DNA of 64,000 nucleotides from an uncultured Myxococcales bacterium (GTDB lineage Bacteria > Myxococcota > Myxococcia > Myxococcales > UBA5297), in the NCBI GenBank assembly GCA_937910285.1, contig CALEOC010000027.1, positions 6,725 to 70,724 of the forward strand, in the 5' to 3' direction. Position numbers and translations under genes: made by a program. Positions 1 to 64,000 of this stretch are shown here, one piece after another; within the stretch, counting starts at the first letter, position 1, and every line of letters begins with the position of its first letter. The notes below the pieces were generated by a model. The model saw only the letters and a program-made list of their open reading frames with translations. It was not told the DNA's origin and did not search any database.

Positions 1-76
1 GAGCCGGCTCGAGGCTCCCAGAGAAAGGGACGAACGTCCGCCGGAGACAGCGAGAACGGCAGCGCCGCTGCACCGC

Positions 77-430
77 CTACGGGCAGCTCGCCAGGTCCAC
101 AATTCTCACGCGGTCCGAGTTGCGGGACATCGCCAGAAAGCGCCCGTCGTCGCTGCAGGCGAACCTGTCGACCCGGGCTCCCGACTCCGAGCGGCAGCGT
201 GCGCACCGACTGCATCCTGCCGGAGCGAGAGGACCCGCGGCAGGTCGAGCTGCGACGGCGCGGTGTACTGCTGGGTCACGAAGGCGCTTCCATCCGGCAG
301 GAGCGCAAGAGGTGCGAGAGCGCCGCGGTACGGACTGCGGAACGGTTCGGCGTTGAGCAGGTTGCCGCTGCCCGTGTCGAAGAAATCGACGCCAAGCGCC
401 TAGCTCTCCAGCCCGAAGATCCGGTGCGCC
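77..430 (-). pseudogene. degenerate remnant of a beta-propeller-like protein gene
   Basis: Minus-strand translation is protein-like in two different frames: ...VDFFDTGSGNLLNAEPFRSPYRGALAPLALLPDGSAFVTQQYTAPSQLDL..., then ...DRFACSDDGRFLAMSRNSDRVRIVDLASCP*. An in-frame TAG lies at about 400-402. There is no intact ORF. Confidence 0.25.
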
Positions 431-479
431 GAGCACCACTGAAGATCCGCCGAGAAATCCTTCTTTCGCGACTCGTTTC

Positions 480-590
480 GGTTCCGCCCACCCTGAGCCC
501 CACGCGCCTGCTAGCGGCGGAGCGGAGTCGAAGGGCCCGACTTCGGCCGCGCAGGCTCGGCCTGCGCTCCTGCCTGACAGCCACCGGTGG
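480..590. repeat. dispersed REP/MITE-like intergenic element, copy 1 (partial)
   Basis: Contains GAGTCGAAGGGCCCGACTTCGGCC.CGCAGGCTCGGCCT.CGCTC, the same module seen at 28553-28610, 41716-41765, 46395-46440 and 54432-54470. Confidence 0.6.
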
Positions 591-850
591 TCCGCGAGGT
601 TGAGCACGCAGGCCCGGCGCGTCGCTCCCGCGGGGCGCCGGCTCGATGGCCTCTGGAACGTGGGGCCGCGCAGTCGCGAGCAAAGCGCCGTCGTGCCGGT
701 CGTCCTGGCGCCTCAGGGTCCGCAGCCCCGGCGTGCCTCATTGGTTCCGGCGCGGCCCGGTTGGACAAAGGGGGGAACTCCGTCTGATTCACTCGGCCGC
801 AGGGCGCGGCACCGGGTGCGTGCCTGCCCTGTGTCGAGGCCGGTTGCAGG

Positions 851-1300
851 CTGGGCGACTGCTGCAACCCCGCTCGCGCTTGATGCGCCCGGCCTCCGGT
901 ACCAAGTTCGCTCCCGCTGCCAGTCTGGACCGAGCCGGCACCCGCCGGCATGGAGGGCGGCGCGTTGCCTGGGGGAGAGGCCATGGTCGATTACACGTTG
1001 AAAAACATCGAGCGCTGCCAGTGCGGCAAGTGCCCCGTGTATTTGTCGAGCAATTGCGCCAAGGCGAAGAACGCAACCATCGATTGGAGCTCCGGCGAGC
1101 TTCCACCGGCCAAGGCCATCGAGGGGATCTACTGCGCCGGCGCCGTCGGCAAGTCCAGGTGCGACGACCTCGACAAAACCAAGCGGTGTGCGTGTCCGAC
1201 CTGCCCGGTCTGGGAGGACTACGCTCTCCAGGGCACGTACTTCTGCATCGGCGGCGCTGCCGAGTAACGCGGTGCGCGAAAGCGCTCCGCTGCAAGGGCC
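851..1300. repeat. segmental duplication, copy A (intact DUF2769 gene plus flanks)
   Basis: Aligns by eye with 10966-11435 in the same orientation. Example: GGTACCAAGTTCGCTCCCGCTGCCAGTCTGGACCGAGCCGGCACCCGCCGGCATGGAGGGCGGC versus GGTACCAGCTTCGCTCCCGCTGCCAGTCTGAACCGAGCCGGAACCCGCCGGCATGGGGGGCGGC. Similarity continues through the coding part and about 40 bp past the stop. Confidence 0.85.
983..1267 (+). CDS. small cysteine-rich DUF2769-family protein
   Basis: The ORF track gives 950..1267. I prefer the ATG at 983 (MVDYTLKNIERC...), which is preceded by GGGGGAGAGG. It has two CxCxxCP motifs (CQCGKCPVY, CACPTCPVW) and a C-terminal YFCIGG, as in DUF2769 proteins. Confidence 0.7.
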   Translation: MVDYTLKNIERCQCGKCPVYLSSNCAKAKNATIDWSSGELPPAKAIEGIYCAGAVGKSRCDDLDKTKRCACPTCPVWEDYALQGTYFCIGGAAE

Positions 1301-1414
1301 ATCGTCTTGCGCGGCCGGGCCGCTCGCCTTCGGCCCCTCTCGTCCCTCGGGAGGCGGTCAGGGCGAGCGGCATCGAACCGAGGCAGAAGGAGGCTGTTCG
1401 CGACGCCTCCTCAA

Positions 1415-1585
1415 GGGGTGTCGAGAACCCTCCTCGGGCCCGGCCTGGCCCCTCGCCGGTCACTTCGAGCGAAGTCGAGAGGCCCGTTCGTCGGGCGAGC
1501 CTGCGAGCGCCGCCAAATCGAGGGACCGTTCGACTCCGCTCAGGTGAGGGGAACCTGGCGGAGTCGAAGAGGGATTTCTCGACGC
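1415..1585. repeat. dispersed REP/MITE-like intergenic element, copy 2
   Basis: Carries GGTCACTTCGAGCGAAGTCGAGAGG and GAGTCGAAGAGGGATTTCTCGAC modules. Its ends are inverted relative to each other (GTCGAGAACCCTC ... GAGGGATTTCTCGAC). It lies directly downstream of the glucan synthase stop. Confidence 0.6.
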
Positions 1586-1589
1586 ACCT

Positions 1590-4500
1590 TCAGCCCAGGA
1601 ACACCTCGACCCGATGGTCCGCGCGGTCGTCGGAGAGCCGGACGGTCATCGACGGCTGCTCGACTCCGTCGCAGACCACCCGGGTGACCTCCTTGGCCCC
1701 GCGGTTGTGCACGGTGATGTGGTGGAAGGTCTGGCGGTAGCGGTAGTGGATCTTGAAGGACTTCCATCCCTCGGGGATTCGCGGCTGCAGGCTGAGCCGG
1801 TCGGCCTGACGCCTCAGGCCGAGCAGCGACTCGATAAGCAGCCGGTAGACCCAGGCGGCCGAGCCGGTGTACCAGGTCCAGCCGCCGCGCCCGGGGAAGT
1901 CGGGGTTGGCGTAGACGTCGGCGGCCATCACGTACGGCTCGACTTGATAGCGGGCGACTGCCTTGGGGCTGGAGCCCTTGAGCACCGGGTTGATGAGCGA
2001 GAAGAGCTCCCAGGCTCTGGCCGCCTCGCCCACCTCGGCAAAGGCCATCACCGTCCAGGCCGCCGCGTGGGTGTATTGGCCGCCGTTCTCGCGCACTCCG
2101 GGCGGATAGCCCTTGATGTAGCCCGGCTCCAGCTCCGAGGTGGCGAAGGGGGGATCGAAGAGCTGGATCAGCCCCAGGTCGCGGCGCACCAGCCGCGCCT
2201 CGAGCGCCTCGAGCGCCATCCGCACTCGGTAGGGCTCTCCCGCCCGGGAGAGGACCGCCCAGCTCTGGGGCAGGGCGTCGATCTGGCATTCGGGATTGCT
2301 CGCCGAGCCCAAGGGCGAGCCGTCATCGAAGAAGGCGCGCCGGTACCAGGCCCCGTCCCAGCCGTGGTGCTCGATGTTCAGGCGCAGGCGCCCGGCCTCG
2401 TTCTCATAGCGCTCGACCAGCTCGAGATCGCCCTTCAGCTTGGCGATCTCCTTGAAGCGCCGCAGCACGTCGTAGAGGAAGAACGCGAGCCAGACGCTCT
2501 CGCCCCGGCCCCCTATCCCCACCAGGTTCATCCCGTCGTTCCAGTCGCCGCTGCCCATCAGCGGCAACCCGTGCTCGCCGAGCCGCAGCGCGCGCTCTAT
2601 CGCTCGCCGGCAATGCTCGTAGAGGGTCGCCGAGGCCTCCGAGCGCACCGGCAGGTCGTAGTAGCTCTCCTCTTCCGGCTGGAGCGGCCGGCCCTCGAGG
2701 AAGGGGACCTGCTCGTCGAGCACCCCGGTGTCTCCGGTGAGGCGCAGGTAGTGGCTCAGCGCGTAGGGCAGCCACAGCAGGTCGTCGGTGATGCGGGTGC
2801 GCACCCCGCGGCCGGCGGGCGGATGCCACCAGTGCTGCACGTCGCCCTCGGGGAACTGCCGCCCCGCGCAGCGCAAAAGCTGCTCGCGCAGGACCCGCGG
2901 CTCGGCGTGGACCAGGGCCATCGCGTCCTGGAGCTGGTCGCGAAAGCCGTAGGCTCCGCCGGACTGGTAGAAGCCACTGCGTCCCCACAGCCGGCTGGAG
3001 AGCACCTGGTAGATGAGCCAGCCGTTGGCCAACACATCGACCGAGGGCTCGGGGGTCTCCACGTGCACCGCCCCGAGCACCCGGTTCCAGTGCTCCCAGA
3101 CCGCCTCCAGCGCCTTGTGCGCCGCGCCGGTTCCCCGGAAGCGCTCGACCAGGCTGCGCGCGTGCTCGGTGTCCCGGCCGATGCCGTAGACGAAGGCCAC
3201 CTCGCGCTCCTGGCCCGGCTCGAGCGCGACGACCGCCTGCATCGTCGCGCAGGGGTCGAGCCCCCCGCCTACTCGTCCTGACAGCCCCTCGGCGAACATG
3301 GCCGCCGGGGCTGCCGGCGAGCCGTTGCGCCCCAACAGCTCGGTGCGGTCGGCGGTGAACGTGCGCTGCGGCTCGCTCACCTCCAAGAAGGCGACTCGCC
3401 CGGGGAAGTCCGCGTTGAACGGGTTACGGGCGAACAGCGCCCCGGAGCGGGGATCGACCTCGGTCACCACGTGCATGGAGTGGCGCAGCCGCGTGTCCCC
3501 GAGCACCAGGCTCAGCGCCCCGGTGACCGACAGCTTGCGCGCGGCTTCGGAGCGATTGCGCAGCTTGAAGACCATCAGCTTGACCGGCGCGTCGATCGCC
3601 ACGTAGGCCCAGGCCTCGGAGGCTATCCCCGCCTCGAGGTGCTCGAAGACGCTGTAGCCGAAGCCGTGGCGGGTGGTGTAGCTGCCCGAGCCGGGCGCCG
3701 GCTGGGGCAAGGGGGACCAGAAGTGGCCGGTCTCCTCGTCGCGCAGGTAGAAGACCTCCCCGCTGTCCGCGGAGACCGGGTCGTTCTCCCACGGGGTCAG
3801 GCGCATCTCGTGGGCGTTCTCGGCCCAGGTGTAGGCCCCGCCGCTCTCGGTGATCACCGTCCCGAACTCGGGGTTGGCGAGCACGTTGGACCAGGGGGCC
3901 GGGGTGCGGGCGTCGGGGCCGGTGGTGACGATGTATTCCTTGCCGTCCCGGGTAAAGCCGCCCAGCCCGTTGAAGAAGAGCAGGTCCTGGCGTGGCCGCT
4001 CGCGCCGCGGCGCCTCGGGGCGTCGGGCGCGGGTCGGCACCAGCCGGGCAACGGCCGGCTCGCTGCGCTTGCGCCGCTCGACTTGTTCGGCCAGCGTCCC
4101 GGCGGTGTCGCTGAGGACGACCCGGGCCGTCGCCTGCATCAGCAGCTTGTCCTCGTCGGCGATCTGCTCGGCGCGGCGCACGTAGACCCCGCCCGGCCGG
4201 TCGAGCCAGTGGGCGTCGTGCCCGGCGGTGATCAAGGCGAGGATCTTGTCCTGCAGCTCCTCGCGGTAGCCCGACTGGTCCTCGTTCCAGATCACCAGGT
4301 CGATAGCCAGACCCTTGGTGCGCCAATAGGCCTGCATCTTGAGCAGCTCGCGCACCAGCCCAATCCTCGAGGGGTCCCCGACCCGCAAGAGCACGATCGG
4401 CAGGTCCCCGGAGATCCCATAGCCCCAGAGCCCGGACTGGCCGCGGCGGTTGCGGGCGATGATCGCCCCGCTCGCTCGCCGCAGCGGGCTGGCGAAGAGC

Positions 4501-7500
4501 ACCGAGCCGGCCAACCGGCCGAAGAGCTGGGCTTCGGCCTCGGTCGCCCCGAGCTGGCGCAGCAGCACCTGGCTGTGCGTCCAGGCCAGCTCGAAGACCC
4601 GGTCGGCCAAGCGCCGGTCATGGTAGCGCTCGATGAGCGCCAGCGCCGCCTCTCGGGTGTCGGCGGCCCCGGTCACCATGTCGATCTCCACGGTGGCGTG
4701 GGGCTCGACCGCCACCACCCGGCGCAAGGAGACGATGGGATCGAGCACCGCCCCGGCCGCCCCGCCCAGCTCCGGCTCGCGCAGGGCCGCAGGGCTGGCC
4801 AAGCTGCCGCCGCGGCCAACGAAGGCGCGCCGGTCGGTCTCGAACGACGAGCGGCCCGCCTCCTCGCCGTGCACGTTCATCAGGTGGAGCATCCAGGGCG
4901 GGCGCTCTTCAGAGGAGCGTGCCCGGCGGGTGCAAAGCAGCGCCCGCCGCGGGGCGAAGTGCTCGGTCTGTACGAAGAGGTTGCTGAAGGCCGGGTGGGC
5001 CAGGTCGGCCGCGGCAGGGGCGAGGACCACCTCGGCATAGCTCGTCAGCTCCAGGGTGCGCCGGGTGCGGCCGCGATTGGTGATGCTCAGCCTGCGCAGC
5101 TCGATGTCGTCCTCGGGGGAGACGGCGATCTGCATGCGAGTGATCAGGTCCCCCTGCTCGCGACGCAGCTCCACCCGACCCTGGGAGAAGACGGCCTCGT
5201 AGGCGTCGGTCGGAGCCAGCGTCGGCTGATGGCCGGCCGACCAGCAGGCGCCGCTCTCCAGGTCGCGCAGGTAGAGGAAGGTCCCCTGGTGGTCACGGGT
5301 GGCGTCCTCGCGCCAGCGGGTCAGCGCGAGGTCCTTCCAGCGGCTGTAGCCCGCTCCGGCCGCGCTCACCATCACGTGGAGCCGGCCGTTGGAGAGCAGG
5401 TGCACCTCGGGGGTCGGGGTGTGCGGGGTCGAGAAGTGCCTCAGGGCCCGCTCCGAGGCCGGCTCGAACTCCCAGGCCTTGGCCGCTCCTGCCGGGAGCG
5501 TGGAGATAGGCACCGCCTTGGAGGCCCGCTCCTGCAAGAGCAGGTCGGCCGCCTGGAAGACGGGATCGGCGGCGAAGCGCCGCTGCATCGGCCCGTCGGC
5601 CAGCAGGTTGACCAGGGCGAGAAAGCCCATCCCCTGGTGGTGAGCCATGAAAGAGCGGATGACCACTCGCTCCTGCCCGGGAGGCAAGCGCGAGGGGGTG
5701 TAGTCGACCGCCTCGTAAAGCCCATAGCGACCGCGCATCCGCTCTTTTTCCAGACGGCGCAGGTTGGCGCAGGCCAACCCCGGCTCGAAGGGCAAGGCGA
5801 GCAGGGTCGCATAGGGCGTGACCACCAGGTCCTCGGCCAGCCCGCGGCGCAGCCCCAGGCTCGGGGCGCCGAAGGAGCGGTACTGATAGGTGAGCTGAGC
5901 GTCGGTCGCGTTGTAGGCCGACTCGGAGAAGCCCCAGGGCACCCCGCGCTGCTCGCCGTAGGCGACCTGCTGGGCCACCGCGGCCCGGCAGGTCTGCTCG
6001 AGCAGGCTGCCCGGGTGGCAGGGCATCACCAGGGCGGGCATCAGGTACTCGAACATCGAGCCGCCCCAGGAGAGCAGGACTGGCCTGCCCCCGGTGCTCG
6101 TCTGCAGCCTGCCCAGCGCGAACCAGTGGTCTTGCGGGACCGCGCCGTGGGCGACGGCCACGAAGCTTCCCAGCCGTGCCTCGGAGGCCAAGAGGTCGTA
6201 GAAGCTGTTGTCGAGCCGGTTGGCGGTGACGTTGTAGCCGATGGAGAAGAGGTTGCGGCGCTTGTCGAACAGCAGGCTCTGATCGGCCGAGTCGGCCAGC
6301 GTCCTCAGGCGCGAGGCGAGCCCCTCGAGCCTCTCGATTCGCGCGGCGGCCCGCTCGCCTCCCTCCTCCAGCTTGGCGCGCAGTCGAAGCAGCCGGGCGC
6401 GACCCGTCTCGTCGGCCCCCTGGAGCCGCTCCAGCAACGCCCCGAGCTCGTCGGCGAGCCTGGGCGCTTGTCGAGCAAGGCTTCGCAGCGAGGGGGCGTC
6501 GACCATCTTGCGCAGCCGCTCGCGCAGCCTCTCGGCCCCGTTCAGCTCGGCGCCCAGGCTTTGCAGCGGGTCCCTTTCGCCGGGCGCAAAGAGCTCGAGC
6601 CACGGCGCCAGCTCGCCGAGCTCCTGGCCAACCTCGCCCACCTGGCGCTCGAGCGTCTCGTTCCAGCGGCGCAGCTCGGCTGGAGCGCTCGGCCCGAGCG
6701 AGGAGCGCAGCCCCTCGGCCATCGCCGCCAGCCGCTTGAGCAGCTCGCGCTCCTCGGAGAGCGAGAGCGGCGAGGCCTCCATCTCGAGCTGCATCCGCCG
6801 CAGGCGCGCCGCCACGCCCGGCTGTGCCGGGGCCGGCTCGCCCTCGGGGCTGAAGCCGCACCCCTCGGCCTCCTCGAGCGCCACGTCGAGTGTGTCGCCG
6901 AGGCCACCGACGGCCCTGCGGACGACGAGCGGCTCGTCGGCGAGCCCCTCGAGCCCCGCGGCGAGGGTGAGCATGTGGCCGACCAGGTTGCCGCTGTCCA
7001 CCGAGGAGATGTAGTGCGGGGGCAGCGGCTCGAGGGTGCGGGTGTCGTACCAGTTGAAGAAGTGCCCGCGGTAGCGCTCCATGCGCTCCAAGGTGTCGAG
7101 ACAGTCCGAGGTGCGCTCGATGAGCCTGCCGGTCGAAAGGTATCCGAGGTCGTGCGCTCCCAGGTTGGCGAGCAGCGCGAGGCCGATGTTGGTCGGAGAG
7201 GTGCGATAGAAGACCGCCCCGGCCGGCTTCTCCTGGATGCTGTCGGGCGGAAGGTAGTTGCCCTGGGCGTCGACCAGAGTCTCGAAAAAGCCCCAGGTCC
7301 TCCGGGCGAGGTTGTGTAGGAGCCGCTGGTCCTCGGCCGTGGGGAGAACGAGCCGGGGGGGCGTCGGACGGCTGAGCCACCAGGCGAGCAGAGGGGCAAA
7401 CGCCCACGCGACCAAGAGCGGCAGCAGCGGCCAAGGCGTGGGGGCCCCGGGCCAGAAGGCCAGGGCGGCGCCCGCCGCGACTGCCGACAAAGGGGCGGCG

Positions 7501-10349
7501 GCCATCGCGATGTAATAGCCAGCCAGGTCCCTGCGGGCCGACCTCTCGGCCTCGCTGGCAGTGCGCCATTCGAGCAGCCGGCGCCGCGAGAGGTGGACCC
7601 GCCAGCTTGCCCGGGCGATGGCGTCGAGGTTGTTGAGCGCCTCGGCGGGGAGGCAGGCCAGGGCGAGCAGGGCCTGGGCGAGCTGGCGCCAGAGCCCGCT
7701 GCCGAGCTCTCCGAGCTGCATCCTCCAGGGAAGCTCGGAGGGCTTGCGCAGCAGCCGCCCCAGCGCCCCGCAGAGCGCGGGGGCGAGGAGCACCGCGGCA
7801 ACCAGCAGAGCGAGCGTGGCCCCGAGGCTGGGGACCGCCAGCCCGGCGCCGACCAGGCCGAGGAGCGCCACGGGGACCAGGCTGCGCCGCAGGTTGTCGA
7901 AGATCTTCCAGCGGGCGAGCAGGGTGAGCGGGTTGGAGCGCCGCCGCCCGGGGCCCGGCACCCAGGGCAGGAGCCAGGAGGCGATCTGCCAGTCGCCCCG
8001 GAGCCAGCGATGGCGCCGGCTCAGCCCGGCCAGATAGGAGGCGGGAGAGTCCTCGTAGAGCACCACGTCGCTGAGCAGACCCGAGCGAGTAAAGCAGCCC
8101 TCGATGAGGTCGTGGCTCAGGATGCGGTTGTCGGGCAGCCGGTCGCGCAACGCCTCGCGGAAGGTGTCGACGTGGTAGATGCCCTTGCCGACGAAGGAGC
8201 CTTCGCCAAAGAGGTCCTGATAGACGTCGGAGACCTCGCGCGTGTAGGGGTCGACCCCGGCGTCGGCCGAGAAGAGCGCGGCGAACCGCGAGCGCGAGGC
8301 GCTGGGCAGGTCGATACCTACCCGGGGCTGGAGGATCCCGTAACCCTCGACCACCCGGCCCCGCTCGGGATCGAACCGGGCCTGGTTCAGCGGGTGGGCC
8401 ATCGCGCCGATCATCTCCCGCCCCGCGTTCTGGGGCAGGCCGGTGTCGGTGTCCAGGGTGATCACGTACTCCACCCCGCGGAGCAGGTCCGTGCGGCCGA
8501 CGACCGTCTCGAAGCAGCCCTCGGCCTCGCCGCGAAGAAGGGCGTTGAAATCCTCGAGCTTGCCGCGCTTGCGCTCCCGGCCCATCCAGGTGCGCTCGCG
8601 CTCGTTCCACAGTCGCGGGCGATGAAAAAGAAAGAAGCCGTCGCCCTCCTCGGGGCAATGGCGAGCATTGAGCCGCTCGATCCCCTCCTTGGCCAGCCGC
8701 AGCAGCTCGGCGTCGCCCGGCATCGATTTCTCCGGCGCGTCTGCAAAGTCGGTGAGCAGGGCGAAGTGCAGGTGCGGATCACGGTTGGCCAGGAAGCGCA
8801 CCTCGAGCCCTTGCAGAAGCTGCTCGATGCCCCGAGGGCTGGTGAGCATGGTGGGCACCACCACCATGGTTCGCTGCTCGGAGGAGAGCCCGTCCGGGAA
8901 TTGCAGCTTCGGTAGAGGCCGGGGGCCGACGCGCAGCGTGGCCAGCCAGTTGACCAGGACGACCGCGAGCTGGCTTGCGGCCAGCACCACAGCCAGGCCC
9001 AGCCCCGCCAAGGGCAGACCTCGCAGGCCCAGCTCCCAGGCCTTCCAGAGCACCGCAGCGCTGGGCAAGGCGGTCAAGAGCCCTGTCGCCGAGAGGTAGG
9101 CCGCGACTGGGAAGCGGCGGCCGAGGCGCTCCCATCTCATGCGCAGCGTCGGTCGCATTCCGACCGCGCGCTCGAGCTCGGGGCGGCCGCGGTCCACCAA
9201 GAAGTAGCCCACGTGCCCCCGGCGTTCTCCTCCCCCGCGGGCCGCTTGGGCGCGGGCGAGCTGCACCGCCTTGACCGCGATCTCCTGCTCGGGCAGCGGG
9301 CTGCGGTGGGCGATCTCCTCCACCACGTGGCGGTAGAGGTCGCGGGAGACGAAGTCCATGCGGCCGTAGACGCCAGAGGGGTCTCTGCGCAGCGCCCGCT
9401 CGACAGCGCTCATCGACTCCACGAAGTCGCGCCAGTCGCGGGTGGAGAGAAAGCGCAGGCTGGTGATGCTGTTGCCGACCGAGACCTGGTCGGCCGCCTG
9501 GTTCTGGCTCTCCTTCAGGACGAGCTGCTCGACGGTGCGGCCTCGCTCGGAGAGGCTCTGTTCGAGCCAGGCGAGCGGGAAGGCCAGCCCCGGCCCCTGG
9601 TCTTGCAGCCTCCGAAACAGCTCGGCGACAAAGGCGCTGGAGAGCGGGGGGGCGTCCTCGACCATCTCGGCGAGGACCAGCACCCGCCCCTTCATCTCTT
9701 GCTCCGAGACGCCGATGAGCCGGTCGGCCCAGAAGCTCGCGCGCTCCTGGTCCCTGCGCTCGGAGACCACCCGGGCTGCCACCCGGCGCAGGTTCTCCAC
9801 CAGCGCCAGGCGCAACATGATCGGCACGGCCCACAGCTCGCCCAGCTTGAGGGGCGAGACGGCCTGATAGGAGGCGATGAAGGCGCTCAGGCTCTCCAGG
9901 TCGAGCCGGCCGTCGGCGTGGGAGATCATCTCGAGGACCAGGTCGTAGACCCGGGGGTAGCCGGCCAACGGGCCACTGGCGAGCTGTGGCAGCTCGCCGC
10001 TGTAGCTGCGCGGCAGGTGGCGGCGGGCCATGCGAATCTGCTCGAGGACCAGGTAGTGATTGTCGATAAGCCACTCCCCCGCCGGAGCGATGCGCCGCTG
10101 GTTGCGGACCGACTCCTCCAACAGGGCGTGCGTCTCCAGGAGGAAGGCCTCGTTCTCCGTGAGGCGGCCCAGCAGCCTGTCGGGCCCGGGCCGCGCGGCG
10201 AGCTTGTGCCAACCGGCCAGGGCCTGGGCGTGCTCGCGCAGTTGCCCGACGCTGTAGAGCTCGGAGCGAAAAGGCTGCTCCTCGCCGGCGGACGCAGACC
10301 CGCTCAGGGGCCGCGGGGCGCTGCGGAGCCGGGAAAAGGCTGGTGACAT
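1590..10349 (-). CDS. ndvB: cyclic beta-1,2-glucan synthase (NdvB/ChvB/Cgs family; glycosyltransferase + GH94 phosphorylase-like domains)
   Basis: The open frame is 2944 aa. I start at MSPAFSRL (ATG complement at 10347-10349), preceded by AAGGGGAGAAGGGA. The N-terminal third has several hydrophobic segments and a glycosyltransferase core (VITLDTDTGLP). The C-terminal part carries GH94-type motifs (FRDQLQD, SGDWNDGMNLVG). Size and architecture are typical of Cgs/NdvB. Confidence 0.9.
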   Translation of the reverse strand: MSPAFSRLRSAPRPLSGSASAGEEQPFRSELYSVGQLREHAQALAGWHKLAARPGPDRLLGRLTENEAFLLETHALLEESVRNQRRIAPAGEWLIDNHYLVLEQIRMARRHLPRSYSGELPQLASGPLAGYPRVYDLVLEMISHADGRLDLESLSAFIASYQAVSPLKLGELWAVPIMLRLALVENLRRVAARVVSERRDQERASFWADRLIGVSEQEMKGRVLVLAEMVEDAPPLSSAFVAELFRRLQDQGPGLAFPLAWLEQSLSERGRTVEQLVLKESQNQAADQVSVGNSITSLRFLSTRDWRDFVESMSAVERALRRDPSGVYGRMDFVSRDLYRHVVEEIAHRSPLPEQEIAVKAVQLARAQAARGGGERRGHVGYFLVDRGRPELERAVGMRPTLRMRWERLGRRFPVAAYLSATGLLTALPSAAVLWKAWELGLRGLPLAGLGLAVVLAASQLAVVLVNWLATLRVGPRPLPKLQFPDGLSSEQRTMVVVPTMLTSPRGIEQLLQGLEVRFLANRDPHLHFALLTDFADAPEKSMPGDAELLRLAKEGIERLNARHCPEEGDGFFLFHRPRLWNERERTWMGRERKRGKLEDFNALLRGEAEGCFETVVGRTDLLRGVEYVITLDTDTGLPQNAGREMIGAMAHPLNQARFDPERGRVVEGYGILQPRVGIDLPSASRSRFAALFSADAGVDPYTREVSDVYQDLFGEGSFVGKGIYHVDTFREALRDRLPDNRILSHDLIEGCFTRSGLLSDVVLYEDSPASYLAGLSRRHRWLRGDWQIASWLLPWVPGPGRRRSNPLTLLARWKIFDNLRRSLVPVALLGLVGAGLAVPSLGATLALLVAAVLLAPALCGALGRLLRKPSELPWRMQLGELGSGLWRQLAQALLALACLPAEALNNLDAIARASWRVHLSRRRLLEWRTASEAERSARRDLAGYYIAMAAAPLSAVAAGAALAFWPGAPTPWPLLPLLVAWAFAPLLAWWLSRPTPPRLVLPTAEDQRLLHNLARRTWGFFETLVDAQGNYLPPDSIQEKPAGAVFYRTSPTNIGLALLANLGAHDLGYLSTGRLIERTSDCLDTLERMERYRGHFFNWYDTRTLEPLPPHYISSVDSGNLVGHMLTLAAGLEGLADEPLVVRRAVGGLGDTLDVALEEAEGCGFSPEGEPAPAQPGVAARLRRMQLEMEASPLSLSEERELLKRLAAMAEGLRSSLGPSAPAELRRWNETLERQVGEVGQELGELAPWLELFAPGERDPLQSLGAELNGAERLRERLRKMVDAPSLRSLARQAPRLADELGALLERLQGADETGRARLLRLRAKLEEGGERAAARIERLEGLASRLRTLADSADQSLLFDKRRNLFSIGYNVTANRLDNSFYDLLASEARLGSFVAVAHGAVPQDHWFALGRLQTSTGGRPVLLSWGGSMFEYLMPALVMPCHPGSLLEQTCRAAVAQQVAYGEQRGVPWGFSESAYNATDAQLTYQYRSFGAPSLGLRRGLAEDLVVTPYATLLALPFEPGLACANLRRLEKERMRGRYGLYEAVDYTPSRLPPGQERVVIRSFMAHHQGMGFLALVNLLADGPMQRRFAADPVFQAADLLLQERASKAVPISTLPAGAAKAWEFEPASERALRHFSTPHTPTPEVHLLSNGRLHVMVSAAGAGYSRWKDLALTRWREDATRDHQGTFLYLRDLESGACWSAGHQPTLAPTDAYEAVFSQGRVELRREQGDLITRMQIAVSPEDDIELRRLSITNRGRTRRTLELTSYAEVVLAPAAADLAHPAFSNLFVQTEHFAPRRALLCTRRARSSEERPPWMLHLMNVHGEEAGRSSFETDRRAFVGRGGSLASPAALREPELGGAAGAVLDPIVSLRRVVAVEPHATVEIDMVTGAADTREAALALIERYHDRRLADRVFELAWTHSQVLLRQLGATEAEAQLFGRLAGSVLFASPLRRASGAIIARNRRGQSGLWGYGISGDLPIVLLRVGDPSRIGLVRELLKMQAYWRTKGLAIDLVIWNEDQSGYREELQDKILALITAGHDAHWLDRPGGVYVRRAEQIADEDKLLMQATARVVLSDTAGTLAEQVERRKRSEPAVARLVPTRARRPEAPRRERPRQDLLFFNGLGGFTRDGKEYIVTTGPDARTPAPWSNVLANPEFGTVITESGGAYTWAENAHEMRLTPWENDPVSADSGEVFYLRDEETGHFWSPLPQPAPGSGSYTTRHGFGYSVFEHLEAGIASEAWAYVAIDAPVKLMVFKLRNRSEAARKLSVTGALSLVLGDTRLRHSMHVVTEVDPRSGALFARNPFNADFPGRVAFLEVSEPQRTFTADRTELLGRNGSPAAPAAMFAEGLSGRVGGGLDPCATMQAVVALEPGQEREVAFVYGIGRDTEHARSLVERFRGTGAAHKALEAVWEHWNRVLGAVHVETPEPSVDVLANGWLIYQVLSSRLWGRSGFYQSGGAYGFRDQLQDAMALVHAEPRVLREQLLRCAGRQFPEGDVQHWWHPPAGRGVRTRITDDLLWLPYALSHYLRLTGDTGVLDEQVPFLEGRPLQPEEESYYDLPVRSEASATLYEHCRRAIERALRLGEHGLPLMGSGDWNDGMNLVGIGGRGESVWLAFFLYDVLRRFKEIAKLKGDLELVERYENEAGRLRLNIEHHGWDGAWYRRAFFDDGSPLGSASNPECQIDALPQSWAVLSRAGEPYRVRMALEALEARLVRRDLGLIQLFDPPFATSELEPGYIKGYPPGVRENGGQYTHAAAWTVMAFAEVGEAARAWELFSLINPVLKGSSPKAVARYQVEPYVMAADVYANPDFPGRGGWTWYTGSAAWVYRLLIESLLGLRRQADRLSLQPRIPEGWKSFKIHYRYRQTFHHITVHNRGAKEVTRVVCDGVEQPSMTVRLSDDRADHRVEVFLG

Positions 10350-10965
10350 GGGGGTCCCTTCTCCCCTTGGCGCAGGGAATCCGACGGCAGAGGAGGTCCG
10401 CCGGCGCCACCTGGGGATAAGCATTCGAGTCGATGTCGAGGGCGACGACCCGGTTCATTCGGGTGGCCGAAAGGCGACGCCCCCCTCCAGCCAGCGCCAG
10501 GGAGGCGCCGGGCGGCGAGCGAAAGCTCGCGAGCTCTAGCCCCGAAGAAGGACGCGCCCCGCAAAGAGCGGGCGCCTGGGTGTCGTAAGCGACAGCCCTT
10601 ATAGGTCCCAGAGTTCAGGGGTGTCAAGGGCCGGCGGGATAACGGTGGGTGTTTTGGCTTTTCGCAGTGCGGCCCGTGGGTTTCGACGCCGGGGCTCATT
10701 TCGCCCTCACCCAAGCCGGCCGAGCCGGAACCAAGATGAATCCGGGAGATCGGGGCGGCCGGCAGGCCCCAGTCGTCAGACTTCAGGCTGCAGATTCTTG
10801 CCAATCTGGTCAAACTCTGCCGAGTAGGTCCCCAACCCCTTGGGCGCAGCCAGTCATCCCGAGCTTCGCACCGGTCGTCTCGTGGCTGCGGCCTTCCGAC
10901 CCTCGTGCGCGCCGGCCTTTCCCGTCAGCCCGAGCGAGCTCGAGGTCCGCGTCGACCAGGTGAGA

Positions 10966-11435
10966 GCTGGCCGACCGCTGCAAATCCGCTGCGCTTGATT
11001 CGCCTGGCCTCTGGTACCAGCTTCGCTCCCGCTGCCAGTCTGAACCGAGCCGGAACCCGCCGGCATGGGGGGCGGCATTGCCCGGGGGGGAGAGGTCATT
11101 GTCGATTACCCATTGAAATAACTTCGAGCGCTGCCAGTGCGGCAAGTGCCCGGGGTATTTGTCGAGAGCGCTTTGGGCCAAGGCGAAGAACGCAACCATC
11201 GATTGGAATTCCCGGCGAGCTCCCGCCGGCCAAGGTTTATCGAGGGGATCTACTGCGCTGCCACCGTCGGCAAATCCAGGTGCGACGACCTCGACAAGAC
11301 CAAGCGGTGTATGTGTCCGACCTGCCCGGTCTGGGAGGACTACGCTCTGCAGGGCACGTGCTTCTTGCGTCGGCGGCGCTGCCGAGTAACGGGCGTACCG
11401 CGCAAAAGCGCTCGGCGGCAAAGGGCCACCGTCAC
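10966..11435. repeat. segmental duplication, copy B (decayed)
   Basis: Same-orientation paralogue of 851-1300 with scattered substitutions and small indels. Confidence 0.85.
11098..11389 (+). pseudogene. decayed DUF2769-family gene copy
   Basis: The position equivalent to the ATG at 983 reads ATT (11098-11100). An in-frame TAA follows eight codons later (about 11119-11121). The coding remnant is split over two frames (...IEGIYCAATVGKSRCDDLDKTKRCMCPTCPVWEDYALQGTCF... in one, ...GGAAE* in another). Confidence 0.8.
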
Positions 11436-11659
11436 CGCATTCGTCGCGTTCGCGGCTGGCTCTACCGCAGACCCCGCGCGCCGGTCTCGCTCGCCTGGCA
11501 ACGCCCTGCGGCGCGCGGGTCTCGCAGACTCTTCCACGGACCTCGAACCGCATTGTTGCCCGCTGCCGAAAGCGGGCGGCCCTCCATCGCTTCGGCGATC
11601 CGCCGTCCCCGGCTGTCAGCCCCATCGCCTACTATCCTCCGCCGAACCCGGAGGCCCGA

Positions 11660-13018
11660 ATGGCCAAACCCAAGACCCTCTACTCCTGCCAGTCCTGCGG
11701 CCACAAAGAGCCCAAGTGGCTCGGGCGCTGTCCCGACTGCGGCGGCTGGAACACGCTGGTCGAAGAGGTGGAGGAGCGCGAACAGAAGCGCGGCTGGGGC
11801 ACCCTTTCGACCGGCGGCAAGCCGGTGCGCCTGCTCGATGTCACCGCCGATCGCGAGGACCGGATGCTCACCGCCATCGGCGAGCTCGACCGGGTCTTGG
11901 GCGGCGGGGTGGTCGCCGGCGGCCTGGTGCTGCTCGGGGGCGATCCGGGCATCGGCAAGAGCACGCTGCTGCTCGCCGCGCTCGCCAAGCTCTCGCACCA
12001 CGGCTCGGCGCTCTACGTCACCGGCGAGGAGTCGCTGCGCCAGACGCGCATGCGCGCCGAACGCATGGGAATCGACGCCGAGAACCTGCACCTGATGGCC
12101 GAGACCGACGCCGAGAAGGTCATCGCCGCGGCCGGCAAGCTCAAGCCCTGCGCGCTGGCGGTCGACTCCATCCAGACGCTCTTCTTGCCCGAGCTCGGCA
12201 GCGCCCCGGGCACCATCAGCCAGGTGCGCGAGTGCTCCGGGCGCCTGATGGCCTATGCCAAGCGCACCGAGACCCCCACCTTCATCGTCGGCCACGTCAC
12301 CAAGGACGGCGCCATCGCCGGGCCGCGGGTCCTCGAGCACATGGTCGACACCGTCCTCTACTTCGAGGGCGACCGCGGGCATCCCTACCGCGTGCTGCGC
12401 GCCCACAAGAACCGCTTCGGCTCGACCAACGAGATCGGGGTCTTCGAGATGAAGTCGAGCGGGCTGAGCGAGGTGCTCGACCCCTCGGCGCTCTTCCTGG
12501 CCGAGCGGCCCGTCGATGCGTCGGGCTCGGTGGTCACCGCCTCGGTCTCGGGGACCCGGCCGCTGCTCGTCGAATTGCAGGCGCTCGTCGCGCCGACCGG
12601 CTACGGCACCGCGCGGCGCACGACGATGGGGGTCGATCACAACCGGGTCGCGCTGCTCGCCGCGGTGCTCGAGAAGAAGGAGGGCGTCGACCTGGCCGGC
12701 TGCGACCTGTTCGTCAACGTCGCCGGCGGCATCGAGCTCTCCGAGCCGAGCGCCGACCTCGCCATCCTCGCCGCGCTCGTCTCCAGCGTGCGCGACCGGC
12801 CGCTCGACGCGAAGACGATGGTCTTCGGCGAGGTCGGCCTCGCCGGCGAGGTGCGCGCGGTGGCGCAGGTCGAGCCGCGGCTTGTCGAGGCGGCCAAGAT
12901 GGGCTTCAAGCGCGCGGTGCTGCCGGCGGCCAGCGTGCGCAACCTCGAGAGCCCGCCGCTCGCGCTGGTGCCGGTCTCGACGATCGGCGAGGCGCTGCAG
13001 GCGCTGTTCGAGCGGTAG
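11660..13018 (+). CDS. radA: DNA repair protein RadA/Sms
   Basis: N-terminal zinc ribbon (CQSCGHKEPKWLGRCPDCGGWNT), Walker A (GGDPGIGKST), the KNRFG motif and a Lon-like C-terminal domain. Confidence 0.95.
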   Translation: MAKPKTLYSCQSCGHKEPKWLGRCPDCGGWNTLVEEVEEREQKRGWGTLSTGGKPVRLLDVTADREDRMLTAIGELDRVLGGGVVAGGLVLLGGDPGIGKSTLLLAALAKLSHHGSALYVTGEESLRQTRMRAERMGIDAENLHLMAETDAEKVIAAAGKLKPCALAVDSIQTLFLPELGSAPGTISQVRECSGRLMAYAKRTETPTFIVGHVTKDGAIAGPRVLEHMVDTVLYFEGDRGHPYRVLRAHKNRFGSTNEIGVFEMKSSGLSEVLDPSALFLAERPVDASGSVVTASVSGTRPLLVELQALVAPTGYGTARRTTMGVDHNRVALLAAVLEKKEGVDLAGCDLFVNVAGGIELSEPSADLAILAALVSSVRDRPLDAKTMVFGEVGLAGEVRAVAQVEPRLVEAAKMGFKRAVLPAASVRNLESPPLALVPVSTIGEALQALFER

Positions 13019-13022
13019 TCGG
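12904..13022. repeat. 119-bp direct repeat, copy 1 (native 3' end of radA)
   Basis: Matches 16084-16202 except for two adjacent bases (GAGAGCCCG versus GAGAATCCG). Confidence 0.9.
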
Positions 13023-13110
13023 ATTTGCGAGGAGCCTCGGGCGGGCTTGCCGACGCAGAGCGACGGCTTGCCTGTCGCGTCGGTTTCACGCCAGACACGG
13101 TGTCGAAGGG

Positions 13111-13147
13111 GTGACCGGCGGGAGGCAGAGAGCCCTCCGCCGGTCAC
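13111..13147. terminator. strong hairpin between convergent radA and the lipoprotein gene (possible terminator, no U tract)
   Basis: GTGACCGGCGGGAGG-CAGAGAGC-CCTCCGCCGGTCAC gives a stem of about 14 bp with one bulge. No T-rich tail follows. Confidence 0.3.
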
Positions 13148-13268
13148 TCGTATCGTGACCGCGCTTTGCGCAAGACCTGCTGGCAAGACGCCCCAGGCTC
13201 TGGGAGTGCCCACAGAAGGCGCCGCCCCCGCGCCCGCCCATGGCCCCCCCAGCGCAATCGCCAGCGGA

Positions 13269-14297
13269 TCAGTTGCAGGACACCCCTTGGAGCTGGCAGG
13301 TGCCGCTGATGCACGCGGCCGGAGGCATGCAGCTTGGCCCCGAGAGGTCGTTGCACGTTGCGCCATCGGCAGCCGCCGCAACACACGTGCCGCTCGCCTG
13401 GCCTTGGACCATTCGGCAAAACCCGCTGGCCCGGCAGAGCGTGACGCCTCCGGCAATGAAGCCGCAGGGCTGTCCAGCATCGGCGAAGGAGACTGCCTGG
13501 CAGGTGCCTCCGTTGCACAAGAGCCCTGCGGTCGGGTCACAGTCGCTGCTCTGATTACAAGCGCCCCCGGCCCCCGAGGCGGCACTGCACGTACCATTGC
13601 GGCAAGCCAGCGGTGACTTGCACGGCAAGCTGACGCCGCAGGGCGCCCCCGCAGCCCCAGGGCTGACGCACATTCCGTTGGACGCGCACTTGAGCCCGTC
13701 GGCACAGCGCTCGCCATTGGCGCACGAAGAGCCGGCAGGAACCGTCGCCGCGCAAGTCCCGCAGGCCGAGGTCATCCGGCAGGCCCCGCTCTGGCACTGC
13801 TCGTCCGCCCCGCAGACGCTGCCGTTGGGGAGGGTTCCCGCGGGAAAGTCGCAGGCGGCCGGAAGGTTGTCGCTGAAGAGGTCCTGACACGAGAGCCCGG
13901 CAAAGCTCGCGGCGCAGGTGCTCATCTGCTCGGCGAGGAAAGTCACGCCCTTCGCGGAGAAGGTCTCCTCGCAGCCAATCCGATTGCGCGCGCGGCAGGT
14001 GGCTACGTCGCCGTAGTTGATCTGCGCGCTAAATCCCGCGCACCGCTGAAGCAGGTTGCAAACGGCTCCGATGTGGGCATCACAGGCCTGGGCGGGAGAG
14101 ACCGGAGTGACGCAATTCTCGCAGGCACCCCATTCCGAGCCGTCCGAGTTGCAGGTCCGCTCGCCGGTGCCGCCGGTATCGCATTCGCAGGCCTCGGTCG
14201 AACCGGCGGTGCAGACGCTGCCGTCCTTGCTCGAATCCTCACCCGACCCACAACCCCCCAGGAACACCAGCACAAGCACCTTCACCGCTGATTTCAT
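13269..14297 (-). CDS. secreted cysteine-rich repeat lipoprotein
   Basis: It has a lipobox (LVFLGGC). I count 41 Cys in 342 aa, with a reiterated G..C....C..G..C..G.C pattern in the C-terminal half, like myxobacterial/Dickkopf-type Cys-rich repeats. Confidence 0.8.
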   Translation of the reverse strand: MKSAVKVLVLVFLGGCGSGEDSSKDGSVCTAGSTEACECDTGGTGERTCNSDGSEWGACENCVTPVSPAQACDAHIGAVCNLLQRCAGFSAQINYGDVATCRARNRIGCEETFSAKGVTFLAEQMSTCAASFAGLSCQDLFSDNLPAACDFPAGTLPNGSVCGADEQCQSGACRMTSACGTCAATVPAGSSCANGERCADGLKCASNGMCVSPGAAGAPCGVSLPCKSPLACRNGTCSAASGAGGACNQSSDCDPTAGLLCNGGTCQAVSFADAGQPCGFIAGGVTLCRASGFCRMVQGQASGTCVAAAADGATCNDLSGPSCMPPAACISGTCQLQGVSCN

Positions 14298-14758
14298 TGT
14301 GATCCCTCCGTTTGGGAATTAGCAGCACAGAAACAGAAGGCATGCCACGGGCAACAAGCGCCCCGGTACCCTCCGGCCGACGAGTATGGCCGATGGGGCG
14401 GGGCTGCGTCGAGGAGCCAAGCGCTCGCCCTGGCTTACCCAGACTCTCGGCGTCGGCCCCTGCCTGGCCAAGGACCGGGGCTCAGCGGCGGTTCTCCACA
14501 AATCCCGCGACTGCAGCATTGCGGTTAACGCGCGACAGCGCTTCCGTGCTGCGCAGCTTCACCTCGCGAAGGCGGCGCCGCGGCCTGAGCTCGCAAAGAA
14601 GGCGAGCGTGTCTTGCCGCCGGGTGCGGCGCTCGACGGTGCCCGTCATGCCGACCGGGCTCTTGCATCGAGGCAGCCGGGCGCCACCGAACCGGTCCGTT
14701 CGGTATCCCCGGGGCGTCGCTCCGACGCTCGGCACGTCAGACTGCCGAGCCACCCGCG

Positions 14759-15337
14759 CTATTGGAGCCAACTCCACCAGCGCAGGCTGGCGTCCTTGAT
14801 CTTTTCGGACACGTGCTTTCTGGCGAGGCGCTCGAAAGGACGGTATGCGGGCATCCGCTCGTGCACCTCGTAGCTGCCGTGCCATCGCAGGCGGATCACA
14901 TAGCGGCGCTCACCGAGGCGAACGCGCCACCAGTACCTGTGGTTGTTCTTCTTGCGCGTGACCGAGGCGAAGTCGCGCCAGGGAACAAAGGCGCCCCACC
15001 AGTGCCGCTGACCTGGCGTGTCGAGCCGCCGGCGCCTCCCGAAGACCGAGAGCAACATCACGCCCTCGTCGCTGAGGACGAGCCGCTTGGGGATCCAGGC
15101 CGCGAAGACGCCGACCACCGCCACTCCCACGACGGTCCCGAGTGAGATTCGCGCTTTGCCGGTGATCATGAGCGCGAGCGGCAGAAAGGCACCCACGCCG
15201 AATAGAAAGAGCCCTGCCAGCAGCGCGCCGACGTTGGGGGCGACCGAGCCGGCATCGTCTCGCAAGAAGAAGCTCCACAGTGACTGAGCGGAGCTCGGCT
15301 GCTGGGAAAGACGTGTCTTCCTTGACGGACGGGGCAT
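14759..15337 (-). CDS. hypothetical membrane protein
   Basis: I start at the internal ATG (complement 15335-15337, MPRPSRKTRLSQ...). Two clear hydrophobic helices are present (VGALLAGLFLFGVGAFLPLALMI, LGTVVGVAVVGVFAAWI), followed by a basic Trp-rich tail. No family was recognised. Confidence 0.55.
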   Translation of the reverse strand: MPRPSRKTRLSQQPSSAQSLWSFFLRDDAGSVAPNVGALLAGLFLFGVGAFLPLALMITGKARISLGTVVGVAVVGVFAAWIPKRLVLSDEGVMLLSVFGRRRRLDTPGQRHWWGAFVPWRDFASVTRKKNNHRYWWRVRLGERRYVIRLRWHGSYEVHERMPAYRPFERLARKHVSEKIKDASLRWWSWLQ

Positions 15338-15599
15338 CTGGTTCCTGGTTCCTGCCGCGGTTGGCCTGGCGCATTTCTGGGCGTCTGAGTGCAGCAAAAG
15401 AGGGGCAAGTGGCCAGTGCGACAAGGAAAAAGCAGGCGCTCCAGCGACCCTGGCGCCGAGTATGACCGTCTGTGTGGGCCTGCGTCGAGACGCTCGACAC
15501 CAGCCTGTGCGCCCGCCGCGGTGTCGGCGTGCAATTGAGGGCCCCAGGAGATCCTCGCCGCAGGCCAGGCAGCCAACCCGCAGGGAGCTCTCGGCGAGC

Positions 15600-16198
15600 A
15601 GCCGCACGTCAGGGACGCATGCCGCCGGGCGGCGGCGCTTGCCTCTTCCGAACACCTGGCGAAACTCTCCATCCCGGTGGGCGCCTGCGGCAACCTGCCG
15701 CCCGAGCTCGCGGAGAAGGTACTCGCCGACGGCGACGCCGACTTCGTGGCGTTCGGCCGGCCGCTCACCGCCGACCCGGAGATCGGCCGCAAGCTGCGCG
15801 AAGGGCGCCCCGCCGACGTGCGCCCCAGCACCCGCTGCAACCAGCTATGCACCGGCAACGCCTTCTTCGGGAAGGCGCTCGGCTGCGCGGTCAACCCGGA
15901 GGTCGGGTTCGAGGGGACGCGGAAGATCGAACGGGCCGACAAGCCCAAGCAGATCGCGATCATCGGCGCCGGACCGGCCGGCCTCGAGGCCGCTCGGGTG
16001 GCCGCGCTGCGCGGGCACACGGTCGAGGTCTTCGACAAGAACCGCTACCTCGGCGGCGTGCTCTGGCCGGCGGCCACCCCGGTCTTCAAGCGCGCGGTGC
16101 TGCCGGCGGCCAGCGTGCGCAACCTCGAGAATCCGCCGCTCGCGCTGGTGCCGGTCTCGACGATCGGCGAGGCGCTGCAGGCGCTGTTCGAGCGGTAG
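15600..16198 (+). pseudogene. chimeric remnant: middle of a FadH/OYE-type NADH:flavin oxidoreductase fused in frame to a copy of the last 37 codons of radA
   Basis: ...KLSIPVGACGNLPPELAEKVLADGDADFVAFGRPLTADPE... is the end of an OYE TIM barrel. ...QIAIIGAGPAGLEAARVAALRGHTVEVFDKNRYLGG... is a dinucleotide-binding fold. The text then switches abruptly to FKRAVLPAASVRNLENPPLALVPVSTIGEALQALFER*, which is the RadA C-terminus. No N-terminus is present. Confidence 0.8.
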
Positions 16199-16202
16199 TC
16201 GC
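16084..16202. repeat. 119-bp direct repeat, copy 2 (ectopic radA 3' end)
   Basis: See 12904-13022. Confidence 0.9.
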
Positions 16203-16415
16203 TCGAGAGCCTGTCGGCAACTCTACGGCGTATCGCGCGAGGCGGGCGCGCGGTCGTCTCGCCGGCCTGCGTGCGCGGATGAAGCGAGGTTGAGGTCGAC
16301 TTTTCGACGGGGCTTCACGCCGCTCTCGGCCTCGTCGCTCATGTCGACCGCGCGGCCACCCGCGCTGCCCTCCCCGCCCGCTCCGCGTGGCGCGCGAGGG
16401 CTCGTCCACCTCATT

Positions 16416-17447
16416 TCAGCGAGCTCGTGCCCCGGTGCGCTCGGCCCGCGCGAGGATCAGCTCTCCGGCGATGCTGATGGCGATCTCCGCCGGCGTCTCC
16501 GCCTCGATCGCCGTTCCGATGGGGGTGTGAATCCGCGCGATCGCCTCCTGAGGGATGCCCGCCTCGCGGAGCCTGGCGGCGATGGAGGCGCTCTTCGACC
16601 TGCTGCCGATGACCCCGAGGTAGGCGACCTCGGTGCGCAGCACCTGCTGCTGCACCGAAAAGTCGTGGGCGTGCCCCCGAGTCATCACCACCACGTAGTC
16701 GGCGGCGGTCAGGGTGATCGTCTCGGCGATCTTCGCAAAATCGCCCAGCAGCACCGTCTCGGCTCCGGGGAACCGCTCCCGCGAGGCGAACTCCTCGCGG
16801 TCGTCGATGACGACGCAGCGAAACCCGACGTGGGCGAGCACCGGCACCAGCTCCTGGGCGATATGGCCGCCGCCGAAGATCACGACCCGGCCCGCGCGCA
16901 CCAACGGCTCGGAGTAGTAGCGCCTTCCGGCGATCTCCATCTGCACCGCACGGCTCGCCCAGAGCGGGGCGAGCGGCTCCGCGGGCACGGCCAGGCCCGA
17001 GAGGCCTTGGCTGCGGCTGAAGAGGCCCATGTTCCAGGCCGAGGCGTCGGTCAGGTCGGTGACCAGCCAGGCGTCCTCGTCGCGACTGAACCCGGCCACG
17101 ATGGCCTCGACCCGCGCGAGGTTGGCGCTCTCGTTTGCAGCGACGAACTGGAAGTGGACCTTCACCTCGCCGCCGCAGATCATCCCCAGGTCTTCCACCT
17201 CGTTGCGGGCGAGGACGAAACCCTCCAGGCGAGAGCGCTTTTCATCGAGGATCTTCGCGGCGAGCCCCTCGGCGCGGTGCTCGACGGCGCCGCCTCCGAT
17301 GGTTCCGCGCAGCCTTCCCTGCCGGGTCACCAGCATCCTCGCCCCCGCCTCCCGGGGAATCGAGCCGGTGCTGGCGACGACGGTGACGAGCACCGCGTCT
17401 TCGCCGCTCTCCAAGCGCTCCTTCAGCAGGCCAAACATCGCTCTCAT
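16416..17447 (-). CDS. XdhC/CoxI-family molybdoenzyme maturation protein
   Basis: I start at MRAMFGLLKERL (ATG complement 17445-17447). The N-terminal XdhC domain reads VLVTVVASTGSIPREAGARMLV...GTIGGG. The C-terminal Rossmann part reads RVVIFGGGHIAQELVPVL...VVMTRGHAHD. Confidence 0.8.
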   Translation of the reverse strand: MRAMFGLLKERLESGEDAVLVTVVASTGSIPREAGARMLVTRQGRLRGTIGGGAVEHRAEGLAAKILDEKRSRLEGFVLARNEVEDLGMICGGEVKVHFQFVAANESANLARVEAIVAGFSRDEDAWLVTDLTDASAWNMGLFSRSQGLSGLAVPAEPLAPLWASRAVQMEIAGRRYYSEPLVRAGRVVIFGGGHIAQELVPVLAHVGFRCVVIDDREEFASRERFPGAETVLLGDFAKIAETITLTAADYVVVMTRGHAHDFSVQQQVLRTEVAYLGVIGSRSKSASIAARLREAGIPQEAIARIHTPIGTAIEAETPAEIAISIAGELILARAERTGARAR

Positions 17448-17812
17448 CGGACGAGACTCCCGGGTCGTTGGGGGAAAGGGAGGATAGCTCGAACGCGCGC
17501 GGGTCGAGTTGCTCAGAGGATGGAAGGTCGGTGCGGGACCGCCGTCGGTCTTCACCTTGGCTATCAGGTGTCGCTCGCTCTCAAAGGCTCGTCGAAGGCT
17601 TTGGGATAGGCGGACTGGGCCAGGGTTGCTCGGACGGGACTCAAAGCGACTCTGCCGCTCCCTCCTTGCCCCCAAGCCTTGCGGCTCCTGTCCGCAATAA
17701 GGGCTTCGCCGCCTTGCAACACCGGCCAAGCCAAAGCGCGCGCCCTGGTGACTGCCGCCGGCTCAATGGACCTATTTTCGCCTGACGCAGACCCGAACCA
17801 AGGAGAGATGCC

Positions 17813-18440
17813 ATGAGCGGCTTCGAGCACCTGTTGGCCCCGGGGAAGATCGGCAGCCTCGAGCTCCCCAACCGCATCCTGCTGAGCCCGATGGGAACCG
17901 AGATGTGCACCCCCGACGGCAAGTCGACCCCGGCTCCCCCCTCTGCTGCCCGACAGCGTCGCCGGGCTCGACTCGAAGCAGGTGGTCGACGTGCTCGACT
18001 TCCACCTCGGGGCGCCGCTCGGCAAGCGGGTGGTGGTCGCCGGCGGCGGTCTCTCGGGTTGCGACGCCGCGCTCGAGATAGCGGAGAAGGGCCACGAGGT
18101 CACCCTTGTCGAGATGCTCGACGAGATCGCCCGCGACATGCTCATCACCAACCGGATCACGCTGCTGCGCCAGCTTGCCGAGCGCGGGGTCAAGGTGCTC
18201 ACCGGGCGGACCATCACCGCCATCGAGGAGGGGGCGGTGGTCGCCCAAGGCCCCAACGGCCGCGAGGAGATCGCGGCCGACAGCGTAGTCGCGGCCTTCG
18301 GCGTCCTCCCGGCCACCGAGCTGACCGAGGCCCTGAGGCAGCGCTACGGCGCGAGGGTCCACCCGGTCGGCGACTGCGTCAAACCGCGCAAGGTGGGCGA
18401 CGCGGTCAACGACGCCTACGCGCTCGCGCTGACCTTGTGA
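17813..18440 (+). pseudogene. internally deleted FadH/OYE-type flavoenzyme gene (N-terminal ~40 codons joined out of frame to C-terminal ~165 codons)
   Basis: MSGFEHLLAPGKIGSLELPNRILLSPMGTEM... is a typical OYE N-terminus. About 120 nt later a different frame reads ...LLPDSVAGLDSKQVVDVLDFHLGAPLGKRVVVAGGGLSGCDAALEIAEKGHEVTLVE...VHPVGDC..., which is the C-terminal NAD(P)-binding part of 2,4-dienoyl-CoA-reductase-like enzymes. The barrel and FAD domain are missing here. Confidence 0.75.
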
Positions 18441-18936
18441 GGTCGTGCGGCGGGCCGGCCGGGTCGGGCGACCGTTCGCTCGCCCGGCCGGCTTGGCCGA
18501 CACTGGTCGAATCCAAGAGGTACGAGCCGAAGAAGGTACCGCCGTCGTCTCGACGACTCGAGCGCTCCTCGCTCGAGGTTGGCCCGTCCGCGGGGATTTC
18601 GGGCATCCCGACCTCCGCGAGGCATCGCTCGATCTGCCGGAGGAGGGGACAGTCTTCTGCCTTCACGGCTCGGATGTGCAGCGGTGCAGTCTTGCCTCAC
18701 CCGAGTTGGCCTCCGCGGCGATCCCGCCGGAGGCGATCCGTCGGCGCGATCGCGGCAATCGCGAGGGCTGCAGCCGCCAGCGGCCGCACTTCGCGAACCC
18801 GGCCGCCGGCTATCGAGCTGTCACCAACGCCCACGGGGCCCACGCGGCGAGGCTCTCCGCCGGCCCGGCGGTCACATATCGACCGCACCTGCGATTCGCC
18901 CGAGCCTGAGCCGGTGGCGCACAGGGACGGCCCGGC

Positions 18937-19334
18937 CACTCGTCGAGTGCGACAAGCGCGGTGCAGGCGCCCGCCTTCGACTCATCGAGTGGTAGGAAGG
19001 CGTGGTAGGCGCCGGTTCTCGACTCATCGAGTGGCAGGAAGGGGTGGTAGACGCCGGTTTTCGACTCATCGAGTGCTAAGAAGGCCTGGCAGGTGCCGGT
19101 CTTCGACTCATCGAGTGCCGAAAACGTCGCGCAGCCGAAGGTTTTTGACTCATCGAGTGGCGAAGAGGCTGCGGAGGCAGCGAATTTTGACTCATCGAGT
19201 GGCGAAGAGGCGGGTTGGGCAGCGAATTTCGACTCATCGAGTGGCGAAGAGGCGGGTTGGGCACCGACCCTTCACTCGATGAGTCGTGTCGGAGCTCGGA
19301 GCTCCGACACGCCTCGACGAAGCTGGAGCTTCGT
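18937..19334. repeat. 42-bp tandem array (8 units) plus inverted core copy and two palindromes
   Basis: The core GACTCATCGAGTG occurs at 18979, 19021, 19063, 19105, 19147, 19189 and 19231, with a degenerate copy at 18937. A reverse-complement core lies at 19273-19285. Palindromes lie at 19286-19310 and 19317-19334. Confidence 0.9.
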
Positions 19335-19516
19335 TCGTCAGACGAAGCCGGAGCTTCATCCTCCATCCCTTCGCGTACCTGGCTCCAAGTTCGCCCACGG
19401 CAGCCTCTCGCGCGATAGGCCGGAGGACCTGCTGTAACGACACCATCCTCGCGGTGGACGCAAACACGAGCATCCGGCAACGATTTGACGGTGAACAGGA
19501 CTTCGAGGGTTTGCAG

Positions 19517-19723
19517 CTAACGCTGCCAGGGGTTGACAACCTCCAGCCCCGGATAGTCGAAATCCCCGACGTTGCGAGTCGCCAGGCGCAGCTCGTGATG
19601 CACGGCCGTGGCAGCGAGCAGGCTGTCGATGCTTGGCATCGGGCGCCCTGCCTTTGCGAGCAGCCGGCCCCAGCAGTCGGCGACTGCCCTGTCCACCGGC
19701 AGCCGCTCGGCCTCTTGCTTCAT
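19517..19723 (-). pseudogene. 5'-truncated PIN-domain (VapC-like) toxin gene remnant
   Basis: The C-terminal half of a PIN domain is clear (LPVDRAVADCWGRLLAKAGRPMPSIDSLLAATAVHHELRLATRNVGDFDYPGLEVVNPW). No N-terminal acidic (DTN-type) segment is present and no antitoxin ORF lies upstream. Confidence 0.55.
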
Positions 19724-19838
19724 GAGCGGTCGGTTGCCCGCCAACCCCGATGCGCGCCCGCCCCAGCGGTGTGGAAAGCCGCGCCCTCGCGGCGCCGCTC
19801 GTGCAAGACTGGACAGTCGAATCCTCTCGGAGGCTGGC

Positions 19839-20636
19839 ATGGGGTCGTGGCTTCGCGTGCTCATTCGTGCGCCCGTCGCTCTCGCCTTTACGCTCGCGGT
19901 GCATTGGTGCGCGCGGCTCCGCGGCGTCCTCGTCTACTGGCGCTGGTGGAGGCGTCGGCCGACCGACCTCATCTCGCTCTGGGCGCGGGGGCTCGCCTGG
20001 ATCATGGGCGTCCGCGTGCGCTGCCGCAGCCGTCCCGAGGGCCCGATGGGCGATCTCATCGTCGCCAACCACATGGGCTTTCTCGACGTCCCGGCGCTGG
20101 GCTCTCTCTTCCCCGCCGTCTTCGTCATCAAAATGGAGATGCGCCGGGTCCTCTACTTCGGCTCCGCGCTCGCCGCGCAAGGGCACGTCTTCGTCGACCG
20201 CGCGAGCAGCGAGTCGAGGCGCTCGGCTCGCGAGGGCGTGCGCGGCGTCCTCGAGGACGGCGATCGCCTCGTCGTCTTCCCCGAAGGAGGCGCGAGCCCC
20301 GAGGCGCTGCGTCCTCCCTTCAAGCCGTTCTGCTTCCACGAAGCCGCACGGCAGGGAAAGCTCGTGCAGGCCTGCGTCATCGACTACCTGCCCGACCGCA
20401 AGGCGCTGCGCTGGGACACCGGCCGCGGGATGCTGCCGCAGCTCGTCGAGCTGTTGGGCCGCAGGCGCACCGAGATCAGCCTCGAGCTGCTGCCCGCCGA
20501 ACGCATCGCGGACCCGGACTCGGCCGCCCAGCGCTACCACGACTTGATAGAGGGCCGGCTCCTCGAATACGACCGCCTCGCCTCGCGCCCCACAGAAGCC
20601 GCAAAGGACGACCATGCAACCCAACAAGCCGCGTAA
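19839..20636 (+). CDS. lysophospholipid/glycerolipid acyltransferase (PlsC/LPLAT family)
   Basis: I start at MGSWLRVLIR (ATG 19839). It has a hydrophobic N-terminus, the HX4D motif (ANHMGFLD) and FPEGG. Confidence 0.8.
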   Translation: MGSWLRVLIRAPVALAFTLAVHWCARLRGVLVYWRWWRRRPTDLISLWARGLAWIMGVRVRCRSRPEGPMGDLIVANHMGFLDVPALGSLFPAVFVIKMEMRRVLYFGSALAAQGHVFVDRASSESRRSAREGVRGVLEDGDRLVVFPEGGASPEALRPPFKPFCFHEAARQGKLVQACVIDYLPDRKALRWDTGRGMLPQLVELLGRRRTEISLELLPAERIADPDSAAQRYHDLIEGRLLEYDRLASRPTEAAKDDHATQQAA

Positions 20637-22341
20637 GCACCAGCCGGGCCTGGTCACCCGCTTCATGGCCCGCCACCTGGAGACCATCCTCTCCATCCCC
20701 GGCTCCAAGCTCTACCGCAGCTTCGTCGCGGCGGCGCGCGACACCCGGGCGACCCAGGAGCGGCTGCTGCGGGAGATCCTCCACTACGCCGGCGACACCG
20801 CCTTCGGGCGCGAGCACCGCTTCGGCGCGGTCGCGACGCCCGAGCAGTTCCGCGCCGCGGTGCCAGTGCGCGACTACGAAGGGCTGCTCCCCTACATCGA
20901 GCGGCACATCAACGGCGAGGCCGGGGTGCTCTTCCCGGGCAAGCCGCTCATGTACAACCAGACGAGCGGCACCACCGCGAAGGCGAAGCTGCTGCCGGTC
21001 TCGCCCTATGCCTTCGAGCGCACCATCAAGAACCGCGGCAAGCTCTGGCTCTACGGGCTGATGCGCGACTTCCCCGGGGTCTACGCCGGCAAGGACTTCA
21101 CCCTCGTCTCGCCCTCGGTCGAGGGCCACACCCCCGACGGCACCCCGTACGGCAGCCTCTCGGGCCTCGTCTACCAGAATATCCCCGAGTTCATAAAGCT
21201 CGTACACACCATCCCGTACAGCGCGATGACCATCGCCGACCACCGGGCCAAGGTCTACACGCTGTTGCGCTGCGCGCTCGGCGCCAACGTCACCATCATC
21301 CTGACCGGCAACCCGTCGACGGTGCTCAACTTCGTGCGCCGCGCCGACGAGGCGAAGGAAGAGCTCATCCGCGACATCCACGACGGGACGCTCGACCCGA
21401 CGCTCGAGCTCGACCCGGCCATCCGCGCTGAGGTCGAGTCGACCCTCGAGCCGGACCCGGAGCGGGCCGCCGAGCTCGAGCGGCTCGCCGGCTCGGCGCA
21501 GCGTTTCACGCCCGCGCTCTACTGGCCGAACCTGAAGCTCGTCCACACCTGGACCAACGGCAACTGCGGCCTGCTCATCCCGAAGCTGCGCGAGTGGTTC
21601 GCGCCCGAAACCCCGATCCTCGACTTCGGATACATCGCCTCGGAGCTCACTGCCACCGACCTCATCGACAAGCAGTCCGGCGGCTCGATCCTGCAGATCC
21701 AGAACGGCTACTACGAGTTCGCGCACGTCGATGACGGCGACTCGCCCGACCGGCGCTTCCTGCTCGCCGACGAGCTCGAGGTCGGAGAGCGCTACTTCAT
21801 CTACGTCACCACGCTCAGCGGGCTGTACCGCTACGAGATGAACGACGTGCTCGAGGTCGTCGGCCACTTCGACACCGCGCCCGTCGTCCGCTTCCTCTAC
21901 AAGGGCAAGGGCATCACCAGCATCACCGGCGAGAAGCTCTCCGAGGATCAGCTCATCGAGGCGATGGCCATCGCCTCGCGCGAGACCGGCGTCGGGTACG
22001 AGTTCTTCATGGGCTACGCCGACGTCGAGAGGCAGCGCTACAGCCTCTACGTCGAGTTCCCGGCCGACACCAGCCCGGCACGCCGGCGCGAGTTTCAGCT
22101 CGCCGTCGACGAGGCCCTCGCGTGCGTCAACGTCGAGTACCGAGCCAAGAGGGCGAGCGAACGGCTCGCACCGCTCGAGCTGCTGCCGCTGCGCCGGGAT
22201 TCCTTCGAGCGCTATCGCGCCCTGCGCCTCGCCGAGGGCGCTCACGACGGGCAGTTCAAGTGGATGCATCTGTCCGGGCTCGACCACACCCGAGAGCGGA
22301 TGGACCAGCTCGTCGAGGGTTCGATCCGGAAAGCGTCGTGA
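20614..22341 (+). CDS. GH3-family adenylate-forming (acyl acid-amido synthetase-like) protein
   Basis: The N-terminal region resembles bacterial GH3 proteins (TQERLLREILHYAGDTAFGREHRF...FRAAVPVRDYEGLLPYIERHINGE...LMYNQTSGTTAKAKLLPV). Length is 575 aa. It overlaps the acyltransferase stop by 23 nt; an alternative ATG lies at 20665. Confidence 0.8.
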   Translation: MQPNKPRKHQPGLVTRFMARHLETILSIPGSKLYRSFVAAARDTRATQERLLREILHYAGDTAFGREHRFGAVATPEQFRAAVPVRDYEGLLPYIERHINGEAGVLFPGKPLMYNQTSGTTAKAKLLPVSPYAFERTIKNRGKLWLYGLMRDFPGVYAGKDFTLVSPSVEGHTPDGTPYGSLSGLVYQNIPEFIKLVHTIPYSAMTIADHRAKVYTLLRCALGANVTIILTGNPSTVLNFVRRADEAKEELIRDIHDGTLDPTLELDPAIRAEVESTLEPDPERAAELERLAGSAQRFTPALYWPNLKLVHTWTNGNCGLLIPKLREWFAPETPILDFGYIASELTATDLIDKQSGGSILQIQNGYYEFAHVDDGDSPDRRFLLADELEVGERYFIYVTTLSGLYRYEMNDVLEVVGHFDTAPVVRFLYKGKGITSITGEKLSEDQLIEAMAIASRETGVGYEFFMGYADVERQRYSLYVEFPADTSPARRREFQLAVDEALACVNVEYRAKRASERLAPLELLPLRRDSFERYRALRLAEGAHDGQFKWMHLSGLDHTRERMDQLVEGSIRKAS

Positions 22342-23063
22342 CCTTCTGCTCCATCGAGGGCGTCCTGTTCGACCTCGACGGGACGCTCTACGCCCACTCG
22401 AGGCGGCTCAAGCTGCGCATCGTGCTCGCCTGCCTGCGCGACCTCGCGCCCCTCCGCAGGCTGCCTTCGGTGCGGCGCGAGCTCGCCGGCCGCCTCTTCG
22501 AGAGCGAAGCGGCGTTGCTCGAGGAGCACCACCGCCTGCTCGCGGCTCGTTCGGGCGTCTCGCCCGAGCGCGCGCGGCGCTTCTACGAGGAGCGCTTCAT
22601 GCCCGCGTTCGTCGAGGTCTTGCGCCGTCACGCCCGGCCGCGCCCCGGCCTGGTCGAGCAGCTTCGCGAGCTCGCCGCGCGCGGGGTCGCCTGCTGCGTG
22701 CTGTCCGACCACGGCCAGGTCGAGCAGCGGCTCGAGGCGCTGGGGATCGATGCGCGGCTCTTTCGCGCTTGTGCCTCTTCGGCCTCAAGCGGCGCGTTCA
22801 AGCCCGCGCCCGCCTCGTTTCTGCAGATGGCAGAGCGCTGCGGCATTCCCCCGTCGCGCTGGCTCGTCGTCGGAGACCGCCCGGACACCGACGCGGCGGG
22901 CGCCGCGGCGGCCGGCATGGCGTTTCTCGGCGTCTGCGACCGGCCGATCGTTGTGCCGGACTTCCAACCGTGGCCGCGGGTGCTGGAGCGCCTCTCGGAG
23001 ATCGGGCGGCATGTCGGCAAAGACGCCGGAGAGATCACTCCCCGCGCAGCCGCCGAGTCGTAG
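22338..23063 (+). CDS. HAD-superfamily hydrolase
   Basis: The GTG start overlaps the GH3 stop (GTGA). HAD motif I is VLFDLDGTLY. A later VVGDRPDTD motif is also present. Confidence 0.75.
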   Translation: MTFCSIEGVLFDLDGTLYAHSRRLKLRIVLACLRDLAPLRRLPSVRRELAGRLFESEAALLEEHHRLLAARSGVSPERARRFYEERFMPAFVEVLRRHARPRPGLVEQLRELAARGVACCVLSDHGQVEQRLEALGIDARLFRACASSASSGAFKPAPASFLQMAERCGIPPSRWLVVGDRPDTDAAGAAAAGMAFLGVCDRPIVVPDFQPWPRVLERLSEIGRHVGKDAGEITPRAAAES

Positions 23064-23107
23064 TCCGCGAAGTCCGGGGGCGCTCTGCCCGGCGTGAAGG
23101 AAACCCC

Positions 23108-24292
23108 ATGCACCAGTCCTCAGACGCGCAGCCGCCCCCTCCTCCCGGCGCCGGCGCACGTCGCTCTCGACGCCACCTGCTCCACCGCGGGCTGCGCAGC
23201 CGTCCCGGGCGCGCGGCCCTGACGCTCTCCGGAGTCGCCGCCAGCGCCCTGCTCGTCCTGGTGCTGCTCGCCGCCTACCGCGGCCTGGGCGCGAGCGTCG
23301 CCAGCTACACCGGCCAGCCGGACATCGACCTCTGGGTCGGTCCCCAAGGCGTCGACAACCTCATCCGCTCCTCCGCGATGCTCTTGCCCGAGCAGATCTC
23401 GGACGTGCAGGAGATCGAAGGCCTGCGGGCCGAGCCGCTGGTGCGCGGCTTCGTCCCCGTCGAGGGCGCGCCGGACGAGGACGGCAAGCCGCGCTCGATG
23501 CTGCTGCTCGCCATCGGCTACCGCATCCCCGACGGCCTCGGCGGACCTCCGCAGGTCGCCGAGGGCCAGCGACCGGCCGGGCCCCAGGAGGTGGCGCTCG
23601 ACCGCGCCGCGGCGTACCGGCTGGGCCTGAAGGTCGGCGACGAGATGAAGGTCGGCGGGCAGACCGTGAAGCTGGTCGGCCTCACGCGCGAGACCAACCT
23701 GCTCTCGACCCAGCTGCTCTTCTGCGACGTCGCGGCGCTCCAGCAGGCGATGGGCTTGGAGGGGCGCGCCTCCTTCGTCGCCGTCCGCGTCGAGGACGGG
23801 CGCGACCCCAAGGAGGTCGCCCGGCAAATCGAGGAGGAGACGCCCGGCGGCGCGGCCTGGGAGCGGCAGGTCTTCGTCGAGAACAGCGTCCGCGAGATCA
23901 CCACCGGCATCGTCCCGCTGCTCTTCCTCATCGCCGGGCTGGGCGCGGCGATGGCCGCGGTGCTCGTCGCCCTGCTCGTCAACGGGCTCATCGAGGAGCG
24001 GCGGCCGGAGATAGGCGTGCTGCTGGCGATGGGCACATCGGCCTTCGCGGTCGGCGGCGCCGTGCTGTGCCACATCCTCACCCTGGTGATCATCGGCGCG
24101 CTGACCGGCACCGCGCTCGCCCTCGGGCTCGACGCCGCGCTCGACCGCTGGGTGCCGACCATCGAGCTGGCGAGCGCTCCATCCGACTGCCTCGTGGCCG
24201 CGCTGCTCTTCTCCGTCTCGGGCACGCTCGCCGCGCTCTTCCCCGTCGCCATGCTCTCGAGAATCGACCCGCTGGAGGCCTTCCGCTCGTGA
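23108..24292 (+). CDS. ABC transporter permease, FtsX/MacB-like
   Basis: I start at MHQSSDAQ (ATG 23108). It has an N-terminal TM helix, a large extracytoplasmic domain and a C-terminal FtsX-type three-helix bundle ending ...LSRIDPLEAFRS. Confidence 0.75.
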   Translation: MHQSSDAQPPPPPGAGARRSRRHLLHRGLRSRPGRAALTLSGVAASALLVLVLLAAYRGLGASVASYTGQPDIDLWVGPQGVDNLIRSSAMLLPEQISDVQEIEGLRAEPLVRGFVPVEGAPDEDGKPRSMLLLAIGYRIPDGLGGPPQVAEGQRPAGPQEVALDRAAAYRLGLKVGDEMKVGGQTVKLVGLTRETNLLSTQLLFCDVAALQQAMGLEGRASFVAVRVEDGRDPKEVARQIEEETPGGAAWERQVFVENSVREITTGIVPLLFLIAGLGAAMAAVLVALLVNGLIEERRPEIGVLLAMGTSAFAVGGAVLCHILTLVIIGALTGTALALGLDAALDRWVPTIELASAPSDCLVAALLFSVSGTLAALFPVAMLSRIDPLEAFRS

Positions 24293-25008
24293 CTGCCGCG
24301 CTCATCCTGAAGGACGTCTCCAAAGCGAGGGGCTCGGGCCCACAGGCGACGCAGGCGCTCGTCGAGGTCTCGCTGCACATCGAGCCCGGCGAGGTGCTCG
24401 CGCTCCAGGGTCCAAGCGGCGCGGGCAAGACGACGCTGCTGTCGGTGGCCGGCGGGCTGCTCGAAGCGGACGCGGGCGAGGTCGTCCTCGCCGGCCGCCC
24501 GCTCGGCGGCGACCGCGCTGCCGACCGGGCGCACCGGGCGCGCTCGGTGGGGTTCGTCTTCCAGCGCCCGAACCTGCTCTCGCGGCTCACCGTGCGCGAG
24601 AACGTGCTGCTCGCCGCCGCCATGGCGGGGCTCTCGACCGACCAGGCGGAGCGCGAAGCCGCCTCGCTGCTCGACGCGCTCGGGCTTCAAGGCCTCGCCA
24701 GTCGGCTGCCCGACCAGCTCTCCGGCGGCCAGGAGCAGCGCTGCGCGGTGGCGCGGGCGCTCATCCATCGACCGGCGGTCTTGCTCGCCGACGAGCCGAC
24801 CGGCAGCCTCGATTCGAAGTCCGGCGCGCGGGTCGCCGAGCAGCTCCTCTCCATCGCCAAGGAGCGCGGCGCCGCGGTGGTCATCGCGACCCACGACGAC
24901 GGGCTGGCCGCGCGCTGCGAGCGCCGGGTGCGCATCGTCGACGGCCGGCTCGAGGAGGAGCAGCCCCGCCGACCCGAGGAGACGCGGCCGACGGGGACCG
25001 GAGCGTAG
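24289..25008 (+). CDS. ABC transporter ATP-binding protein (LolD/MacB-type)
   Basis: The GTG start overlaps the permease stop (GTGA). Motifs: Walker A GPSGAGKTT, signature LSGGQEQR, Walker B VLLADEPT. Confidence 0.9.
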   Translation: MTAALILKDVSKARGSGPQATQALVEVSLHIEPGEVLALQGPSGAGKTTLLSVAGGLLEADAGEVVLAGRPLGGDRAADRAHRARSVGFVFQRPNLLSRLTVRENVLLAAAMAGLSTDQAEREAASLLDALGLQGLASRLPDQLSGGQEQRCAVARALIHRPAVLLADEPTGSLDSKSGARVAEQLLSIAKERGAAVVIATHDDGLAARCERRVRIVDGRLEEEQPRRPEETRPTGTGA

Positions 25009-25081
25009 CGAGGCCGGATCCGGCCGAGCAGATCCGCCGCGGCTGCCGAAGAGCTGCCGGAAGCGACTGGAGACCTTCCCG

Positions 25082-25396
25082 ATGATCCCTGTCGAAGAGC
25101 TCATCCGTTCGAAGCTCGCGCTTCTCCTCTGGTCGGAGAACGGAGAGGGAGAGGACGAGGCGGCCGTCTTCGTCGGCAAGGTCGTTCGCTCCGGCGAACG
25201 GCTCTCGTTTCAGGGCCAGGACGGGGCCTCGCTCGAGCTCGAGGAGGAGTGGCTGAGCCGCATCAAGCCTGTCGACGCCAAGCTCGCCGACATCCTCATG
25301 AATGCGGACTACTTCCTGCCGCTGTCCGTCGGCCCGCTGCCTCCCGGCCTGTCCGCTTCCGACTTCCTGCGCACCGGCCTGCGCTGGCCCGATTGA
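25082..25396 (+). CDS. hypothetical small acidic protein
   Basis: A 104-aa ORF of ordinary, non-Arg-rich composition lies 73 nt downstream of the ABC ATPase on the same strand. No family was recognised. Confidence 0.5.
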   Translation: MIPVEELIRSKLALLLWSENGEGEDEAAVFVGKVVRSGERLSFQGQDGASLELEEEWLSRIKPVDAKLADILMNADYFLPLSVGPLPPGLSASDFLRTGLRWPD

Positions 25397-25422
25397 CGCG
25401 GACGAAAGCCGAGCCGCGAAGT

Positions 25423-26835
25423 TCACTCCAGCTTCAGCTCGGCCACCAACGCCTGCAGCACCTTCTTCGCGTCGCCGAAGATCATCGAGGCGTTGGGCGC
25501 CTCGAACAGCTCGTTCTTGACCCCCGCGTAGCCCGAGCCGAGCGAGCGCTTCACGATGAAGACCGTCTTGGCGTTGTAGACCTGGACGATGGGCATTCCA
25601 TAGATGGGGCTGTCTTTCCTCGTCTCGGCCGCCGGGTTGACTACGTCGTTGGCGCCGAGCACCAGCGCGACGTCGGTGTCCTTGAGGTCCGGGTTGATCT
25701 GCTCCATCTCGACGAGCTTCTCGTAGGGCACCTCGGCCTCGGCGAGCAGGACGTTCATGTGCCCGGGCATCCGGCCGGCGACCGGGTGGATGGCGAAGCT
25801 GACGCGGGCGCCACGCTGCTCGAGCAGATCGGCGAGCTCGCGGGTGGCGTGCTGCGCCTGGGAGACCGCGAGCCCGTAGCCGGGGACGATGACCACCGAG
25901 CCGGCCGCCTCGAGCACCATCGCCGCCTCCTCGGGCGTCGCCGCGCGCACGTTCTGGTACTCCTCGGTCCCGGTCGGCGCGCCGACCTCGCCACCGAAGC
26001 CTCCGAGCACGACGCTCGGCAACGAGCGGTTCATCGCCTTGCACATGATGCGCGTGAGGATGAGCCCGGCCGCGCCGACGAGCGCGCCGGCGATGATCAG
26101 CAGGAGGTTGCCGACGACGAAGCCGGTCGCCGCGGCGGCGAGGCCCGAGTACGAGTTGAGCAGCGAGACGACGACGGGCATGTCCGCGCCGCCGATGGGG
26201 ACGACCAGCAGAACCCCGAGCACGAGCGAGGCGCAGACCAAGCCGATCAACACCTTCGCGCCGAGCGTCGCTTGCCCGGCCGAGAACGCGAAGAAGCCGA
26301 TAGCCCCAAGGCTGGCGAGGAGGAGCGCGAGCGCGAGCAAATGCAGCCCGGGGAACGAGCGCGGCTTGCCGGAGAGGGCACCGCTCAGCTTGCCGAACGC
26401 GACGAGGCTGCCGGAGAAGGTGAGCGCGCCGATGAGCGCCGAGAGGCCGATCGTCGCCGCCCCGGCGGCATCGGGCGCAGCAACGGCGGGCGGCTCGACG
26501 ATGTCGGACCAGTAGACCGACAGCGCCACCAGCGCCGAGGCCGCGCCGCCGAAGCCGTTGAGCAGCGCGACGAGCTCGGGCATCCCGGTCATCTTCACGC
26601 GGTAGGCGGCGAGCGCTCCGACGGCCGCGCCGACGACGAGGCCGCCGACTATCCAGCGGTAGTCCACCCGGCCAAGCTCGACGAGCGTGCCGACCACCGC
26701 GAGCAGCATCCCGGTCGCGGCGATGGCGTTGCCCCGGCGCGCGGTGCGCACCTTCGAGAGCCGCATCAACCCGAGGATGAAGAGGACCGCCGAGAGCAGG
26801 TAGACGAGCGCGACGACGACCGTCCGGGCGTTCAT
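25423..26835 (-). CDS. pntB: NAD(P) transhydrogenase subunit beta
   Basis: Multi-helix N-terminal membrane domain plus C-terminal dIII (VIVPGYGLAVSQAQH...FAIHPVAGRMPGHMNVLLAEA...LVLGANDVVNP). Confidence 0.95.
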   Translation of the reverse strand: MNARTVVVALVYLLSAVLFILGLMRLSKVRTARRGNAIAATGMLLAVVGTLVELGRVDYRWIVGGLVVGAAVGALAAYRVKMTGMPELVALLNGFGGAASALVALSVYWSDIVEPPAVAAPDAAGAATIGLSALIGALTFSGSLVAFGKLSGALSGKPRSFPGLHLLALALLLASLGAIGFFAFSAGQATLGAKVLIGLVCASLVLGVLLVVPIGGADMPVVVSLLNSYSGLAAAATGFVVGNLLLIIAGALVGAAGLILTRIMCKAMNRSLPSVVLGGFGGEVGAPTGTEEYQNVRAATPEEAAMVLEAAGSVVIVPGYGLAVSQAQHATRELADLLEQRGARVSFAIHPVAGRMPGHMNVLLAEAEVPYEKLVEMEQINPDLKDTDVALVLGANDVVNPAAETRKDSPIYGMPIVQVYNAKTVFIVKRSLGSGYAGVKNELFEAPNASMIFGDAKKVLQALVAELKLE

Positions 26836-27116
26836 CGCTTTCTCCCGAACATGCGCAGCATCCGGTCGGTCACGAGAAAGCCGCCGACGACGTTGACCGT
26901 CGCCAGGGCGATGGCGAGGGCGCCGAGCAGGTTGCCCGTCGACACCTCGGCGGTGCGCGCGCTGAGCAGCGCGCCGACGATGGTGATGCCGCTGATGGCG
27001 TTCGCCCCGGACATCAGCGGGGTGTGCAGCGTAGGCGGGACTTTGGCGATCACCTCGAAGCCGACGAACGCCGCGAGGACGAAGACGTAGAGGCCGACCA
27101 GGTACGGGCCCATCAC
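26832..27116 (-). CDS. pntAB: NAD(P) transhydrogenase subunit alpha, part 2 (membrane)
   Basis: A 94-aa three-helix protein (...HTPLMSGANAISGI...VNVVGGFLVTDRML). It has 4-nt overlaps with both neighbours. Confidence 0.85.
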   Translation of the reverse strand: MMGPYLVGLYVFVLAAFVGFEVIAKVPPTLHTPLMSGANAISGITIVGALLSARTAEVSTGNLLGALAIALATVNVVGGFLVTDRMLRMFGRKR

Positions 27117-28270
27117 TCTGCGCCTCCTTCGAGCAGGGCTGCGACGGCCGCGTTCTTCACCTCGCCGCCGTGCGTCAGCAGCATCGCGGCGACGATGGGG
27201 TCCTCGAGATCCAGGCGCACCTCGCCCTTGCTGGCGACGAGCAGCACGACCTCGAGCACGTTGCGCGCGTAGAGCGCGCTCGCGTCGGCGGCGACCGTCG
27301 CCGGCAGGTTGGTGCGGCCGATGATGAGCACGCCGCCACGCTCGACGTCCTGCCCAGGGACGGTCAGCTCGCAGTTGCCGCCCTGCTCCGCGGCGAGGTC
27401 GACGATCACCGCGCCGGGGCGCATCGCCTCGACCATCTCCGCGGTGATGAGGGTGGGCGCGGGCTTGCCGGGAACCTGGGCGGTGGCGATGGCCGCGTCG
27501 GCCTTGGCGAGGTGCGCCTTCAGGATTTCGCGCTGGCGGCTCAGAAACTCGGCGCTTGCTTGGCGCGCATAGCCACCGGCCGTCTCGGCCTGCTCCAGCT
27601 CCGGCAGCTCGATGAAGCGCGCCCCGAGCGACTGGACCTGCTCCCGGACCGCCGGCCGCACGTCGGAGACCTCGACGACGGCGCCCAGCCGGTGCGCGGT
27701 GGCGACCGCCTGCAGCCCGGCGACGCCGGCTCCGAGCACGACGAAACGGGCAGGCTGCACCGTACCCGCGGCGGTCATCATCAGCGGGAGCTGTTTGTCG
27801 AGGTGGGTGGCGGCGAGCAGGGCGGCCTTATAGCCAGCGAGGCTCGCCTGCGAGGAGAGCGCGTCGATGCGCTGGGCGCGGCTGATGCGCGGGACGAGCT
27901 CCATGGCGAGCGCGCTCACCCCGCGCCGCGCCAAGGTCCGGACCGTCTCGAGAGTGCGGAACGGATCGAGCAGGCCGACGACGACCGCTCCCTCCTGGAG
28001 CAGGCTCGCCTCGTCGCCCAGCTCCTCGCTGTGAAACGGCGAGGAGACTCGAAGCGCGAGGTCCGCGCCAAGGAGAGCGCGCCGCGGGTCGGTCGCCAGC
28101 GCGGCGCCGGCCTCCTCGTAGCGCTGGTCGGGGATGTGCGCGCCCGCCCCCGCGCCCGCCTCGACCACGACCGAGAGCCCTTCTTTGACCATCCGCCTGA
28201 CCGTCTCGGGGGTGGCAGCGACCCGCCTCTCGCCCGGCCGGCGTTCCCGGAGAACGACCACGCTCGACAT
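27113..28270 (-). CDS. pntAA: NAD(P) transhydrogenase subunit alpha, part 1 (dI, alanine dehydrogenase-like)
   Basis: I start at MSSVVVLRERRPGERRVAATPE (ATG complement 28268-28270). The Rossmann motif is VVLGAGVAGLQA. Confidence 0.9.
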   Translation of the reverse strand: MSSVVVLRERRPGERRVAATPETVRRMVKEGLSVVVEAGAGAGAHIPDQRYEEAGAALATDPRRALLGADLALRVSSPFHSEELGDEASLLQEGAVVVGLLDPFRTLETVRTLARRGVSALAMELVPRISRAQRIDALSSQASLAGYKAALLAATHLDKQLPLMMTAAGTVQPARFVVLGAGVAGLQAVATAHRLGAVVEVSDVRPAVREQVQSLGARFIELPELEQAETAGGYARQASAEFLSRQREILKAHLAKADAAIATAQVPGKPAPTLITAEMVEAMRPGAVIVDLAAEQGGNCELTVPGQDVERGGVLIIGRTNLPATVAADASALYARNVLEVVLLVASKGEVRLDLEDPIVAAMLLTHGGEVKNAAVAALLEGGAE

Positions 28271-28424
28271 GCAGAGAAAGTTGGGGCTCGCCCGCGCGGA
28301 TAGAAGGACTGCTGCCCGCCGAGCGCGGACGGGACGGCCCGAGCGGCCAAGAGGCCGTGTAGCGGATGCCCACGCCCCGTCGCGTCCGGAGGGGCGTGGC
28401 AGCGCTCTTCCCGGCCTCGAGGCC

Positions 28425-28640
28425 TGTCGCGAAATCTCCTTGAGCTCGGCCCGGCCTCCCGTCACCTCGAGCGAAGTCGAAGGCTGGACCTCGGCCCGCC
28501 CCCCGCTCGCCTCGAGCGTAAGCCTCCCGAGGAACGAGGGAGGCGAAGTCGAGAGGCCCTTCGACTTCGGCCTCGCAAGCTCGACCTACGCTCGGGCTGA
28601 CCGGTTATCGCTCGAATTCGACACATCTTCACTTCGCCTC
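28425..28640. repeat. dispersed REP/MITE-like intergenic element, copy 3 (most complete, + orientation)
   Basis: Modules in order: CGAAATCTCCTTGAGCTCGGCCCGGCC; GTCACCTCGAGCGAAGTCGAAGG; the hairpin GCCTCCC-GAGGAACGA-GGGAGGC (28522-28544); then CCCTTCGACTTCGGCCTCGCAAGCTCGACCTACGCTCGGGCTGACCGGTTATCGCTCGAA. Confidence 0.75.
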
Positions 28641-28739
28641 CGCCGACAGCGAGGTCCCCGGAAACGGCGCTCACTCCGGGGGGCGGGCCAATGCCCTGTG
28701 AATTGCGGCGGGGCGCTCATTAGATTCGCCTCGCACGAA

Positions 28740-29201
28740 ATGGGGGCGACCGTGGACGACAAAGAAAACAAGGCGGGCAAGCCGAGGGAACCCGAAGGGC
28801 TCGAGTACGGTCTGCAGCGCAAGCTGGTGCTCGTGGTCGACGACGACCCCGACCTTCGGGACTACGTCCGCGAAGTGCTCGAGCTCGCCAACTACCGGGT
28901 GAAGACAGCGCCCAGCGGCGCGCGGGCGCTCCAGGAGCTCGCGCACGAGGCGCCCGACGTGGTGCTGCTCGACATGCGGATGCCGGGGCTGTCGGGCGAG
29001 GAGGTGCTCGAGCTGCTCGCGAAGATCAAAGGCCATCCCCCCATCGTCATCATGACCGCGGCCGAGACCGCGCGTGACCGGGCCCTGGCGCACCGCAACC
29101 CTTACTACCTGGCCAAGCCCTTCGATGCGACCCTGCTCCTGGCGACCATCGAAACCGCGCTCGAAGAGCCAGGCGAGCACGAAAGGGACTTCGACGCCTG
29201 A
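28740..29201 (+). CDS. stand-alone response regulator receiver protein (CheY-like)
   Basis: I start at MGATVDDKE (ATG 28740). Receiver motifs are present: VLVVDDDPD, VVLLDMRMPGLSG, and a conserved Lys in YLAKPF. Confidence 0.85.
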   Translation: MGATVDDKENKAGKPREPEGLEYGLQRKLVLVVDDDPDLRDYVREVLELANYRVKTAPSGARALQELAHEAPDVVLLDMRMPGLSGEEVLELLAKIKGHPPIVIMTAAETARDRALAHRNPYYLAKPFDATLLLATIETALEEPGEHERDFDA

Positions 29202-29508
29202 AAGAAGCGTCGCCCCCTCTCGGCATTCGCTTCCTCTCGGCTTTCGCTTCGATTCGGCTCGCCCCCGAGCCGCTGTTCACGCCGGGCGTCGGCCGAGCTT
29301 GACGGGGCCGAAATCTCGCCCGACCGGGCACTCGACTACCCTCACGCCGATCGGCTCGGCGCGAATGGGGCTTTGCCGACGCATCTTGAGCGGGCTGCCG
29401 AACCAACGGCCGGCGGACCGCCCTCGCCCCTTTCGCTGTCGGGTTTATGGCACAGTACGCGCCCCAAACCGCTTGTGCGCCCCCGCGGGCGCGGGGGTAT
29501 GCGTCCTC

Positions 29509-30411
29509 ATGGCCGAGCTGCTGGCCTTCGTGGGGGTCATGGTGGGCTCGGGCTATGTCCTGCGAACCACCGCGCTGGTGCGCGCGGACATGGCCAAGGA
29601 CCTGAGCACGGCGGTCTTCTACTTCACCCTCCCGCCGCTCATCTTCCTCGAGATCCACCGCGCCGAGCTCTCCTGGTCGCTGCTGATCCTGCCGGCGGTC
29701 GCCTGGGGCGTGGCGCTCGGCGGCTCGCTCGTCGGCCTCGCGCTCTGCCGCGCCTTCAAGCTGCCCAAGGCTCTCGCGGGCGCGCTCGTCATCGTCACCG
29801 TCTTCGGCAACACGACCTTCTTCGGCTACCCGGTGCTCCAGGGCTTCTACGGCAGCCGCGGGCTGACGCTGGCAATCTTCTTCGACCTGCTCGGCGCCTC
29901 GCTGGCTACCAACACCGTCGCGGTCGTCCTCGCGAGCGCGGCCGGTGGAGACGGGAGCATCGACGTCAGGCAGATCGCCCGCAAGCTGCTGCTCTTCCCG
30001 CCGATTTGGGGCCTCGGTCTCGGGCTGGCGCTGCGCGGGGTGGCGCTGCCCTCGCTGCTCGCGGAGATCCTCACCCGCATCGGCAACCTCACCACCCCGC
30101 TCATCATGCTGTCCATCGGGCTGTCGCTTCAGCTCTCGGCGTGGAGACAGGACCTGAAGTGGGTCGCGGTCGCCACGGTCGGCAAGCTGCTCGTGGTGCC
30201 GCTGGCCGTCTTCCTGATCCTGAGCGCCATCGGCCTGCCGTCCGAGCTCCTGCAGGTCTCGGTACTCCAGGCCGCCATGCCGACGATGTTCTTCTCGCTC
30301 ACCCTCGCGTTGCTCTTCGGCCTGAGGCTCCATCTGGTCGTCAACGCGATCATGGTCTCGACGCTGCTCAGCTTCGCGACCTTGCCGCTGTGGCGCTGGA
30401 TCGTGGGCTAA
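29509..30411 (+). CDS. AEC-family (auxin efflux carrier-like) membrane transporter
   Basis: I start at MAELLAFVGV (ATG 29509). About 10 hydrophobic segments are present, with typical AEC text (FGNTTFFGYPV, LQAAMPT). Confidence 0.75.
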   Translation: MAELLAFVGVMVGSGYVLRTTALVRADMAKDLSTAVFYFTLPPLIFLEIHRAELSWSLLILPAVAWGVALGGSLVGLALCRAFKLPKALAGALVIVTVFGNTTFFGYPVLQGFYGSRGLTLAIFFDLLGASLATNTVAVVLASAAGGDGSIDVRQIARKLLLFPPIWGLGLGLALRGVALPSLLAEILTRIGNLTTPLIMLSIGLSLQLSAWRQDLKWVAVATVGKLLVVPLAVFLILSAIGLPSELLQVSVLQAAMPTMFFSLTLALLFGLRLHLVVNAIMVSTLLSFATLPLWRWIVG

Positions 30412-30593
30412 TCACGCTGCCGACCGGAAAATCGCGGGCCGCGGACCCGAGCTCACGCCGCCCCGAAAGCCGGCGGGGAAACACGCATCGGGAACCCGTG
30501 CTCGATCTCCGGCCGGGCGCATTTCCATGCGCCCCTACCAGCGGTCGGCCGGTTCACGCGCACGCTTTGGCTCCGGGCATCGCCCGCCCTGCA

Positions 30594-31097
30594 TCACCCG
30601 TTCGAGCGTCTGCCGATCTGCGTGACCTCGTCGCCGGACTCGGAGGCGATTTCGGTCAGCCGGCAGTCGGCCCACCGCAGGCGGCGGCACAGCTCGCGGT
30701 TGATGTTCTGCACCACGATGACGTAGGCCTTCACGTCCTCGCGATAGAGCCGGTAGAGGTCCATGTTGGCCAGCTCGAGGAGCACCAGCGCCGTCTCGGC
30801 GTGCGCGGTGACCGGCCGCGGCTGCATCTCGATGAGCGTCGTCTCCCCGAAGAAGTCCCCCTCGCGCAACCGCGCCAGTCGCACCCGGTGGCCCGAGCCG
30901 CCGGCGCGCACCACCAGCACCTCGCCCGACTGGATGATGTACATCGAGGCGCCGGTGTCGCCCTCCATGAAGATCGTCGAGCCCTCGGAGTAGCTGCGCA
31001 CCTTGAGCATCTGGCTGATGCGCTCGAGAGCCTCGCCGCTTAGGCCGCCGAAAAACGGCGTATTCATCAGGAAGCTTTTCAGGGACTTGCCATTCAT
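30594..31097 (-). CDS. cyclic nucleotide-binding domain protein
   Basis: cNMP-binding beta-roll motifs (FFGGLSGEALE...GDFFGETTL) in a 167-aa single-domain protein. Confidence 0.8.
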   Translation of the reverse strand: MNGKSLKSFLMNTPFFGGLSGEALERISQMLKVRSYSEGSTIFMEGDTGASMYIIQSGEVLVVRAGGSGHRVRLARLREGDFFGETTLIEMQPRPVTAHAETALVLLELANMDLYRLYREDVKAYVIVVQNINRELCRRLRWADCRLTEIASESGDEVTQIGRRSNG

Positions 31098-31639
31098 CTC
31101 GGATGCTCGTGCAGGGGTGTTCGAGAGCGAACGGATAGCATGTCTGACGCGCCGCGTAAGCAGCGATCACGGCCGCTCATGCGGCGCTCGCTCGCTCGGC
31201 AGCACGCGGCGAGCGGGGGCCTTTGGTGGCCTGATCGGCGGCCTTTTTCGTACCGCTCGGCCCGAGAAGGTCCCTGGCAGGCCCGTGGGGACATTCTTGC
31301 CCTTCAGGCTTGCTTTTCAAATCGGGCCGATGCCTGCTCGCCTCGTCCTGGGCCAATCCTGGCCCTTCCAACAGCCCTCTCGAGACGCCGATTCCCGGCA
31401 TGACCGCTCGCTTTCGCAGCGTTTCTCCCTCTGAAAACGGGCCTCTCGACCCGCCGCCGCACCGAAAGCGGCCAGCGCCACGCCGCTCACCCCGAGCTTG
31501 TTACCGGTCCCTTGGCCGGCTGTGACCCGTGAACGAACAGCCGATTGCCGTAGAACCACCGCGCGCGAGCAAGAGGGGATTGGGAGGAGTCGCAACCGGT
31601 CGATGAGAGGCCTCCTATCGACTCGACGCTTGTGCTCAA

Positions 31640-31780
31640 CCTCGGGGAGCATCGGTGGCCGATAGTTCGGAGCGTAGCCTCCCGAGGAACGAGGGAGGCG
31701 AAGTTGAAGGGGCCGACTTCGCCTGCCCCGAGCCTGCCGAGGGGCTCGGGCTGACCGGTTATCGCCCGAAGAAGCCTTCG
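31640..31780. repeat. dispersed REP/MITE-like intergenic element, copy 4
   Basis: GCCTCCCGAGGAACGAGGGAGGCGAAGTTGAAGG (31677-31710), followed by GGGCTCGGGCTGACCGGTTATCGCCCGAA. Confidence 0.7.
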
Positions 31781-31922
31781 CCCCCTCCCCCACACCTATC
31801 GCTGCCGGACGCCCCATCCAACGTGCCGGACGTGCGTAGTGGACCCGCTCTCGCTCGCGGGCATAGGTTTGTGCCGGACAGCGCCGCGGTCGTCTCCGAC
31901 CTCATGGGGCGGGAAGGGTCCG

Positions 31923-33317
31923 ATGAGCCTGCGCGCATTTTTCGCCTCGAGCCTGGCCGTGCTCGTCGCGCTCGCCCTCGTCGCGGCCGCAAGCCTGGTG
32001 GCGCTCACCACCTTTCTACACACCGCCTCCCGGGACCTTGGCTCCGCCCTGCTGCGCGCGGACGCCGCTGCCCTGCTCGAAACCGCCCTCTACGCTGCCG
32101 AGGCCGACCGGCTTCGTGAGCGAAGCGGCCTGCCGCGGCGCTCGACGGTCGCCGAGGACGACGCGCGCATCTCCCGCTGCCTGGACACCCTGCGCGGGCT
32201 CATCACTTCCGAGCGCGGCAAGAAGCTGATGCGCCAGCTCGAGTCGGTCATAGCCGAATACCAGTCCGAATCGGCCAGGGCCTCGGGCCCGGCAGCGCGC
32301 GAGCTCCGCTTGCAGCGGCTCGACGAAGCCATGGAAATCACCGAGCAAATTCAGGCAGTCAGCCGCGAGCAGGCGGAGGCGACCATGCGCCACGCCAAGC
32401 GGCTCGACGTGCTCTCCAACGACGTTGGTATCGGCGTGGCCGTCCTGCTGCTCGTCGCGGTGGCGATGCTCGTCGTCCTGATGCGTCAGTTCATCTACCG
32501 GCCGCTGGTCGCCATCCGCAGCGCCATCGCGGAGTTTGCCGCCGGAAACCGCCGGGCGCGCGCCCCCGAGACCGGCCCTATCGAGCTCGCCTCGATTGCC
32601 CACACCTTCAACTACGCCGCCGAGCTGGTCGAGCGTCAGCTGGGCTCGATGGCGACCGTCGCCCACGACCTGCGCAACCCCTTGGCGGCGATGAGCACCG
32701 CGCTGGCCGCCGTGCGCGACGACCGGCCGCTGCCCTCCGAGGAACAGGTCCGGCGCCTGGTCGCGCTCGGCCAGCATCAGGTGACTCGCCTCGACCGGAT
32801 GGTCGGCGATCTGCTCGACGTCGCGCGCATCGAGGCCGGTCGGCTCGAGCTCAAGCTGACCGACTGCGATCTGCGCGGCCTTGCCCGCGGGGTGGTCGAG
32901 CTGTTCCGGAGCGAGTCGCCGCGCCACGACCTCGTCTTCCTCGAGCCCGAGACGCCCGTGCAGGTGCGCTGTGACGAGGGCCGTATCGAGCAGGCGCTCG
33001 GCAACCTGGTCAGCAACGCCATCAAGTACTCGCCCGCGGGCGGAAGGGTCACGGTGGGCGTCTTTGCCAGAGGCGACGAGGCGATCTTCGAGGTGACCGA
33101 CCAGGGTGTCGGCATCCCGCCCGAGGAGCGCGAGCGCATCTTCGAGCCGTTTCGCCGCAGCCCCACCTCGCGCGAGGCCGTCCCCGGCACCGGCCTCGGG
33201 CTCTCGATCACCCGGCGCATCGTCGAATCGCACGGCGGGCGCCTCGAGCTCGAGAGCGAACCCGGCAAGGGCTCGACCTTCCGCGCGCGCCTGCCGAAAG
33301 AGTCGCCCGCTGGCTGA
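31923..33317 (+). CDS. sensor histidine kinase (TM-HAMP-HisKA-HATPase)
   Basis: I start at MSLRAFFASSL (ATG 31923). Two TM segments are present. Motifs: H box HDLRNPLAAM, N box NLVSNAIKYS, G1 DQGVGIP, G2 GTGLGLSI. Confidence 0.9.
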   Translation: MSLRAFFASSLAVLVALALVAAASLVALTTFLHTASRDLGSALLRADAAALLETALYAAEADRLRERSGLPRRSTVAEDDARISRCLDTLRGLITSERGKKLMRQLESVIAEYQSESARASGPAARELRLQRLDEAMEITEQIQAVSREQAEATMRHAKRLDVLSNDVGIGVAVLLLVAVAMLVVLMRQFIYRPLVAIRSAIAEFAAGNRRARAPETGPIELASIAHTFNYAAELVERQLGSMATVAHDLRNPLAAMSTALAAVRDDRPLPSEEQVRRLVALGQHQVTRLDRMVGDLLDVARIEAGRLELKLTDCDLRGLARGVVELFRSESPRHDLVFLEPETPVQVRCDEGRIEQALGNLVSNAIKYSPAGGRVTVGVFARGDEAIFEVTDQGVGIPPEERERIFEPFRRSPTSREAVPGTGLGLSITRRIVESHGGRLELESEPGKGSTFRARLPKESPAG

Positions 33318-33320
33318 AGA

Positions 33321-33500
33321 GGAGTCGAAGAATCCTCTTCGACTCCGTCCACTTCCGCTCGCCCTGAGCGTAGCTCCCGACGCGCGAGCGGTGGGAGCCG
33401 AGTCGAAGGGCTCGACTTCGCCTCCCTCGTTCCTCGGGAGGCTTCCGCTCGAGGTGACCGGAGGGGCCGGGCCGAGCTCGAGGAGATTTCTCGGGTTGCC
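33321..33500. repeat. dispersed REP/MITE-like intergenic element, copy 5 (inverted relative to copy 3)
   Basis: It starts with the perfect hairpin GGAGTCGAAGA-ATCC-TCTTCGACTCC (33321-33346), 3 nt after the kinase stop. It contains TCGACTTCGCCTCCCTCGTTCCTCGGGAGGC (33412-33442) and the reverse complement of the copy-3 left end. Confidence 0.75.
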
Positions 33501-33532
33501 GCCCGCCGGCGCGAGGGTAAGGGGCGAGACCG

Positions 33533-35068
33533 CTAGCCGCTGCTCTCCGGGCCATACCTGGCGAGGTATCCGCGCACCCGCACCTTCTTCAGCGTCGCGC
33601 TCGAGCTCATGTAGCGGACCTTGCCGAAGACCGGCCGCTGCGGGCCCCAGGGGCGGTCGTAGCGGCCGAGGATCCAGAAGATGCCGCTGTAGGAGTTCGG
33701 GTCCCGGCCGTCGAGCGCGTACTTGTTGTTCAGCTCGACCATCGTCTCGAGCGCCCGCTCCGGCGTCGGCGACCACTCGAGGATCCGCTTTCCCCACAGG
33801 ATCCTCAGGTAGTTGTGGATTCTGCCCTCGCGCACGAGCTGGCGCTGCGCGGCGTTCCAGAGCTCGTCGCCGGTGCGCGCGCCCTCGAGCTCGTCGAGGC
33901 CGTAGACGACCGGTCGCGGATCGGCGGTGTGCTCGGCGAGGGTCAGGCGAGCCCAGGTCGGCAGGGAGCCGTAGCGCTCGTAGTCCTCGCGAAACGCGCA
34001 GAAGTTGTAGCCGAGCTCGCGCCAGGTCACGAGCTGGTCGAGGAACGCCTCGGCGCTCTCGCTCATGCCCCACCATCCGCGCGCGCCGCCGCTGGTGCGC
34101 GTCGGCAGCCTGTCGACGCTCCACCCCTCGCGCTCGGCGAGCGCCGCGATGACCTCGTGGCTCGAGAGGTGGCCGAAGTGCAGATAGGCCGACAGCCCGC
34201 TCGTCGCCTCGGCGTCCGGATGGTTGTGGTCCACCGCGTAGCGCTCGAGCTGCTGGTCGATGAAGAGGCGCAGCCGCGCGCGCGCCGCCGCGGTCCCGCC
34301 GGGCTGCTCGGACACCGGCGCGATCGAGTGATCGATGGGAAGCGTCGCCAGGCTCCCGCCCGCGAGCAGTCTCGCCGACGCGGGCCTCCACCGGGAGGCG
34401 ATCGCACGGGGAACCGGCCGTGACCGCGGCAGGTTGGCCCGCGCGAGCGGGTTCGCCTTCGGAAGCTCGAGGTGCTGGCGCAGGGTCTTCTGCAGCAGCA
34501 GGCGAAAAGCCCGCGCCTGTCCATACGGCTTGCCGGCGACCCGCAGCGGCAGCAGTCCGTTCGAGTCGATCGCCTCGAGCCGGATCGGCAGCTTGCGCCC
34601 GGCCGCCGCCACCATCCGCGGCAGGAAGAAGTCCGGGAAGTCGTCGGCGACGACGACGCAGGCGCGGTCGGCGAGCGCGGCGAGCAGCCCCTTGCCCTCG
34701 TCGAGCGCCGGCTCGACGTACGGGTAGTAGGTGACGCCCGCCCTCTCGAAGGCCGCGGCGTTCTCGGCCATCCCCTCGAGGACGAAGCGGTGGAACCGGT
34801 CGCATTTCCAGCGGTATCCGGAGCGCAGCGCTTCGAGGACGAGCAGCGGCCGCCCCAGCTCCCGGCACCACTCGACGGCCCGCTGCAGCGCGAAGTTCCA
34901 GCCGGCGCGGCGAAAGGCGGTCATCCAATAGAGGACGAAGTCGCCCTCGCGCCGGACCGGGGCGTCGTTGATCGGGCGGATTCGCGAGGCGGGCACCCGC
35001 TCGGCCACCGGCACGCCGGAATGACGACGGACACCCTCTGCCTTGCTCGTTCGAGTGGTACGGGCCAT
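33533..35068 (-). CDS. class II CPD deoxyribodipyrimidine photolyase
   Basis: I start at MARTTRTSK (ATG complement 35066-35068). Class II-type text is present (FVLYWM...RAGWNFAL, HNYLRILWGKRILEW, NSYSGIFWILGRYDRPWG...FGKVRYM). Confidence 0.9.
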   Translation of the reverse strand: MARTTRTSKAEGVRRHSGVPVAERVPASRIRPINDAPVRREGDFVLYWMTAFRRAGWNFALQRAVEWCRELGRPLLVLEALRSGYRWKCDRFHRFVLEGMAENAAAFERAGVTYYPYVEPALDEGKGLLAALADRACVVVADDFPDFFLPRMVAAAGRKLPIRLEAIDSNGLLPLRVAGKPYGQARAFRLLLQKTLRQHLELPKANPLARANLPRSRPVPRAIASRWRPASARLLAGGSLATLPIDHSIAPVSEQPGGTAAARARLRLFIDQQLERYAVDHNHPDAEATSGLSAYLHFGHLSSHEVIAALAEREGWSVDRLPTRTSGGARGWWGMSESAEAFLDQLVTWRELGYNFCAFREDYERYGSLPTWARLTLAEHTADPRPVVYGLDELEGARTGDELWNAAQRQLVREGRIHNYLRILWGKRILEWSPTPERALETMVELNNKYALDGRDPNSYSGIFWILGRYDRPWGPQRPVFGKVRYMSSSATLKKVRVRGYLARYGPESSG

Positions 35069-35267
35069 CGCGGCTCCTGGCGAAGAGGCGACAGTGGCAC
35101 GGCGCCGGTGAAGCTGCACGAGGCGCCTGCGGGGAGGCTTCCGCCTCCGATCCGCTTTGGGGCTTCCGGCCCGGGTCGCGAGCCACATTCTCCCGGGACT
35201 CTTCCCGGCCCATCGGGGCCGGCTTGGGCGGCGCGCCTACCTCGGCGGCGCCGCAGGAGCCCCTCAG

Positions 35268-37340
35268 ATGAAGACGCTCGGTCTCACCTTCGCGCTCTCG
35301 CTACTCGTCGCTGGCTGCACCGGTCCCGAGGGTCCGCTCGGTCCGGCCGGTCTTGTCGGTCCGCAGGGCCCCGAGGGACAGGCCGGGGAGGAGGGCGAGC
35401 CCGGCGACAAGGGCGAAAAGGGCGACCCGGGCGAGCCCGGCCCCATTACCGACCCGCCGGCGGTCGAAGGGCTCTCGCCGACCTGGGGCTCGGGCCGCAC
35501 GCGAGTGACCATCCGCGGCGCGCGCTTCTCGGCGACACCGCTGGACAACTTCGTCACCTTCGACGGTTACCGCGCCACGGTGCTCGAGGCGAGCGCGGAC
35601 GAGCTGCTCGTCGAGCCGTCGGTCAGCGTCGCCGCCGCGCGGCCTGTGGCGGTGTCGGTCGAGGTGGCCAACCAGGTATCGAACGCCGCGCTGTTCGACC
35701 TGGTGCCGACCGGGACCGCGAGAGCGCTCGACGCGGCCCTGCCGGCCGGCCCGGGCGATGTCGTCGTCGCCAACGGCGAGGTGTTCGTGGCCGGCACCGA
35801 TTACCTCAGTCCGAACGCCGGGTTGTACCGCGTGGAGGCGGGCGGCCGGACGACCCGCGTCGTTGCCGCCGAGCGGGTCGAGCTCCCCGTGGCCGGCATC
35901 GACGCCCCGCTCTTCGACGCGCCGCTGTCGCTCGCCACCGACGGCAACGACGTCTGGTACACCACAGCCTCCGGGCTCGTGCGCCGCTATCGCGCCGAGA
36001 ACAGCTCGGTCTACGACGTCCTCTCCATCCCCCCGCCCGACACCGTCTTCCCCGCGCGCACCGGCATCGCCCGCGACCAGGCCGGCAACCTCTTCATCGC
36101 CGATCGCACCCTCGAAGGCGGCGGCGGGCTGCTCTGGCTCGACTCGGAGGGCGCGCTCGAGACCGTGCCGCTGCCCGGCGCCCTCGCCGTGGCCGCCGAC
36201 GGCGGCGACCTCTTCGTGCTCACCTCGGCCGGCGCGGTCGCGCGGGTCAGCTTTGCGACCGGAAGCGCTGTCGTCACCCCGGACTTCGCGACCGGCGCCA
36301 CGGGGGCGTCCGACCTCGCGGTGATGGACGGCAAGCTGCTCGTCTCGCTGCCCGACGCGACGCTCGCCGCCATCAGCAAGAGCGCGGGCGGCGCCTTCGC
36401 TCCCTACGGCGACCCGGCGGGCTACCTCTACCCGGCCCGCGGTCTGTTCGCCGACGGCGACGCGCTGCTGCTCGCCCAGGCCGACGGCGGCGTGGTCCGG
36501 CGGCTGGCCGCGTCGGCCTCGCCGACCATCGTCGCCGCGGGGCTGCGCCCAGCGCTGGCCACCAGTCGCATCGACGAGACCTTCTACTTCGCGACCGTGG
36601 GCCCCGCCGGCCTGGGCGTCGCGACCCACCTCGACGACTCGGCGCTGGTCGAGGTGCGCGCCGACGGCAGCAGCCAGGTCGTGCTCCAGACCCAGCTCAT
36701 CACCGGCGTCGGCGCCGCACCCGGGGGCGGGCTCGCCTTGGCGCACTGCCGCGAGTCGCTGATCGAATCGTTCGATCCGGCGACGCGGCATCGGGTTCCG
36801 CTGCTGACGGCGGCCGATGGGCTCGCCTGCCCCGCCGGGCTCTTCTTCAGCGCCGACGGGCACCTCGTCTATTCGAACGTCGAGCCCGGGCAGGCCGCCC
36901 CGCGCACGCGGGTCGGGAGGAAGACCCCCTCGGGCAACGACCTGAATTACGTGACCGGCCTTGGGCCCGGCTCGGTCTTCGTGGGCAGCTCGAACCGCCG
37001 GCTGCTCAGCATGGCGCGCGCGCAGCTCGAGCCGGTGGCGCTCCACACCGCCGACGCGACCTACGGAGGCGCGGCGAGCCTCTTCGCACCGGCGACGGCC
37101 ATCGGGATGGCGACCGCGCTGGGCGTCACCTCGAACGAGACCGTCCTCATCACCCGTTTGGGGGGAAGCATCGCCCGCATCGAGACCGCGCTGGGCCAGG
37201 CGATTCCTTGGGGGCGCACGGTGGTCGAGGAGCTGGGCTACACGCGGACATCGGGCCCGTCGTCGATTGGCTTCCGCGAGGACGGCACGTTGGTGGCGGT
37301 CGATGAGCGGCAGGGGGTGGTCGTCGAGGTGGCGCCGTAG
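35268..37340 (+). CDS. lipoprotein with collagen-like G-X-Y tract, IPT/TIG-like domain and beta-propeller-like repeats
   Basis: It has a lipobox (LLVAGC) followed at once by 13-14 uninterrupted G-X-Y triplets (GPEGPLGPAGLVGPQGPEGQAGEEGEPGDKGEKGDPGEPGP, about 35322-35447). An IPT-like segment follows (VEGLSPTWGSGRTRVTIRGARF...VTFDG). Repeated strand-like segments come after it (GNLFIADR, GDLFVLTS...). Confidence 0.75.
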   Translation: MKTLGLTFALSLLVAGCTGPEGPLGPAGLVGPQGPEGQAGEEGEPGDKGEKGDPGEPGPITDPPAVEGLSPTWGSGRTRVTIRGARFSATPLDNFVTFDGYRATVLEASADELLVEPSVSVAAARPVAVSVEVANQVSNAALFDLVPTGTARALDAALPAGPGDVVVANGEVFVAGTDYLSPNAGLYRVEAGGRTTRVVAAERVELPVAGIDAPLFDAPLSLATDGNDVWYTTASGLVRRYRAENSSVYDVLSIPPPDTVFPARTGIARDQAGNLFIADRTLEGGGGLLWLDSEGALETVPLPGALAVAADGGDLFVLTSAGAVARVSFATGSAVVTPDFATGATGASDLAVMDGKLLVSLPDATLAAISKSAGGAFAPYGDPAGYLYPARGLFADGDALLLAQADGGVVRRLAASASPTIVAAGLRPALATSRIDETFYFATVGPAGLGVATHLDDSALVEVRADGSSQVVLQTQLITGVGAAPGGGLALAHCRESLIESFDPATRHRVPLLTAADGLACPAGLFFSADGHLVYSNVEPGQAAPRTRVGRKTPSGNDLNYVTGLGPGSVFVGSSNRRLLSMARAQLEPVALHTADATYGGAASLFAPATAIGMATALGVTSNETVLITRLGGSIARIETALGQAIPWGRTVVEELGYTRTSGPSSIGFREDGTLVAVDERQGVVVEVAP

Positions 37341-37400
37341 GAGGCCGACGACGCCCCACATCCGGCCTGCCTCCGACTGACCTTCGCCGCCTACGGTCCT

Positions 37401-37900
37401 CGTGCTCCCGAGCGCTGAAATCGTCGCCGACTCACGATCCGCGGTGCTCCCGAGCGCCGAAATCGTCGCCGACTCACGGTCCGTGGTGCTCCCGAGCAGT
37501 CGAGATCGTCGCCGCCGACGATCTCTGGTTCGACCGGAGCTCGAGGATCGTCGCGGCCGACGATCTCTGGTTCGACCGGAGCTCGAGCGAACGTGGCTGC
37601 CGACGCTTTTGGTTCCACCGGAGCTCGGGGATCGTCGCCGCCGACGTTTTCGGTTCGACCGGAGTTCAGCCATCGTCGCGGCCGACGATCTCTGGTTCGA
37701 CCGGAGCTCGAGGATCGTCGCCGCTGACGTTTTCGGTTCAACCGGAGCTCGGCGATCGTCGCGGCCGACGATCTCTGGTTCAACCGGAGCTCGGGGATCG
37801 TCGCGGCCGACGTTTTCGGTTCAACCGGAGCTCGGCGATCGTCGCGGCCGACGTTTTCAGTTCGACCGGAGCTTGATGAGTCGCTGACGTTCGGACTCGC
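37401..37900. repeat. 41/42-bp tandem array, about 12 units in three subtypes
   Basis: Units start at 37401, 37443, 37485, 37527, 37569, 37611, 37652, 37694, 37735, 37777, 37818 and 37859. The core is GGTTCGACCGGAGCTCG. Several units carry the dyad GATCGTCG-N4-CGACGATC (for example 37504-37523 and 37546-37565). Confidence 0.9.
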
Positions 37901-38246
37901 GCTCCGTGGACCAGGCACTTTCGCCGGATGGCGACATCGATCCTCTTGCCAGTGACCACGCGCGGCCCCTGTGGAAGCCCCCTCCCCTCGGGCGCGCTGA
38001 CCAGGGCGAGACGAGCAGAAGCCGCGTTCGCGCGCCCGAGGGAGAGGGGGTTTGGGGGTAGGGGTCGGCCGGACCTCGCGCCAGAACGATGCCCGCCTGC
38101 CGCTACGAGTCGCCGCTCGAGCACCAAGCCAGAAGCTCCAGCTTCGTCGTCGTGCGGTGGCGTTTCACGATCGGGAACGGTCGGAACCTCGGCGGGTTCA
38201 CTGACCTGACACCGGATGGACTTTCCCGCCCCGATGACGGGGAGGC

Positions 38247-38684
38247 CTACCCGCGCCTCACGCTCACCGCGCACCTGTCCGACTCGAACAGCGTCTTCTC
38301 GAGGTCGAACTTCGCCTCCGGGTCCATCCCACGGATCATCCCCTCGATGGGATCGAGGCAGTAGATGCGGCACGGGCTCGCCGAGCCCATCCGCTTCGCG
38401 AGCGCGCAGAGCATGCAGCGGCTCGCCTGGGCACCGAACCCGCCCTGCTCCTGGGTGATCTTCCAGTCGGCGCACCCGAACAGCTCGGCGGTCCGGGTGA
38501 ACGCCTCCTCGGGCCGCGTCAGCCCCATCTGGGCCGCGCGCATCTTCCCGCCCGCGAGCTGCTCCTGGCGCTTGGCCTCGGTCACCTGCTCGAGGACGCC
38601 CGCCCGCGCGTAGTGGCGGCCGGCGTCGGCGAGCGCGCCGGCGTAGACTTTGCGAAGGATATCGAGGGTTTCGGCTGGCTGCAT
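38247..38684 (-). CDS. cysteine-motif protein, ATC-hydrolase-like (PF14196-like) family
   Basis: I start at MQPAETLD (ATG complement 38682-38684). The C-terminal pattern RCMLCALAKRMG...PCRIYCLDPIEGMIRGMDPE...SDRCAVSV resembles L-2-amino-thiazoline-4-carboxylate-hydrolase-family proteins. This is assigned from memory of the family pattern only. Confidence 0.5.
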   Translation of the reverse strand: MQPAETLDILRKVYAGALADAGRHYARAGVLEQVTEAKRQEQLAGGKMRAAQMGLTRPEEAFTRTAELFGCADWKITQEQGGFGAQASRCMLCALAKRMGSASPCRIYCLDPIEGMIRGMDPEAKFDLEKTLFESDRCAVSVRRG

Positions 38685-38750
38685 GGGGCTCTCCTTTGGA
38701 TGTTCGGGCCCGCTCTCCGGGCCTGCTGCATCCATGAGTGCCGCGAGCCT

Positions 38751-39464
38751 TCAGGTTGTGACAGCAGCCGCGTCGCTCTCGAGCAGCTCGAGCCAGAAGT
38801 TCTTGGGCGGCAGCACCTGCTCCGACTCCCGGAACAGGCGGGCGAGGCCGGTCGAACGGCGCAGCTTCGCGTACTCTTTGGGCAAATCCACGTCGTCGAC
38901 GTGCCGGCGCATGCGACAGCGGCAGGTTCCCGCCGGGTTGTGCAGCACGCACTGGTCGGCGAGAAACCCGTTGAGCTTGCGGCGCGAGCGGCTGACGTGT
39001 TGGCGCGCCGTCGCCTCCTCGCACTCGAGAACCCGGGCAATCTCCGCGTAGTCGACCTCCGCCATCTCGCGCAGGATGAAGGCGAGCCGCGGCTCGGGCT
39101 CCAGGCACTGGAGCATGCCCGCGAGGCACTTGTCGCACATCGACTTGACCCACAGCCGCTTGTCGAGATCGGCCTGCTCGGGCAGCGGCAGGTCGGGGCC
39201 GCTGAAGTAGGCGCGCAAGAACTCTATCGAATAGCGCCGCTCGTCCCGGGTGTGGCGACGCGCGACGCGCCAGGTGAGCTGGTAGATCCAGGTGGACAGC
39301 TCGGAGCGCCCCTCGAACCGCGGCAGGCTCTCGAGCAGCTCGAGCCAGACCTGCTGGGCCGCTTCGCGGGCGCGCTCCTCGTTGCGCGTCATCCGCCAGC
39401 AGATGGAAGAGACGAGGCGGCCGTATTTGTCGACGAGGTCGCGGTGGTCGGTGGGGGCGGGCAT
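38751..39464 (-). CDS. ECF-type RNA polymerase sigma factor with Cys-rich linker and about 70-aa C-terminal extension
   Basis: I start at MPAPTDHRD (ATG complement 39462-39464). Sigma-2 reads REAAQQVWLELLESLPRFEGRSELSTWIYQLTWR. Sigma-4 reads LAFILREMAEVDYAEIARVLECEEATARQHVSRSRRKL. Extra cysteines occur at CDKCLAGMLQC and CVLHNPAGTCRC. Confidence 0.85.
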   Translation of the reverse strand: MPAPTDHRDLVDKYGRLVSSICWRMTRNEERAREAAQQVWLELLESLPRFEGRSELSTWIYQLTWRVARRHTRDERRYSIEFLRAYFSGPDLPLPEQADLDKRLWVKSMCDKCLAGMLQCLEPEPRLAFILREMAEVDYAEIARVLECEEATARQHVSRSRRKLNGFLADQCVLHNPAGTCRCRMRRHVDDVDLPKEYAKLRRSTGLARLFRESEQVLPPKNFWLELLESDAAAVTT

Positions 39465-40064
39465 CGGCACCTCGGGTAAAGGCCGAACCTTGGGCCCGCA
39501 AGGCATGCACCGGTCACCCGGGGTTTGTCGAGGGGCCGAACGAAGTCGAAGCGGCCGCGGCACGACGGTCTGAGCGCGTAGGGCTTGGGCTCAAGCAGAT
39601 GGCCGGGGGTTGTGCTGGCCGCGGAGCGCGTTGGCCCTCACCCTCCTCTCCCAGACGGCGCGCACTCGGACCGTGCTCGACTCGATCATCGAGGGCGCGC
39701 CTGGGAGAGGCGATCGCCCGTGACGGTGCGAGGACTCGTCGCTTGTTCGAGCACAGCTCGCAAGTGCTGCGGCGCCCCGGGCGTCAACGCGTAGTGCAGT
39801 GCGATCAAGCCGGAATGCGGAAGGCCAGCAGACGCGATCGCCCCTCCCAGGCCCGCGCAACCAAGTTCGCGGCGAGCACCCTCGTGTGCGGGCCGCTGGG
39901 AGGGGAGGGGGCGGGCCAACGGTGCCGGCGACGGCCCCCTTACTCGGATCACACCACCTCAAACCCTATCCGAAGCGGGCTTCGTCGACTGTCCCAACCA
40001 GTGAGTGCCGCAACGAAGAGCGCCCCGACTTCGGGGTGACCGGGGCTCGGGCTTCTGGCGGGGC

Positions 40065-40100
40065 CACGACGCCGACACAAAGGTCGGCGATCCGAACCAG
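40065..40100. repeat. solo copy of the hairpin-containing part of the 69-bp array unit
   Basis: GACGCCGACACAAAGGTCGGCGATCCGAACC compares with GACGGCCGACACAAAGGTCGGCCCTCCGGACC in the array at 47236-47268. The hairpin GCCGAC-ACAAAG-GTCGGC lies at 40071-40088. Confidence 0.6.
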
Positions 40101-40140
40101 TGAGTGGCGGGCCAACGGGTACGGCGAACCGACTGCGCAC

Positions 40141-41112
40141 CTACGGCGGGCACGGCCGCGACGGCTCTCCTGGCGCGAGCAGCGGCTTGTGCGACAGCGC
40201 CTCGCGGAAGCACAAGGTCAACGACGGGTGAATCTCCACCGGATAGTAGGAGAGCTTCGCCTGGCGCAGTCCCGGATCGTCGAGGTCCTCCTCGCGGTTG
40301 ATGAGCTCGAAGCCCTCCTCGAGGATGACCTTTGCCGTCTCCTGGTTGACGACCTGGTAGAGCCCCTTGTAGTCGCGCAGCGCCCGCTCGTAGTGGACCA
40401 CCGCGGTCGTCGGGTTGAGCGTCTCGTAGACGGAGAACGCGACCGGCTTGCCCTCGACGCGCAGCAGCGTGCCCCGCTGGCCGAGGCTCGCAAAGTGCCT
40501 GAGCGTGAAGTCGAGGGTTCGCAGCTCCTGCTCGAGCGTGCCGCGGACGTCGAGCTGCTCGGTGCGGCAGATCTCCTCGAGGAGCGCCCGGCAGTCGGAG
40601 AGATGCTCCGGGCGCAGCGGCTCGACGGTCCACTGGTAGAGCCGGTGCGCCTGCGCGATGAGGTTGCGCTTCTTCGAGAACCGCTTGCCGGCGAGGGTCG
40701 CCAGGTCCTGCGCGCGGTAGACGTAGTTGGCCGCGGCGCGGTTGTCGGTGACCGCGAATGCTTTAGCGAATTCGGGCTCTTCGGCGACGAAGTCGGGGCT
40801 GACGCCGACTACCCGCAGCCGGTAGTCGAGCTCGGCGATGCGCTCGACCAACGCCTCGGACAGCGCGCGCCCGATGGGGCCGACCGGCTGCAAGAGGTTG
40901 GGGGGCGGTTCCCCGTCGCCCTGGTAGCTGATGAGCAGCAGCTCGGGGGTCGGCTGGGCCCAGCCGTAGTGGAAGACGCTGTCCCAGGCCGCCAACGTGG
41001 CGAAGGTGAAGCCCGACAAAGGCTGCGGATGCCGCTCGAGGATGGGCCCGAGCCTCCCGACGTGATCGCGGGCGAGCGGCTCGAAACGAAAGCCTAGAAA
41101 GTCGAAGGCCAT
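40141..41112 (-). CDS. DUF2156 / MprF C-terminal-like (aminoacyl-tRNA-dependent transferase fold) protein
   Basis: The text resembles DUF2156 proteins (FTFATLAAWDSVFHYGWA, KRFSKKRNLIAQ, GKPVAFSVYE...AVVHYERA...KGLYQVVNQE). Its start abuts the stop of the upstream GNAT gene with no gap. Confidence 0.7.
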   Translation of the reverse strand: MAFDFLGFRFEPLARDHVGRLGPILERHPQPLSGFTFATLAAWDSVFHYGWAQPTPELLLISYQGDGEPPPNLLQPVGPIGRALSEALVERIAELDYRLRVVGVSPDFVAEEPEFAKAFAVTDNRAAANYVYRAQDLATLAGKRFSKKRNLIAQAHRLYQWTVEPLRPEHLSDCRALLEEICRTEQLDVRGTLEQELRTLDFTLRHFASLGQRGTLLRVEGKPVAFSVYETLNPTTAVVHYERALRDYKGLYQVVNQETAKVILEEGFELINREEDLDDPGLRQAKLSYYPVEIHPSLTLCFREALSHKPLLAPGEPSRPCPP

Positions 41113-41532
41113 CTAGCCTTGCTTCCCGTAGAGCATCGGGCGGAAGCCCTCGAGCGCGCGAAACCCGAGCGACTCGTAGAAGGCCTGCGTTCCCGGCTCC
41201 GCGACCAGACCGACCCAGCCGATGCCTTGCTGGGAGCAGTACTCGGCGAGCCGCTTGACCAATTCGCGCCCTATCCCGCGCTTGCGCACTTCCTCGAGCA
41301 CCACGACGTCCTGGATGTAGGCATCGCTCACCCCATCCGAGATGGCGCGGCCCATCCCGACGAGACGCCCGTCGCGGCTGCGCGCGACCATAAAGCAGAA
41401 GCTGCCTGTGATCATCCGCGGGATGATCGCCCTCCACTGCTCCGACTCCTGCCACCAGCCGCCGGCTTCGTAGAGCGCGACGATGGCCTCGACCGGCGCC
41501 TCGGAAACGACCTGGTATTCGATCTCGTCCAT
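41113..41532 (-). CDS. GNAT-family N-acetyltransferase
   Basis: I start at MDEIEYQVV (ATG complement 41530-41532). The acetyl-CoA motif is VVVLEEVRKRGIGRELV. A C-terminal FYESLGF is present. Confidence 0.8.
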   Translation of the reverse strand: MDEIEYQVVSEAPVEAIVALYEAGGWWQESEQWRAIIPRMITGSFCFMVARSRDGRLVGMGRAISDGVSDAYIQDVVVLEEVRKRGIGRELVKRLAEYCSQQGIGWVGLVAEPGTQAFYESLGFRALEGFRPMLYGKQG

Positions 41533-41649
41533 GGACTTTTTGGCCCGTAGCGTTGGGGGTTCGCTGCGCGCTTGATAGTCCAACCGCCCGCGGCGATCAC
41601 CCCCCGCGTGCAAAGCGGACCGATCGCGCCACGGGCAAGGACTCGCGCT

Positions 41650-41790
41650 TGAGATTCGTCACGGCGCGGAATGATTCGAGATTTTCGGCGCGGAGCGGGT
41701 CGAAGACGAGAGGCCCGTCGGCCTCGCAAGCTCGGCCTACGCTCGGGCTGACCGGTTATCGCTCGAAGGCTTCCTCGACACGTCTTCTGC
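41650..41790. repeat. dispersed REP/MITE-like intergenic element, copy 6
   Basis: GGCCTCGCAAGCTCGGCCTACGCTCGGGCTGACCGGTTATCGCTCGAAGG (41720-41769), preceded by GAGATTCGTCACGGCGCGGAATGATTCGAGATTTTCGGCGCGGAGCGGGTCGAAGA. Confidence 0.7.
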
Positions 41791-41849
41791 GACGAACCAC
41801 GCGGGTTTCTTGGTAGAAGCGCCCACCTCGCTGTTAGGTTCCGCACCCC

Positions 41850-42794
41850 ATGACCGACCTCGCGATCCACTGCCGGCAGCTCGTCAAGCGCTATGGCACC
41901 GAGGTGCTGGCCGTCGACGGCCTCGACCTCGAGGTGAAGCGCGGCGAGTGCTTCGGGCTGCTCGGGCCCAACGGCGCCGGCAAGACGACCACCGTGGAGA
42001 TCCTCGAAGGCCTGCTCGAGCCGACCGCGGGCGAGGTCGAGGTGCTCGGGATGCACTGGGCGCAGGACGCCGATCGGCTGCGCGAGCGGCTGGGCATCAC
42101 CCTGCAGCAGACCTGGCTCTACGACCGGCTGACCGTCCGCGAGCTGCTCGAGCTGTTCCGCGCCTTCTTCCCCAAGGGCCGCACGGTCGACGAGGTGCTC
42201 GGGCTCGTCTCGCTCGAGGAGAAGCGCAACGCCTGGTTCGAGAAGCTCTCCGGCGGTCAGAAGCAGCGGCTCGCCGTCGCCTGCGCGCTGGTCGGCGACC
42301 CCGAGCTGCTCTTCCTCGACGAGCCGACGACCGGGCTCGACCCCCAGTCGCGCCGCCAGCTCTGGGACGTCGTCTCCGACATGAAGGCCGAGGGGCGCAC
42401 GGTGCTGCTGACGACCCACTACATGGACGAGGCCGAGCGGCTGTGCGACCGGGTCGCGATCATCGACCGCGGCAAGGTCATCGCCCAGGGCACCCCGCGC
42501 GAGCTGATCACCCGGGTCGTCGGCCAGGAGGTCGTGGAGTTCGCCCCGCCCGGCGAGGTCGGGAAGAGCGACGGGCTCGACGAGCCGGCGCTGGTCGCCT
42601 TGCCCGGGGTCCTGGGCGCGCGGCATGTGCCCGACGGCTGGGCCCTGACCGTCGACCGCGCCCACGTCGCCATCCCCGCCCTGCTCGCGCACCTCGAGGC
42701 GAAGGGGCTGCTGCCGCTCGCCCGGCTCTCGACGCACTCGGCGACCCTCGAAGACGTCTTCGTGACCCTGACTGGACGGAACCTGCGTGACTAG
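41850..42794 (+). CDS. ABC-2-type exporter ATP-binding protein
   Basis: Motifs: Walker A GPNGAGKTT, signature LSGGQKQR, Walker B LLFLDEPT. It has a DrrA-like C-terminal domain. Confidence 0.9.
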   Translation: MTDLAIHCRQLVKRYGTEVLAVDGLDLEVKRGECFGLLGPNGAGKTTTVEILEGLLEPTAGEVEVLGMHWAQDADRLRERLGITLQQTWLYDRLTVRELLELFRAFFPKGRTVDEVLGLVSLEEKRNAWFEKLSGGQKQRLAVACALVGDPELLFLDEPTTGLDPQSRRQLWDVVSDMKAEGRTVLLTTHYMDEAERLCDRVAIIDRGKVIAQGTPRELITRVVGQEVVEFAPPGEVGKSDGLDEPALVALPGVLGARHVPDGWALTVDRAHVAIPALLAHLEAKGLLPLARLSTHSATLEDVFVTLTGRNLRD

Positions 42795-43821
42795 CCGCTC
42801 GCCTCTGCTGCTGCTGACCGTCGCCCGGCTCAAGCTCTTCTTTCGCGAGCCGAGCGCGGTCTTCTGGAGCTTTGGCTTCCCCATCCTGCTGTCCATCGCG
42901 CTGGGGATAGCCTTCCGGGACAAGCCGCCCGAGCCGATAGCCGCCGCGGTGCAGGCAGGCCCAGGCGCCGAGCGCGTGGTCGCCTCGCTGGAGGCGAGCG
43001 GCCAGGTCAAGGCGCGGCCCCTCGAGGCCGACGCGGCCAAGAGCGCGCTGCGCACCGGCAAGGTGGCGATAGTCGTCCGCCCCGGGGCGACGCGCACCTA
43101 CGCCTTCGACCCGACGCGGCCCGAGAGCCGGCTGGCGCGCACCGTAGTCGACGACCTGCTGCAGCGCGCCGACGGGCGCGTCGACCCGACCCCGGTCGCC
43201 GAGGCCAAGCTCACCGAGCCCGGCTCGCGCTACATCGACTTCCTGCTCCCCGGGCTCATCGGCCTGAACATCATGTCGAGCGGGATGTGGGGCATCGGCT
43301 ACGTCATCGTCGAGGACCGCACCCGCAAGCTGCTCAAGCGCATGCTCGCCATGCCGATGAAGCGCAGCCACTTCCTGCTCTCCTTCGTCTTCATGCGGGT
43401 GCTCTTCCTGGCCATCGAGCTGCCGGTCTTGATGCTCTTCGGCTGGCTCGCCTTCTCGATCACCATCCGCGGCTCGCTGCTGCTGCTCGGGCTCATCGCG
43501 CTGCTGGGGGCCTTCGCCTTCGCCGGCCTGGGGCTGCTCGTCGCCTCGCGGGCGCGCAACACGCAGACGGTCGGCGGCCTGATGAACCTGGTGATGATGC
43601 CGATGTACGTGCTCTCGGGCGTCTTCTTCTCCTCGGCCAACTTCCCCGAGCCGATGCAGCCGTTCATCAAGGCGCTGCCGCTGACCGCGCTCAACGACGG
43701 GATGCGGGCGGTCATCAACGAGGGCGCCGGGTTCGCCGCGGTGGCGCCGCAGGCAGGCATCCTCGCGGCGACCGCGCTGGTCACCTTCGTCGCGGCGGTG
43801 AAGCTGTTCCGGTGGAGCTGA
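42787..43821 (+). CDS. ABC-2-type exporter permease
   Basis: The GTG start overlaps the ATPase stop by 8 nt. It has an N-terminal TM helix, a large loop and a five-helix ABC-2 membrane domain. Confidence 0.8.
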   Translation: MTSRSPLLLLTVARLKLFFREPSAVFWSFGFPILLSIALGIAFRDKPPEPIAAAVQAGPGAERVVASLEASGQVKARPLEADAAKSALRTGKVAIVVRPGATRTYAFDPTRPESRLARTVVDDLLQRADGRVDPTPVAEAKLTEPGSRYIDFLLPGLIGLNIMSSGMWGIGYVIVEDRTRKLLKRMLAMPMKRSHFLLSFVFMRVLFLAIELPVLMLFGWLAFSITIRGSLLLLGLIALLGAFAFAGLGLLVASRARNTQTVGGLMNLVMMPMYVLSGVFFSSANFPEPMQPFIKALPLTALNDGMRAVINEGAGFAAVAPQAGILAATALVTFVAAVKLFRWS

Positions 43822-43835
43822 CGCGCCGACGGTAG

Positions 43836-43906
43836 GGGCGCATAACAATGCGCCCGGCCCCGCAGGCCCGGTGCACCGTGGTGGAGGGCGGAGCTCCAGC
43901 TCCGCC
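43836..43906. repeat. two small hairpin-repeat families side by side
   Basis: GGGCGCAT-AACA-ATGCGCCC lies at 43836-43855 and GGCGGAGCT-CC-AGCTCCGCC at 43887-43906. Both recur elsewhere (45459-45478, 55449-55468, 55631-55648). Confidence 0.7.
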
Positions 43907-44061
43907 AGAGAGCCGGCTGAAGCGACGGCGCTGATGGAGGGCGGGAGCTCCGGGTCGAGTCCATGAGCGAGGAGCCCGCTTCTATCGCAAGCGTCACGGA
44001 CGAAACAATCGCCACGGCTCTGCTTTGGGGCGGCGCGGGGGCGGGCCACATCGCCCTCGAG

Positions 44062-44187
44062 GCCCTCGGCATCCATCCGAACGCCGTCCCCATCAACCCG
44101 ATAGCCGTCCGGACCAGTCCGAAAGCCGTCCGCATCACCCCGAAGGCCGTCCGCATCGGTCCGAAAGCCGTCCGCATCGGTCCAGCT
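44062..44187. repeat. 21-bp tandem array (5 clear units plus a degenerate one)
   Basis: GCCGTCC recurs at 44083, 44104, 44125, 44146 and 44167, exactly 21 bp apart. The consensus unit is CCGAAAGCCGTCCGCATCGGT. Confidence 0.85.
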
Positions 44188-44268
44188 CCGCCAAAGGGCC
44201 GGCGGTCCCCGCCCCACGCGAGGTCGATGCCCGGCAGCTCATCGGCGGGCATCAACCGAAGGCGCACC

Positions 44269-44787
44269 TCAGGGCGCGGGCGAGGGACCGGCGGTCTCTT
44301 GGGCCTTTCTGAAAGGCCACGCCATCAGCGCTACCCCGAGCATGAGGAGCACGTCGGCGACGTTGAAGATCCCGGTGCGCAGCGACCCGAGCCCGAGCTG
44401 CATGAAGTCGACGACGCGACCCTCGTTGGCGATCCGGTCGATCAGGTTGCCGAAGCCACCGGCGACAATCAGCGCGCCGACGACGAGCCCGCCCCACGAC
44501 AGCTCTTTGCGGAGCAGCAGCGTCAAGAGCCCGGCGACGAGTGCGACACCCACCCCGACGACGAAGAGCCAGAAGCGAAGCTGTGGCCCCAGGCTGTTAC
44601 CCAGGCCCAGGAAAGCCCCGGGGTTCTCCACGTAGACGAGCTTGAACAGCCCACCGAGGAAGATCGACGGACCCTGTCCCAGCAACTCCCGCTGCGCGAG
44701 GTCCTTGGTCGCCTGATCACAGCCGATGAGGGTCAGCAACAGCGGTGCGAGCAGCAACGCGCGAAGGGAACGGGGGACCGGGGCCAT
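44269..44787 (-). CDS. lspA: lipoprotein signal peptidase (signal peptidase II)
   Basis: I start at MAPVPRSLR (ATG complement 44785-44787). Four TM segments are present, with conserved LspA text (GGFGNLIDR, VVDF, FNVADV). Confidence 0.85.
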   Translation of the reverse strand: MAPVPRSLRALLLAPLLLTLIGCDQATKDLAQRELLGQGPSIFLGGLFKLVYVENPGAFLGLGNSLGPQLRFWLFVVGVGVALVAGLLTLLLRKELSWGGLVVGALIVAGGFGNLIDRIANEGRVVDFMQLGLGSLRTGIFNVADVLLMLGVALMAWPFRKAQETAGPSPAP

Positions 44788-44955
44788 GGGAGTCCTCCTG
44801 GTAGGCGTCCGAACAGGTGGCACGACAGTCTATTCCACGCCCGCCGGCGCTTCGGCGGCCGTCACGAAGACCCTCCGAAAGCGGTCGCCGCAGGTCGGGC
44901 CCGGCGCCTCAAACGCCTTGCAGTCGCCCCCGGCCGCCTTCATCCTTCGCGCGCG

Positions 44956-45351
44956 ATGGCGAGCAAGGGACGTCCGTACCGCACGGTTGTCGTCGAAGGC
45001 TTCGAGGTCCTCATCGGACGGGCCAGCGAGGACAACGACTACCTGACCTTCAGGGTGGCCGAGCCGAACGACCTCTGGCTGCACGTCGGCGGCGGCACGC
45101 CGGGCAGCCACGTCGTGGTCCGCAACCCCGAGCGCGTCGAGGTGCCGCAGTCGGTGGTCGAAACCGCCGCGGCCGCGGCCGCCTGGTACTCGAAGGCGCG
45201 CGGCGCCCCGAAGGTCGAGGTCCACGTCTGCCGGGCCGGCAACGTGTCGAAGCCCCGCGGCGCGCCGGCGGGGCTGGTCGAGATCTCCAAGTTCAAGCGG
45301 GTGAAGGTGAAGCCCGCGGCTCCGGCGGGCGCCGAGGACGGGCCGGCCTGA
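44956..45351 (+). CDS. DUF814 / NFACT-R domain protein
   Basis: I start at MASKGRPYRT (ATG 44956). The text IGRASEDNDYLTF...DLWLHVGGGTPGSHVVV...AAAAAAWYSKAR is typical of DUF814. Confidence 0.7.
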   Translation: MASKGRPYRTVVVEGFEVLIGRASEDNDYLTFRVAEPNDLWLHVGGGTPGSHVVVRNPERVEVPQSVVETAAAAAAWYSKARGAPKVEVHVCRAGNVSKPRGAPAGLVEISKFKRVKVKPAAPAGAEDGPA

Positions 45352-45458
45352 AGACGTATCGAAGAGTCCTCTGAGCGATGACCGGAAAACCCGAGCCCCT
45401 CCGACGGGCTCAGCCCGGGCTTCGAGCGGAATCCGAGCGATCGGCCGCAGGTCGGTAG

Positions 45459-45478
45459 GGGCGCATGGCAATGCGCCC
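45459..45478. repeat. hairpin repeat GGGCGCAT-GGCA-ATGCGCCC
   Basis: Same family as 43836-43855 and 55631-55648. Each copy is preceded by (T)AGGG. Confidence 0.65.
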
Positions 45479-45624
45479 GGCGAGGAATCGAGCAGAGGCG
45501 CCCGACTCGAGGGCTCCCGGCCGCCAGCACGAAGGCTGGTGCTTCGGACCTCGTAACAGCCTGCCAGTTCAAGGTCACAGCCGGGAGGGGGCCGGGCCAC
45601 GGCATCGACTATCATGCCGCTCCC

Positions 45625-46368
45625 ATGTCGGGCCCCAGCCTCGTCCTCTCCTCCGGATTTCTCGCCTTCGCCCGCCACGCCGGCGTCGCGCTCGGCCTCG
45701 AGAGGCTCGCGGTCCGACCCTCGCGAATCTGCGGAGTGAGCTCGGGGGCGCTCGTCGGCGCGTTGCTGGCGGCGGGGCACTCCGCTTCGGCGATCTCGGG
45801 CCTCGTCGCCGGGACCACGCCGCGCTCCTACCTCACCCCGCGCTTCCCGTTCGCCGGCGGGAGCCCGGGGCTCTTCTCGCTCGATCCGCTGGTGACGCTG
45901 CTGCGCGAGAAGCTCCCGCCGCGCTTCGAGGACTTGGAGGTCCCGCTGGCGGTCGGCGTCGTCGAGCGCGCGACCGGAGAGCCGCTGCTCCTCGAATCGG
46001 GACCGCTGCCGGAGGCGGTCGCCGCGAGCTGCGCGGTACCGACCCTCTTCGCCCCCCGCGAGATCGACGGCCGGCTGCTGCTCGACGGAGGCGTCGCCGA
46101 TCGCATCTTCCTCGCCCCGCTGCTCGAGCGACATCCCGCCGAGCACGTCGTCGTCCATCTCGTCGCGCCGTCGCGCTACCGCGCCGAGAAGCGCCAGGCG
46201 AGGGTGCGCGCGCAGCTCGAGGCCGCGGCGGCGCAGGCGCGGGTCACGGTGATCGAGACCGGGCGCAGCGAAGCCTCGCTCTGGTCGCTCGGCGATGTCC
46301 CCCGGCAAATCGAGGAAGCGAGCGCGGCGACGGTCGCGGCGTTTCAGACGGAGGGAGCGGCGGACTGA
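45625..46368 (+). CDS. patatin-like phospholipase
   Basis: Nucleophile elbow GVSSGA, catalytic Asp in LLDGGVAD, and a Gly-rich N-terminus (LSSGFLAF). Confidence 0.8.
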   Translation: MSGPSLVLSSGFLAFARHAGVALGLERLAVRPSRICGVSSGALVGALLAAGHSASAISGLVAGTTPRSYLTPRFPFAGGSPGLFSLDPLVTLLREKLPPRFEDLEVPLAVGVVERATGEPLLLESGPLPEAVAASCAVPTLFAPREIDGRLLLDGGVADRIFLAPLLERHPAEHVVVHLVAPSRYRAEKRQARVRAQLEAAAAQARVTVIETGRSEASLWSLGDVPRQIEEASAATVAAFQTEGAAD

Positions 46369-46460
46369 AGATCCCTCGAGAAATCTCTCTTCGCCTCTCG
46401 ACTTCGGCCTCGCAGACCCGGCCTACGCTCGAGGTGAGCGGGGGGGCAGCCGTCATCGAG
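46365..46460. repeat. dispersed REP/MITE-like intergenic element, copy 7
   Basis: CTCGAGAAATCTCTCTTCGCCTCTCGACTTCGGCCTCGCAGACCCGGCCTACGCTCGAGGTGAGCGGGGGG. Confidence 0.65.
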
Positions 46461-46487
46461 TGACGGCCGCGCCGCCGAGGGGCGTGA

Positions 46488-46985
46488 CTAGAAGCGCTCC
46501 CAGTGCAGCACCTCGTTGAGCGGGCGCTTGGTCGAGATCTGGGGTTGGGCGTCGCTGTAGCCGAGCGCGATCATCGAGACGAGCTTGTAGTCGTCGGGCG
46601 CGAACAGCAGGGTCTTGATGGCGTCGGCGTACGGCTTCTTCTCGCCGGCGACCCAGCACGACTGGATGCCCAGGGCCGCGGCCGCGACGAGCATGGTGCC
46701 CGCCGCGAGGCAGCCGTCCTCGAGGTAGTACTTCGTCGGCTTGCTGAAGATGGCGATGCACGCCGGCGCCTCGGCGATGAAGCTGCCGCCGCCCTCGGTC
46801 AGCTCGGCGATGCGGCGACGGGTGGCGGCGTCGGCGACCACCACGAACTCCCACGGCTGTTCGTTGCGGGCGCTGGGCGCGGCGCGGCCGGCGTTGACGA
46901 TCGACTCGAGGTCGGCGCGGGAGAGCGGCTTGGAGGTGAAGCTGCGCGTGCTGTGGCGGGTCGCGATGGCGGTCAGGGCGTCCAT
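46488..46985 (-). CDS. nitroreductase-family protein
   Basis: I start at MDALTAIATRHSTRSF (ATG complement 46983-46985). Typical text is present (AGRAAPSARNEQPWEFVVV, MLVAAAALGIQSCWV). Confidence 0.85.
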   Translation of the reverse strand: MDALTAIATRHSTRSFTSKPLSRADLESIVNAGRAAPSARNEQPWEFVVVADAATRRRIAELTEGGGSFIAEAPACIAIFSKPTKYYLEDGCLAAGTMLVAAAALGIQSCWVAGEKKPYADAIKTLLFAPDDYKLVSMIALGYSDAQPQISTKRPLNEVLHWERF

Positions 46986-47212
46986 GTCTTCTCCGGCAAA
47001 AGGTTTCGGGCTGTGCCCTATCACGGCCTCGCGCGAGATGGGAGCGCGAGCGTCTTCTTGGCCGTGGGCACGGTGCATGGGCGCGCCGGCCGCCGAGACG
47101 GCGGCCCTACCTTCCTCATCGACGCCGGCCCGCCCCTCCTCAACGCGACGCGCCTTTCTGCAACGAGCCTCACATCTGTCACGACCGCGCAGGCCACCGG
47201 GAGGGCGGTGGC

Positions 47213-47450
47213 CCCTTCTCGACGACGGCGCCCTCGCGACGGCCGACACAAAGGTCGGCCCTCCGGACCGAAGACGCCGCGAACCCTTCTCGACGACCGC
47301 GCCCGCGACGGCCGACACGAAGGTCGGCCCTCCGGACCGAAGACGCCGCGAACCCTTCTCGACGACCGCGCCCTCGACGGCCGACACGAAGGTCGGCCCT
47401 CCGGACCGAGCCCCCACGAACCCTTCTCGACGACCCCGCCCGCTGATGGC
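47213..47450. repeat. approximately 69-bp tandem array (about 3.5 units), each unit with a perfect hairpin
   Basis: CCCTTCTCGACGAC occurs at 47213, 47284, 47353 and 47421. The hairpin GGCCGAC-AC(A/G)AAG-GTCGGCC occurs at 47241-47260, 47310-47329 and 47379-47398. Confidence 0.85.
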
Positions 47451-47550
47451 CGGCCCTCCGGCAGCCGATGCGGCGCGCCGGGGCGAGCCCCGAACGAGCG
47501 GCAGATTTGCCTGCAAAATTCGCTCGTTGTGCATTCCGGGAAGCGAGCGG

Positions 47551-48969
47551 ATGATTCGGCGGTTTGCTTGCCCTACCCCAGTGCACTTGTTAGAAGGGCC
47601 ACCTCCTTTGGGCTTGGGATTGGACCCATCTTTGCGACCCTGCGTTCTGCTCCTCGTATTGGCTTTTTCCGGGGCCGCCTTTGGGCAACCGCCCGCCTCC
47701 GCCGCATTCGATCTCGAGGCTTGCCGCAGCAGCGCCCGCGACCAACACCCTCGGCTCGCCGCGGCCCGGGCTCAAGCGGCGGCCGCCGAAGCCCGCAAAG
47801 CCATCGCCTTCTCCGGGTTCCTGCCCAGCCTCTCCGCCGAGGGATCCTTCACCGCCGTCCGCGGCGCCGGCGGCCAAGCCTCTTTGCGACCGGCTGGAAC
47901 CGAGCCGAGCACGAGCCTGCTCGGCGCTCCGGACTACGAGGTCTGGGGCGCGGGGCTCACCCTGCGGCAGACGATTTGGGACTTCGGACGCACGCTCCAC
48001 GCGCACGGCGCGGCCGCCGCCGCGCAACAGGCCGCCGAGCAGGACGAGCGCATCCTGCTCGAGACCCTCGACGTCGAGGCCGAGGCCGCCTTCCGCACCG
48101 CGATGGCCGCCGACCAGCTCGTCGTGGCGATGGAGGAGGCGAGCGCCCGCGCGGCCTCTCACCTCGCGCGCGCCAGCGCTCGGACCGAGGTCGGCCTGCG
48201 CCCCCGCTACGACGTGAGCCGCGCGGAGGTCGAGGTCTCCAACGCGGCCCTCGCGCTCGTCGCCGCGATGAACGCCCGCGAGCTCGCCCGCGCCCAGCTC
48301 GCCAACGCCTGCGGGCTGGCCGAGCTGCCCGCCGACAGGCCCCTCGTCGTGCCCCCGGCCCGCGCGGTTCCGGAGCTGCCCAAGCTCGAGGAGGCGCTCG
48401 CCGACGCGCTCTCCCGCCGCTCGGAGATCGCCGCCGCGCAGGCGCGGGTCGAGGCCGCCGAGCGCGCGCTCTCGGCCTCCCGCGCGCTCCACCTGCCCTC
48501 GCTCGCGGCCACCGGGACCGTCAACTACCGCGGCTCGGACATCCAGGAGCTCGGCGGTGGCTGGAGTGCGCTCGTGCAGCTCAACGTCCCGCTGCTCGCC
48601 GGCGGGGCCGACAGCGCGCGGGTGCGTGAGGCCGAGGCGAACCTCGCCCTGGCGCGCGCCTCGCTCGAGAACACCCGCCGGCTCGTGCGGCTCGACATCG
48701 AGTCGGCCTTCCTCGCGATGCGCGAGGCGGGCGCGCGCATGGCGGCCGCCAAGGCGCTCGAGGTCTCGGCCTCCGAGGGGATGCAGCTCGCCGAGGTGCG
48801 CTACGAGACCGGCGCGGGCGACGCGCTCGAGCTCGCCGACGCGCAGGCGGCCTTCGCCTCTTCCCGCGCCACCACCGTCCGGGCCGCGCTCGACGCCTCG
48901 GTCGCTGCCGCCCGTCTCGAGCGCGCGCTGGGACAGCGCTCGCCCCCCCCGCGAGAGGTGGAACGATGA
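47551..48969 (+). CDS. TolC-like outer membrane efflux protein
   Basis: I start at MIRRFACP (ATG 47551; the exact start is uncertain). A signal-like segment (CVLLLVLAFSGAAFG) and two OEP repeats rich in Ala/Leu/Arg coiled-coil text are present. A 4-nt overlap links it to the next gene. Confidence 0.8.
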   Translation: MIRRFACPTPVHLLEGPPPLGLGLDPSLRPCVLLLVLAFSGAAFGQPPASAAFDLEACRSSARDQHPRLAAARAQAAAAEARKAIAFSGFLPSLSAEGSFTAVRGAGGQASLRPAGTEPSTSLLGAPDYEVWGAGLTLRQTIWDFGRTLHAHGAAAAAQQAAEQDERILLETLDVEAEAAFRTAMAADQLVVAMEEASARAASHLARASARTEVGLRPRYDVSRAEVEVSNAALALVAAMNARELARAQLANACGLAELPADRPLVVPPARAVPELPKLEEALADALSRRSEIAAAQARVEAAERALSASRALHLPSLAATGTVNYRGSDIQELGGGWSALVQLNVPLLAGGADSARVREAEANLALARASLENTRRLVRLDIESAFLAMREAGARMAAAKALEVSASEGMQLAEVRYETGAGDALELADAQAAFASSRATTVRAALDASVAAARLERALGQRSPPPREVER

Positions 48970-50189
48970 ACCACGGTTGGCGTCTGGCCGGCCCTCTCGG
49001 CCTGGCCCTGATCCTCGTTGCCGGCTGCACCGGCGACCAAGGGCAAGCGGTGAGGAAGGGCCCGAGCGGTCCGCTCGCCGTCCGCACCTTCGAGGTCCGC
49101 CCGGAGATGGTCGAGCAGGAGATCGAGCTGACCGGCACCCTCGGCGGGCTGGAGGAGATCCCGGTTTCGGCCGAGGTCGAGGGACGGGTCGAGAAGGTGC
49201 TCGCCGACCTGGGCGACAAGGTGAAGGCCGGCGAGCCCATCGTGCAGATCGCCGCCGCCGAGCTGCGCCTGAAGGCCGAGCAGGCCGAGGCCGACTACCT
49301 GCAAGCCCTCGCCATGCTCGGCGTCGACGAGCAATCCCTCGACCGCTTCGACGCCTCGACCACCGCCGCGGTGCGCCGGGCGCTCGCCGATCTCGAAGAG
49401 GCCCGCCGCAACCTGCAGCGCGGCGAGGAGGTGATGCGCCGCGGTCTGATGGCCCAGGGCGAGCTCGACCTTCTCCAAACCCGGCTCCGCGTCGCCGAGG
49501 CGGCGCACCAGGCCGCGCTCGAGGAGTCCCGCTCTTCCTACGCCACGGCGCGCAGCCGCAAGGCCGCCGCGGGCCTGGCGCGCAAGAAGCTGCAGGACGC
49601 GGCGGTCCGCTCACCGGTCGACGGGGTGGTCGCCAGCCGCCTCGTCTCGGCCGGCGAGTACGTGCGCGCCGCGCAGGCGGTCGCGGTGGTGGTGGTCACC
49701 GACCCGCTCAAGCTCAAGAGCGACGCCCCGGAGCGCTACGCCACTTCGGTCAAGCCGGGGATGGCGGTCACCGTGACCGTCGGCATCCCGGGCGGCGGCG
49801 GGCACGCCGGCAGGCTCTCGCGCGTCGGGCCCGCCGTCTCGGTCAGCTCGCGCACCTTCCCGGTCGAGGCCCTGGTGCCCAACGAGAGCGGCGCCCTCAA
49901 GCCCGGCCTCTTCGCTCGCGCGCGGATAAGCCTCGGCCAGTCCGAGGAGGTCTTCGCCGTGCCCGAGACCGCCATCTCCAGCCTCGCCGGGGTCACCAAG
50001 GTCTTCGTGCTCGAAGGCGAAAAGGCGAGCGAGCGCAAGATCGAGATCCTCCGCAAGCGCGGCAGCGACGCGCTGCTGGTCGGCGAGCTGAAGGGGGGCG
50101 ACCTGGTCATCGTCACCGGCATCGCGCGGCTGCAGGACGGCCTGAAGGTGCGCGTGGACGGCGGGCCGCAGAGCCCCGGGGAGAGCTGA
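48966..50189 (+). CDS. RND efflux periplasmic adaptor (MFP/HlyD family)
   Basis: It has a lipobox-like N-terminus (LILVAGC), lipoyl/hairpin/beta-barrel organisation and the typical text AVRSPVDGVVASR. Confidence 0.85.
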   Translation: MNHGWRLAGPLGLALILVAGCTGDQGQAVRKGPSGPLAVRTFEVRPEMVEQEIELTGTLGGLEEIPVSAEVEGRVEKVLADLGDKVKAGEPIVQIAAAELRLKAEQAEADYLQALAMLGVDEQSLDRFDASTTAAVRRALADLEEARRNLQRGEEVMRRGLMAQGELDLLQTRLRVAEAAHQAALEESRSSYATARSRKAAAGLARKKLQDAAVRSPVDGVVASRLVSAGEYVRAAQAVAVVVVTDPLKLKSDAPERYATSVKPGMAVTVTVGIPGGGGHAGRLSRVGPAVSVSSRTFPVEALVPNESGALKPGLFARARISLGQSEEVFAVPETAISSLAGVTKVFVLEGEKASERKIEILRKRGSDALLVGELKGGDLVIVTGIARLQDGLKVRVDGGPQSPGES

Positions 50190-53100
50190 TGAACCTCCCC
50201 GAGCTGAGCGTCCGCAGGCCGGTCTTCGCCACCATGCTCACGATGTCGCTGGTGGTGCTCGGGGCCTTCTCGTACCTGCAGCTCGGGGTAGACCTGCTGC
50301 CCAACGTCGAGCTGCCCACCGTCACGATCTTCACCACCCTGCCCGGCGCGGGGCCCGAGGAGATCGAGAGCGCCATCACCCAGCCCATCGAGGAGCAGCT
50401 CAACACCATCGCGGGCATCGAGGAGATGCGCTCGATCAACCGCGAGGGCCGCTCGGTCATCATCCTCACCTTCAGCCTCGACCGCCGCCCGGCCGAGGCG
50501 GTCCAGGACGTCCGCGACAAGCTCGCGCTGGTGGCCCGGCGGCTGCCCGAGGAGACCGACCCGCCGGTGGTCAGCACCTACGACTCGGAGTCGACGCCGA
50601 TCTTGGCGGTCGCGCTCTCGGGCAAGCAGTCGCTGCGCGAGCTGACCGAGTTCGCCGAGACCCGCGTCAAGGACCTGCTGTCGACCGCCCCCGGGGTCGG
50701 GCAGGTGACCATCGACGGCGGGCGCCGGCGCGCCATCAACATCTGGCTCGACGGCCCGCGCCTGCAGGCCTACGGCCTGACCGCGGCCGAGGTGAAGCTC
50801 GCGCTTCAGGCGCAGAACGTGGAGATCCCCGGCGGGCGCGTCTCGCGCGAGGACCGCGAGGACATCCTGCGCACGATGGGCCGCGCCGAGGACGTCAAGG
50901 CGTTCGAAGAGTTCGTCGTCGCCACCGCCAAGGAGAGCGGGGCCCCGGTGCTCTTGCGCGACGTGGCGGTGGTCGAGGACGGCACCGAGGAGCCGCGCGG
51001 CTCGGCGCGCCTCAACGGCACCGACGCGGTGGTGCTCGTCGTCCAGAAGCAGAGCGGCGCCAACCTCCTCGCGACCGCCCGCGAGCTGCACCGGCGCCTC
51101 GACGACCTGCGGCCGAGCCTGCCGGCCGGCAGCGAGATGCTGGTGCTGCGCGACTCGGCGGTCTTCGTCGGGCAGAGCGCCAACGAGGCGGGCAAGCACC
51201 TGGTCATGGGCGCCATCCTCGCCGCGCTCTCGGTGCTCCTCTTCATGGGCTCGTGGCGCTCCACGCTCATCGCCGCGGTGGCCATCCCCGCGAGCCTCAT
51301 CGCCACCTTCAGCGCGATGCGCGCCTTCGGCTTCACGCTCAACAACATCACCCTGCTCGCGCTCACCCTGGCCATCGGGGTGGTCATCGACGACGCCATC
51401 GTGGTCGTCGAGAACATCCACCGACACATGACCACCCGGAAGATCTCGGCGGTCCAGGCGGCCATCGAGGGCGCCAAGGAGATCACCCTCGCGGTCACCG
51501 CGACCAGCTTGTCGCTCGTGGTCATCTTCCTGCCGATAGCCTTCATGTCCGGCCAGATCGGCGAGCTCTTCTCCTCCTACGGCATCACCGTGGCGGTCGC
51601 GGTGCTCGTCTCGCTGTTCATCTCGCTCAGCCTCACCCCGATGCTCGCCTCGCGCTTCCTCGGCAAGGAGCGCCACCACCAGCCGACCGGCATCGCCGCC
51701 CTTCCGAACCGGATGATGGCCCTGCTCGACGGCGTCTACGCCCGGCTGGTCGGCTGGTCGCTGCGCCACCGGGCGGTCGTCGCCCTCGCCGCGCTGGCGT
51801 GCGTCGGGGCCACGGTTCCGCTCTTCACCAGCATCGGCAAGGACTTCCTGCCCGAGGACGACCAGAGCGAGTTCGAGATCACCATGAACCTGCCCACCGG
51901 CACCTCGTACCAGGCCGGTGACCGGCTGATGCGCGAGATCGAGCCGCTGGTGGCGGCCCTGCCCGCGGTCAAGGACGTGCTCGCCACCGTCGGCGACACC
52001 CGCGGTACCTCCGGCGTCGCCACCCGCGCCAGCCTCTACGTCGGCCTCGTGCCCATCGCCGAGCGCGAGCAGTCTCAGCAGGAGATCATGGGGCTCGCCC
52101 GCCGCATCTTCGCCCGCTACCCGGACCTGCGCGTCTCCATCCGCGGCATCAACACCGGCAACCTCGGCCGCGGCCACGGCGGCAAGGTGCGGGTGGCCCT
52201 GCGCGGCCCCGATCTCGATCAGCTCGAGGAGTACCTCGGGCGGCTCGTCCCCGCGATGCGCGAAGACCCGGCCTTCGTGGACGTCTCCAGCGACTCGGCC
52301 GACCGGCTGCCCGAGGTGCAGGTCCACCTCGACCGACAGAAGGCCGCCTCGCTCGGGCTCGATCCCCAGGTGGTCGCCGAGACGCTGCGCACCTTGGTCG
52401 GCGGCGAGATAGTCACCTGGTATCGCGAGGGTGACGAGCGCTACGACGTGTGGCTGCGCGCCCGCCTGGAGGACCGCGACGGCATCCCCACCATCTCACG
52501 GCTGCCGCTGCGCACCCGGGACGGCAGCCTCATCCCACTCGAGAACCTCGCCACGCTCGAGGAGAAGGCTGGCGCGACCGTGATCTTGCGCCTCAACGGC
52601 ATGCGGCAGGTCTTCGTCTCGGCCAACCCCGCTCCCGGCGTGCCGCTCGCCGACGCCGTGGCCCGAGGCGAGCAGCTCGTCAGCGAGCTGAACATGGCGC
52701 CCGGCTACGACCTGCTGTTCCTCGGCGACGCGGAGACGATGGCCGAGACCGCGACCGAGTTCATCGCCGCGCTGCTGCTGGCGCTGCTCTTCGTCTACAT
52801 GGTGCTCGCCGCGCAGTTCGAGAGCTTCCTGCACCCGGTGACCATCCTGCTGGCGCTGCCGCTGACGCTGCCGTTCGCGCTGCTCGCGCTGCATCTGACC
52901 GGCGAGACGCTCAACGTCTACTCGATCCTCGGGCTGTTCATGCTGCTGGGGATAGTGAAGAAGAACGGCATCCTGCAGGTGGACTACACCAACACGCTGC
53001 TCGCTCAGGGCCTGGCGCCGCGCGAGGCGATCCTCGAGGCCAACCGCGCGCGCCTGCGACCGATCCTGATGACCACGCTCACCCTGATCGCCGCGATGAC

Positions 53101-53314
53101 CCCGATGACCCTGGGCACCGGCCCGGGCTCGGCCTCGCGCGCCGCGCTCGCCAAGGTGATCGTCGGCGGCCAGGCGCTCGCGCTCTTGATCACCCTGCTC
53201 ATCGTGCCGGTGGCCTACTCGTTCTTCGACGAGGTACAGCGCAAGATCGCCCGGCGCCGCGGGCCGACGGCGCTCGACGAGCCTTCCGACGAGTCGATGC
53301 CCCGGACGGCGTAG
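50189..53314 (+). CDS. RND efflux pump inner-membrane permease (AcrB-like)
   Basis: The ATG overlaps the adaptor stop (TGATG). The N-terminus MNLPELSVRRPVFATMLTM is typical. It has 12-TM architecture and a length of 1041 aa. Confidence 0.95.
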   Translation: MNLPELSVRRPVFATMLTMSLVVLGAFSYLQLGVDLLPNVELPTVTIFTTLPGAGPEEIESAITQPIEEQLNTIAGIEEMRSINREGRSVIILTFSLDRRPAEAVQDVRDKLALVARRLPEETDPPVVSTYDSESTPILAVALSGKQSLRELTEFAETRVKDLLSTAPGVGQVTIDGGRRRAINIWLDGPRLQAYGLTAAEVKLALQAQNVEIPGGRVSREDREDILRTMGRAEDVKAFEEFVVATAKESGAPVLLRDVAVVEDGTEEPRGSARLNGTDAVVLVVQKQSGANLLATARELHRRLDDLRPSLPAGSEMLVLRDSAVFVGQSANEAGKHLVMGAILAALSVLLFMGSWRSTLIAAVAIPASLIATFSAMRAFGFTLNNITLLALTLAIGVVIDDAIVVVENIHRHMTTRKISAVQAAIEGAKEITLAVTATSLSLVVIFLPIAFMSGQIGELFSSYGITVAVAVLVSLFISLSLTPMLASRFLGKERHHQPTGIAALPNRMMALLDGVYARLVGWSLRHRAVVALAALACVGATVPLFTSIGKDFLPEDDQSEFEITMNLPTGTSYQAGDRLMREIEPLVAALPAVKDVLATVGDTRGTSGVATRASLYVGLVPIAEREQSQQEIMGLARRIFARYPDLRVSIRGINTGNLGRGHGGKVRVALRGPDLDQLEEYLGRLVPAMREDPAFVDVSSDSADRLPEVQVHLDRQKAASLGLDPQVVAETLRTLVGGEIVTWYREGDERYDVWLRARLEDRDGIPTISRLPLRTRDGSLIPLENLATLEEKAGATVILRLNGMRQVFVSANPAPGVPLADAVARGEQLVSELNMAPGYDLLFLGDAETMAETATEFIAALLLALLFVYMVLAAQFESFLHPVTILLALPLTLPFALLALHLTGETLNVYSILGLFMLLGIVKKNGILQVDYTNTLLAQGLAPREAILEANRARLRPILMTTLTLIAAMTPMTLGTGPGSASRAALAKVIVGGQALALLITLLIVPVAYSFFDEVQRKIARRRGPTALDEPSDESMPRTA

Positions 53315-53517
53315 GCGCGCGCCGTCCCATCAGCCCCAGCGAATCGAGGGCGCGCCCGTCCGAGAGCGCCTCGCGTCGAAAGTGGTCCGCGGGCGATTCG
53401 GAGAGCCTCTCGGCTCCTGCTCGTCGAACCGGAACACGCGAAAGCCAGGCTCTCCAAGCCCACCTTCGTCCGGGACCGGAGACGAGGTTGCTCGAGCCGG
53501 ATCGGCCGTGGCCGGAC

Positions 53518-54120
53518 CTAACGTCTCGTCCGCCTCGCTACCGCACGGGCGAAATCGCCTTGGAGGTCCTTGCCCCGGTGGAAGCCGCGGCGCTCGACGA
53601 GCTCGAGGGCCAGTCTGGCCTGTTCGAGCTCCTCCTCGCCGCATCGTTCCAGGAGGGAGCGGATGTCGGCTGCGTCCTGCGGCCGGTCCTCGTCGTGCGC
53701 CAGAACCTTGAGCGCGAGGAGGTGGGCGCGCGTCGCAACCGGCACGACAAGACCGGGCAGCAGCTCGAGCGAATCAGCCTGACTGACAACCTCTTGCTCG
53801 ATTCCTGACGAGGCAAAGAGCAGGTCGAGCACCACCCCTCGGGGCCCGCTGCCCGGACAAGCGAGGCGGATGGTCGCGAGCCGTTGCTGTGCTTCCTGCT
53901 CAACCGAGGCGAGGATCCGATAACCGCGCTGCGCGAGAAGGAATGACAGCCGCTCGGCCTCTCGATCGCTCTCCACGGCGACCGCGACGTCGACGTCGCG
54001 GGTGAAACGCGGCTCGCTGCGAGCCGAAACCGCCAGGCCCCCGACGAGCGTCCAAGGCGCAGCTCCGATCTCATCGAGGTCTTCGGCAATCCCGCGGAGC
54101 GCCCTCTCGGCCCGATTCAC
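53518..54120 (-). CDS. nucleotidyltransferase-fold protein (AbiEii/MNT-like, toxin-antitoxin-type)
   Basis: The NTase signature region is LVGGLAVSARSEPRFTRDVDVAV. Length is about 200 aa. A 4-nt overlap links it to a small upstream ORF. Confidence 0.55.
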   Translation of the reverse strand: MNRAERALRGIAEDLDEIGAAPWTLVGGLAVSARSEPRFTRDVDVAVAVESDREAERLSFLLAQRGYRILASVEQEAQQRLATIRLACPGSGPRGVVLDLLFASSGIEQEVVSQADSLELLPGLVVPVATRAHLLALKVLAHDEDRPQDAADIRSLLERCGEEELEQARLALELVERRGFHRGKDLQGDFARAVARRTRR

Positions 54121-54338
54121 GGCAACCGCCCCGGGCGTCCCGGGGCGTCACCGTACTCGGCGCCCGGGCGCTTCTGCAGCCAGGCGACGAGCAGCTCCTC
54201 GATCTCGGCCTCGCTGGCCTCCGGGTGCTCCCGCCGCAGGTTCTGACGCATCATCGCTTCGCCGAGCTCGTACAGATCCATCGTCAGCTCGAAGCGCTCT
54301 CGAATCTCTTGGCGTTCCTGCTCGATCATCGGCGGCAT
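54117..54338 (-). CDS. small helical protein, putative partner (antitoxin-like) of the nucleotidyltransferase
   Basis: I start at MPPMIEQERQEIRERFE (ATG complement 54336-54338). It is 73 aa long, charged and helical in composition, and translationally coupled to the downstream NTase gene. Confidence 0.45.
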   Translation of the reverse strand: MPPMIEQERQEIRERFELTMDLYELGEAMMRQNLRREHPEASEAEIEELLVAWLQKRPGAEYGDAPGRPGRLP

Positions 54339-54369
54339 TGTAGCCGTACGGCCTGCCTGCAAGCGGCCC

Positions 54370-54530
54370 GGTTCAAGGTCGCAGCCGGCAAGACGACCGA
54401 CGAAGGGATCGGGGCGATCCGGCGGGCCCTCGGCTTCGGCCTCGCAGGCTCGGCCTACGCTCGGGCTGAGCGGGGGGAGCCGGGCGCTCGTCGACTGCCC
54501 TGTCAGTTCAAGGTCACAGCCGGGCGGGGC
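54370..54530. repeat. dispersed REP/MITE-like intergenic element, copy 8, flanked by GTTCAAGGTC(G/A)CAGCCGG direct repeats
   Basis: GGCCTCGCAGGCTCGGCCTACGCTCGGGCTGAGCGGGGGG (54439-54478) lies between GGTTCAAGGTCGCAGCCGGC (54370-54389) and AGTTCAAGGTCACAGCCGGG (54505-54524). The latter motif also occurs at about 45564-45583. Confidence 0.65.
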
Positions 54531-55359
54531 CCGGTGCAAAGCTCGGGGTGAGCGGGTGGCGAGTCGGAGGATGCGCTCTCCGTCCTGCCAGGCCGCGGTC
54601 CACGACGACCACGTCTAGTCTGCCGACCGGCCGGGCTCGGCCGCCGAGCTGCAGATTCACCGATTGGCCACCGATGCGGCTCACCTGGCCCAGCGTCGCC
54701 TGGATAGGCACCGACCAGCGTTCGCCCTCGGGGCTCTCCCAATCGACACGGCTCTCCGAGTCGAGCCCGAGGTTCACGCCGTTGGGGGTCGTGTAGGCGA
54801 CCGTTGGGCGGATGACGCTCCGCTGCACCTCCTTGCGGCCCGCGCTCTCGCTCACCGAGCGTAAGTGCTGGACGAGGAGGCTGCCGGTCCATGCTTCGCC
54901 TTGGAAGACGACGGTGCCCGCGCCTCCCAGGCCGAACGCCCCGGCACCGAGGGCCTGCCGGGTGGCCGAAGGGACGAGCATCGCGGGGCCGACCCCCCAC
55001 CGCAGCCACTTCGTTTCGACGGGCGCCAACAACAGCCGCAAGACCGCGTCGCCCAAGCCGTTGATGCGATCGCTCTGCGGGTCGGGTGGAGGCGCCGATT
55101 GGAGCGGGAGAACGCCCCACACGATGAGCTTCAAGCTGCGCCCGAGGTGCAAGGGGAGCTGCGGCTGGGCGGTGAGGCGAATGTCGCTCACACCGGTGTC
55201 GCCGACGCCGAGGTCGACGTCGTGAAAGAGGGCGACTTGCGCCAGGTCGGAGACAGGATCCTAGAGCTGCTCGGCGAGCCTTCCCTCTTCGGGCTCGGAA
55301 GGTGCGGCGGCGACGGCCGGTAGCGCCACGAGAAGAAGGAAGAGCTGCCGGGACGCCAT
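54514..55359 (-). pseudogene. outer-membrane beta-barrel-like protein gene interrupted by an in-frame TAG
   Basis: A signal peptide ORF (MASRQLFLLLVALPAVAAAPSEPEEG..., ATG complement 55357-55359) is in the same frame as the 54514..55191 ORF. The two are separated by a single TAG (complement of 55258-55260). The downstream text alternates in a beta-strand-like way (SDIRLTAQPQLPLHL..., VAYTTPNGVNLGLDSESRVDWE...). The family assignment is tentative. Confidence 0.4.
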
Positions 55360-55448
55360 GCCGAGGAGGCTGCGACCCCTCGTTGATCCCTGCAAGGCTC
55401 CGCCCGGCCGCGCGCGGTCAGACCGGGGCGGCAGAAGTCCGAATGGAC

Positions 55449-55648
55449 GGCGGAGCTCCAGCTCCGCCACCCGCGACTTCGGACCGGCGCCCAGCGTAGG
55501 GGCGAATGGACGGAGGTCTGGGGGCAGAGGCTTGGCGTGGGCTCGCTCGCCCAGGTGAGCGCAGGTCCGGGACGAAGAGGGGTTCTTTCACGCCTCGCCA
55601 CGACCCGCGCGTCGGCTGCTCGTTGAGAGGGGCGCATGGAGATGCGCC
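55449..55648. repeat. second co-occurrence of the two small hairpin families
   Basis: GGCGGAGCT-CC-AGCTCCGCC lies at 55449-55468 and GGCGCAT-GGAG-ATGCGCC at 55631-55648. Confidence 0.65.
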
Positions 55649-55810
55649 GTCCGTCGAGTAGGCGAACAGATGCGCGGCCAGTTCGAGGGTGATCGGCGGC
55701 CGGCACGAAGGCCGGCCCCTCCGGGCGCCCAGACCCCGGCTAACAGACGGCGGGCGCTTGCCGGTGCTCCGGCCTCTCTCCACCTTGGCGCGCAGCGACA
55801 GGGAGGAGAG

Positions 55811-58186
55811 ATGGCGAAGAAGAACGAGCAGAGCGGCTTTCCCACGGTGGTCGACGAGAGCACCTACCCCAAGCCCCCGCACCGCTTCGAGCAGGCGCGA
55901 ATCGGGATGACCTGGGAGAGCTCGCGGCCCGACTACCCGCCGATGCCGCGGGCGCCGGGGCACGCCCCCAACGTGGTCATCGTGCTGCTCGACGACGCGG
56001 GCTACGGGGTGGCGAGCGCCTACGGGGGCCTGGTGCGCACCCCCACCGCCGAGAAGATCGCCCAGCAGGGGCTGCAGTACTGCCAGTTCCACACCACCGC
56101 CATCTGTGCTCCCACGCGCGCGGCGCTGCTCACCGGGCGCAACGCCCACAGCGTCTCCCAGGGCATCGTCGCCGAGTACGCGACCGGCTATCCGGGCTAC
56201 ACGGGGATCATCCCGCGCAGCACCGCCTTGCTCAGCGAGATCCTCTCGCCCAACGGCTACGCCACCGGCTGGTGGGGCAAGAACCACAACGTCCCGGACA
56301 ACTGCATGGGGCCCGCGGGGCCCTTCGACAACTGGCCGCTGCAGCGGGGCTTCGACTATTTCTACGGCTTCCTCGGCGGCGAGACCGACAACTTCTACCC
56401 GGCGCTGGTGCGCGGGAACACCCAGATCGATCCGCCGAAGAAACCCGAGGAGGGCTACCACCTCACCACTGATCTGGCCGACGACTGCATCACCTGGATG
56501 CGCAACCAGAAGGCCATCGCGCCGCAGCGGCCGCTCTTCGTGCACTTTGCGCCGGTCGCCGCCCACGGCCCGCACCAGCCGCCGGCCGAGTGGCGAGGCC
56601 GAAACAAGGGCCGCTTCGACATGGGGTGGGACCGCTACCGCGAGGTGGTCTTCGACAAGCAGCGAGAGCTGGGGGTCATCCCCGAGGGGACCAGGCTCAC
56701 GCCGCGGCCGCCGCAGATCCCCGCCTGGGACGACTTCCCTCCGGAGCAGCAGCGCCTGTTCGCCAGGCAGATGGAGACCTTCGCCGACTTCCACGAGCAC
56801 GCCGACTATGAGATAGGGCGCATGGTCTCCGCGCTCGAGCAGATGGGCGAGTTCGACAACACGCTCTTCATCTACATCCTGGGCGACAACGGCTCGAGCG
56901 CCGAAGGCAGCCTCGTCGGCACGCTCAACGAGACCGCCACCATGAGCGGGCTGGACTACCCGGTCGAGAAGTCGCTCTCGCGGATCGACGAGATGGGCCT
57001 GCCCGGCACCACGCCCCACTACGCGGTGGGCTGGGCGTGGGCCGGCGACGCGCCCTTCCAATGGATGAAGCAGGTCGCCTCGCACTTCGGCGGCACCCGC
57101 AACGGCATGGTCGTCTCCTGGCCCGCGTGGATAGCCGATCGCGGCGCCAAGCGCTTCCAGTTCCACCACGTCGTCGACATCGTGCCGACCATCCTCGAGG
57201 TGGCGGGCATCGCCGAGCCCCACATGATCAACGGGGTCACCCAGAAGCCCCTCGAAGGCACCAGCCTCGCCTACACCTTCGACCGCGAGAACGCCGAGGC
57301 GCCCAGCCGCCACACCACGCAGTACTTCGAGGTGATGGGCAACCGCGCCATCTACCACGACGGCTGGATAGCGAGCTGCCGGCACGGACGGCTGCCCTGG
57401 AAGACCTCGGGAAGCGCCGACTTCGACCAGGACGTGTGGGAGCTCTACGACGTGACCAACGACTACAGCCAGTCGGAGGACCTCGCCCAGAAGCACCCCG
57501 AGAGGCTGCGCAAGCTGCAGGAGCTCTTCTTGGTGGAGGCGGCCAAGTACGACGTGCTTCCCCTGGACGACAGGTTCGTCGAGCGCGCGGACATCACCCT
57601 GCGCCCCAACTTCTTCACCGGTCGCAAGCAGCTCGTGCTGCCGCCCACCCTGCGCTTTCTGCAGGAGGGCGCGGCGCCGAAGTTCAACAACGTCGATCAC
57701 CTGCTCGACCTCATCGCCCACATCCCCGACGGCGGCGCCGAGGGGGTCCTCGTCGCCATGGGGGGCGACGGCGCGGGCTGGTCGCTCTTCGTCGACGGGG
57801 GCAAGCTTCGCTACCACTACAATTTCTGCGACATCGAGCGCTATGACGTGGTGGCCGACGAACCGCTGCCCACCGGGCGGGTCGCCATCCGCCTGGAGTT
57901 TGTCTGCGACGACCCGAAGAGCGTGGGGGCTCCGGCCACGGTGCGCCTGCACCTCAACGGCAAGCAGGTCGCCGAAGGGCGGATCGCCAAGCAGATCCGC
58001 GGCCGCTACGCCTTCGGCGAGTGCCTGGACGTGGGGCGCGACAGCCGTTCGCCGGTCTGGCCGGGCTACCGCAGCCGGCTCCCCTTCGAGTTCACCGGGC
58101 ACATCGAGGGCGTGCGCGTAGAGCTCGGGGAGGCGGCCGAGCGCACCACCGGCGAGCTCATCGAGGAGCACCTGCACTTCGAATAG
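55811..58186 (+). CDS. arylsulfatase (formylglycine-dependent, long ~790-aa type)
   Basis: I start at MAKKNEQSGF (ATG 55811), preceded by GGGAGGAGAG. The metal-site N-terminus is PNVVIVLLDDAGYG. The FGly motif CAPTRAALLTGRN is present. Confidence 0.9.
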   Translation: MAKKNEQSGFPTVVDESTYPKPPHRFEQARIGMTWESSRPDYPPMPRAPGHAPNVVIVLLDDAGYGVASAYGGLVRTPTAEKIAQQGLQYCQFHTTAICAPTRAALLTGRNAHSVSQGIVAEYATGYPGYTGIIPRSTALLSEILSPNGYATGWWGKNHNVPDNCMGPAGPFDNWPLQRGFDYFYGFLGGETDNFYPALVRGNTQIDPPKKPEEGYHLTTDLADDCITWMRNQKAIAPQRPLFVHFAPVAAHGPHQPPAEWRGRNKGRFDMGWDRYREVVFDKQRELGVIPEGTRLTPRPPQIPAWDDFPPEQQRLFARQMETFADFHEHADYEIGRMVSALEQMGEFDNTLFIYILGDNGSSAEGSLVGTLNETATMSGLDYPVEKSLSRIDEMGLPGTTPHYAVGWAWAGDAPFQWMKQVASHFGGTRNGMVVSWPAWIADRGAKRFQFHHVVDIVPTILEVAGIAEPHMINGVTQKPLEGTSLAYTFDRENAEAPSRHTTQYFEVMGNRAIYHDGWIASCRHGRLPWKTSGSADFDQDVWELYDVTNDYSQSEDLAQKHPERLRKLQELFLVEAAKYDVLPLDDRFVERADITLRPNFFTGRKQLVLPPTLRFLQEGAAPKFNNVDHLLDLIAHIPDGGAEGVLVAMGGDGAGWSLFVDGGKLRYHYNFCDIERYDVVADEPLPTGRVAIRLEFVCDDPKSVGAPATVRLHLNGKQVAEGRIAKQIRGRYAFGECLDVGRDSRSPVWPGYRSRLPFEFTGHIEGVRVELGEAAERTTGELIEEHLHFE

Positions 58187-58242
58187 GCCGAGGAGCCGCT
58201 CGCCCGCGGGCGTTGGCGACGGTTGGAAGGAGGTGCTTTTCG

Positions 58243-59121
58243 ATGCGCGAGCTCTTCACGGCGATCGTGCCCTGGGCGACGCTGGTCTACGCGGTGAGCT
58301 CGATGCTCTCGGTGGGCCTCGGCCACTCCTTCTCGAAGATCATCGGCCCGCTCAAGAACTGGCCCTGGATGCTCCTGGCGCTGGCGGCGAACTTCCTGCT
58401 CGCGCCGGCGCTCGCCTATCTGCTTGATCGCGCCTTCGGCCTCGACACCCCGCACGCGGTGGGCCTCTTCTTGATCGGCTCGGCCGCGGGTGCGCCCTTT
58501 CTGCTCAAGCTCACCCAGGCCGCGAGGGGCGACATGGCGCTCGCCGCCTCGCTCTTGGTGCTGCTCCTGCCGCTCACGGTCGTCTTCGTCCCCCTGGTGC
58601 TGCCCACCGTCCTCCCGGAGGCGCAAGTCTCGGCAGGGGCTATCGCGCGGCCACTCGTCTTCTCGATGCTCTTGCCGCTGGCCGCTGGGATGTTGCTGCG
58701 GCCGGTGGCGCCGGGCTTTGCCGCCCGGGCCTCCCGGCCGCTCAGCGACCTGGCGACTGTCGCGCTGGTCGTGCTCTTGGCGTCGATCGTCGTCGCCGAC
58801 TGGCCCGAGCTGATCGGTATCGGCGCGCGCGCCATCCTCGCCGCCTTTGTTTTCATCCTGGGGGCCTTCCTCATCGGGCTGGCGCTCGGGGCCCGGCATC
58901 GCGAAAGGCGCACCGTGCTCGCCTTTGGGACCGCTCAGCGCAACATCGCCGCGGCGACCCTGGTCGCAACCCAGACCTTCGAGACCCTGCCGTCGGTCGT
59001 CGTGATGGTGACCGCCGCCGCGGTGGTGGGGATGCTGCTGCTCTTCCCGCTCGCCTTCGGCTTTCGCTGGCTCGCGGTGCACCCGGGCACAGCGGGCTTC
59101 TTACGCCGCCGACATGCCTAG
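58243..59121 (+). CDS. SBF/BASS-like (bile acid:Na+ symporter family) membrane transporter
   Basis: I start at MRELFTAIVP (ATG 58243), with GGAAGGAGG 9 nt upstream. About 8-9 hydrophobic segments are present. The text GLFLIGSAAGAPF...FGTAQRNIAAA resembles SBF-like carriers. Confidence 0.65.
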   Translation: MRELFTAIVPWATLVYAVSSMLSVGLGHSFSKIIGPLKNWPWMLLALAANFLLAPALAYLLDRAFGLDTPHAVGLFLIGSAAGAPFLLKLTQAARGDMALAASLLVLLLPLTVVFVPLVLPTVLPEAQVSAGAIARPLVFSMLLPLAAGMLLRPVAPGFAARASRPLSDLATVALVVLLASIVVADWPELIGIGARAILAAFVFILGAFLIGLALGARHRERRTVLAFGTAQRNIAAATLVATQTFETLPSVVVMVTAAAVVGMLLLFPLAFGFRWLAVHPGTAGFLRRRHA

Positions 59122-59515
59122 GATTTTGACCGTCTTCTGGTCATTCCGGGCCTGGAGGCGACCAGGGAAAGCCTTTGAATCGAGGCACGCGGGTGAAGGG
59201 CAACGCGGCCAGCTTCGGCCAGTCCAAACCGGCCGCGAAAACGAGCTCTGGCTGCAAGCGCCCGGACTTCGCGTGGTTGCCAGCCCATCGCCTGGAGCTG
59301 CACGAAGAGTGGTGCTCGACCTCGACCCGCCTCGCGCTCCTGAGCTCGGTCAACCTTGTCCAAGCCACTTGGGCGCAGCCCGGTCATCGAGGGAAAGCCT
59401 GCTCGATGAGCGCGATGGCCTCGCAGTCCCGCGCTGCTCAGACCCGAAGTGGGCCCGAAGGACGATGGAGCGGTTTGCCGACTCGATGCCAATTCGCATG
59501 AGGAGTACGCACCCG

Positions 59516-60778
59516 ATGAACAGAATGGACGGACGGGTAGAGAATCCGGGACTCCGGCAGGGCATCCACGTGGTCGCAAAACCGGTAGGCCCTCTCTGCA
59601 ACCTCGACTGCGGATACTGTTTCTACCTCGAGAAACGCTCCTTGTTCGGGACGAACGCCAGTTACCGGATGTCCGACCAAGTCTTATCGGCCCTGATCCA
59701 TAACTACGCGGTCTCCCAGCCCACGCCGACAGCAGAGATCGTCTGGCAGGGAGGCGAACCCACCCTCGCCGGGCTTGATTTCTTCAAGAAAGCCGTCCGG
59801 GAACAGAGGCGGTACGCGAGCCAGAAGACCTTCAAGAACTCCCTGCAGACGAACGGCACAATGCTCACCGACGAGTGGTGCGCCTGGCTGAAGCAAAACC
59901 ATTTCACCGTGGGGATAAGTCTCGATGGGCCGGAGGCCATCCATAATGCCTACCGCGGTGACCGCCGAGGGACCGGCTCATTCAAGAGCGTGTTGCGGGG
60001 GTTGAGGGCCCTTCAAAAGCACGGCGTCGAATACAACGTGCTCGCCTGCGTGGCGAGGGATACCGCGAAGAGGCCGTTGGAGGTCTACTCCTTCCTAAAG
60101 AACGAAGGGGTGGAGTTCATCCAGTTCCTCCCGGTGGTCGAGCGTATTTCCGGCGAGGAGGGCTCGCCGCGAGGCTCGCGTCTGGCCGGCCCTGCGCACT
60201 TGGACGAGGCGGAGAATCAGCAGGTCGCCCCCTGGACCGTCGTTCCCGAAGAATACGCCGATTTCTTGATTGCCATTTGCGAAGACTGGGTCCGGCACGA
60301 CGTGGGCGCGGTCTTCGTCATGAATTTCGAGTGGGCGCTCAACGCCTGGATTGGCAATCCCTCGCCCGTCTGCGTTCACGCGCCGCGATGCGGACGCGCC
60401 GTGGCCGTCGAGCACAACGGCGACGTGTACGCCTGCGACCACTTCGTCTACCCGGAATACTTGCTTGGAAACGTGGCCGACGACTCGCTCGAGCAGATGG
60501 TGGAGCGGTCATTGACAAGGGGCTTCGGCCTCTCGAAGCAGCACTCGTTGCCCGAGCAGTGTCGGGCGTGCCCTGTATTGAGTGGCTGCTGGGGAGGTTG
60601 CCCGAAACAGCGCTTCGCGACGACTGCCTCCGGTGAGCCGGGGCTCGCTTACCTGTGCGCGGGTTACCGCAAGTTCTTCCTCCATATCCGAAAGTATCTC
60701 CAGCCCCTGGCACAGTTGGTGGCGAAGGGGCTTCCAGCTTCGAGAATAATGGATTCAATTCCAAGGTCGGCCGGATAG
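59516..60778 (+). CDS. anaerobic sulfatase-maturating enzyme (radical SAM, SPASM domain)
   Basis: Motifs: KPVGPLCNLDCGYCFY (CX3CX2C), GGEPTL, and C-terminal SPASM cysteines (CVHAPRCG...ACDHF...CRACPVLSGCWGGCPK). The start is uncertain, with upstream in-frame ATGs at 59466 and 59487. A/T-ending codons are visibly more frequent than in neighbouring genes. Confidence 0.9.
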   Translation: MNRMDGRVENPGLRQGIHVVAKPVGPLCNLDCGYCFYLEKRSLFGTNASYRMSDQVLSALIHNYAVSQPTPTAEIVWQGGEPTLAGLDFFKKAVREQRRYASQKTFKNSLQTNGTMLTDEWCAWLKQNHFTVGISLDGPEAIHNAYRGDRRGTGSFKSVLRGLRALQKHGVEYNVLACVARDTAKRPLEVYSFLKNEGVEFIQFLPVVERISGEEGSPRGSRLAGPAHLDEAENQQVAPWTVVPEEYADFLIAICEDWVRHDVGAVFVMNFEWALNAWIGNPSPVCVHAPRCGRAVAVEHNGDVYACDHFVYPEYLLGNVADDSLEQMVERSLTRGFGLSKQHSLPEQCRACPVLSGCWGGCPKQRFATTASGEPGLAYLCAGYRKFFLHIRKYLQPLAQLVAKGLPASRIMDSIPRSAG

Positions 60779-60905
60779 CCTGATTCCAGAACCCCTGAGC
60801 CACCTCACCTCGGTGATGAAACATCCAATGCCCTTGTCGGCGGCGCGGTTGCTCGAACGCCGGGCGAAGCGCGGGTACCAGCGGACCGAACGCCGCGGCC
60901 ACGTT

Positions 60906-61460
60906 TCATCGATTCTTGCTCCCTGCTGCCGCCGGTCGCTGGGAAGGTGAGCAGCCCTGGATTCCCGTCTTCGGCGAGCAGGAGCTGCCGGCGAGCCGCT
61001 CGACGGGCTCTGGACGGGCGAACCCGGTCTCTTGCCTGCGAGTTGGACGCGTCCTCAGGCACAGCTCGGCGCCGAGAGCGCCGACGGCGAGTGGCTCGAG
61101 GAGGAGGAGAACGGGTTCTTGCGCGACTCCGAGGCGCGCGCCGACCTGCTTGGAAGCCAACCCGTCGAGCCCCAGGTCGGGCAACGTGGCGGCGGCGGCG
61201 CTCTCTGCGAGCGCCGCGTCGCAAACCCGGCGGGCTTCGCGGAACGCCTCTGCGGCCTCCTCGAGCGTGCCGTGAGTCGCTCTGAAGCTTTCCAGACTCG
61301 CGGGGAGGCTGCCGGTAACCGTCTGGCCAGGCGCGAAGGCCGCGGCGCCCTGAATCCGCTGGTCGATTCGATATGACCCCGAAACGGTGAGTGCGGCACT
61401 CTCCGGCCGGACCGCAGGCGCCGCCAACCATCCCGCCCCCCGGGAGGGGGTCTTCCTCAC
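60906..61460 (-). CDS. hypothetical protein (weak call)
   Basis: This 184-aa ORF has a partly protein-like middle (HGTLEEAAEAFREARRVCDAALAES...) but Arg/Pro-rich ends. The opposite strand has an equally open frame. No family was recognised. Confidence 0.25.
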   Translation of the reverse strand: MRKTPSRGAGWLAAPAVRPESAALTVSGSYRIDQRIQGAAAFAPGQTVTGSLPASLESFRATHGTLEEAAEAFREARRVCDAALAESAAAATLPDLGLDGLASKQVGARLGVAQEPVLLLLEPLAVGALGAELCLRTRPTRRQETGFARPEPVERLAGSSCSPKTGIQGCSPSQRPAAAGSKNR

Positions 61461-61481
61461 ATCCCCAATGGGAACGGGATC

Positions 61482-61725
61482 CCGGATCTCGGAACGTCAT
61501 TTCTGCGCGCGGAAAAGCCGTTCCGAGGACGGGAATGGCCTTTCCGCCCTGCAGATCGGCGTTCCGAGGACGGGAATGGCCTTCCTGACCCGCAGATCGG
61601 CGTTCCGAGGACGGGAATGGCCTTCCTGACCCCGCAGATCGGCGTTCCGAGGACGGGAACGGCCTTCCTGACCCTGCGGATCGGCGTTCCGAGGACCGAG
61701 CTGGCCTGCCTGGCCTGGCGAGAGA
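61482..61725. repeat. 41/42-bp tandem array (5 units) preceded by a partial inverted core
   Basis: The core CGTTCCGAGGACGGGAA(T/C)GGCC occurs at 61519, 61560, 61601, 61643 and 61685. CCGGATCTCGGAACG at 61482-61496 is a partial reverse complement of the core. Confidence 0.85.
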
Positions 61726-61953
61726 GCCGGTTCGGCGACGCGGATAGGGCTCGTGTGACTTGGCGGCGCACGCGCCGGAGACGGCCGCAGCAGCCAAGCC
61801 CATCGAGCCTGTTGGCTCCAATCGACCGACCGCGAGCCCGAAGCAGGAAGAGCGCCGGACAACCGTAGCGCCGCTAGCTTCTACGCAGGCGAGCTCACGA
61901 CCACCGCGGCCTCGCCGTCAGAGTCCAGCCTTTCCGCGTTCGCAGGCGCCTGA

Positions 61954-64000
61954 TCACTCGGGAGAGATCGCAGCCTGCCCGCCGCCGGCTTCCCTTTGCG
62001 ATGGCGGCTCTTCCTCAACGAGGTCCGGCGGCAGCTCGAATCGCTGCAGCTCGACGCGGTCGTCACGGTCCACGACGAGCGCCACATGCCGCCTCCCGAC
62101 TGCCGCGGCGAGCAGGTTGGTGCCGCACGACTCCTCGTAGCTCACCTCGTAGGTGCCGCCGCCAACTCGCGCCAGCAGAAGACGCCCGTGGTTCCACGCC
62201 GCCACCGCCTCCCCAGGGCCGCGGGCAATCTGCGAGAAGTCGCCCCTCCAGGTCTGCTCCAGAACCTGCGCCCCAGGCTTCAACGGTACGCGCCAGAGCC
62301 AGGTGCGCTCGTCCGAGCTGCTCAGGCAGAGCGCCTCCGCATCGCCCGGGCGCCCGGCGGCACAGCTCAGCGTGAGCGCGGTGCCGACGACCGCGGGCGG
62401 CGCGTCGGCCGCGAGAAGGGACACCGCAAGAGTGCCCTGTCCCATCGCCGCGGAGAGCATGTCGGCGACCTTGGCTGACTCAAAGCCTGCGGACGAAGCC
62501 ACGAATCCTTCCTCCAACCCGACGAAAGCCATCGGGACGAGTCGCTCCTCGCCCTCGGTCGCAAAGGCGAAGCGCCGAGTGTGGAGCCCGGGGCCGTCGA
62601 GCTCGCCTCCGACGGAGAGGAGCTGCTGCTTTGCCCAATCCACGCCGTCGCCACGCCAGCCTGGAGTCGCGGCTGAGAGAGTGCTCAGGCTCGCGGGAAC
62701 CTCGACCGACCAGAGCTCCCGCGTCCCCGAGGGCTCGACCGCCAACAGCCGCACCCGGCGCTCGGCCTCTCCATCCTCGAGAACGAGCGCACGCCCCTCG
62801 GCCGGTAACGCGACGCTCACCGCCTTCACGGAGTGGGTCCAGCCGTCGAAGCTGCCGACGAGGTACTCGTGCTCTTCTTCCTCGGTCGGACAGGGTCCCG
62901 TCGCGAAGAGCGATCCGTCCGGGGAGAGCCTCAGCTCGTAGGCCGGACATTCGAGCGTCGCGCTCCCCGCGAGCTTCAGGCCGATGGCCGAGGTTGGACC
63001 GGCCGCGCGGGGCCCGAAGAACGGGTCCTGAACCCAGAGACCGGAGGTCGCCGGCAGCCCGGCGAACAGCAGCGCGCCCGCCACCGCCGCGGCCGGAAGC
63101 CAGAAGAGCGCGGAGCGGCGAACTGCCCACAGCCCTACCGCGAGCCCCAACAGGTGCAGCGCGCCGGTGAGCCAGTCGTTCGCGGTCAGGTGCGCCGTCA
63201 GCAGCGTTCTGGGCGGCAATATCTCCACGGCCACGGCACCGATGGCGAACGCCGCCGCCGGGACCAGCGCAGCCACGGCCAGGCGCTCCAAAGGCGCCGG
63301 CGATTCGTGCTGCCGCGCGGCACGAATCCCGAGGCCGGCACAGAGCAGGCCGAGGACGATCAACGTCGCGCCGGCCCCGATGCCGATCCCGCTCTCCGAT
63401 TGGCCGGCCAGGCCGAGCAAGCCGACCCCGGCGCCGACGACGCCCAGGCTCGTCTGCGCGAGCGGCCCCGGCTTGAAGAGCGCGGCGAACGCGGGGAGCA
63501 GCACGGCGAGCGGGTTCCCGGCGACGACCGTCGCGAGAAAGGTGAAGGACGCTGCCAGCCGCGCCAGCGCCCGGGTCCCTGCGCCCTCGCTCCGGGCGAG
63601 CTTGCCGTCGAGTGCGTTGAGCGCCTCCTCGGCCCGGCGCGCCTCCTCCGGACTCAGGGCCAGGCGCAGGACCTCGTTGCCGCGCCGCGCGTGAAGCTCG
63701 ATTCGCCCGCGGCGAGAGGCGATGCGCAACTCACTGAGCTCGGAGAGCGCGTAGCTTCGGACGAGCCGCGCGGCCTCCTGAAGCGCGGCCGGCGTGGAGG
63801 CCGTGCCGTCGGGCACCCCTTCCAGCCAGCGAACGCGCTCGGCCTCGAGGACGACGAAGGAGCCCGGGGGGCTGGACGCGAGGACGACGGGCTCGGCCAG
63901 AGCGCGAGGGGCATCGCCGCGCAGCGCCTGAAGCCGCCGCGCGAGGCTCGGGTGCGTGCTCAGGGCCTCGGCCCCCTCCTCCATCCGCCGCGGCACCTGA
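61954..64000 (-). CDS. large membrane protein, 5' end outside the window; N-terminal visible part resembles the end of an M48 (HtpX/Ste24-like) peptidase domain
   Basis: The frame is open to the window edge. The first visible residues ...THPSLARRLQAL... match the conserved C-terminal helix of M48 peptidases. About 8 hydrophobic segments follow, then a soluble domain of about 330 aa of unknown family. Confidence 0.5.
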   Translation of the reverse strand, partial: QVPRRMEEGAEALSTHPSLARRLQALRGDAPRALAEPVVLASSPPGSFVVLEAERVRWLEGVPDGTASTPAALQEAARLVRSYALSELSELRIASRRGRIELHARRGNEVLRLALSPEEARRAEEALNALDGKLARSEGAGTRALARLAASFTFLATVVAGNPLAVLLPAFAALFKPGPLAQTSLGVVGAGVGLLGLAGQSESGIGIGAGATLIVLGLLCAGLGIRAARQHESPAPLERLAVAALVPAAAFAIGAVAVEILPPRTLLTAHLTANDWLTGALHLLGLAVGLWAVRRSALFWLPAAAVAGALLFAGLPATSGLWVQDPFFGPRAAGPTSAIGLKLAGSATLECPAYELRLSPDGSLFATGPCPTEEEEHEYLVGSFDGWTHSVKAVSVALPAEGRALVLEDGEAERRVRLLAVEPSGTRELWSVEVPASLSTLSAATPGWRGDGVDWAKQQLLSVGGELDGPGLHTRRFAFATEGEERLVPMAFVGLEEGFVASSAGFESAKVADMLSAAMGQGTLAVSLLAADAPPAVVGTALTLSCAAGRPGDAEALCLSSSDERTWLWRVPLKPGAQVLEQTWRGDFSQIARGPGEAVAAWNHGRLLLARVGGGTYEVSYEESCGTNLLAAAVGRRHVALVVDRDDRVELQRFELPPDLVEEEPPSQREAGGGQAAISPE

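Follow-up and report, generated by a model that had tools for sequence, protein, structure and literature searches.

A 42 bp tandem array in a Myxococcota genome as one copy of a dispersed BrickBuilt-like cassette among helically phased arrays

The 42 bp tandem array reported here is well supported as one copy of a dispersed, BrickBuilt-like cassette that belongs to a lineage-specific class of helically phased arrays. The array lies in a stretch of 64 000 nucleotides, referred to below as the window, which corresponds to C27:6725-70724 of G000, a metagenome-assembled Myxococcota genome of 7.67 Mb with roughly 70% GC in 303 contigs. As to its role, we consider the chances about even that the conserved cores would serve as helically phased docking sites for a sequence-specific protein.

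The features discussed below are collected in Table 1. The original prediction described seven exact copies of the 13 nt core GACTCATCGAGTG at strict 42 bp intervals, preceded by a degenerate copy and followed by an inverted one, and a pattern search recovered each of these elements. Every interval between the seven exact cores is 42 bp, and all nine core copies (seven exact, one degenerate and one inverted) fall in one 42 bp register; TRF likewise assigned the array a period of 42. When up to two mismatches are allowed the core has 11 matches in the window, compared with an expectation of 2.1 ± 1.4, and none of 100 shuffles reached 11. The core is an interrupted palindrome in which CACTC-like half-sites flank a 3 nt centre, and the first core and the inverted core together form an inverted-repeat end of 12–13 nt. 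The 29 nt linkers are related to one another, with 61% identity within a locus, which bears out the view that this is a degenerating tandem repeat and not a repeat-spacer array. A CRISPR array was considered and rejected on the grounds that the conserved part is only about 13–20 nt, that the linkers are interrelated and that the real CRISPR repeat of this genome differs. That genuine repeat, GCTTCAATGGAGCCCCTTCCGAATAGAAGGGGAAAC, is 36 nt long and occurs in about 125 copies.

Table 1. Location of the window array, its flanks and related features. Entries with a C prefix are given as contig and contig position in G000.
Feature	Location	Strand	Basis or remarks
Broken FadH-type flavoenzyme gene, 3′ fragment, 152 aa, Pyr_redox_2	17982..18440	+	Profile positions 142-247 of 291
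Unique non-coding DNA from gene fragment to array	18441..18936	.	Single-copy 14-mers, without Pfam match
42 bp tandem array: one degenerate unit, seven exact-core units, inverted-core terminal unit	18937..19285	+	Sequence, TRF
Degenerate core copy CACTCGTCGAGTG	18937		2 mismatches; in 42 bp register with the other cores
Exact cores GACTCATCGAGTG, n = 7	Starts 18979, 19021, 19063, 19105, 19147, 19189, 19231 (span 18979..19243)	+	Pattern search
In-phase inverted core CACTCGATGAGTC, cassette 3′ tail	19273..19285	-	Exact reverse complement
Perfect palindrome GTGTCGGAGCTC-G-GAGCTCCGACAC	19286..19310	.	GGAGCT-N-AGCTCC-type variant of the second family
Palindrome ACGAAGCT-GG-AGCTTCGT; with one more base, GACGAAGCT-GG-AGCTTCGT	19317-19334 (19316..19334)	.	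14-mers at most 17 times in the genome
Third, degenerate copy GACGAAGCCGGAGCTTC with family tail ATCCTCCATCC	19341..19372	+	14-mers at most 25 times in the genome
PIN-domain gene remnant	19517..19864	-	Weak match, E 7.5e-4, C-terminal part of profile only
Further arrays of the class	37384-37873, 44062-44183, 61519-61696, 65163-65243		
Family copy	C136:54938-55315		
Family copy	C248:64230-64649		
Family copy	C141:36266-36307		
Family copy, diverged	C141:29864-30198	opposite	
Family arrays that break the assembly, n = 2	C180 end + C88 start; C5 start + C186 start		
Array-linked protein genes, examples	C274:13994-14746 (array 15115-15572); C7:1642-2403; C44:38010-38783; C27:39-773		The last lies just upstream of the window

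Only one reading frame is open through the whole array. Its third-position GC, ~57% by a hand count of one unit, is far below the 85–97% found in real genes, which indicates that the array is non-coding. The placement originally given, in non-coding DNA between converging gene remnants, was upheld, the remnants being a fragment of a pyridine-nucleotide-disulphide oxidoreductase (Pyr_redox_2) and a PIN fragment. Coding repeats, for which 42 bp would be 14 codons, were also rejected for the class at large since 43% of the 41–44 bp arrays have periods of 41, 43 or 44, in addition to the low third-position GC. An assembly artefact is ruled out by the presence of an identical array in independent assemblies of other samples. 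We do note that in a UBA assembly of the same population (GCA_002408385.1; DHSB01000010.1, L020 1506-1694) the 3′ end of the array coincides exactly with a stretch of N and with low-quality runs of G/C.

The 3′ ends of the Pyr_redox_2 fragment and of the PIN remnant, called as a 68-residue ORF at 19517-19723, converge on the array, and neither a sigma-70-like promoter nor an intrinsic terminator was predicted in the region 18300-19900. Comparison with G001, a genome of the same genus with ~85% nucleotide identity in shared genes, places the array at a synteny breakpoint. The order in G001 is radA, a block of acyltransferase, GH3, HAD and ABC genes, further on an uninterrupted FadH-type gene, and then a block referred to here as block C. 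In G000, radA is followed by pieces of the FadH-type gene split by an XdhC gene, the array, the PIN remnant, the acyltransferase block and block C. No counterpart of window positions 18445-19798 was found in the G001 contig examined. The rearranged segment specific to G000 spans 13018-19799; within it the pieces of the split gene lie at ~15665-16100 and 17812-18440 with the XdhC gene (16416-17438, minus strand) between them, and the 3′ end of radA is duplicated at ~16069-16198. The FadH-type gene of G001, which is apparently uninterrupted, is located on the opposite flank of the acyltransferase-ABC block.

The two perfect palindromes reported directly downstream of the array are present as described, but they are not its ending. 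Together with a third, degenerate copy they make up three variant copies (19286-19372) of a second dispersed family, with the consensus GGAGCT-GG-AGCTCC...TCCATC. The sequence GGCGGAGCTGGAGCTCCGCC followed by ..TCCATC is among the most abundant 14-mer families in G000, with about 100 copies. The trailing palindromes belong to a separate family, copies of which have built up in this gap, outside the array. Copies of this REP-like family, GGCGGAGCT-GG-AGCTCCGCC followed by ..TCCATC, were noted in the window at 19286-19372, 43890 and 55452 and at about 100 sites genome-wide, either singly or spaced about 42 or 83 bp apart.

The array had been described as a structure of a single locus. It is instead one of about seven family copies within a class of about 240 arrays, as became apparent when the core was searched for in the whole genome and its relatives: the same core, in the same 42 bp phase, is found at about seven loci in G000, all of them intergenic, and at none in G001. 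Each family locus begins with a degenerate unit. An inverted-core last unit preceded by GGGC.CCGACCCTT is found at C27, C136 and C248, with a degenerate form at C141b and C88, and the GGGC.CCGACCCTTCACTCGATGAGT tail recurs at C136 and C248 and, degenerately, at C141b and C88. Homologous tails lie at C136:55315 and C248:64607. The homology among the C27, C136 and C248 loci ends at the cassette borders, beyond which the flanks are unrelated. Since the first and last units are shared and the homology stops there, the inverted terminal copy is an inherited cassette end that was copied between loci. These features show that the cassette is copied as a whole. The in-phase inverted core pointed out in the original prediction is therefore real, but it is not specific to the window locus, being common to C136 and C248.

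The genes that neighbour the family, named by eye, differ from locus to locus and include GreA-like and SlyD-like genes, an acyl-CoA dehydrogenase and RNase III, a BMP-family lipoprotein and an endonuclease/exonuclease/phosphatase protein, and a radical-SAM and a DUF99-like protein. The array is located downstream of a gene at each locus, and at the C180/C88 locus it is antisense to both neighbours. No target-site duplication is visible at the borders of the C27, C136 and C248 copies, no transposase was seen near the family loci and an autonomous partner element was not found. Empty sites were sought in G001, the contigs of which stop at or near the orthologous intergenic regions. Arrays of this family also join C5 to C186 and C180 to C88. 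At C136:54159-59400 the cassette lies between a singleton 237-residue protein and a DUF1828 protein, followed by a protein of ~860 residues with a DUF262-like DGQQR motif (assigned by eye); this region may be a defence or mobile island. The 237-residue protein has a helix-turn-helix-like C-terminus and its gene ends 66 bp before the array. It was considered as a binder of the core and rejected, as it is a singleton with no significant Pfam match and no homologue at the other arrays.

Between loci, the 13 nt core retains 92% identity and the 29 nt linker 53% (47 units), where composition alone would give 30%. Of the 38 intervals between units, 34 measure 42 bp, three 41 bp and one 43 bp. Taken together these values support the earlier claim that the phasing is tighter than slippage would predict. 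Columns C18 T19 C20 T22 G24 A25 G26 T27 are invariant in the 45 distinct units from all loci; the half-sites ACTC/GAGT never vary in these units, with no compensatory changes, and the 3 nt centre of the core is variable (ATC, GTC, GTT, AAC or AGC). This combination of invariant half-sites lacking compensation and a variable centre fits sequence read-out better than a selected hairpin. What is conserved is sequence plus distance, not fold. RNAalifold retained only a 4 bp stem in the core, and the folding energy per unit is −14.0, compared with −12.7 ± 3.3 in shuffles. An extended hairpin in each unit (a 14-pair model drawn by eye) was rejected, with 71.4% of the cells paired compared with 71.2% in column shuffles, and pair counting in the same model gave no covariation beyond the 4 bp stem. 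The whole array folds better than shuffles on either strand, with z values of −4.6 and, for the opposite strand, −5.5. The best matches in Rfam were far below the gathering scores.

The cassette family is part of a larger class. TRF analysis of the whole genome gave sharp period peaks at 21 bp (93 arrays) and at 41–44 bp (125 arrays, of which 17, 71, 25 and 12 have periods of 41, 42, 43 and 44 bp, respectively, covering 31 kb in all) and a smaller peak at 82–87 bp; the class, defined by periods of 21, 42 or 84 bp, comprises about 240 arrays. These periods, to within 1 bp, correspond to two, four and eight turns of B-DNA. By sequence, the 147 arrays with periods of 41–44 or 82–87 bp group into about 102 families, and 73 of these have a single member. 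Nearly all of the 41–44 bp arrays are intergenic (118 of 125, 94%), and among those for which both neighbours are known convergent gaps hold 34 of 86, compared with a background of 17% (p = 1e-6). Perfect stems of at least 6 bp are found in 36% of the 42 bp units and in 10% of shuffled units; the 21 bp units have no such excess over shuffles. Within families, the orientation of the arrays relative to the flanking genes is inconsistent. Arrays of 21, 42 or 84 bp contain at least 72 of the 606 contig ends, which means that the number and length of the arrays are underestimated. Besides the array under study, five other members of the class lie in the window; their periods are 42, 41, 21, 41 and 22 bp and their cores are unrelated (e.g. 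ATCGTCG-CGGC-CGACGAT). A 69 bp array is present at 47213-47452. A search of the literature on 42 bp or helically phased tandem arrays and on myxobacterial repeats found no description of such a class.

Arrays of 41, 43, 44 and 21 bp are present in G001 at similar density, and some of their families are common to G000. The ACTCATCGAGT family is absent from G001 and from 39 other relatives, one of which, G022, has only an unrelated 21 bp array. No arrays of the class were seen in the 140, 140 and 91 kb sampled from three other genera of the family (G003, G004 and G006). The array class is lineage-specific.

Some of the sister arrays are coupled to proteins. Uncharacterized families of about 210–280 residues almost always adjoin arrays of 21, 42 or 84 bp, each copy having its own array sequence. 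Nine of the 14 members of the merged family 0/5 are found beside an array (p = 1e-8), and hhalign relates this family to family 3 with a probability of 90%. Among the arrays of 21, 42 or 84 bp, 35 of 265 have a gene of these families within 700 bp, compared with none of 260 repeats of other periods. No convincing Pfam match was obtained for the array-linked proteins. An AlphaFold model (pLDDT 86) takes the form of an elongated, all-helical bundle that carries a basic tail, and no significant neighbour was found for it in the PDB. The profile of the helical ~240-residue family matched 1,301 metagenomic clusters among 1.8 billion representatives. An orthologue of 81% identity has a 44 bp × 12.8 array 369 bp upstream, with only GGACCACCCACCAACTC in common with the G000 array, and a homologue of 34% identity has 22 bp repeats about 330 bp upstream. 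In all, an array lies near 22 of 30 loci in 13 Myxococcota genomes, mostly with periods of 21–22 bp or multiples of these, and its sequence differs each time. A tblastn search found none of the array-linked families, or remnants of them, near the seven loci of the window family; the window-family cassette is an orphan.

In our view, the element is best pictured as a species-specific minisatellite cassette with defined polar ends that most likely acts at the DNA level. A sequence-specific protein, probably a dimer, would recognize the CACTC-N3-GAGTG-type palindrome. The 29 nt linker, drifting in sequence and fixed in length, would keep successive sites four turns apart and facing the same side of the helix, so that binding could be cooperative. 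Arrays would grow, shrink and homogenize locally through unequal recombination or slippage; whole cassettes would be copied to new loci and would persist where they are harmless, as in 3′–3′ gaps and at rearrangement junctions. We infer that a protein binds the cores. Four observations point to such a docking-site mechanism, namely core conservation, a fixed helical spacing, the lack of an RNA signal and the protein coupling of sister arrays; candidate outcomes are propagation of the element, a roadblock or insulation, and nucleoid organization. The dimensions of the core argue against docking: half-sites of 4–5 bp whose centres are separated by only 8 bp are unusual for helix-turn-helix dimers. 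The conservation of the core could also reflect the amplification needs of the element itself and not a host function. In a wider proposal the arrays would supply the DNA side of a protein–DNA system not previously described, with sites at 21n bp and each family having its own fast-diversifying protein, of which the helical ~240-residue family would be an example. We regard this proposal as possible though doubtful; orphan multi-locus cassettes such as the window family might then be trans-acting landing pads on the chromosome.

BrickBuilt of Porphyromonas gingivalis is the closest described element to the window cassette. It is a minisatellite/MITE with a 23 bp unit, leader and tail units and small inverted-repeat ends; its copies, from several to about two dozen in each genome, all lie between genes and are confined to the species (Klein et al., 2015; PMC4596501). 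The window family resembles it in starting with a degenerate unit, ending with an inverted-core unit and lacking unique spacers, and in being multicopy (seven loci), intergenic and absent from the sister species. It differs from BrickBuilt in its 42 bp unit with a strongly conserved 13 nt core in a drifting linker and in its setting within about 100 unrelated families that share the 21/42/84 bp geometry, and no consensus promoter was found. Unlike a MITE, the window family has neither a visible target-site duplication nor a cognate autonomous transposon. The family also resembles MIRU/VNTR minisatellites, which are dispersed intergenic tandem repeats of 40–100 bp in a few families. MIRUs, however, lie within operons and carry short coupled ORFs, whereas the G000 arrays favour convergent gaps and have palindromic cores and helically quantized periods.

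The main rival to docking sites is a neutral or purely selfish minisatellite, which we consider rather unlikely. Slippage or unequal crossing-over would have been seeded at a small palindrome, the 42 bp length would simply be inherited and no protein would read the array; the core would appear to be conserved only because units without it cease to amplify. The rapid turnover of the arrays is in keeping with this explanation, the window family being absent from G001 and the intergenic regions differing wholesale between genomes. So are the permissive sites that they occupy (convergent gaps, a synteny breakpoint and gene debris), the fact that most arrays are unique in sequence, with 73 singleton families, and the 72 of 606 contig ends within arrays, as unstable repeats would give. 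Inheritance fails, however, to explain why the periods of about 100 unrelated families deviate by no more than ±1 from 21, 42 or 84 bp. Linkers that have drifted to 53% identity still keep their exact length, and only the 21, 42 and 84 bp arrays are coupled to particular protein families across genera, neither of which is expected of a selfish minisatellite. An element of the REP/BIME type mobilized by a RAYT (Y1) transposase, with a head-to-tail REP hairpin as its unit, is less probable still, and we judged membership by the definitions in PMC2817692 and PMC3733652. As with those elements, the window family is extragenic and multicopy, has a palindromic core and lies at the 3′ ends of genes; REP/BIME elements are sometimes tandem and REPs are known protein-binding sites (PMC2817692, PMC3733652). 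Head-to-tail REP arrays and REPs with stems of only 5 bp have been described (PMC3733652), and G000 does encode a RAYT-like ORF (C89:25166-25843, motif YCLMSTHPHVLL) and has a second, weak Y1_Tnp match at C248:748-885. The window family, however, has no imperfect palindrome of 20–40 nt, only the 4 bp core stem being kept with folding and pairing no better than in shuffles, and no GT[AG]G or CGTC tag, as GT[AG]G occurs at a fixed position in only 14 of 47 units. A repeat-flanked RAYT is also lacking, since neither Y1 gene (25.3 and 23 bits, both weak) is flanked by the window family or by any other high-copy repeat. Furthermore, the units are in direct and not alternating orientation, and about 100 families would require far more than two RAYTs.

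It is very improbable that the array acts as RNA, as a transcribed row of hairpins serving as a 3′-UTR stabilizer, a terminator or a protein sponge. Its position downstream of a gene at each locus and the favourable folding of the whole array (z = −4.6) would suit such a role, but the opposite strand folds at least equally well (z = −5.5), and there is no Rfam match, no covariation and no terminator-like or promoter-like site. The inconsistent orientation within families, including the array antisense to both of its neighbours at C180/C88, also argues against an RNA element, and periods set by the helical repeat have no rationale in RNA. The least probable explanation is a centromere like sopC, or an iteron origin, belonging to a plasmid, prophage or integrated element. 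The sopC locus of plasmid F consists of tandem units of ~43 bp, each with an inverted-repeat SopB site, a geometry equal to that of the window array, in which short inverted-repeat sites, one per unit of ~42 bp, are likewise four helical turns apart. The window family, in contrast, is chromosomal, at seven loci beside housekeeping genes (greA-, slyD-, rnc- and acyl-CoA dehydrogenase-like, assigned by eye). ParA, ParB and Rep were not found among the neighbours scanned at the window locus, no partition genes accompany the family, and neither the 72,556 plasmids nor the 50,697 phage records searched gave a match. As an analogy, sopC offers the best mechanistic counterpart for the phased cooperative binding that we propose.

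REP, BIME, MIRU and BrickBuilt elements are known as dispersed bacterial repeats, and G000 provides an unusually clean case: about 100 unrelated families follow one geometric rule, with units of two, four or eight helical turns, conserved cores and drifting linkers. Together with the pairing of a subset of the arrays with helical proteins across genera, this makes the phased-docking hypothesis testable through gene–array pairs that can be cloned. The arrays also shape both the quality of the assembly, through the contig ends that they contain, and the rearrangement of the genome, one of them being at a synteny breakpoint. If the wider proposal of a protein–DNA system is true and such arrays also prove to be common in other phyla, they would represent an overlooked layer of bacterial chromosome organization or regulation.

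Two comparisons bear, weakly, on the free variation in copy number by which the original prediction would be refuted, each of them between near-identical strains, so that agreement tells little about constraint; a more distant strain with the array assembled was not found. In the ERZ724025 strain, which comes from another sample and is nearly the same strain as that studied here, the array and the 4 kb around it are identical and the copy number is equal. The C136 locus in the UOOH assembly, also from a near-identical strain, has 99.83% identity and again an equal copy number. Further afield, a scan of 185,579 species gave only a handful of matches to the core, which are possibly due to chance. 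A core 11–12-mer was found in arrays of 21, 40, 42 or 43 bp in a Polyangium MAG, a Pseudomonadota MAG, Filimonas zeae, Gemmatimonadaceae, Bacteroidetes and some metagenome contigs. Homology of the core across phyla was considered and rejected, as only the 11–12-mer is common, nothing beyond the core is shared and, by a rough estimate, a few chance matches are expected. The foreign ACTCATCGAGT arrays are probably chance matches, yet arrays built in this way do exist in other phyla. Those with a ACTCATCGAGT core and periods of 40–43 bp are L001 (Filimonas zeae), L005/L007 (the Pseudomonadota MAG), L006 (the Polyangium MAG), L092/L094 and L095/L098. The Filimonas array likewise ends in a partly inverted copy.

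Follow-up and report, generated by a model that had tools for sequence, protein, structure and literature searches.

Five tandem arrays in one chromosomal window

The window analysed here, a 64-kb stretch (64,000 nucleotides) of ordinary myxobacterial chromosome, contains several tandem arrays of similar unit length, which raises the question of whether these arrays are linked across loci, as the original prediction held, or arose separately at each place. Tandem Repeats Finder recovered all five predicted arrays from the 64-kb window at their expected positions: array 1 at 18938-19267 (42 bp, ~8 units), array 2 as two stretches at 37384-37514 (42 bp x 3.1) and 37504-37873 (41/42 bp with a super-period of 83, x 8.9), array 3 at 44062-44183 (21 bp x 5.8), array 4 at 47213-47452 (69 bp x 3.4) and array 5 at 61519-61696 (41/42 bp x 4.3). 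Their non-coding nature was confirmed: none of the five lies within a frame showing coding periodicity, and the codon-usage score was negative in every scored reading frame crossing an array, except for 43299-44267 on the minus strand, which for the most part runs antisense to a real gene. Independent public assemblies also contain arrays 1 and 3 and part of array 4, which are therefore not assembly artefacts.

The simplest account would be independent, locus-specific slippage, with the arrays as ordinary variable-number tandem repeats whose agreement in period is either a coincidence or the mark of a common mutational ruler. This would fit the unit sequences of arrays 2b (the second part of array 2), 3, 4 and 5, which are mutually unrelated, as well as the 69-bp unit of array 4, the lineage-specific presence of the arrays and the within-array identity of 84–94%, which suggests recent expansion. 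No copies of arrays 3, 4 and 5 were detected elsewhere in the window or in ~1.4 Mb of fetched loci.

Array 1 as a member of a dispersed repeat family

Array 1 (18936..19272, plus strand) comprises eight direct 42-bp units of family 1, each consisting of the core (C/T)(G/C)ACTC(A/G)TCGAGTG, a G-rich variable stretch of 26–28 bp and a T-run; all eight are matched by a profile made from the family units. The predicted conserved core at a fixed helical phase is evident here, the cores between 18938 and 19232 being spaced exactly 42 bp apart while the spacers drift. After the last unit, which is conserved between loci, comes a terminal inverted copy of the core, CACTCGATGAGTCG (19273..19286, plus strand). 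Three GGAGCT-type palindromic hairpins lie directly 3' of the array (19285-19311, 19317-19334 and 19344-19357; overall 19285..19357, no strand assigned); read from sequence, they probably act as local transcript-end hairpins. A similar palindrome, GGAGCTCC, is found 3' of the ABC-2 gene in the relative L099.

A metagenome scan for two family-1 cores 15–45 nt apart returned five GC-rich contigs corresponding to three loci (L088 = L092; L093; L089/L097). Their arrays have 8–11 units at 42-bp spacing, with one 41-bp step in L093, and the unit core (C/G)ACTC-ATC-GAGTG is that of array 1. Family-1 arrays align with one another at 70–82% over 300–430 bp, the contig flanks are unrelated to the window, and the genes beside the metagenome arrays are mutually unrelated (greB and a His-rich gene, endonuclease dU, radical SAM, DUF1828). 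Array 1 is thus a member of a repeat family present at several unrelated loci, four including the window. A shared dispersed repeat with 86.6% identity suggests that the contigs come from a close relative of the window's source or from the same species. The end structure of array 1 recurs in L092 and L093 and, more weakly, in L089; the last unit and inverted core, GGCGGGTKGGGC.CCGACCCTT joined to CACTCGATGAGT, are common to the window, L092 and L093, and L092 and L093 also have a left-flank motif in common.

Across 32 distinct family-1 units the ACTC and GAGT arms are invariant, and mean pairwise identity is 0.95 in the core columns vs 0.58 in the other 28 columns. Because the 13-bp core (two 5-bp arms with a 3-bp centre) stays the same as the remainder of each unit diverges, it appears to be a working site, most likely for a dimeric DNA-binding protein, which could be the element's own spreading factor or a host protein.

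Array 2 ends with a family-1 core

Array 2, also read on the plus strand, consists of part a (37377..37503), with three 42-bp units keeping the half-core CGACTCA, and part b (37504..37878), with nine units of 42 bp (X) or 41 bp (Y) that mostly alternate, giving the 83-bp super-period. The palindrome GATCGTCG-CSGC-CGACG and the hairpin YTYYGG-TTCRA-CCGGAG are both present in every b-type unit, and a-type units give way to b-type units in the same 42-bp register. At the right end lies a family-1-type inverted core, CTTGATGAGTCG (37872..37883, plus strand), its only copy in the window outside array 1. The terminal string said to be common to arrays 1 and 2 was found and could be lengthened to 12 nt: the window has nine occurrences of CTYGATGAGTCG against 1.07 expected, all of them in array 1 units, the inverted end of array 1 or the right-hand terminus of array 2 (37872-37883). 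Array 2 may therefore be regarded, tentatively, as a derivative whose units were exchanged without a change of register.

Arrays 3, 4 and 5 and the recurrent unit length

Array 3 (44062..44187, plus strand) contains about six 21-bp units, GCCGTCCGCATCNNYCCGAAA, between an ABC-2 permease gene (+) and lspA (-). Its sequence is identical in three other assemblies, and the array is missing from the 86%-identical relative L099. Array 4 (47192..47452, plus strand) has 3.4 units of 69–71 bp, each with the hairpin GGCCGAC-N6-GTCGGCC, and, at the left edge, part of a unit in inverted orientation (47192-47207 against 47229-47244), so that an inverted core copy at one end, as predicted for arrays 1 and 4, is present in both. 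It is one unit shorter in the ENA contig L002, is interrupted by a run of N in the NCBI assembly, and contains the end of contig L003; the copy-number difference could reflect short-read assembly collapse. Array 5 (61508..61700, plus strand) comprises 4.3 units of 41/42 bp, GTTCCGAGGACGGGAATGGCCTTCCTGACCCYGCAGATCGGC, and its first direct unit is abutted by a degenerate inverted unit (61470..61507, plus strand, vs 61508-61545), forming 38-nt arms with 71% complementarity and zero gap.

Units of 21 or 41–42 bp occur in four of the five window arrays, and 21/42-bp units in five of eight strong non-coding arrays in related Myxococcota loci, which had been fetched by a protein without regard to repeats. 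The excess (P ~3e-6 under a uniform null, 4e-4 under a lenient one) bears out the proposed 21/42-bp preference, and this unit length recurs in related myxobacterial genomes. L024 and L034 carry a second family of related 42-bp units, at non-orthologous places although the two genomes are 76% identical and syntenic.

These observations bear directly on slippage, which we now consider highly improbable as a general account and, for arrays 1 and 2, already refuted in large part. Independent loci replicate the highly significant period excess, family 1 sits at four loci with conserved ends, its terminal core also closes array 2, and one unit family is found at different loci in L024 and L034; nor would slippage alone be expected to leave inverted end copies, as in arrays 1, 4 and 5. 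The view of the arrays as a linked phenomenon is supported.

Predicted curvature and binding sites

Units repeated every four helical turns place their sites and T-runs on one face, so the DNA is predicted to be bent. In two bending models array 1 is the most curved stretch of the entire window and each family-1 array the most curved stretch of its own locus. Curvature is predicted for the in-phase arrays but not for the 69-bp array (array 4) or for arrays with 51- and 33-bp units, in keeping with the earlier remark that the ~69-bp array falls outside the phase rule. For L014, L024, L034 and L038 predicted curvature is weak or model-dependent.

Such data could indicate host-functional phased binding platforms, in which 4–12 short dyad sites per array, spaced every four turns on one helix face, would be occupied by a dimeric DNA-binding protein, either a different one for each array or a single shape-reading protein. 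A bent nucleoprotein block would form, acting as a roadblock or supercoil barrier that insulates neighbouring transcription units, or else helping to organise the nucleoid. The invariant dyad, strict 42-bp phasing and drifting spacers of family 1 agree with this, as do the family-1 curvature maxima and the period common to arrays without sequence similarity. A short dyad per unit is also found in most other arrays (8-4-8 in array 2b, 7-6-7 in array 4, 5-3-5 in L014, 5-1-5 in L010 and 7-2-7 in L038), and the anatomy matches that of the F-plasmid centromere sopC (12 x 43 bp, a 16-bp inverted repeat per unit; PMC3177203). However, a helically phased repeat of any kind would be predicted to curve; curvature therefore does not count as separate evidence of function, and it is weak or model-dependent at the four loci named above. 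Each array has a different site, which would require many cognate proteins, close relatives lack the arrays, and position is not conserved between species. Moreover, no partition, replication or linked DNA-binding gene was found near the arrays. We regard such platforms as possible but unlikely.

Gene context and transcript ends

The arrays had been described as lying mostly in convergent gaps. This is true of arrays 2, 3 and 5, but not of array 4, which is divergent, or array 1, which lies among gene fragments. Array 1 is flanked by a truncated oxidoreductase fragment (+) and an acyltransferase (+), with just one feature between them, a minus-strand PIN-domain fragment of 75 aa. Array 4 occupies the divergent promoter region between a nitroreductase, 46488-46985(-), and an outer-membrane efflux protein, 47659-48969(+), upstream of an RND efflux operon. 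Array 5 lies between a radical-SAM/SPASM gene (+) and the gene 61954-63999 (-), and the weak ORF at 60906-61460 scores negative for coding. Convergent flanks were present in 5/11 arrays with known neighbours, which is not a significant enrichment (P = 0.115 vs 25% expected). No positional conservation downstream of the ABC-2 gene was seen across the 46 Myxococcota loci examined, and comparisons with L099 and between L024 and L034 likewise showed none.

The arrays might instead work at the RNA level, as 3' UTRs whose hairpins terminate transcripts, block 3'-to-5' exonucleases as REP sequences do, or bind an RNA-binding protein. Array 2 is the best case: it starts 40 bp past a plus-strand gene, two of its units fold with z = -2.9 on the plus strand vs -1.4 on the minus strand, a hairpin-plus-T-run terminator pattern occurs on the plus (sense) strand in four Y units of part b, and every substitution in the 5' arm of hairpin 2 is a C/T transition, which G-U pairing accommodates on the plus strand only. 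The arrays of L092 and L093 also begin 60–84 bp past a co-oriented gene, and since each direct run is closed by an inverted core, a direct core could pair with it as a 14-bp closing stem. On the other hand, arrays 1, 3, 4 and 5 fold no better than shuffles (z -2.1 to +0.7), array 1 has no terminator-like site and no Rfam family match was obtained. Family 1 shows no covariation, RNAalifold pairing only the invariant cores, and pairing in the proposed central hairpin holds in 48.7% of cells vs 46.6% in shuffles. Array 4 lies in a promoter region, and in L089/L097 the array adjoins the 3' end of a gene to which it is antisense. Terminator-like hairpins are limited to half of array 2's units, and structured 3'-end elements seem a rather doubtful explanation of the arrays.

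A proposed lineage-particular interspersed repeat

The reading we favour, at about even confidence, is that the arrays represent a kind of small, interspersed, non-coding repeat peculiar to this lineage of myxobacteria, minisatellite-like and self-expanding. Of the alternatives originally offered, a selfish, self-expanding repeat family fits best, given the dispersal of family 1 with conserved ends and the non-orthologous second family. Elements built of 42-bp (or 21-bp) units would settle in intergenic DNA, lengthen and shorten by unit duplication and loss, and turn over rapidly in sequence while retaining unit length; the absence of array 3 from L099 and the one-unit difference of array 4 between assemblies are evidence of turnover. 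A family-1 element is a run of direct units closed by a single inverted core, and arrays 3, 4 and 5 could be further, younger members or independent arrays of like kind. That the arrays lie mostly beside gene 3' ends may reflect tolerance of insertions at such places, with any influence on transcript ends secondary. No empty site or target-site duplication was found for the arrays, so mobility is something we only infer, and genes for a transposase, a recombinase or a REP-associated transposase were seen neither in the window nor beside any array. Selfish growth alone leaves unaccounted for both the core-only conservation and the 42-bp length common to sequence-unrelated arrays.

Comparison with known systems

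The statement that no described system matches the arrays was too strong, as BOX elements, MIRUs and REP/BIME clusters are close analogues. F-plasmid sopC has 12 direct repeats of 43 bp, each with an inverted-repeat protein site and with less conserved DNA between (PMC3177203). Like sopC and iterons, the arrays are direct repeats of about four turns with a short inverted-repeat site per unit. However, sopC occurs once per replicon beside sopAB, whereas five arrays with differing sites and unconserved positions lie in 64 kb of chromosome; their number per genome and the lack of partition or replication genes nearby argue against the proposed iteron- or centromere-like role. A search of 72,556 plasmids gave no match.

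REP/BIME elements are intergenic palindromic units, often between convergent genes, that can act as transcript stabilisers or terminators and as sites for nucleoid proteins. The arrays likewise consist of intergenic palindromic units, but REPs alternate in orientation and have a single genome-wide sequence, whereas the arrays have direct units plus one inverted copy and no REP-associated transposase in their surroundings. The window also holds a separate element, an ordinary dispersed hairpin repeat at at least eight intergenic sites, which is more REP-like than the arrays and indicates a genome permissive for such elements.

MIRU/VNTR loci are reportedly direct tandem units of 40–100 bp spread over multiple intergenic sites in a GC-rich genome, with copy number said to vary among strains, all of which resembles the arrays. 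MIRUs differ in lying within operons, with small reading frames overlapping adjacent genes where the arrays have no coding signal, and are not known to have a terminal inverted copy; two of the arrays alternate 41 and 42 bp.

Pneumococcal BOX elements have end modules flanking a variable tandem boxB run (boxA-boxB(n)-boxC), and such repeats are enriched downstream of genes (PMC3049150). Like the arrays, they are non-coding, intergenic and present at many loci, with ~45-bp internal modules in variable number and direct tandem order, defined ends able to base-pair, a location mainly downstream of genes and no transposase of their own (PMC3049150). The two share no sequence similarity, and the arrays are GC-rich where BOX is AT-rich. 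The arrays also have one inverted copy of their own core at one end in place of separate A and C modules, runs of 8–12 units as the rule, a core formed by a short invariant dyad amid drifting spacers, and a unit length common to several sequence-unrelated families. By analogy, the arrays are best read as counterparts of pneumococcal BOX elements or mycobacterial MIRUs.

Five non-coding tandem arrays

Tandem Repeats Finder, from which the coordinates, periods and copy numbers given here are taken, recovered all five of the intergenic arrays that had been claimed for the window, where G+C content is about 70%. Array 1 (18938-19267) contains about 8 copies of a 42-bp unit. Array 2 comprises part a (37384-37514; 42 bp, 3.1 copies) and part b (37504-37873; 41/42 bp with an 83-bp super-period, 8.9 copies). 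Array 3 (44062-44183) has 5.8 copies of 21 bp, array 4 (47213-47452) 3.4 copies of 69 bp and array 5 (61519-61696) 4.3 copies of 41/42 bp.

Array 1 carries eight ACTC(A/G)TCGAGTG cores spaced at exactly 42 bp, each forming a 5-3-5 dyad, while the 26-28 bp between the cores are mutually diverged copies; a single inverted core at 19273-19286 follows the direct units. In array 2, three a-type units are followed by nine b-type units in a single register throughout. Units of 42 and 41 bp alternate in most of part b, and an 8-4-8 dyad recurs every 41/42 bp. The right end of array 2, CTTGATGAGTCG, is the inverted core of array 1, and the terminal string that the original prediction had described for both arrays was recovered as a 12-mer, CTYGATGAGTCG, confined within the window to array 1 and the end of array 2 (9 matches vs 1.07 expected). 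Inverted core copies were seen at one end of arrays 1 and 4, as had been described, and likewise in array 5; in arrays 4 and 5 the copy is partial or degenerate and lies at one edge.

A coding origin of the repeats is ruled out by three lines of evidence: a third-position GC plot showed a coding frame across none of the five arrays, codon-usage scores were negative for every scored reading frame through an array but one (frames through arrays 1, 2 and 5 included), and 41- and 42-bp steps alternate in arrays 2 and 5. The exception, 43299-44267(-), begins 2 bp past the lspA stop and reads array 3 as the heptad repeat PMRTAFG. It runs mostly antisense to the real ABC-2 permease gene, is uncalled in every public assembly and is probably spurious.

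Independent public assemblies from the same organism, namely the NCBI metagenome-assembled genome GCA_002408385.1 and two ENA contigs, also contain arrays 1, 3 and part of array 4, which rules out an artefact peculiar to a single assembly. Array 3 is identical across all four assemblies. For array 4, 3.4 units in the window compare with 2.4 in one ENA contig (L002), a difference that short-read collapse could also give; in the NCBI assembly a run of N lies inside the array, and a third contig ends within it. Short-read contig ends or N runs occur at window positions 19253-19308, 47373-47387 and near 38013-38124, inside or within ~250 bp of arrays 1, 2 and 4, and arrays at several other loci also lie at the starts or ends of contigs (the relatives' L010 and L024, the metagenome contigs L089 and L097). 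The arrays appear to break short-read assemblies, limiting the quality of metagenome assembly where they sit at contig ends or gaps, and they are probably under-represented in metagenome-assembled genomes and undercounted in public genomes.

The array 1 family at several loci

A metagenome scan for two cores of the array 1 family (family 1) separated by 15-45 nt yielded five contigs with 68-70% G+C, which belong to two fermentation-metagenome assemblies (UOOR01/UOOH01). The five contigs represent three loci (L088, which equals L092; L093; and L089/L097), each with 8-11 units of the same core at 42-bp spacing, apart from one 41-bp step in L093. These arrays are 70-77% identical to array 1 over 300-350 bp. 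Their flanks are unmatched in the window, and each locus has different neighbouring genes. A dispersed hairpin-rich repeat of the window, described below, also occurs in L089 at 86.6% identity, which suggests the same species or a close relative as the source of the metagenome contigs. A greB homologue labelled Myxococcales is 90% identical to the greB of L093. Family 1 occurs in the window and at three further loci, which may come from more than one genome.

Across 32 distinct family-1 units the ACTC and GAGT arms are invariant, and variation is found only in the 3-bp centre and the flanks; mean pairwise identity is 0.95 in the core columns vs 0.58 in the other 28 columns. The invariant dyad implies that each unit carries a working site, and the 5-3-5 palindrome most simply suggests a candidate site for a dimeric DNA-binding protein, which could be either the spreader of the element or a host factor. 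The 13-bp dyad offers a concrete bait for the protein involved. The right end of the family, consisting of the last unit and the inverted core, is kept between three or four loci, while a left-flank motif is common to L092 and L093 only and is missing from the window.

The contigs of relatives that we compared showed no empty site after greB from which insertion boundaries could be read. In the 90-91% identical relatives the contigs stop in or just past greB, and two of them run beyond the stop codon before breaking off within another, dispersed repeat; the 81% identical relative has unrelated sequence there.

Scan matches that were AT-rich or had other spacing (L087, L090, L091, L094-L096 and L098) were set aside as probable chance matches or unrelated arrays. 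L091 (14029-14325) and L096 (1-1239), which have 59-62% G+C and come from other organisms, contain long arrays of 17-bp period, (CGCTCGATGAGTCACCG)n, that include the 11-nt string CTCGATGAGTC of the family-1 core nearly spacer-free. This likeness could reflect chance or a distant relation.

The 42-bp period in relatives

The repeat census covered the 64 kb window and ~1.4 Mb of fetched loci. Among the latter, 80 loci around ABC-2 permease homologues (the best 60-71% identical) were collected by a protein-anchored scan with one genome per species and irrespective of repeats; ~50 are labelled as myxobacterial or deltaproteobacterial (Polyangiaceae, Anaeromyxobacteraceae, Myxococcales), and the remainder belong to other phyla. 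Strong non-coding arrays were found in eight of them, with periods of 42 bp in L024, L034 and L038, 42/21 bp in L014, 21 bp in L010, 44 bp in L009, 33 bp in L026 and 51 bp in L052. The predicted excess of 21/42-bp periods was borne out both in the window, where four of the five arrays have periods of 21, 41 or 42 bp (P ~7e-6), and in these independently chosen loci, where five of the eight do (P ~3e-6 under a uniform null over 15-100 bp; 4e-4 under a lenient 10% null).

Hidden homology between the arrays was looked for and rejected. The family-1 profile gave zero matches in the 80 loci, and pairwise alignment of units from different arrays against shuffles linked only within-array sub-types, and L024 with L034. 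The latter two loci are syntenic, with 76% nucleotide identity, and their related 42-bp units (core CTTGGAAA-CGTC) sit at non-orthologous positions. A unit length fixed across sequence-unrelated families is unusual and points to a four-turn structural rule or a novel copying mechanism. The data fit either of two explanations: the arrays may go back to one 42-bp ancestor, their sequences changing fast while indels stayed rare, or a structural or mechanistic constraint of four helical turns may fix the length. Array 2, with its in-register unit replacement and its family-1 end, leans towards the first.

Gene neighbourhood and position

The gene map combined our own codon-based calls, Pfam scans and the genes already called on public contigs. 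The original prediction placed the arrays mostly in convergent gaps, and this held for arrays 2, 3 and 5: array 2 lies between a TIG/collagen-like gene (+) and an ATC-hydrolase-like gene (-), array 3 between the ABC-2 permease gene (+) and lspA (-), and array 5 between a radical-SAM/SPASM maturase gene (+) and the gene 61954-63999 (-). It did not hold for array 4, which has divergently transcribed neighbours, with an RND efflux operon 207 bp downstream of it, or for array 1, flanked by gene remnants: a truncated pyridine-nucleotide oxidoreductase fragment (+) upstream, and a 75-aa PIN-domain fragment (-) and an acyltransferase (+) downstream. Over all arrays with known flanks, in the window and at other loci, 5 of 11 have convergent flanks, no significant excess over a 25% expectation (P = 0.115).

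Array 1 is situated within a decayed stretch, 15677-19744, that forms a patchwork of gene remnants. One FadH-like oxidoreductase is present there as fragments at 15677-16198 (Oxidored_FMN tail and Pyr_redox_2 start) and 17982-18440 (Pyr_redox_2 middle), separated by an xdhC gene on the opposite strand, and the PIN-domain C-terminal fragment occupies 19517-19744(-). A 133-bp copy of the radA 3' end (12889-13021 / 16069-16201, 94.7%) is placed at the end of the first oxidoreductase fragment. In array 4, the repeated 7-6-7 palindrome GGCCGAC-N6-GTCGGCC sits in the divergent promoter region of the RND efflux operon. These palindromes look like a multiplied operator, whose change in copy number could alter regulation.

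Positional conservation was also rejected. Arrays occur in the gap 3' of the ABC-2 gene in the window, in L014 and in L052, but in most of 46 Myxococcota loci this gap is short or differently filled, and a relative 86% identical across the ABC-2 gene has no array 3 and another neighbouring gene. The genes of the window are those of an ordinary chromosome (radA, pntAB, two-component genes, an ECF sigma factor, a sulfatase and a 2919-aa GH94 protein), and Pfam scans found no transposase, partition or replication gene in it. The 2919-aa protein, encoded at 1590-10349(-), combines glucoamylase-like, GH94 supersandwich and GH94 catalytic domains and resembles a cyclic beta-1,2-glucan synthase.

RNA structure and predicted curvature

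The suggestion that the arrays act as structured 3'-end elements found weak support in array 2. Part b, on the plus strand, was the only array to fold better than shuffles (z = -2.9), and four Y units (the 41-bp form) of array 2 show a hairpin-plus-T-run pattern like a tandem intrinsic terminator. The remaining arrays folded like shuffles, array 1 had no hairpin-plus-T-run sites, and RNAalifold paired only the invariant cores of family 1, with no covariation. A conserved hairpin in the variable part of the family-1 unit seemed plausible by eye, yet its pair count was no better than that of shuffled and slid controls. No known RNA family matched: Rfam gave zero families at the gathering threshold in the 64-kb window.

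Bending was predicted by a helix-path model scored as end-to-end distance over contour length, with two published sets of wedge angles. Under both sets, each family-1 array is predicted to be the most bent stretch of its locus (array 1 ranked 1 of ~3000 windows, the others 1 of 218-662). Array 2 fell in the top 0.3-3% and arrays 3 and 5 in the top 2-11%; the 69-, 51- and 33-bp arrays were unremarkable, and for the remaining 42-bp families the result depends on the wedge set. Since repeats in helical phase add up the bend of each unit, the predicted curvature follows from the period and one T-run per unit and is no independent proof of function.

Other repeats and small genes

A dispersed, non-tandem hairpin-rich repeat of ~50-160 bp occurs at at least 8 intergenic sites of the window (439-569, 1409-1483, 28415-28651, 31670-31786, 33314-33493, 41693-41787, 46397-46452 and 54424-54482), an example copy being GAGCGTAGCCTCCCGAGGAACGAGGGAGGCG...CCCCGAGCCTGCCGAGGGGCTCGGG. 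The L089 copy lies at 12032-12190, and the repeat is also found 3' of greB in the relatives L102 and L103, whose contigs end there. In appearance it resembles REP- or MITE-type elements. Copies of a second small dispersed repeat, 72-92% identical, lie at 45433-45595, 55605-55715, 30488-30539, 31476-31540 and 54499-54561 of the window and at 7370-7454 of L089. The copy of the radA 3' end is one of two segmental duplications in the window; the other (850-1306 / 10966-11433; 471-bp copy, 86.6%) spans the DUF2769 gene. The small gene 54117-54338(-) matches the Rv0078B-related antitoxin family (E = 2e-22), and the adjacent frame 54514-55191(-), which has no Pfam match, could be its toxin partner.

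Interpretation and comparison with known systems

The arrays fit small interspersed non-coding repeats that would seed in intergenic DNA and then grow by unit duplication. Mobility and protein binding are inferences here, as are bending and any influence on transcription. If this reading is right, they form a class of interspersed repeat not described before in Polyangia-type myxobacteria, whose genomes are large and rich in repeats. They could also serve as strain-typing markers. Searches of the open-access literature turned up no paper on 42-bp myxobacterial arrays and met the core motif only as primers, an absence that is no proof of novelty.

Several known systems were compared. By the usual definition of a CRISPR array (23-55-bp repeats, unique spacers, cas genes or a leader), the arrays do not qualify: conservation is limited to a core of 13-16 bp, each 26-bp "spacer" is a diverged copy of the others, and cas genes are absent from the window. 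A plasmid origin was rejected, arrays 1 and 2 having no match in PLSDB. REP units in REP/BIME elements alternate in orientation, whereas here the units run in one direction, except for a single inverted copy at an end, and the window has no REP-associated tyrosine transposase.

The likeness to iteron or centromere arrays, also part of the original prediction, holds for anatomy. Arrays 1 and 2b consist of whole-turn direct repeats, each with a short inverted-repeat site, and sopC has 12 × 43 bp (PMC3177203). It breaks down on linked genes, on the number of arrays per genome and on conserved position: sopC-like arrays come with linked parA/parB or replication initiator genes and as one or few arrays per replicon, whereas Pfam scans found no partition or replication genes in the window or beside the family-1 arrays, the 64-kb window alone has five arrays, and family 1 recurs at no fewer than three loci elsewhere. 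We consider it unlikely that these are chromosomal sopC-like arrays of a Myxococcota lineage, in which dyads exactly four turns apart and one inverted closing site would form bent nucleoprotein platforms for dimeric DNA-binding protein(s), sited where transcription units end and either insulating these units or anchoring the nucleoid. Were it true, the 42-bp unit would be a structural requirement and not an accident of descent.

The interspersed-repeat reading finds its closest analogues in mycobacterial MIRUs and pneumococcal BOX elements. MIRU/VNTR loci likewise consist of direct tandem runs of 40-100-bp units at more than one intergenic place. Their copy number is polymorphic between strains, to which the one-unit difference of array 4 may correspond. 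MIRU units differ in being in frame with small reading frames that overlap the flanking genes, whereas the arrays here are non-coding. In BOX elements, a tandem run of variable length is bracketed by end modules (PMC3049150). By eye their modules do not resemble our units, and BOX serves as an analogue only. The counterpart of their defined ends would be the right end of family 1, conserved in three or four loci, with the left motif limited to L092/L093. The likeness lies in the presence of the same non-coding element at several intergenic loci, as seen for family 1.

Follow-up and report, generated by a model that had tools for sequence, protein, structure and literature searches.

The closest described counterpart of the locus studied here is the OlsH/OlsI system of planctomycetes. 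OlsH, a GH3-like enzyme of Singulisphaera acidiphila, uses ATP to convert a free fatty acid to N-acyl-ornithine, and the ornithine lipid is completed by a separate O-acyltransferase, the alpha/beta-hydrolase OlsI, which is the operon partner of OlsH in all planctomycete cases (PMC12493201). In the OlsB/OlsA system of the Sinorhizobium meliloti type, the first step depends on acyl-ACP and OlsB, and the enzyme of the second is a PF01553 acyltransferase that has HX4D and FPEG motifs. Plant GH3 enzymes, such as JAR1, VvGH3-1 and AtGH3.12, act alone in hormone conjugation. On the export side, LolCDE extracts lipoproteins and the type VII system DevBCA exports a PKS-derived glycolipid; aryl-polyene/flexirubin-type clusters have an export module consisting of an acyltransferase, a LolA-like protein and an MMPL/RND protein. 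GH3 genes are also present in the legionellol (lol1), borrelidin and fostriecin PKS clusters, and knockout of the cluster-borne GH3 in Legionella left the cluster product unchanged (PMC5640695). This knockout result was counted against the explanation that we favour below.

The window, i.e., the whole 64-kb stretch of DNA analysed here, carries five genes and a small trailing ORF as follows:

19839..20636, + strand: PlsC/LPLAT-type acyltransferase, 265 aa (Pfam PF01553, motifs)
20614..22341, + strand: GH3-family acyl-acid amido synthetase, 575 aa, soluble (Pfam GH3 N/M/C, motifs)
22338..23063, + strand: HAD-superfamily subfamily-IA phosphatase, 241 aa (Pfam, motifs, AlphaFold2 model)
23108..24292, + strand: FtsX/MacB-type permease, 394 aa (Pfam MacB_PCD and FtsX, hydrophobic segments)
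24289..25008, + strand: ABC ATPase of the LolD/MacB/DevA/YbbA group, 239 aa (Pfam ABC_tran, motifs)
25082..25396, + strand: small acidic ORF, 104 aa (homologue clusters; no Pfam or NCBIfam match)

An earlier note on this DNA had described five closely packed same-strand genes, and all five were found on the + strand with the domains that it had assigned, as examined by Pfam. Its junctions could also be read directly: the acyltransferase stop codon (TAA, 20634-20636) lies within the GH3 gene, whose ATG is at 20614, giving a 23-nt overlap; GTGA sequences at 22338-22341 and 24289-24292 form the GH3/HAD and permease/ATPase junctions, respectively, indicating that these two pairs are translationally coupled; and between HAD and the permease ATG at 23108 there is a gap of 44 nt (23064-23107). 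Shine-Dalgarno-like sequences (GGAGG, AAGGA and GAAGGA) were located 5' of the three ATG starts. Note that a sequence search at the operon found no promoter or terminator consensus, which was counted against the favoured explanation.

This arrangement exceeds chance, since the same gene order and overlaps recur in the locus L001 of a Myxococcales genome with an 83%-identical GH3, and dN/dS values between the window and L001 were 0.19-0.48 across all five genes, indicating purifying selection. Furthermore, a 5616-nt contig from an RNA library (metatranscriptome) of a ~95%-identical strain covers positions 19726-25014, exactly the five genes, with even depth throughout. Contigs of up to 58 kb occur in the same library, so that DNA carry-over is possible for this contig; this possibility and the strain difference were likewise counted against the favoured explanation. 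As part of that explanation, we propose that the five genes form a single transcription unit.

The GH3 protein matched the N, M and C domain models of Pfam at 3.5e-69, 4.7e-19 and 1.1e-18 (233.8, 68.7 and 68.4 bits against a cut-off of 23.6). It had 477 homologues at E<=1e-10, the nearest in Myxococcales MAGs. The three-domain fold of plant GH3 enzymes was covered at full length (E 1e-39 to 1e-27 for the three plant proteins named above), with 1e-39 for the crystal structure 4b2g (residues 39-564) and 2.5e-38 for JAR1, and the adenylation motifs were the same. Specifically, the patterns SSGTSxGxxK, YxxSE and GLYRYxxGD were searched for the ATP/AMP-binding site, and the corresponding T117SGTTAKAK125, Y340IASE344 and G403LYRYEMND411 were all present, the last with N in place of G before the final D. 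Residues S118, G119, T120, Y340, E344, Y407 and D411 were invariant in 15 clade members. These nucleotide motifs are conserved in OlsH, which has TSGTTQGATK, YPCSE and GMWSHLIGD at the corresponding sites, and the window GH3 is about equally distant from OlsH and plant GH3. An assignment as an OlsH equivalog was ruled out by the score on NCBIfam NF052613 (105.3 bits against a cut-off of 620; best stretch 40-247); GH3 proteins of the related loci L003 and L056 reached 80 and 94 bits on the same model. We propose that the window GH3 is a candidate ATP-dependent ligase that couples an amine head group with a free acid of fatty or polyketide type. The view that bacterial GH3 homologues are essentially uncharacterised, taken in the earlier note, is outdated, given that OlsH/OlsI was published in 2025 and NCBIfam models exist (PMC12493201).

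The acyltransferase was recognised by PF01553 at 3.9e-14 (53 bits against a cut-off of 23) and, like OlsA, has the HX4D and FPEG motifs previously noticed in it (H78MGFLD83 and F147PEG), as well as F118VDR and one N-terminal hydrophobic anchor (segment 7-25). Its best NCBIfam scores were for OlsA (67.2 and 56.4 bits on NF052553 and NF052552), missing the cut-off of 300, and it scored 65.8 bits on the AGPAT domain model, also below the cut-off, so that OlsA and AGPAT were not discriminated. Note that the scores of the GH3 and the acyltransferase, far below the OlsH and OlsA cut-offs, respectively, were counted against the favoured explanation. Orthologues of the acyltransferase (60-65% identity) lie directly 5' of GH3 in eight loci (L006, L010-L013, L043, L086 and L088), and a different PF01553 acyltransferase adjoins GH3-HAD in 23 loci; overall, such an acyltransferase accompanies GH3 in about 31 loci, and many GH3-HAD loci have none within 5 kb. 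We propose it as a candidate O-acyltransferase adding a second acyl chain. Pfam detected no OlsI-type alpha/beta-hydrolase in the operon, where the PF01553 acyltransferase is the partner of GH3.

The HAD protein matched PF00702 (3.6e-22) and HAD_2, and its motifs D12LDGT16, S123D, K155P and G179DRPDTD185 were invariant in 26 family members. The second Asp of DxDxT marks it as phosphatase type, not dehalogenase. The AlphaFold2 model (pLDDT 93.7) has a Rossmann-like core with a helical C1 cap (helices 22-98), and the nearest folds were PH0459, NANP and phosphoglycolate phosphatases, each with probability 1.00. No NCBIfam equivalog model was reached, the best being TIGR02253 (59 bits against 170). 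An orthologous HAD gene lies directly 3' of GH3 on the same strand, at a median distance of 40 bp, in 40 of the 81 assessable loci, and these loci span Myxococcota, Spirochaetota, Bacteroidota and Fibrobacterota. Its proposed role is dephosphorylation of a phosphorylated head group or lipid intermediate.

The last two genes fit the MacB/LolCDE-type pair that had been suggested. The permease has MacB_PCD (2.8e-12, residues 37-243) and FtsX (1.1e-7, residues 274-388) domains and four hydrophobic segments (34-66, 263-297, 302-345 and 359-384) corresponding to 4 TM helices, TM1 and TM2 being separated by a large periplasmic domain, and its ATPase is encoded separately (ABC_tran 8.5e-34; Walker A 41-48, LSGG 144, Walker B 164-170, H-loop H202), as in LolCDE, MacAB and DevBCA. 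Unlike these systems, the operon has a single permease gene and no MacA/DevB adaptor, and the ATPase reached no equivalog cut-off in NCBIfam (YbbA 196 bits; DevA 195.8 against 295.8; LolD 170.9 against 307.75; MacB 176.6 against 966). Because a domain search found no HlyD-family gene in 19839-25396 or its flanks, the transporter is Lol-like rather than MacAB-like. We propose that the permease is a candidate extractor of lipid from the inner membrane. The permease is kept beside HAD in L001 (87% identity), and its next-closest homologues (about 50%) lie inside another lipid-type operon (L092/L093), in which the permease/ATPase subfamily recurs.

As for conservation of the neighbourhood, locus comparison showed that the GH3, HAD and acyltransferase trio recurs in four bacterial phyla, but the full five-gene order, with FtsX/ABC adjoining GH3, was seen in the closest relatives only; the limited adjacency of FtsX/ABC was counted against the favoured explanation. 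Elsewhere the adjacent exporter is an MMPL protein with or without a LolA-like protein (MMPL at L088 and L089; LolA-like and MMPL at loci of Treponema bryantii, other Treponema and Bacteroidales), and L033 has an ABC ATPase, two FtsX permeases and a LolA-like protein. The durable unit, as judged from these sequences, is the trio, and the transporter is exchangeable. With their PF01553 acyltransferase, LolA-like protein and ~800-aa MMPL, the Treponema/Bacteroidales GH3-HAD loci resemble the aryl-polyene/flexirubin module; in the window, on the other hand, the export role is taken by FtsX/ABC, and aryl-polyene KS/ACP genes are absent.

Taken with the described systems, the operon most likely represents a variant, as yet undescribed, of the GH3-dependent pathway to ornithine lipids that was reported in 2025. 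That pathway combines ATP-dependent N-acylation by a GH3-like enzyme with a separately encoded O-acylating enzyme in one operon (PMC12493201), as the operon studied here would; the latter, however, has no OlsG methyltransferase and includes, in addition, a HAD phosphatase and an ABC exporter of its own. Compared with OlsB/OlsA, the second step would be alike and the first would depend on ATP and GH3; unlike the plant enzymes, the window GH3 is operon-linked to lipid enzymes and exporters. The earlier note knew of no pathway with this composition; a pathway of close logic exists, since OlsH/OlsI has been published with NCBIfam models, but the variant itself is undescribed. Synthesis of N-acyl-ornithine by OlsH was already known (PMC12493201), and what is new is the GH3-HAD linkage across four phyla, the PF01553 partner, the exchangeable exporter and the PKS neighbours in some relatives.

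More specifically, we consider that the operon may well, with roughly even chances, serve to make, by a GH3-dependent route, a lipid with two acyl chains and an amide linkage, and to export this lipid to the envelope; broadly speaking, the product would be an amino-lipid. In a first step, the soluble GH3 would adenylate a free long-chain acid with ATP and transfer it to the amine of a head group, both substrates being presumed; the acid would probably be a hydroxy fatty acid, supplied in some relatives by an adjacent iterative PKS and thioesterase. This chemistry would follow that of plant GH3 and OlsH, with which the protein shares its fold and ATP motifs. Second, the membrane-anchored PlsC-type acyltransferase would attach another acyl chain to a free hydroxyl through an ester bond, like OlsA with lyso-ornithine lipid, an activity suggested by its motifs and linkage. 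Third, HAD would remove one phosphate, likeliest from a phosphorylated amine acceptor or a lipid intermediate, in what would be the amide analogue of the conversion of lysophosphatidate to phosphatidate and diacylglycerol. Such a step is suggested by the catalytic motifs and by how very widely GH3 and HAD are linked, and its substrate and order are the least secure part of the proposal; we know of no amino-lipid pathway that requires a phosphatase, so that the step would be without precedent. Finally, FtsX/ABC would act as an adaptor-less type VII (MacB/LolCDE-like) machine that takes the completed lipid out of the inner membrane, from its outer leaflet, so that it can be delivered to the outer membrane, as suggested by its architecture and by the swapping of exporters at homologous loci. 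To our knowledge, no MacB-type machine moves its substrate through the bilayer, and the proposal therefore leaves the flipping step unaccounted for. The idea of an acyl-amido lipid that is put together at the membrane and afterwards expelled was thus supported in part. Comparative analysis left it with better support than any other reading, because HAD, PlsC-type acyltransferases and lipid exporters are linked to this GH3 clade in different phyla and because a related GH3 enzyme makes N-acyl-ornithine (PMC12493201), but the function is one that we infer.

The same chemistry could, though we regard it as unlikely, serve a specialised secreted lipid or surfactant, in which a polyketide-type acid from an iterative PKS encoded elsewhere in the genome is conjugated by GH3, acylated and expelled. 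GH3 adjoins polyketide or fatty-acid-type synthases in L003, L004, L086 and L087, as it does in the legionellol, borrelidin and fostriecin clusters, which differ from the operon in that, as listed, they show no HAD or PlsC-type acyltransferase (PMC5640695). In relatives with 58-62%-identical GH3, the neighbour is an iterative PKS (KS-KS-AT-ACP-KR-DH; 2,660-2,760 aa) with a 4HBT thioesterase, and FAD oxidase/4HBT thioesterase or PKS-4HBT-abhydrolase-epimerase sets also occur. An adjacent PKS with thioesterase would supply a free, possibly hydroxylated acid, and this adjacency was also counted for the favoured explanation. One PKS cluster type, likewise counted for the favoured explanation, adds an enolase-superfamily enzyme with partial NCBIfam matches including N-acetyl-D-Glu racemase and Ala-Glu epimerase. 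In L089, the HAD gene and the start of the PKS gene share 4 nt, with the GH3 of the same genome on another contig. However, no PKS was found in the 64-kb window or within 5 kb of GH3 at the Treponema and Bacteroidales loci, and the exporters are of the envelope-lipid type (Lol-like, or MMPL with LolA-like), unlike typical metabolite efflux pumps.

The adjacency of permease and ATPase to GH3 in the closest relatives only, the 44-nt gap between HAD and permease where the other junctions overlap, and the name 'antimicrobial peptide transport permease' given to homologues in some sources would also suit two unrelated abutting units, namely the acyltransferase/GH3/HAD trio and a generic MacB/Lol-like peptide or drug pump. 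We consider this improbable, given that one even-depth RNA-library contig spans all five genes, that a lipid-type operon also houses the closest relatives of the permease and ATPase, and that in other phyla different lipid exporters lie beside the homologous trios, a pattern expected of non-orthologous replacement of one role.

Slightly less probable still is a glycerolipid-like route, in which the acyltransferase and HAD would act as plant sn-2 GPATs do, acylating a phosphorylated backbone and then dephosphorylating it; GH3 would supply or modify the acyl or head group, and a neutral backbone lipid with one or two acyl chains would result instead of an N-acyl amino acid lipid. Plant GPAT4/6/8 and HAD-PlsC fusions pair an acyltransferase with a HAD phosphatase, the window HAD has the full phosphatase motif set, and the acyltransferase scores equally on the 1-acylglycerol-3-phosphate acyltransferase domain and OlsA. 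On the other hand, nothing in the loci indicates glycerol-3-phosphate, many GH3-HAD loci have no acyltransferase within 5 kb, and all characterised GH3 enzymes make amides, not esters (PMC12493201; plant GH3 structures). Very improbable is non-lipid conjugation of the plant kind, in which GH3 would couple an amino acid with a small acid, aromatic or hormone-like, as a means of detoxification or signalling, and a pump would remove the conjugate. Among solved structures, enzymes that conjugate auxin and jasmonate match best, but PlsC-type acyltransferases, LolA-like carriers, MMPL exporters and fatty-acid-type PKS are persistently found in linkage with GH3, and OlsH indicates that bacterial GH3 accepts fatty acids (PMC12493201).

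The small ORF that was said to trail the set exists and is acidic (18 D+E against 10 K+R), but it is not linked to the five genes. The RNA-library contig stops short of it, and its single-sequence model (pLDDT 59) was not usable. In L001/L005, an IS66 transposase and an oxidoreductase separate the ABC gene from the homologue of the small ORF (75-78%), which lies 5 kb beyond the ABC gene beside the downstream neighbour. The family comprises 272 representative clusters at E<=1e-3, all of about 100-110 aa, and is far more widespread than the operon; the small ORF is a real conserved gene, probably outside the unit.

The five plus-strand genes named by the earlier note are real, since Pfam domains were found in each of them:

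19839-20636, plus strand: acyltransferase, Pfam PF01553 Acyltransferase (3.9e-14)
20614-22341, plus strand: GH3 protein, three Pfam GH3 domains (3.5e-69, 4.7e-19 and 1.1e-18)
22338-23063, plus strand: HAD protein, Pfam HAD families (PF00702, 3.6e-22)
23108-24292, plus strand: permease, Pfam MacB_PCD and FtsX
24289-25008, plus strand: ABC ATPase, Pfam ABC_tran (8.5e-34)

The junctions were also as that note described, namely a 23-nt overlap of the acyltransferase and GH3 genes (ATG at 20614, TAA at 20634-20636), GTGA at 22338-22341 and at 24289-24292, and a 44-nt gap ahead of the permease ATG at 23108. ATG starts of the operon were preceded by Shine-Dalgarno-like purine runs. Note that the G+C content of the window is ~70%, so that mechanical ORF lists are crowded; a promoter and terminator scan of 19000-25800, uninformative at 70% G+C, found none, and an Rfam scan of the whole window gave no match. 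Catalytic motifs were intact in all five proteins. The acyltransferase, which alone among the operon's biosynthetic proteins has a membrane anchor, carries HMGFLD (78-83), FVDR and FPEG. The GH3 protein, read in the earlier note as a ligase, has the nucleotide-binding motifs TSGTTAKAK (117-125), YIASE (340-344) and GLYRYEMND (403-411), and the HAD protein has DLDGT, SD, KP and GDRPDTD. The HAD structure model (pLDDT 93.7) has a helical C1 cap, and its closest folds were small-molecule phosphatases. In the permease, a ~200-residue periplasmic domain lies amid four hydrophobic helices, and the ATPase has Walker A/B, LSGG and the H-loop, so that the pair is built like a type VII ABC system that lacks an adaptor protein.

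The nearest relatives of the GH3 protein (92%, 85% and 83% identity) were in Myxococcales/Myxococcota metagenome genomes. The five-gene order and overlaps are kept in the last of these, a Myxococcales MAG (L001/L005; L-numbers denote homologous loci), and RadA is encoded upstream of the operon there as in the window. The dN/dS values between the window and L001 were 0.33 for the acyltransferase, 0.33 for GH3, 0.48 for HAD, 0.19 for the permease and 0.23 for the ATPase. The region was present in four metatranscriptome runs. Run X5 had one evenly covered contig of 5616 nt, from a ~95% identical strain, that lay on 19726-25014, extending from ~110 nt ahead of the first start to 6 nt beyond the last stop, and the following contig started at 25431, inside the convergent pntB gene. 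This fits one five-gene transcript; Logan contigs carry no strand, and DNA carry-over is possible because the library also has contigs up to 58 kb. The small acidic ORF said to trail the operon (25082-25396) does exist and is conserved; it has no Pfam match and belongs to a widespread family of ~100-110 aa without a Pfam model (272 representative clusters at E<=1e-3, 52 at E<=1e-10). However, its homologue in L001/L005 lies 5 kb past the ABC gene, with an IS66 transposase and an oxidoreductase in between, and keeps its place beside the downstream neighbour, so that we excluded it from the unit. Its fold model (pLDDT 59) was too low for use.

We then examined the linkage of these genes across genomes by tblastn with the window proteins and all-against-all clustering of neighbouring ORFs. 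A scan with one genome per species gave 80 loci, and more were added via protein look-ups. GH3 was directly followed by a same-strand HAD orthologue, at a median gap of 40 bp, in 40 of the 81 loci with enough downstream sequence. The linkage was found in 38 of 63 loci of a clade with ~40% GH3 identity (Treponema, other Spirochaetota, Bacteroidales and Fibrobacter) and, within the window's own clade, in L001, L013 and L088. The orthologues keep the motifs FDLDGTLY, SDY, KP and GDRxDTD. A second HAD in L085, 5 kb from GH3, was not homologous to the window HAD. The window-type acyltransferase (60-65% identical) was directly upstream of GH3 in L006, L010-L013, L043, L086 and L088. GH3-HAD in 23 loci of the distant clade is adjoined by another PF01553 acyltransferase (~275 aa, NHxxxxD and FPES motifs, Pfam 7e-14), which has no pairwise similarity to the window's. 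Two unrelated members of one enzyme family thus occupy the same neighbourhood, which argues that the function is required, rather than the gene order inherited. In addition, tandem GH3 paralogues (38-40% identical to the window GH3) followed by HAD occur in L030, L042, L052, L058 and L081, from Bacteroidales/Bacteroidaceae and one Spirochaetia genome; they could perform two successive amide ligations, e.g., for a lipodipeptide.

The earlier note's view of bacterial GH3 enzymes as essentially uncharacterised is out of date, since OlsH, a GH3-like enzyme of ornithine-lipid synthesis in a planctomycete, was described in 2025 (PMC12493201). The olsH operon includes the gene for methyltransferase OlsG, and olsH deletion abolishes the lipid (PMC12493201). 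The acyl-amido lipid logic proposed earlier now has a direct precedent. The best NCBIfam match of the window GH3 was "lyso-ornithine lipid synthetase OlsH" (105 bits vs. a cut-off of 620), and that of the acyltransferase was "lyso-ornithine lipid O-acyltransferase OlsA" (67 bits vs. 300; the generic AGPAT domain gave 66 bits). Judged by these scores, both proteins lie outside the exact OlsH and OlsA families. GH3 also aligned over its full length with crystal structures of plant GH3 enzymes (4b2g, 1e-39; JAR1, 2.5e-38), suggesting that it is about equally distant from OlsH, as gauged by the NCBIfam model score, and from the plant enzymes. OlsH, together with OlsI as O-acyltransferase, forms a GH3-dependent acyl-amide lipid pathway of the same kind as proposed here. 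However, the window has a GH3 of a different clade, a PlsC-type acyltransferase where the OlsH pathway has OlsI, a HAD partner that looks obligatory, and exporters that are dedicated and interchangeable. The operon is thus not categorically new and is a clear variant of this kind of pathway, spread over at least four phyla and including the cultured isolate Treponema bryantii. Full-text literature searches covering GH3 alongside HAD, MMPL, LolA or PKS turned up no description of the present gene set.

In the proposed mechanism, GH3 would adenylate a free long-chain acid and form an amide with an amine head group, the acyltransferase would esterify a second chain, HAD would take the phosphate off a phosphorylated head group or intermediate, and FtsX/ABC would pull the lipid from the inner membrane for outward transfer. 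The scheme has no flipping step, because MacB-type machines work from the periplasmic side. The phosphatase step is the least secure, since to our knowledge no amino-lipid pathway described so far has one; on the other hand, the very wide HAD-GH3 linkage indicates that HAD matters. We tentatively propose that GH3, HAD and the PlsC-type acyltransferase make up a lipid pathway that is phylogenetically wide, has not been described before and proceeds via an amide intermediate bearing a phosphate, a reading which, taken whole, we still hold to be rather unlikely. A phospho-amino compound would be N-acylated by GH3, the acyltransferase would put the second chain on this lysophosphatidate look-alike, HAD would strip the phosphate to leave a neutral ceramide- or diacylglycerol-like amide lipid, and FtsX/ABC, or MMPL with a LolA-like protein, would carry it to the outer membrane.

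The same chemistry with another acid and role, i.e., a PKS-derived specialised surfactant, is a possible but improbable explanation. Some window-clade loci have the order acyltransferase-GH3-PKS, in which the gene after a ~2,700-aa KS-KS-AT-ACP-KR-DH synthase encodes a fusion of an FAD oxidase with a 4HBT thioesterase. Other loci of this clade, L003 (1-9770) and L004 (1-9755), from Competibacteraceae and Rhodospirillales genomes, encode a PKS (KS-AT-KR-DH), a 4HBT thioesterase, an alpha/beta-hydrolase, an enolase-superfamily enzyme with partial NCBIfam matches including N-acetyl-D-Glu racemase and Ala-Glu epimerase models, and GH3. Genes for a phosphopantetheinyl transferase, an MFS transporter and a MacB-type tripartite pump are present in L004 as well. 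An acid released by a thioesterase, and possibly beta-hydroxylated, would be exactly what GH3 needs. In one MAG, the PKS start is overlapped by HAD, and GH3 is on a separate contig. No PKS was found within the 64-kb window.

That the acyltransferase, GH3 and HAD genes merely abut an unrelated generic transporter is quite unlikely. FtsX/ABC is the exporter in the window and L001, and the exporter varies among the other loci. A LolA-like protein and a ~800-aa MMPL transporter come after the three biosynthetic genes in Treponema bryantii NK4A124 (L056), in two further Treponema (L029 and L070) and in a Bacteroidales genome (L063). A divergent MMPL lies upstream of acyltransferase-GH3-HAD in L088, MMPL adjoins HAD in L089, and GH3 of one Treponema lineage is neighboured by a LolA-like protein and by an ABC ATPase with two FtsX permeases. 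The next-closest homologues of the permease (~50%) and ATPase (52-58%) sit within another conserved lipid-type operon, suggesting that this transporter subfamily tends toward dedicated lipid-pathway use. This operon, common to two unrelated metagenome contigs (L092, 7001-8814, and L093, 7001-8796, with flanks), has the order aminotransferase class I/II, UbiA (a prenyltransferase), DAG-kinase-like (a lipid kinase), AIRS, FtsX, ABC, DUF3419 and GNAT. The aminotransferase is of serine-palmitoyltransferase-like size, and L092 adds a fatty-acid hydroxylase. The operon resembles a further uncharacterised lipid pathway, one that brings its own exporter.

The phosphatase step of the amide pathway would have a parallel in the conversion of lysophosphatidate to phosphatidate and diacylglycerol, and plant GPATs are an acyltransferase/phosphatase parallel. 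A glycerolipid-type route, with a phosphorylated backbone as the target of acyltransferase and HAD, we regard as very unlikely. Least likely is plant-like conjugation of small acids, despite the alignment with plant enzymes, because lipid-type neighbours persist around GH3. HAD was also considered as a possible BT2127-type inorganic pyrophosphatase driving adenylation by pyrophosphate hydrolysis. This was dropped as less likely, since BT2127 entries were absent from the solved-structure matches of the window HAD and of a Bacteroidales GH3-linked HAD. Genes for aspartokinase/homoserine dehydrogenase and aspartate-semialdehyde dehydrogenase adjoin two Treponema loci; a homoserine or phosphohomoserine head group was rejected, since such neighbours were limited to one lineage each.

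Bacterial GH3 homologues are widespread, probably with other amines, and their functions are unknown (PMC12493201; PMC12971839, a 2026 review); the 2025 paper left open the role of thousands of them outside planctomycetes. Together with its relatives, the operon marks out a separate GH3 clade. The partners of this clade are fixed, namely a HAD phosphatase, an acyltransferase of PlsC type and exporters of envelope lipids, and they give a concrete, testable pathway hypothesis. The carriers include the cultured Treponema bryantii, and the Bacteroidales loci found are from uncultured genomes. If the phosphorylated-amide pathway is correct, an unknown lipid class would exist in rumen and gut Treponema, Bacteroidales, Fibrobacter and environmental Myxococcota. 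A new envelope lipid would matter for how membranes adapt, for how hosts recognise gut bacteria, and for making N-acyl surfactants enzymatically without ACP or CoA.

Several other features of the window were observed. An iteron-like array (18937-19285), ~550 nt upstream of the operon, has seven exact direct copies of GACTCATCGAGTG at exactly 42-nt spacing from 18979 to 19231. An eighth copy, at 18937, is degenerate, and a single exact copy at 19273-19285 is inverted (8 matches vs. 0.12 expected by chance); the 29 nt between copies vary. The related-strain RNA-library contig begins near the array end, and this ~95% identical strain has 43 nt in place of 19367-19725. ORF 19517-19864 (minus strand), which overlaps the acyltransferase start, keeps no more than the C-terminal portion of a PIN (VapC-like) domain (profile 63-111 of 120, E 7e-4) and is therefore probably a toxin-gene remnant. 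Two Old-Yellow-Enzyme/pyridine-nucleotide-disulphide oxidoreductase fragments (15539-16198 and 17886-18440, both plus strand) are in different frames with an XdhC-family gene (16419-17729, minus strand) between them, and L001 has an intact 703-aa gene of the same type downstream of the operon, which suggests that the window gene was rearranged or disrupted. The stop-to-stop frame 48272-53314 (plus strand; 1,680 codons) has an AcrB/RND domain at residues 644-1652 only, and its first ~640 codons may belong to an upstream gene, e.g., for an adaptor protein, that is fused or was mis-joined to it. A stand-alone LPG_synthase_C protein (40144-41112, minus strand), i.e., the aminoacyl-phosphatidylglycerol synthase catalytic domain without a membrane domain, has an ABC-2 transporter pair (41838-43821, plus strand) and a patatin-like phospholipase (45382-46368, plus strand) nearby, and this region may be a second lipid-remodelling neighbourhood. 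Finally, the 2,954-aa protein encoded at 1593-10454 (minus strand) combines two GH94 supersandwich domains with a GH94 catalytic domain and a glucoamylase-like domain, and thus has the predicted domain organisation of a cyclic beta-1,2-glucan synthase.
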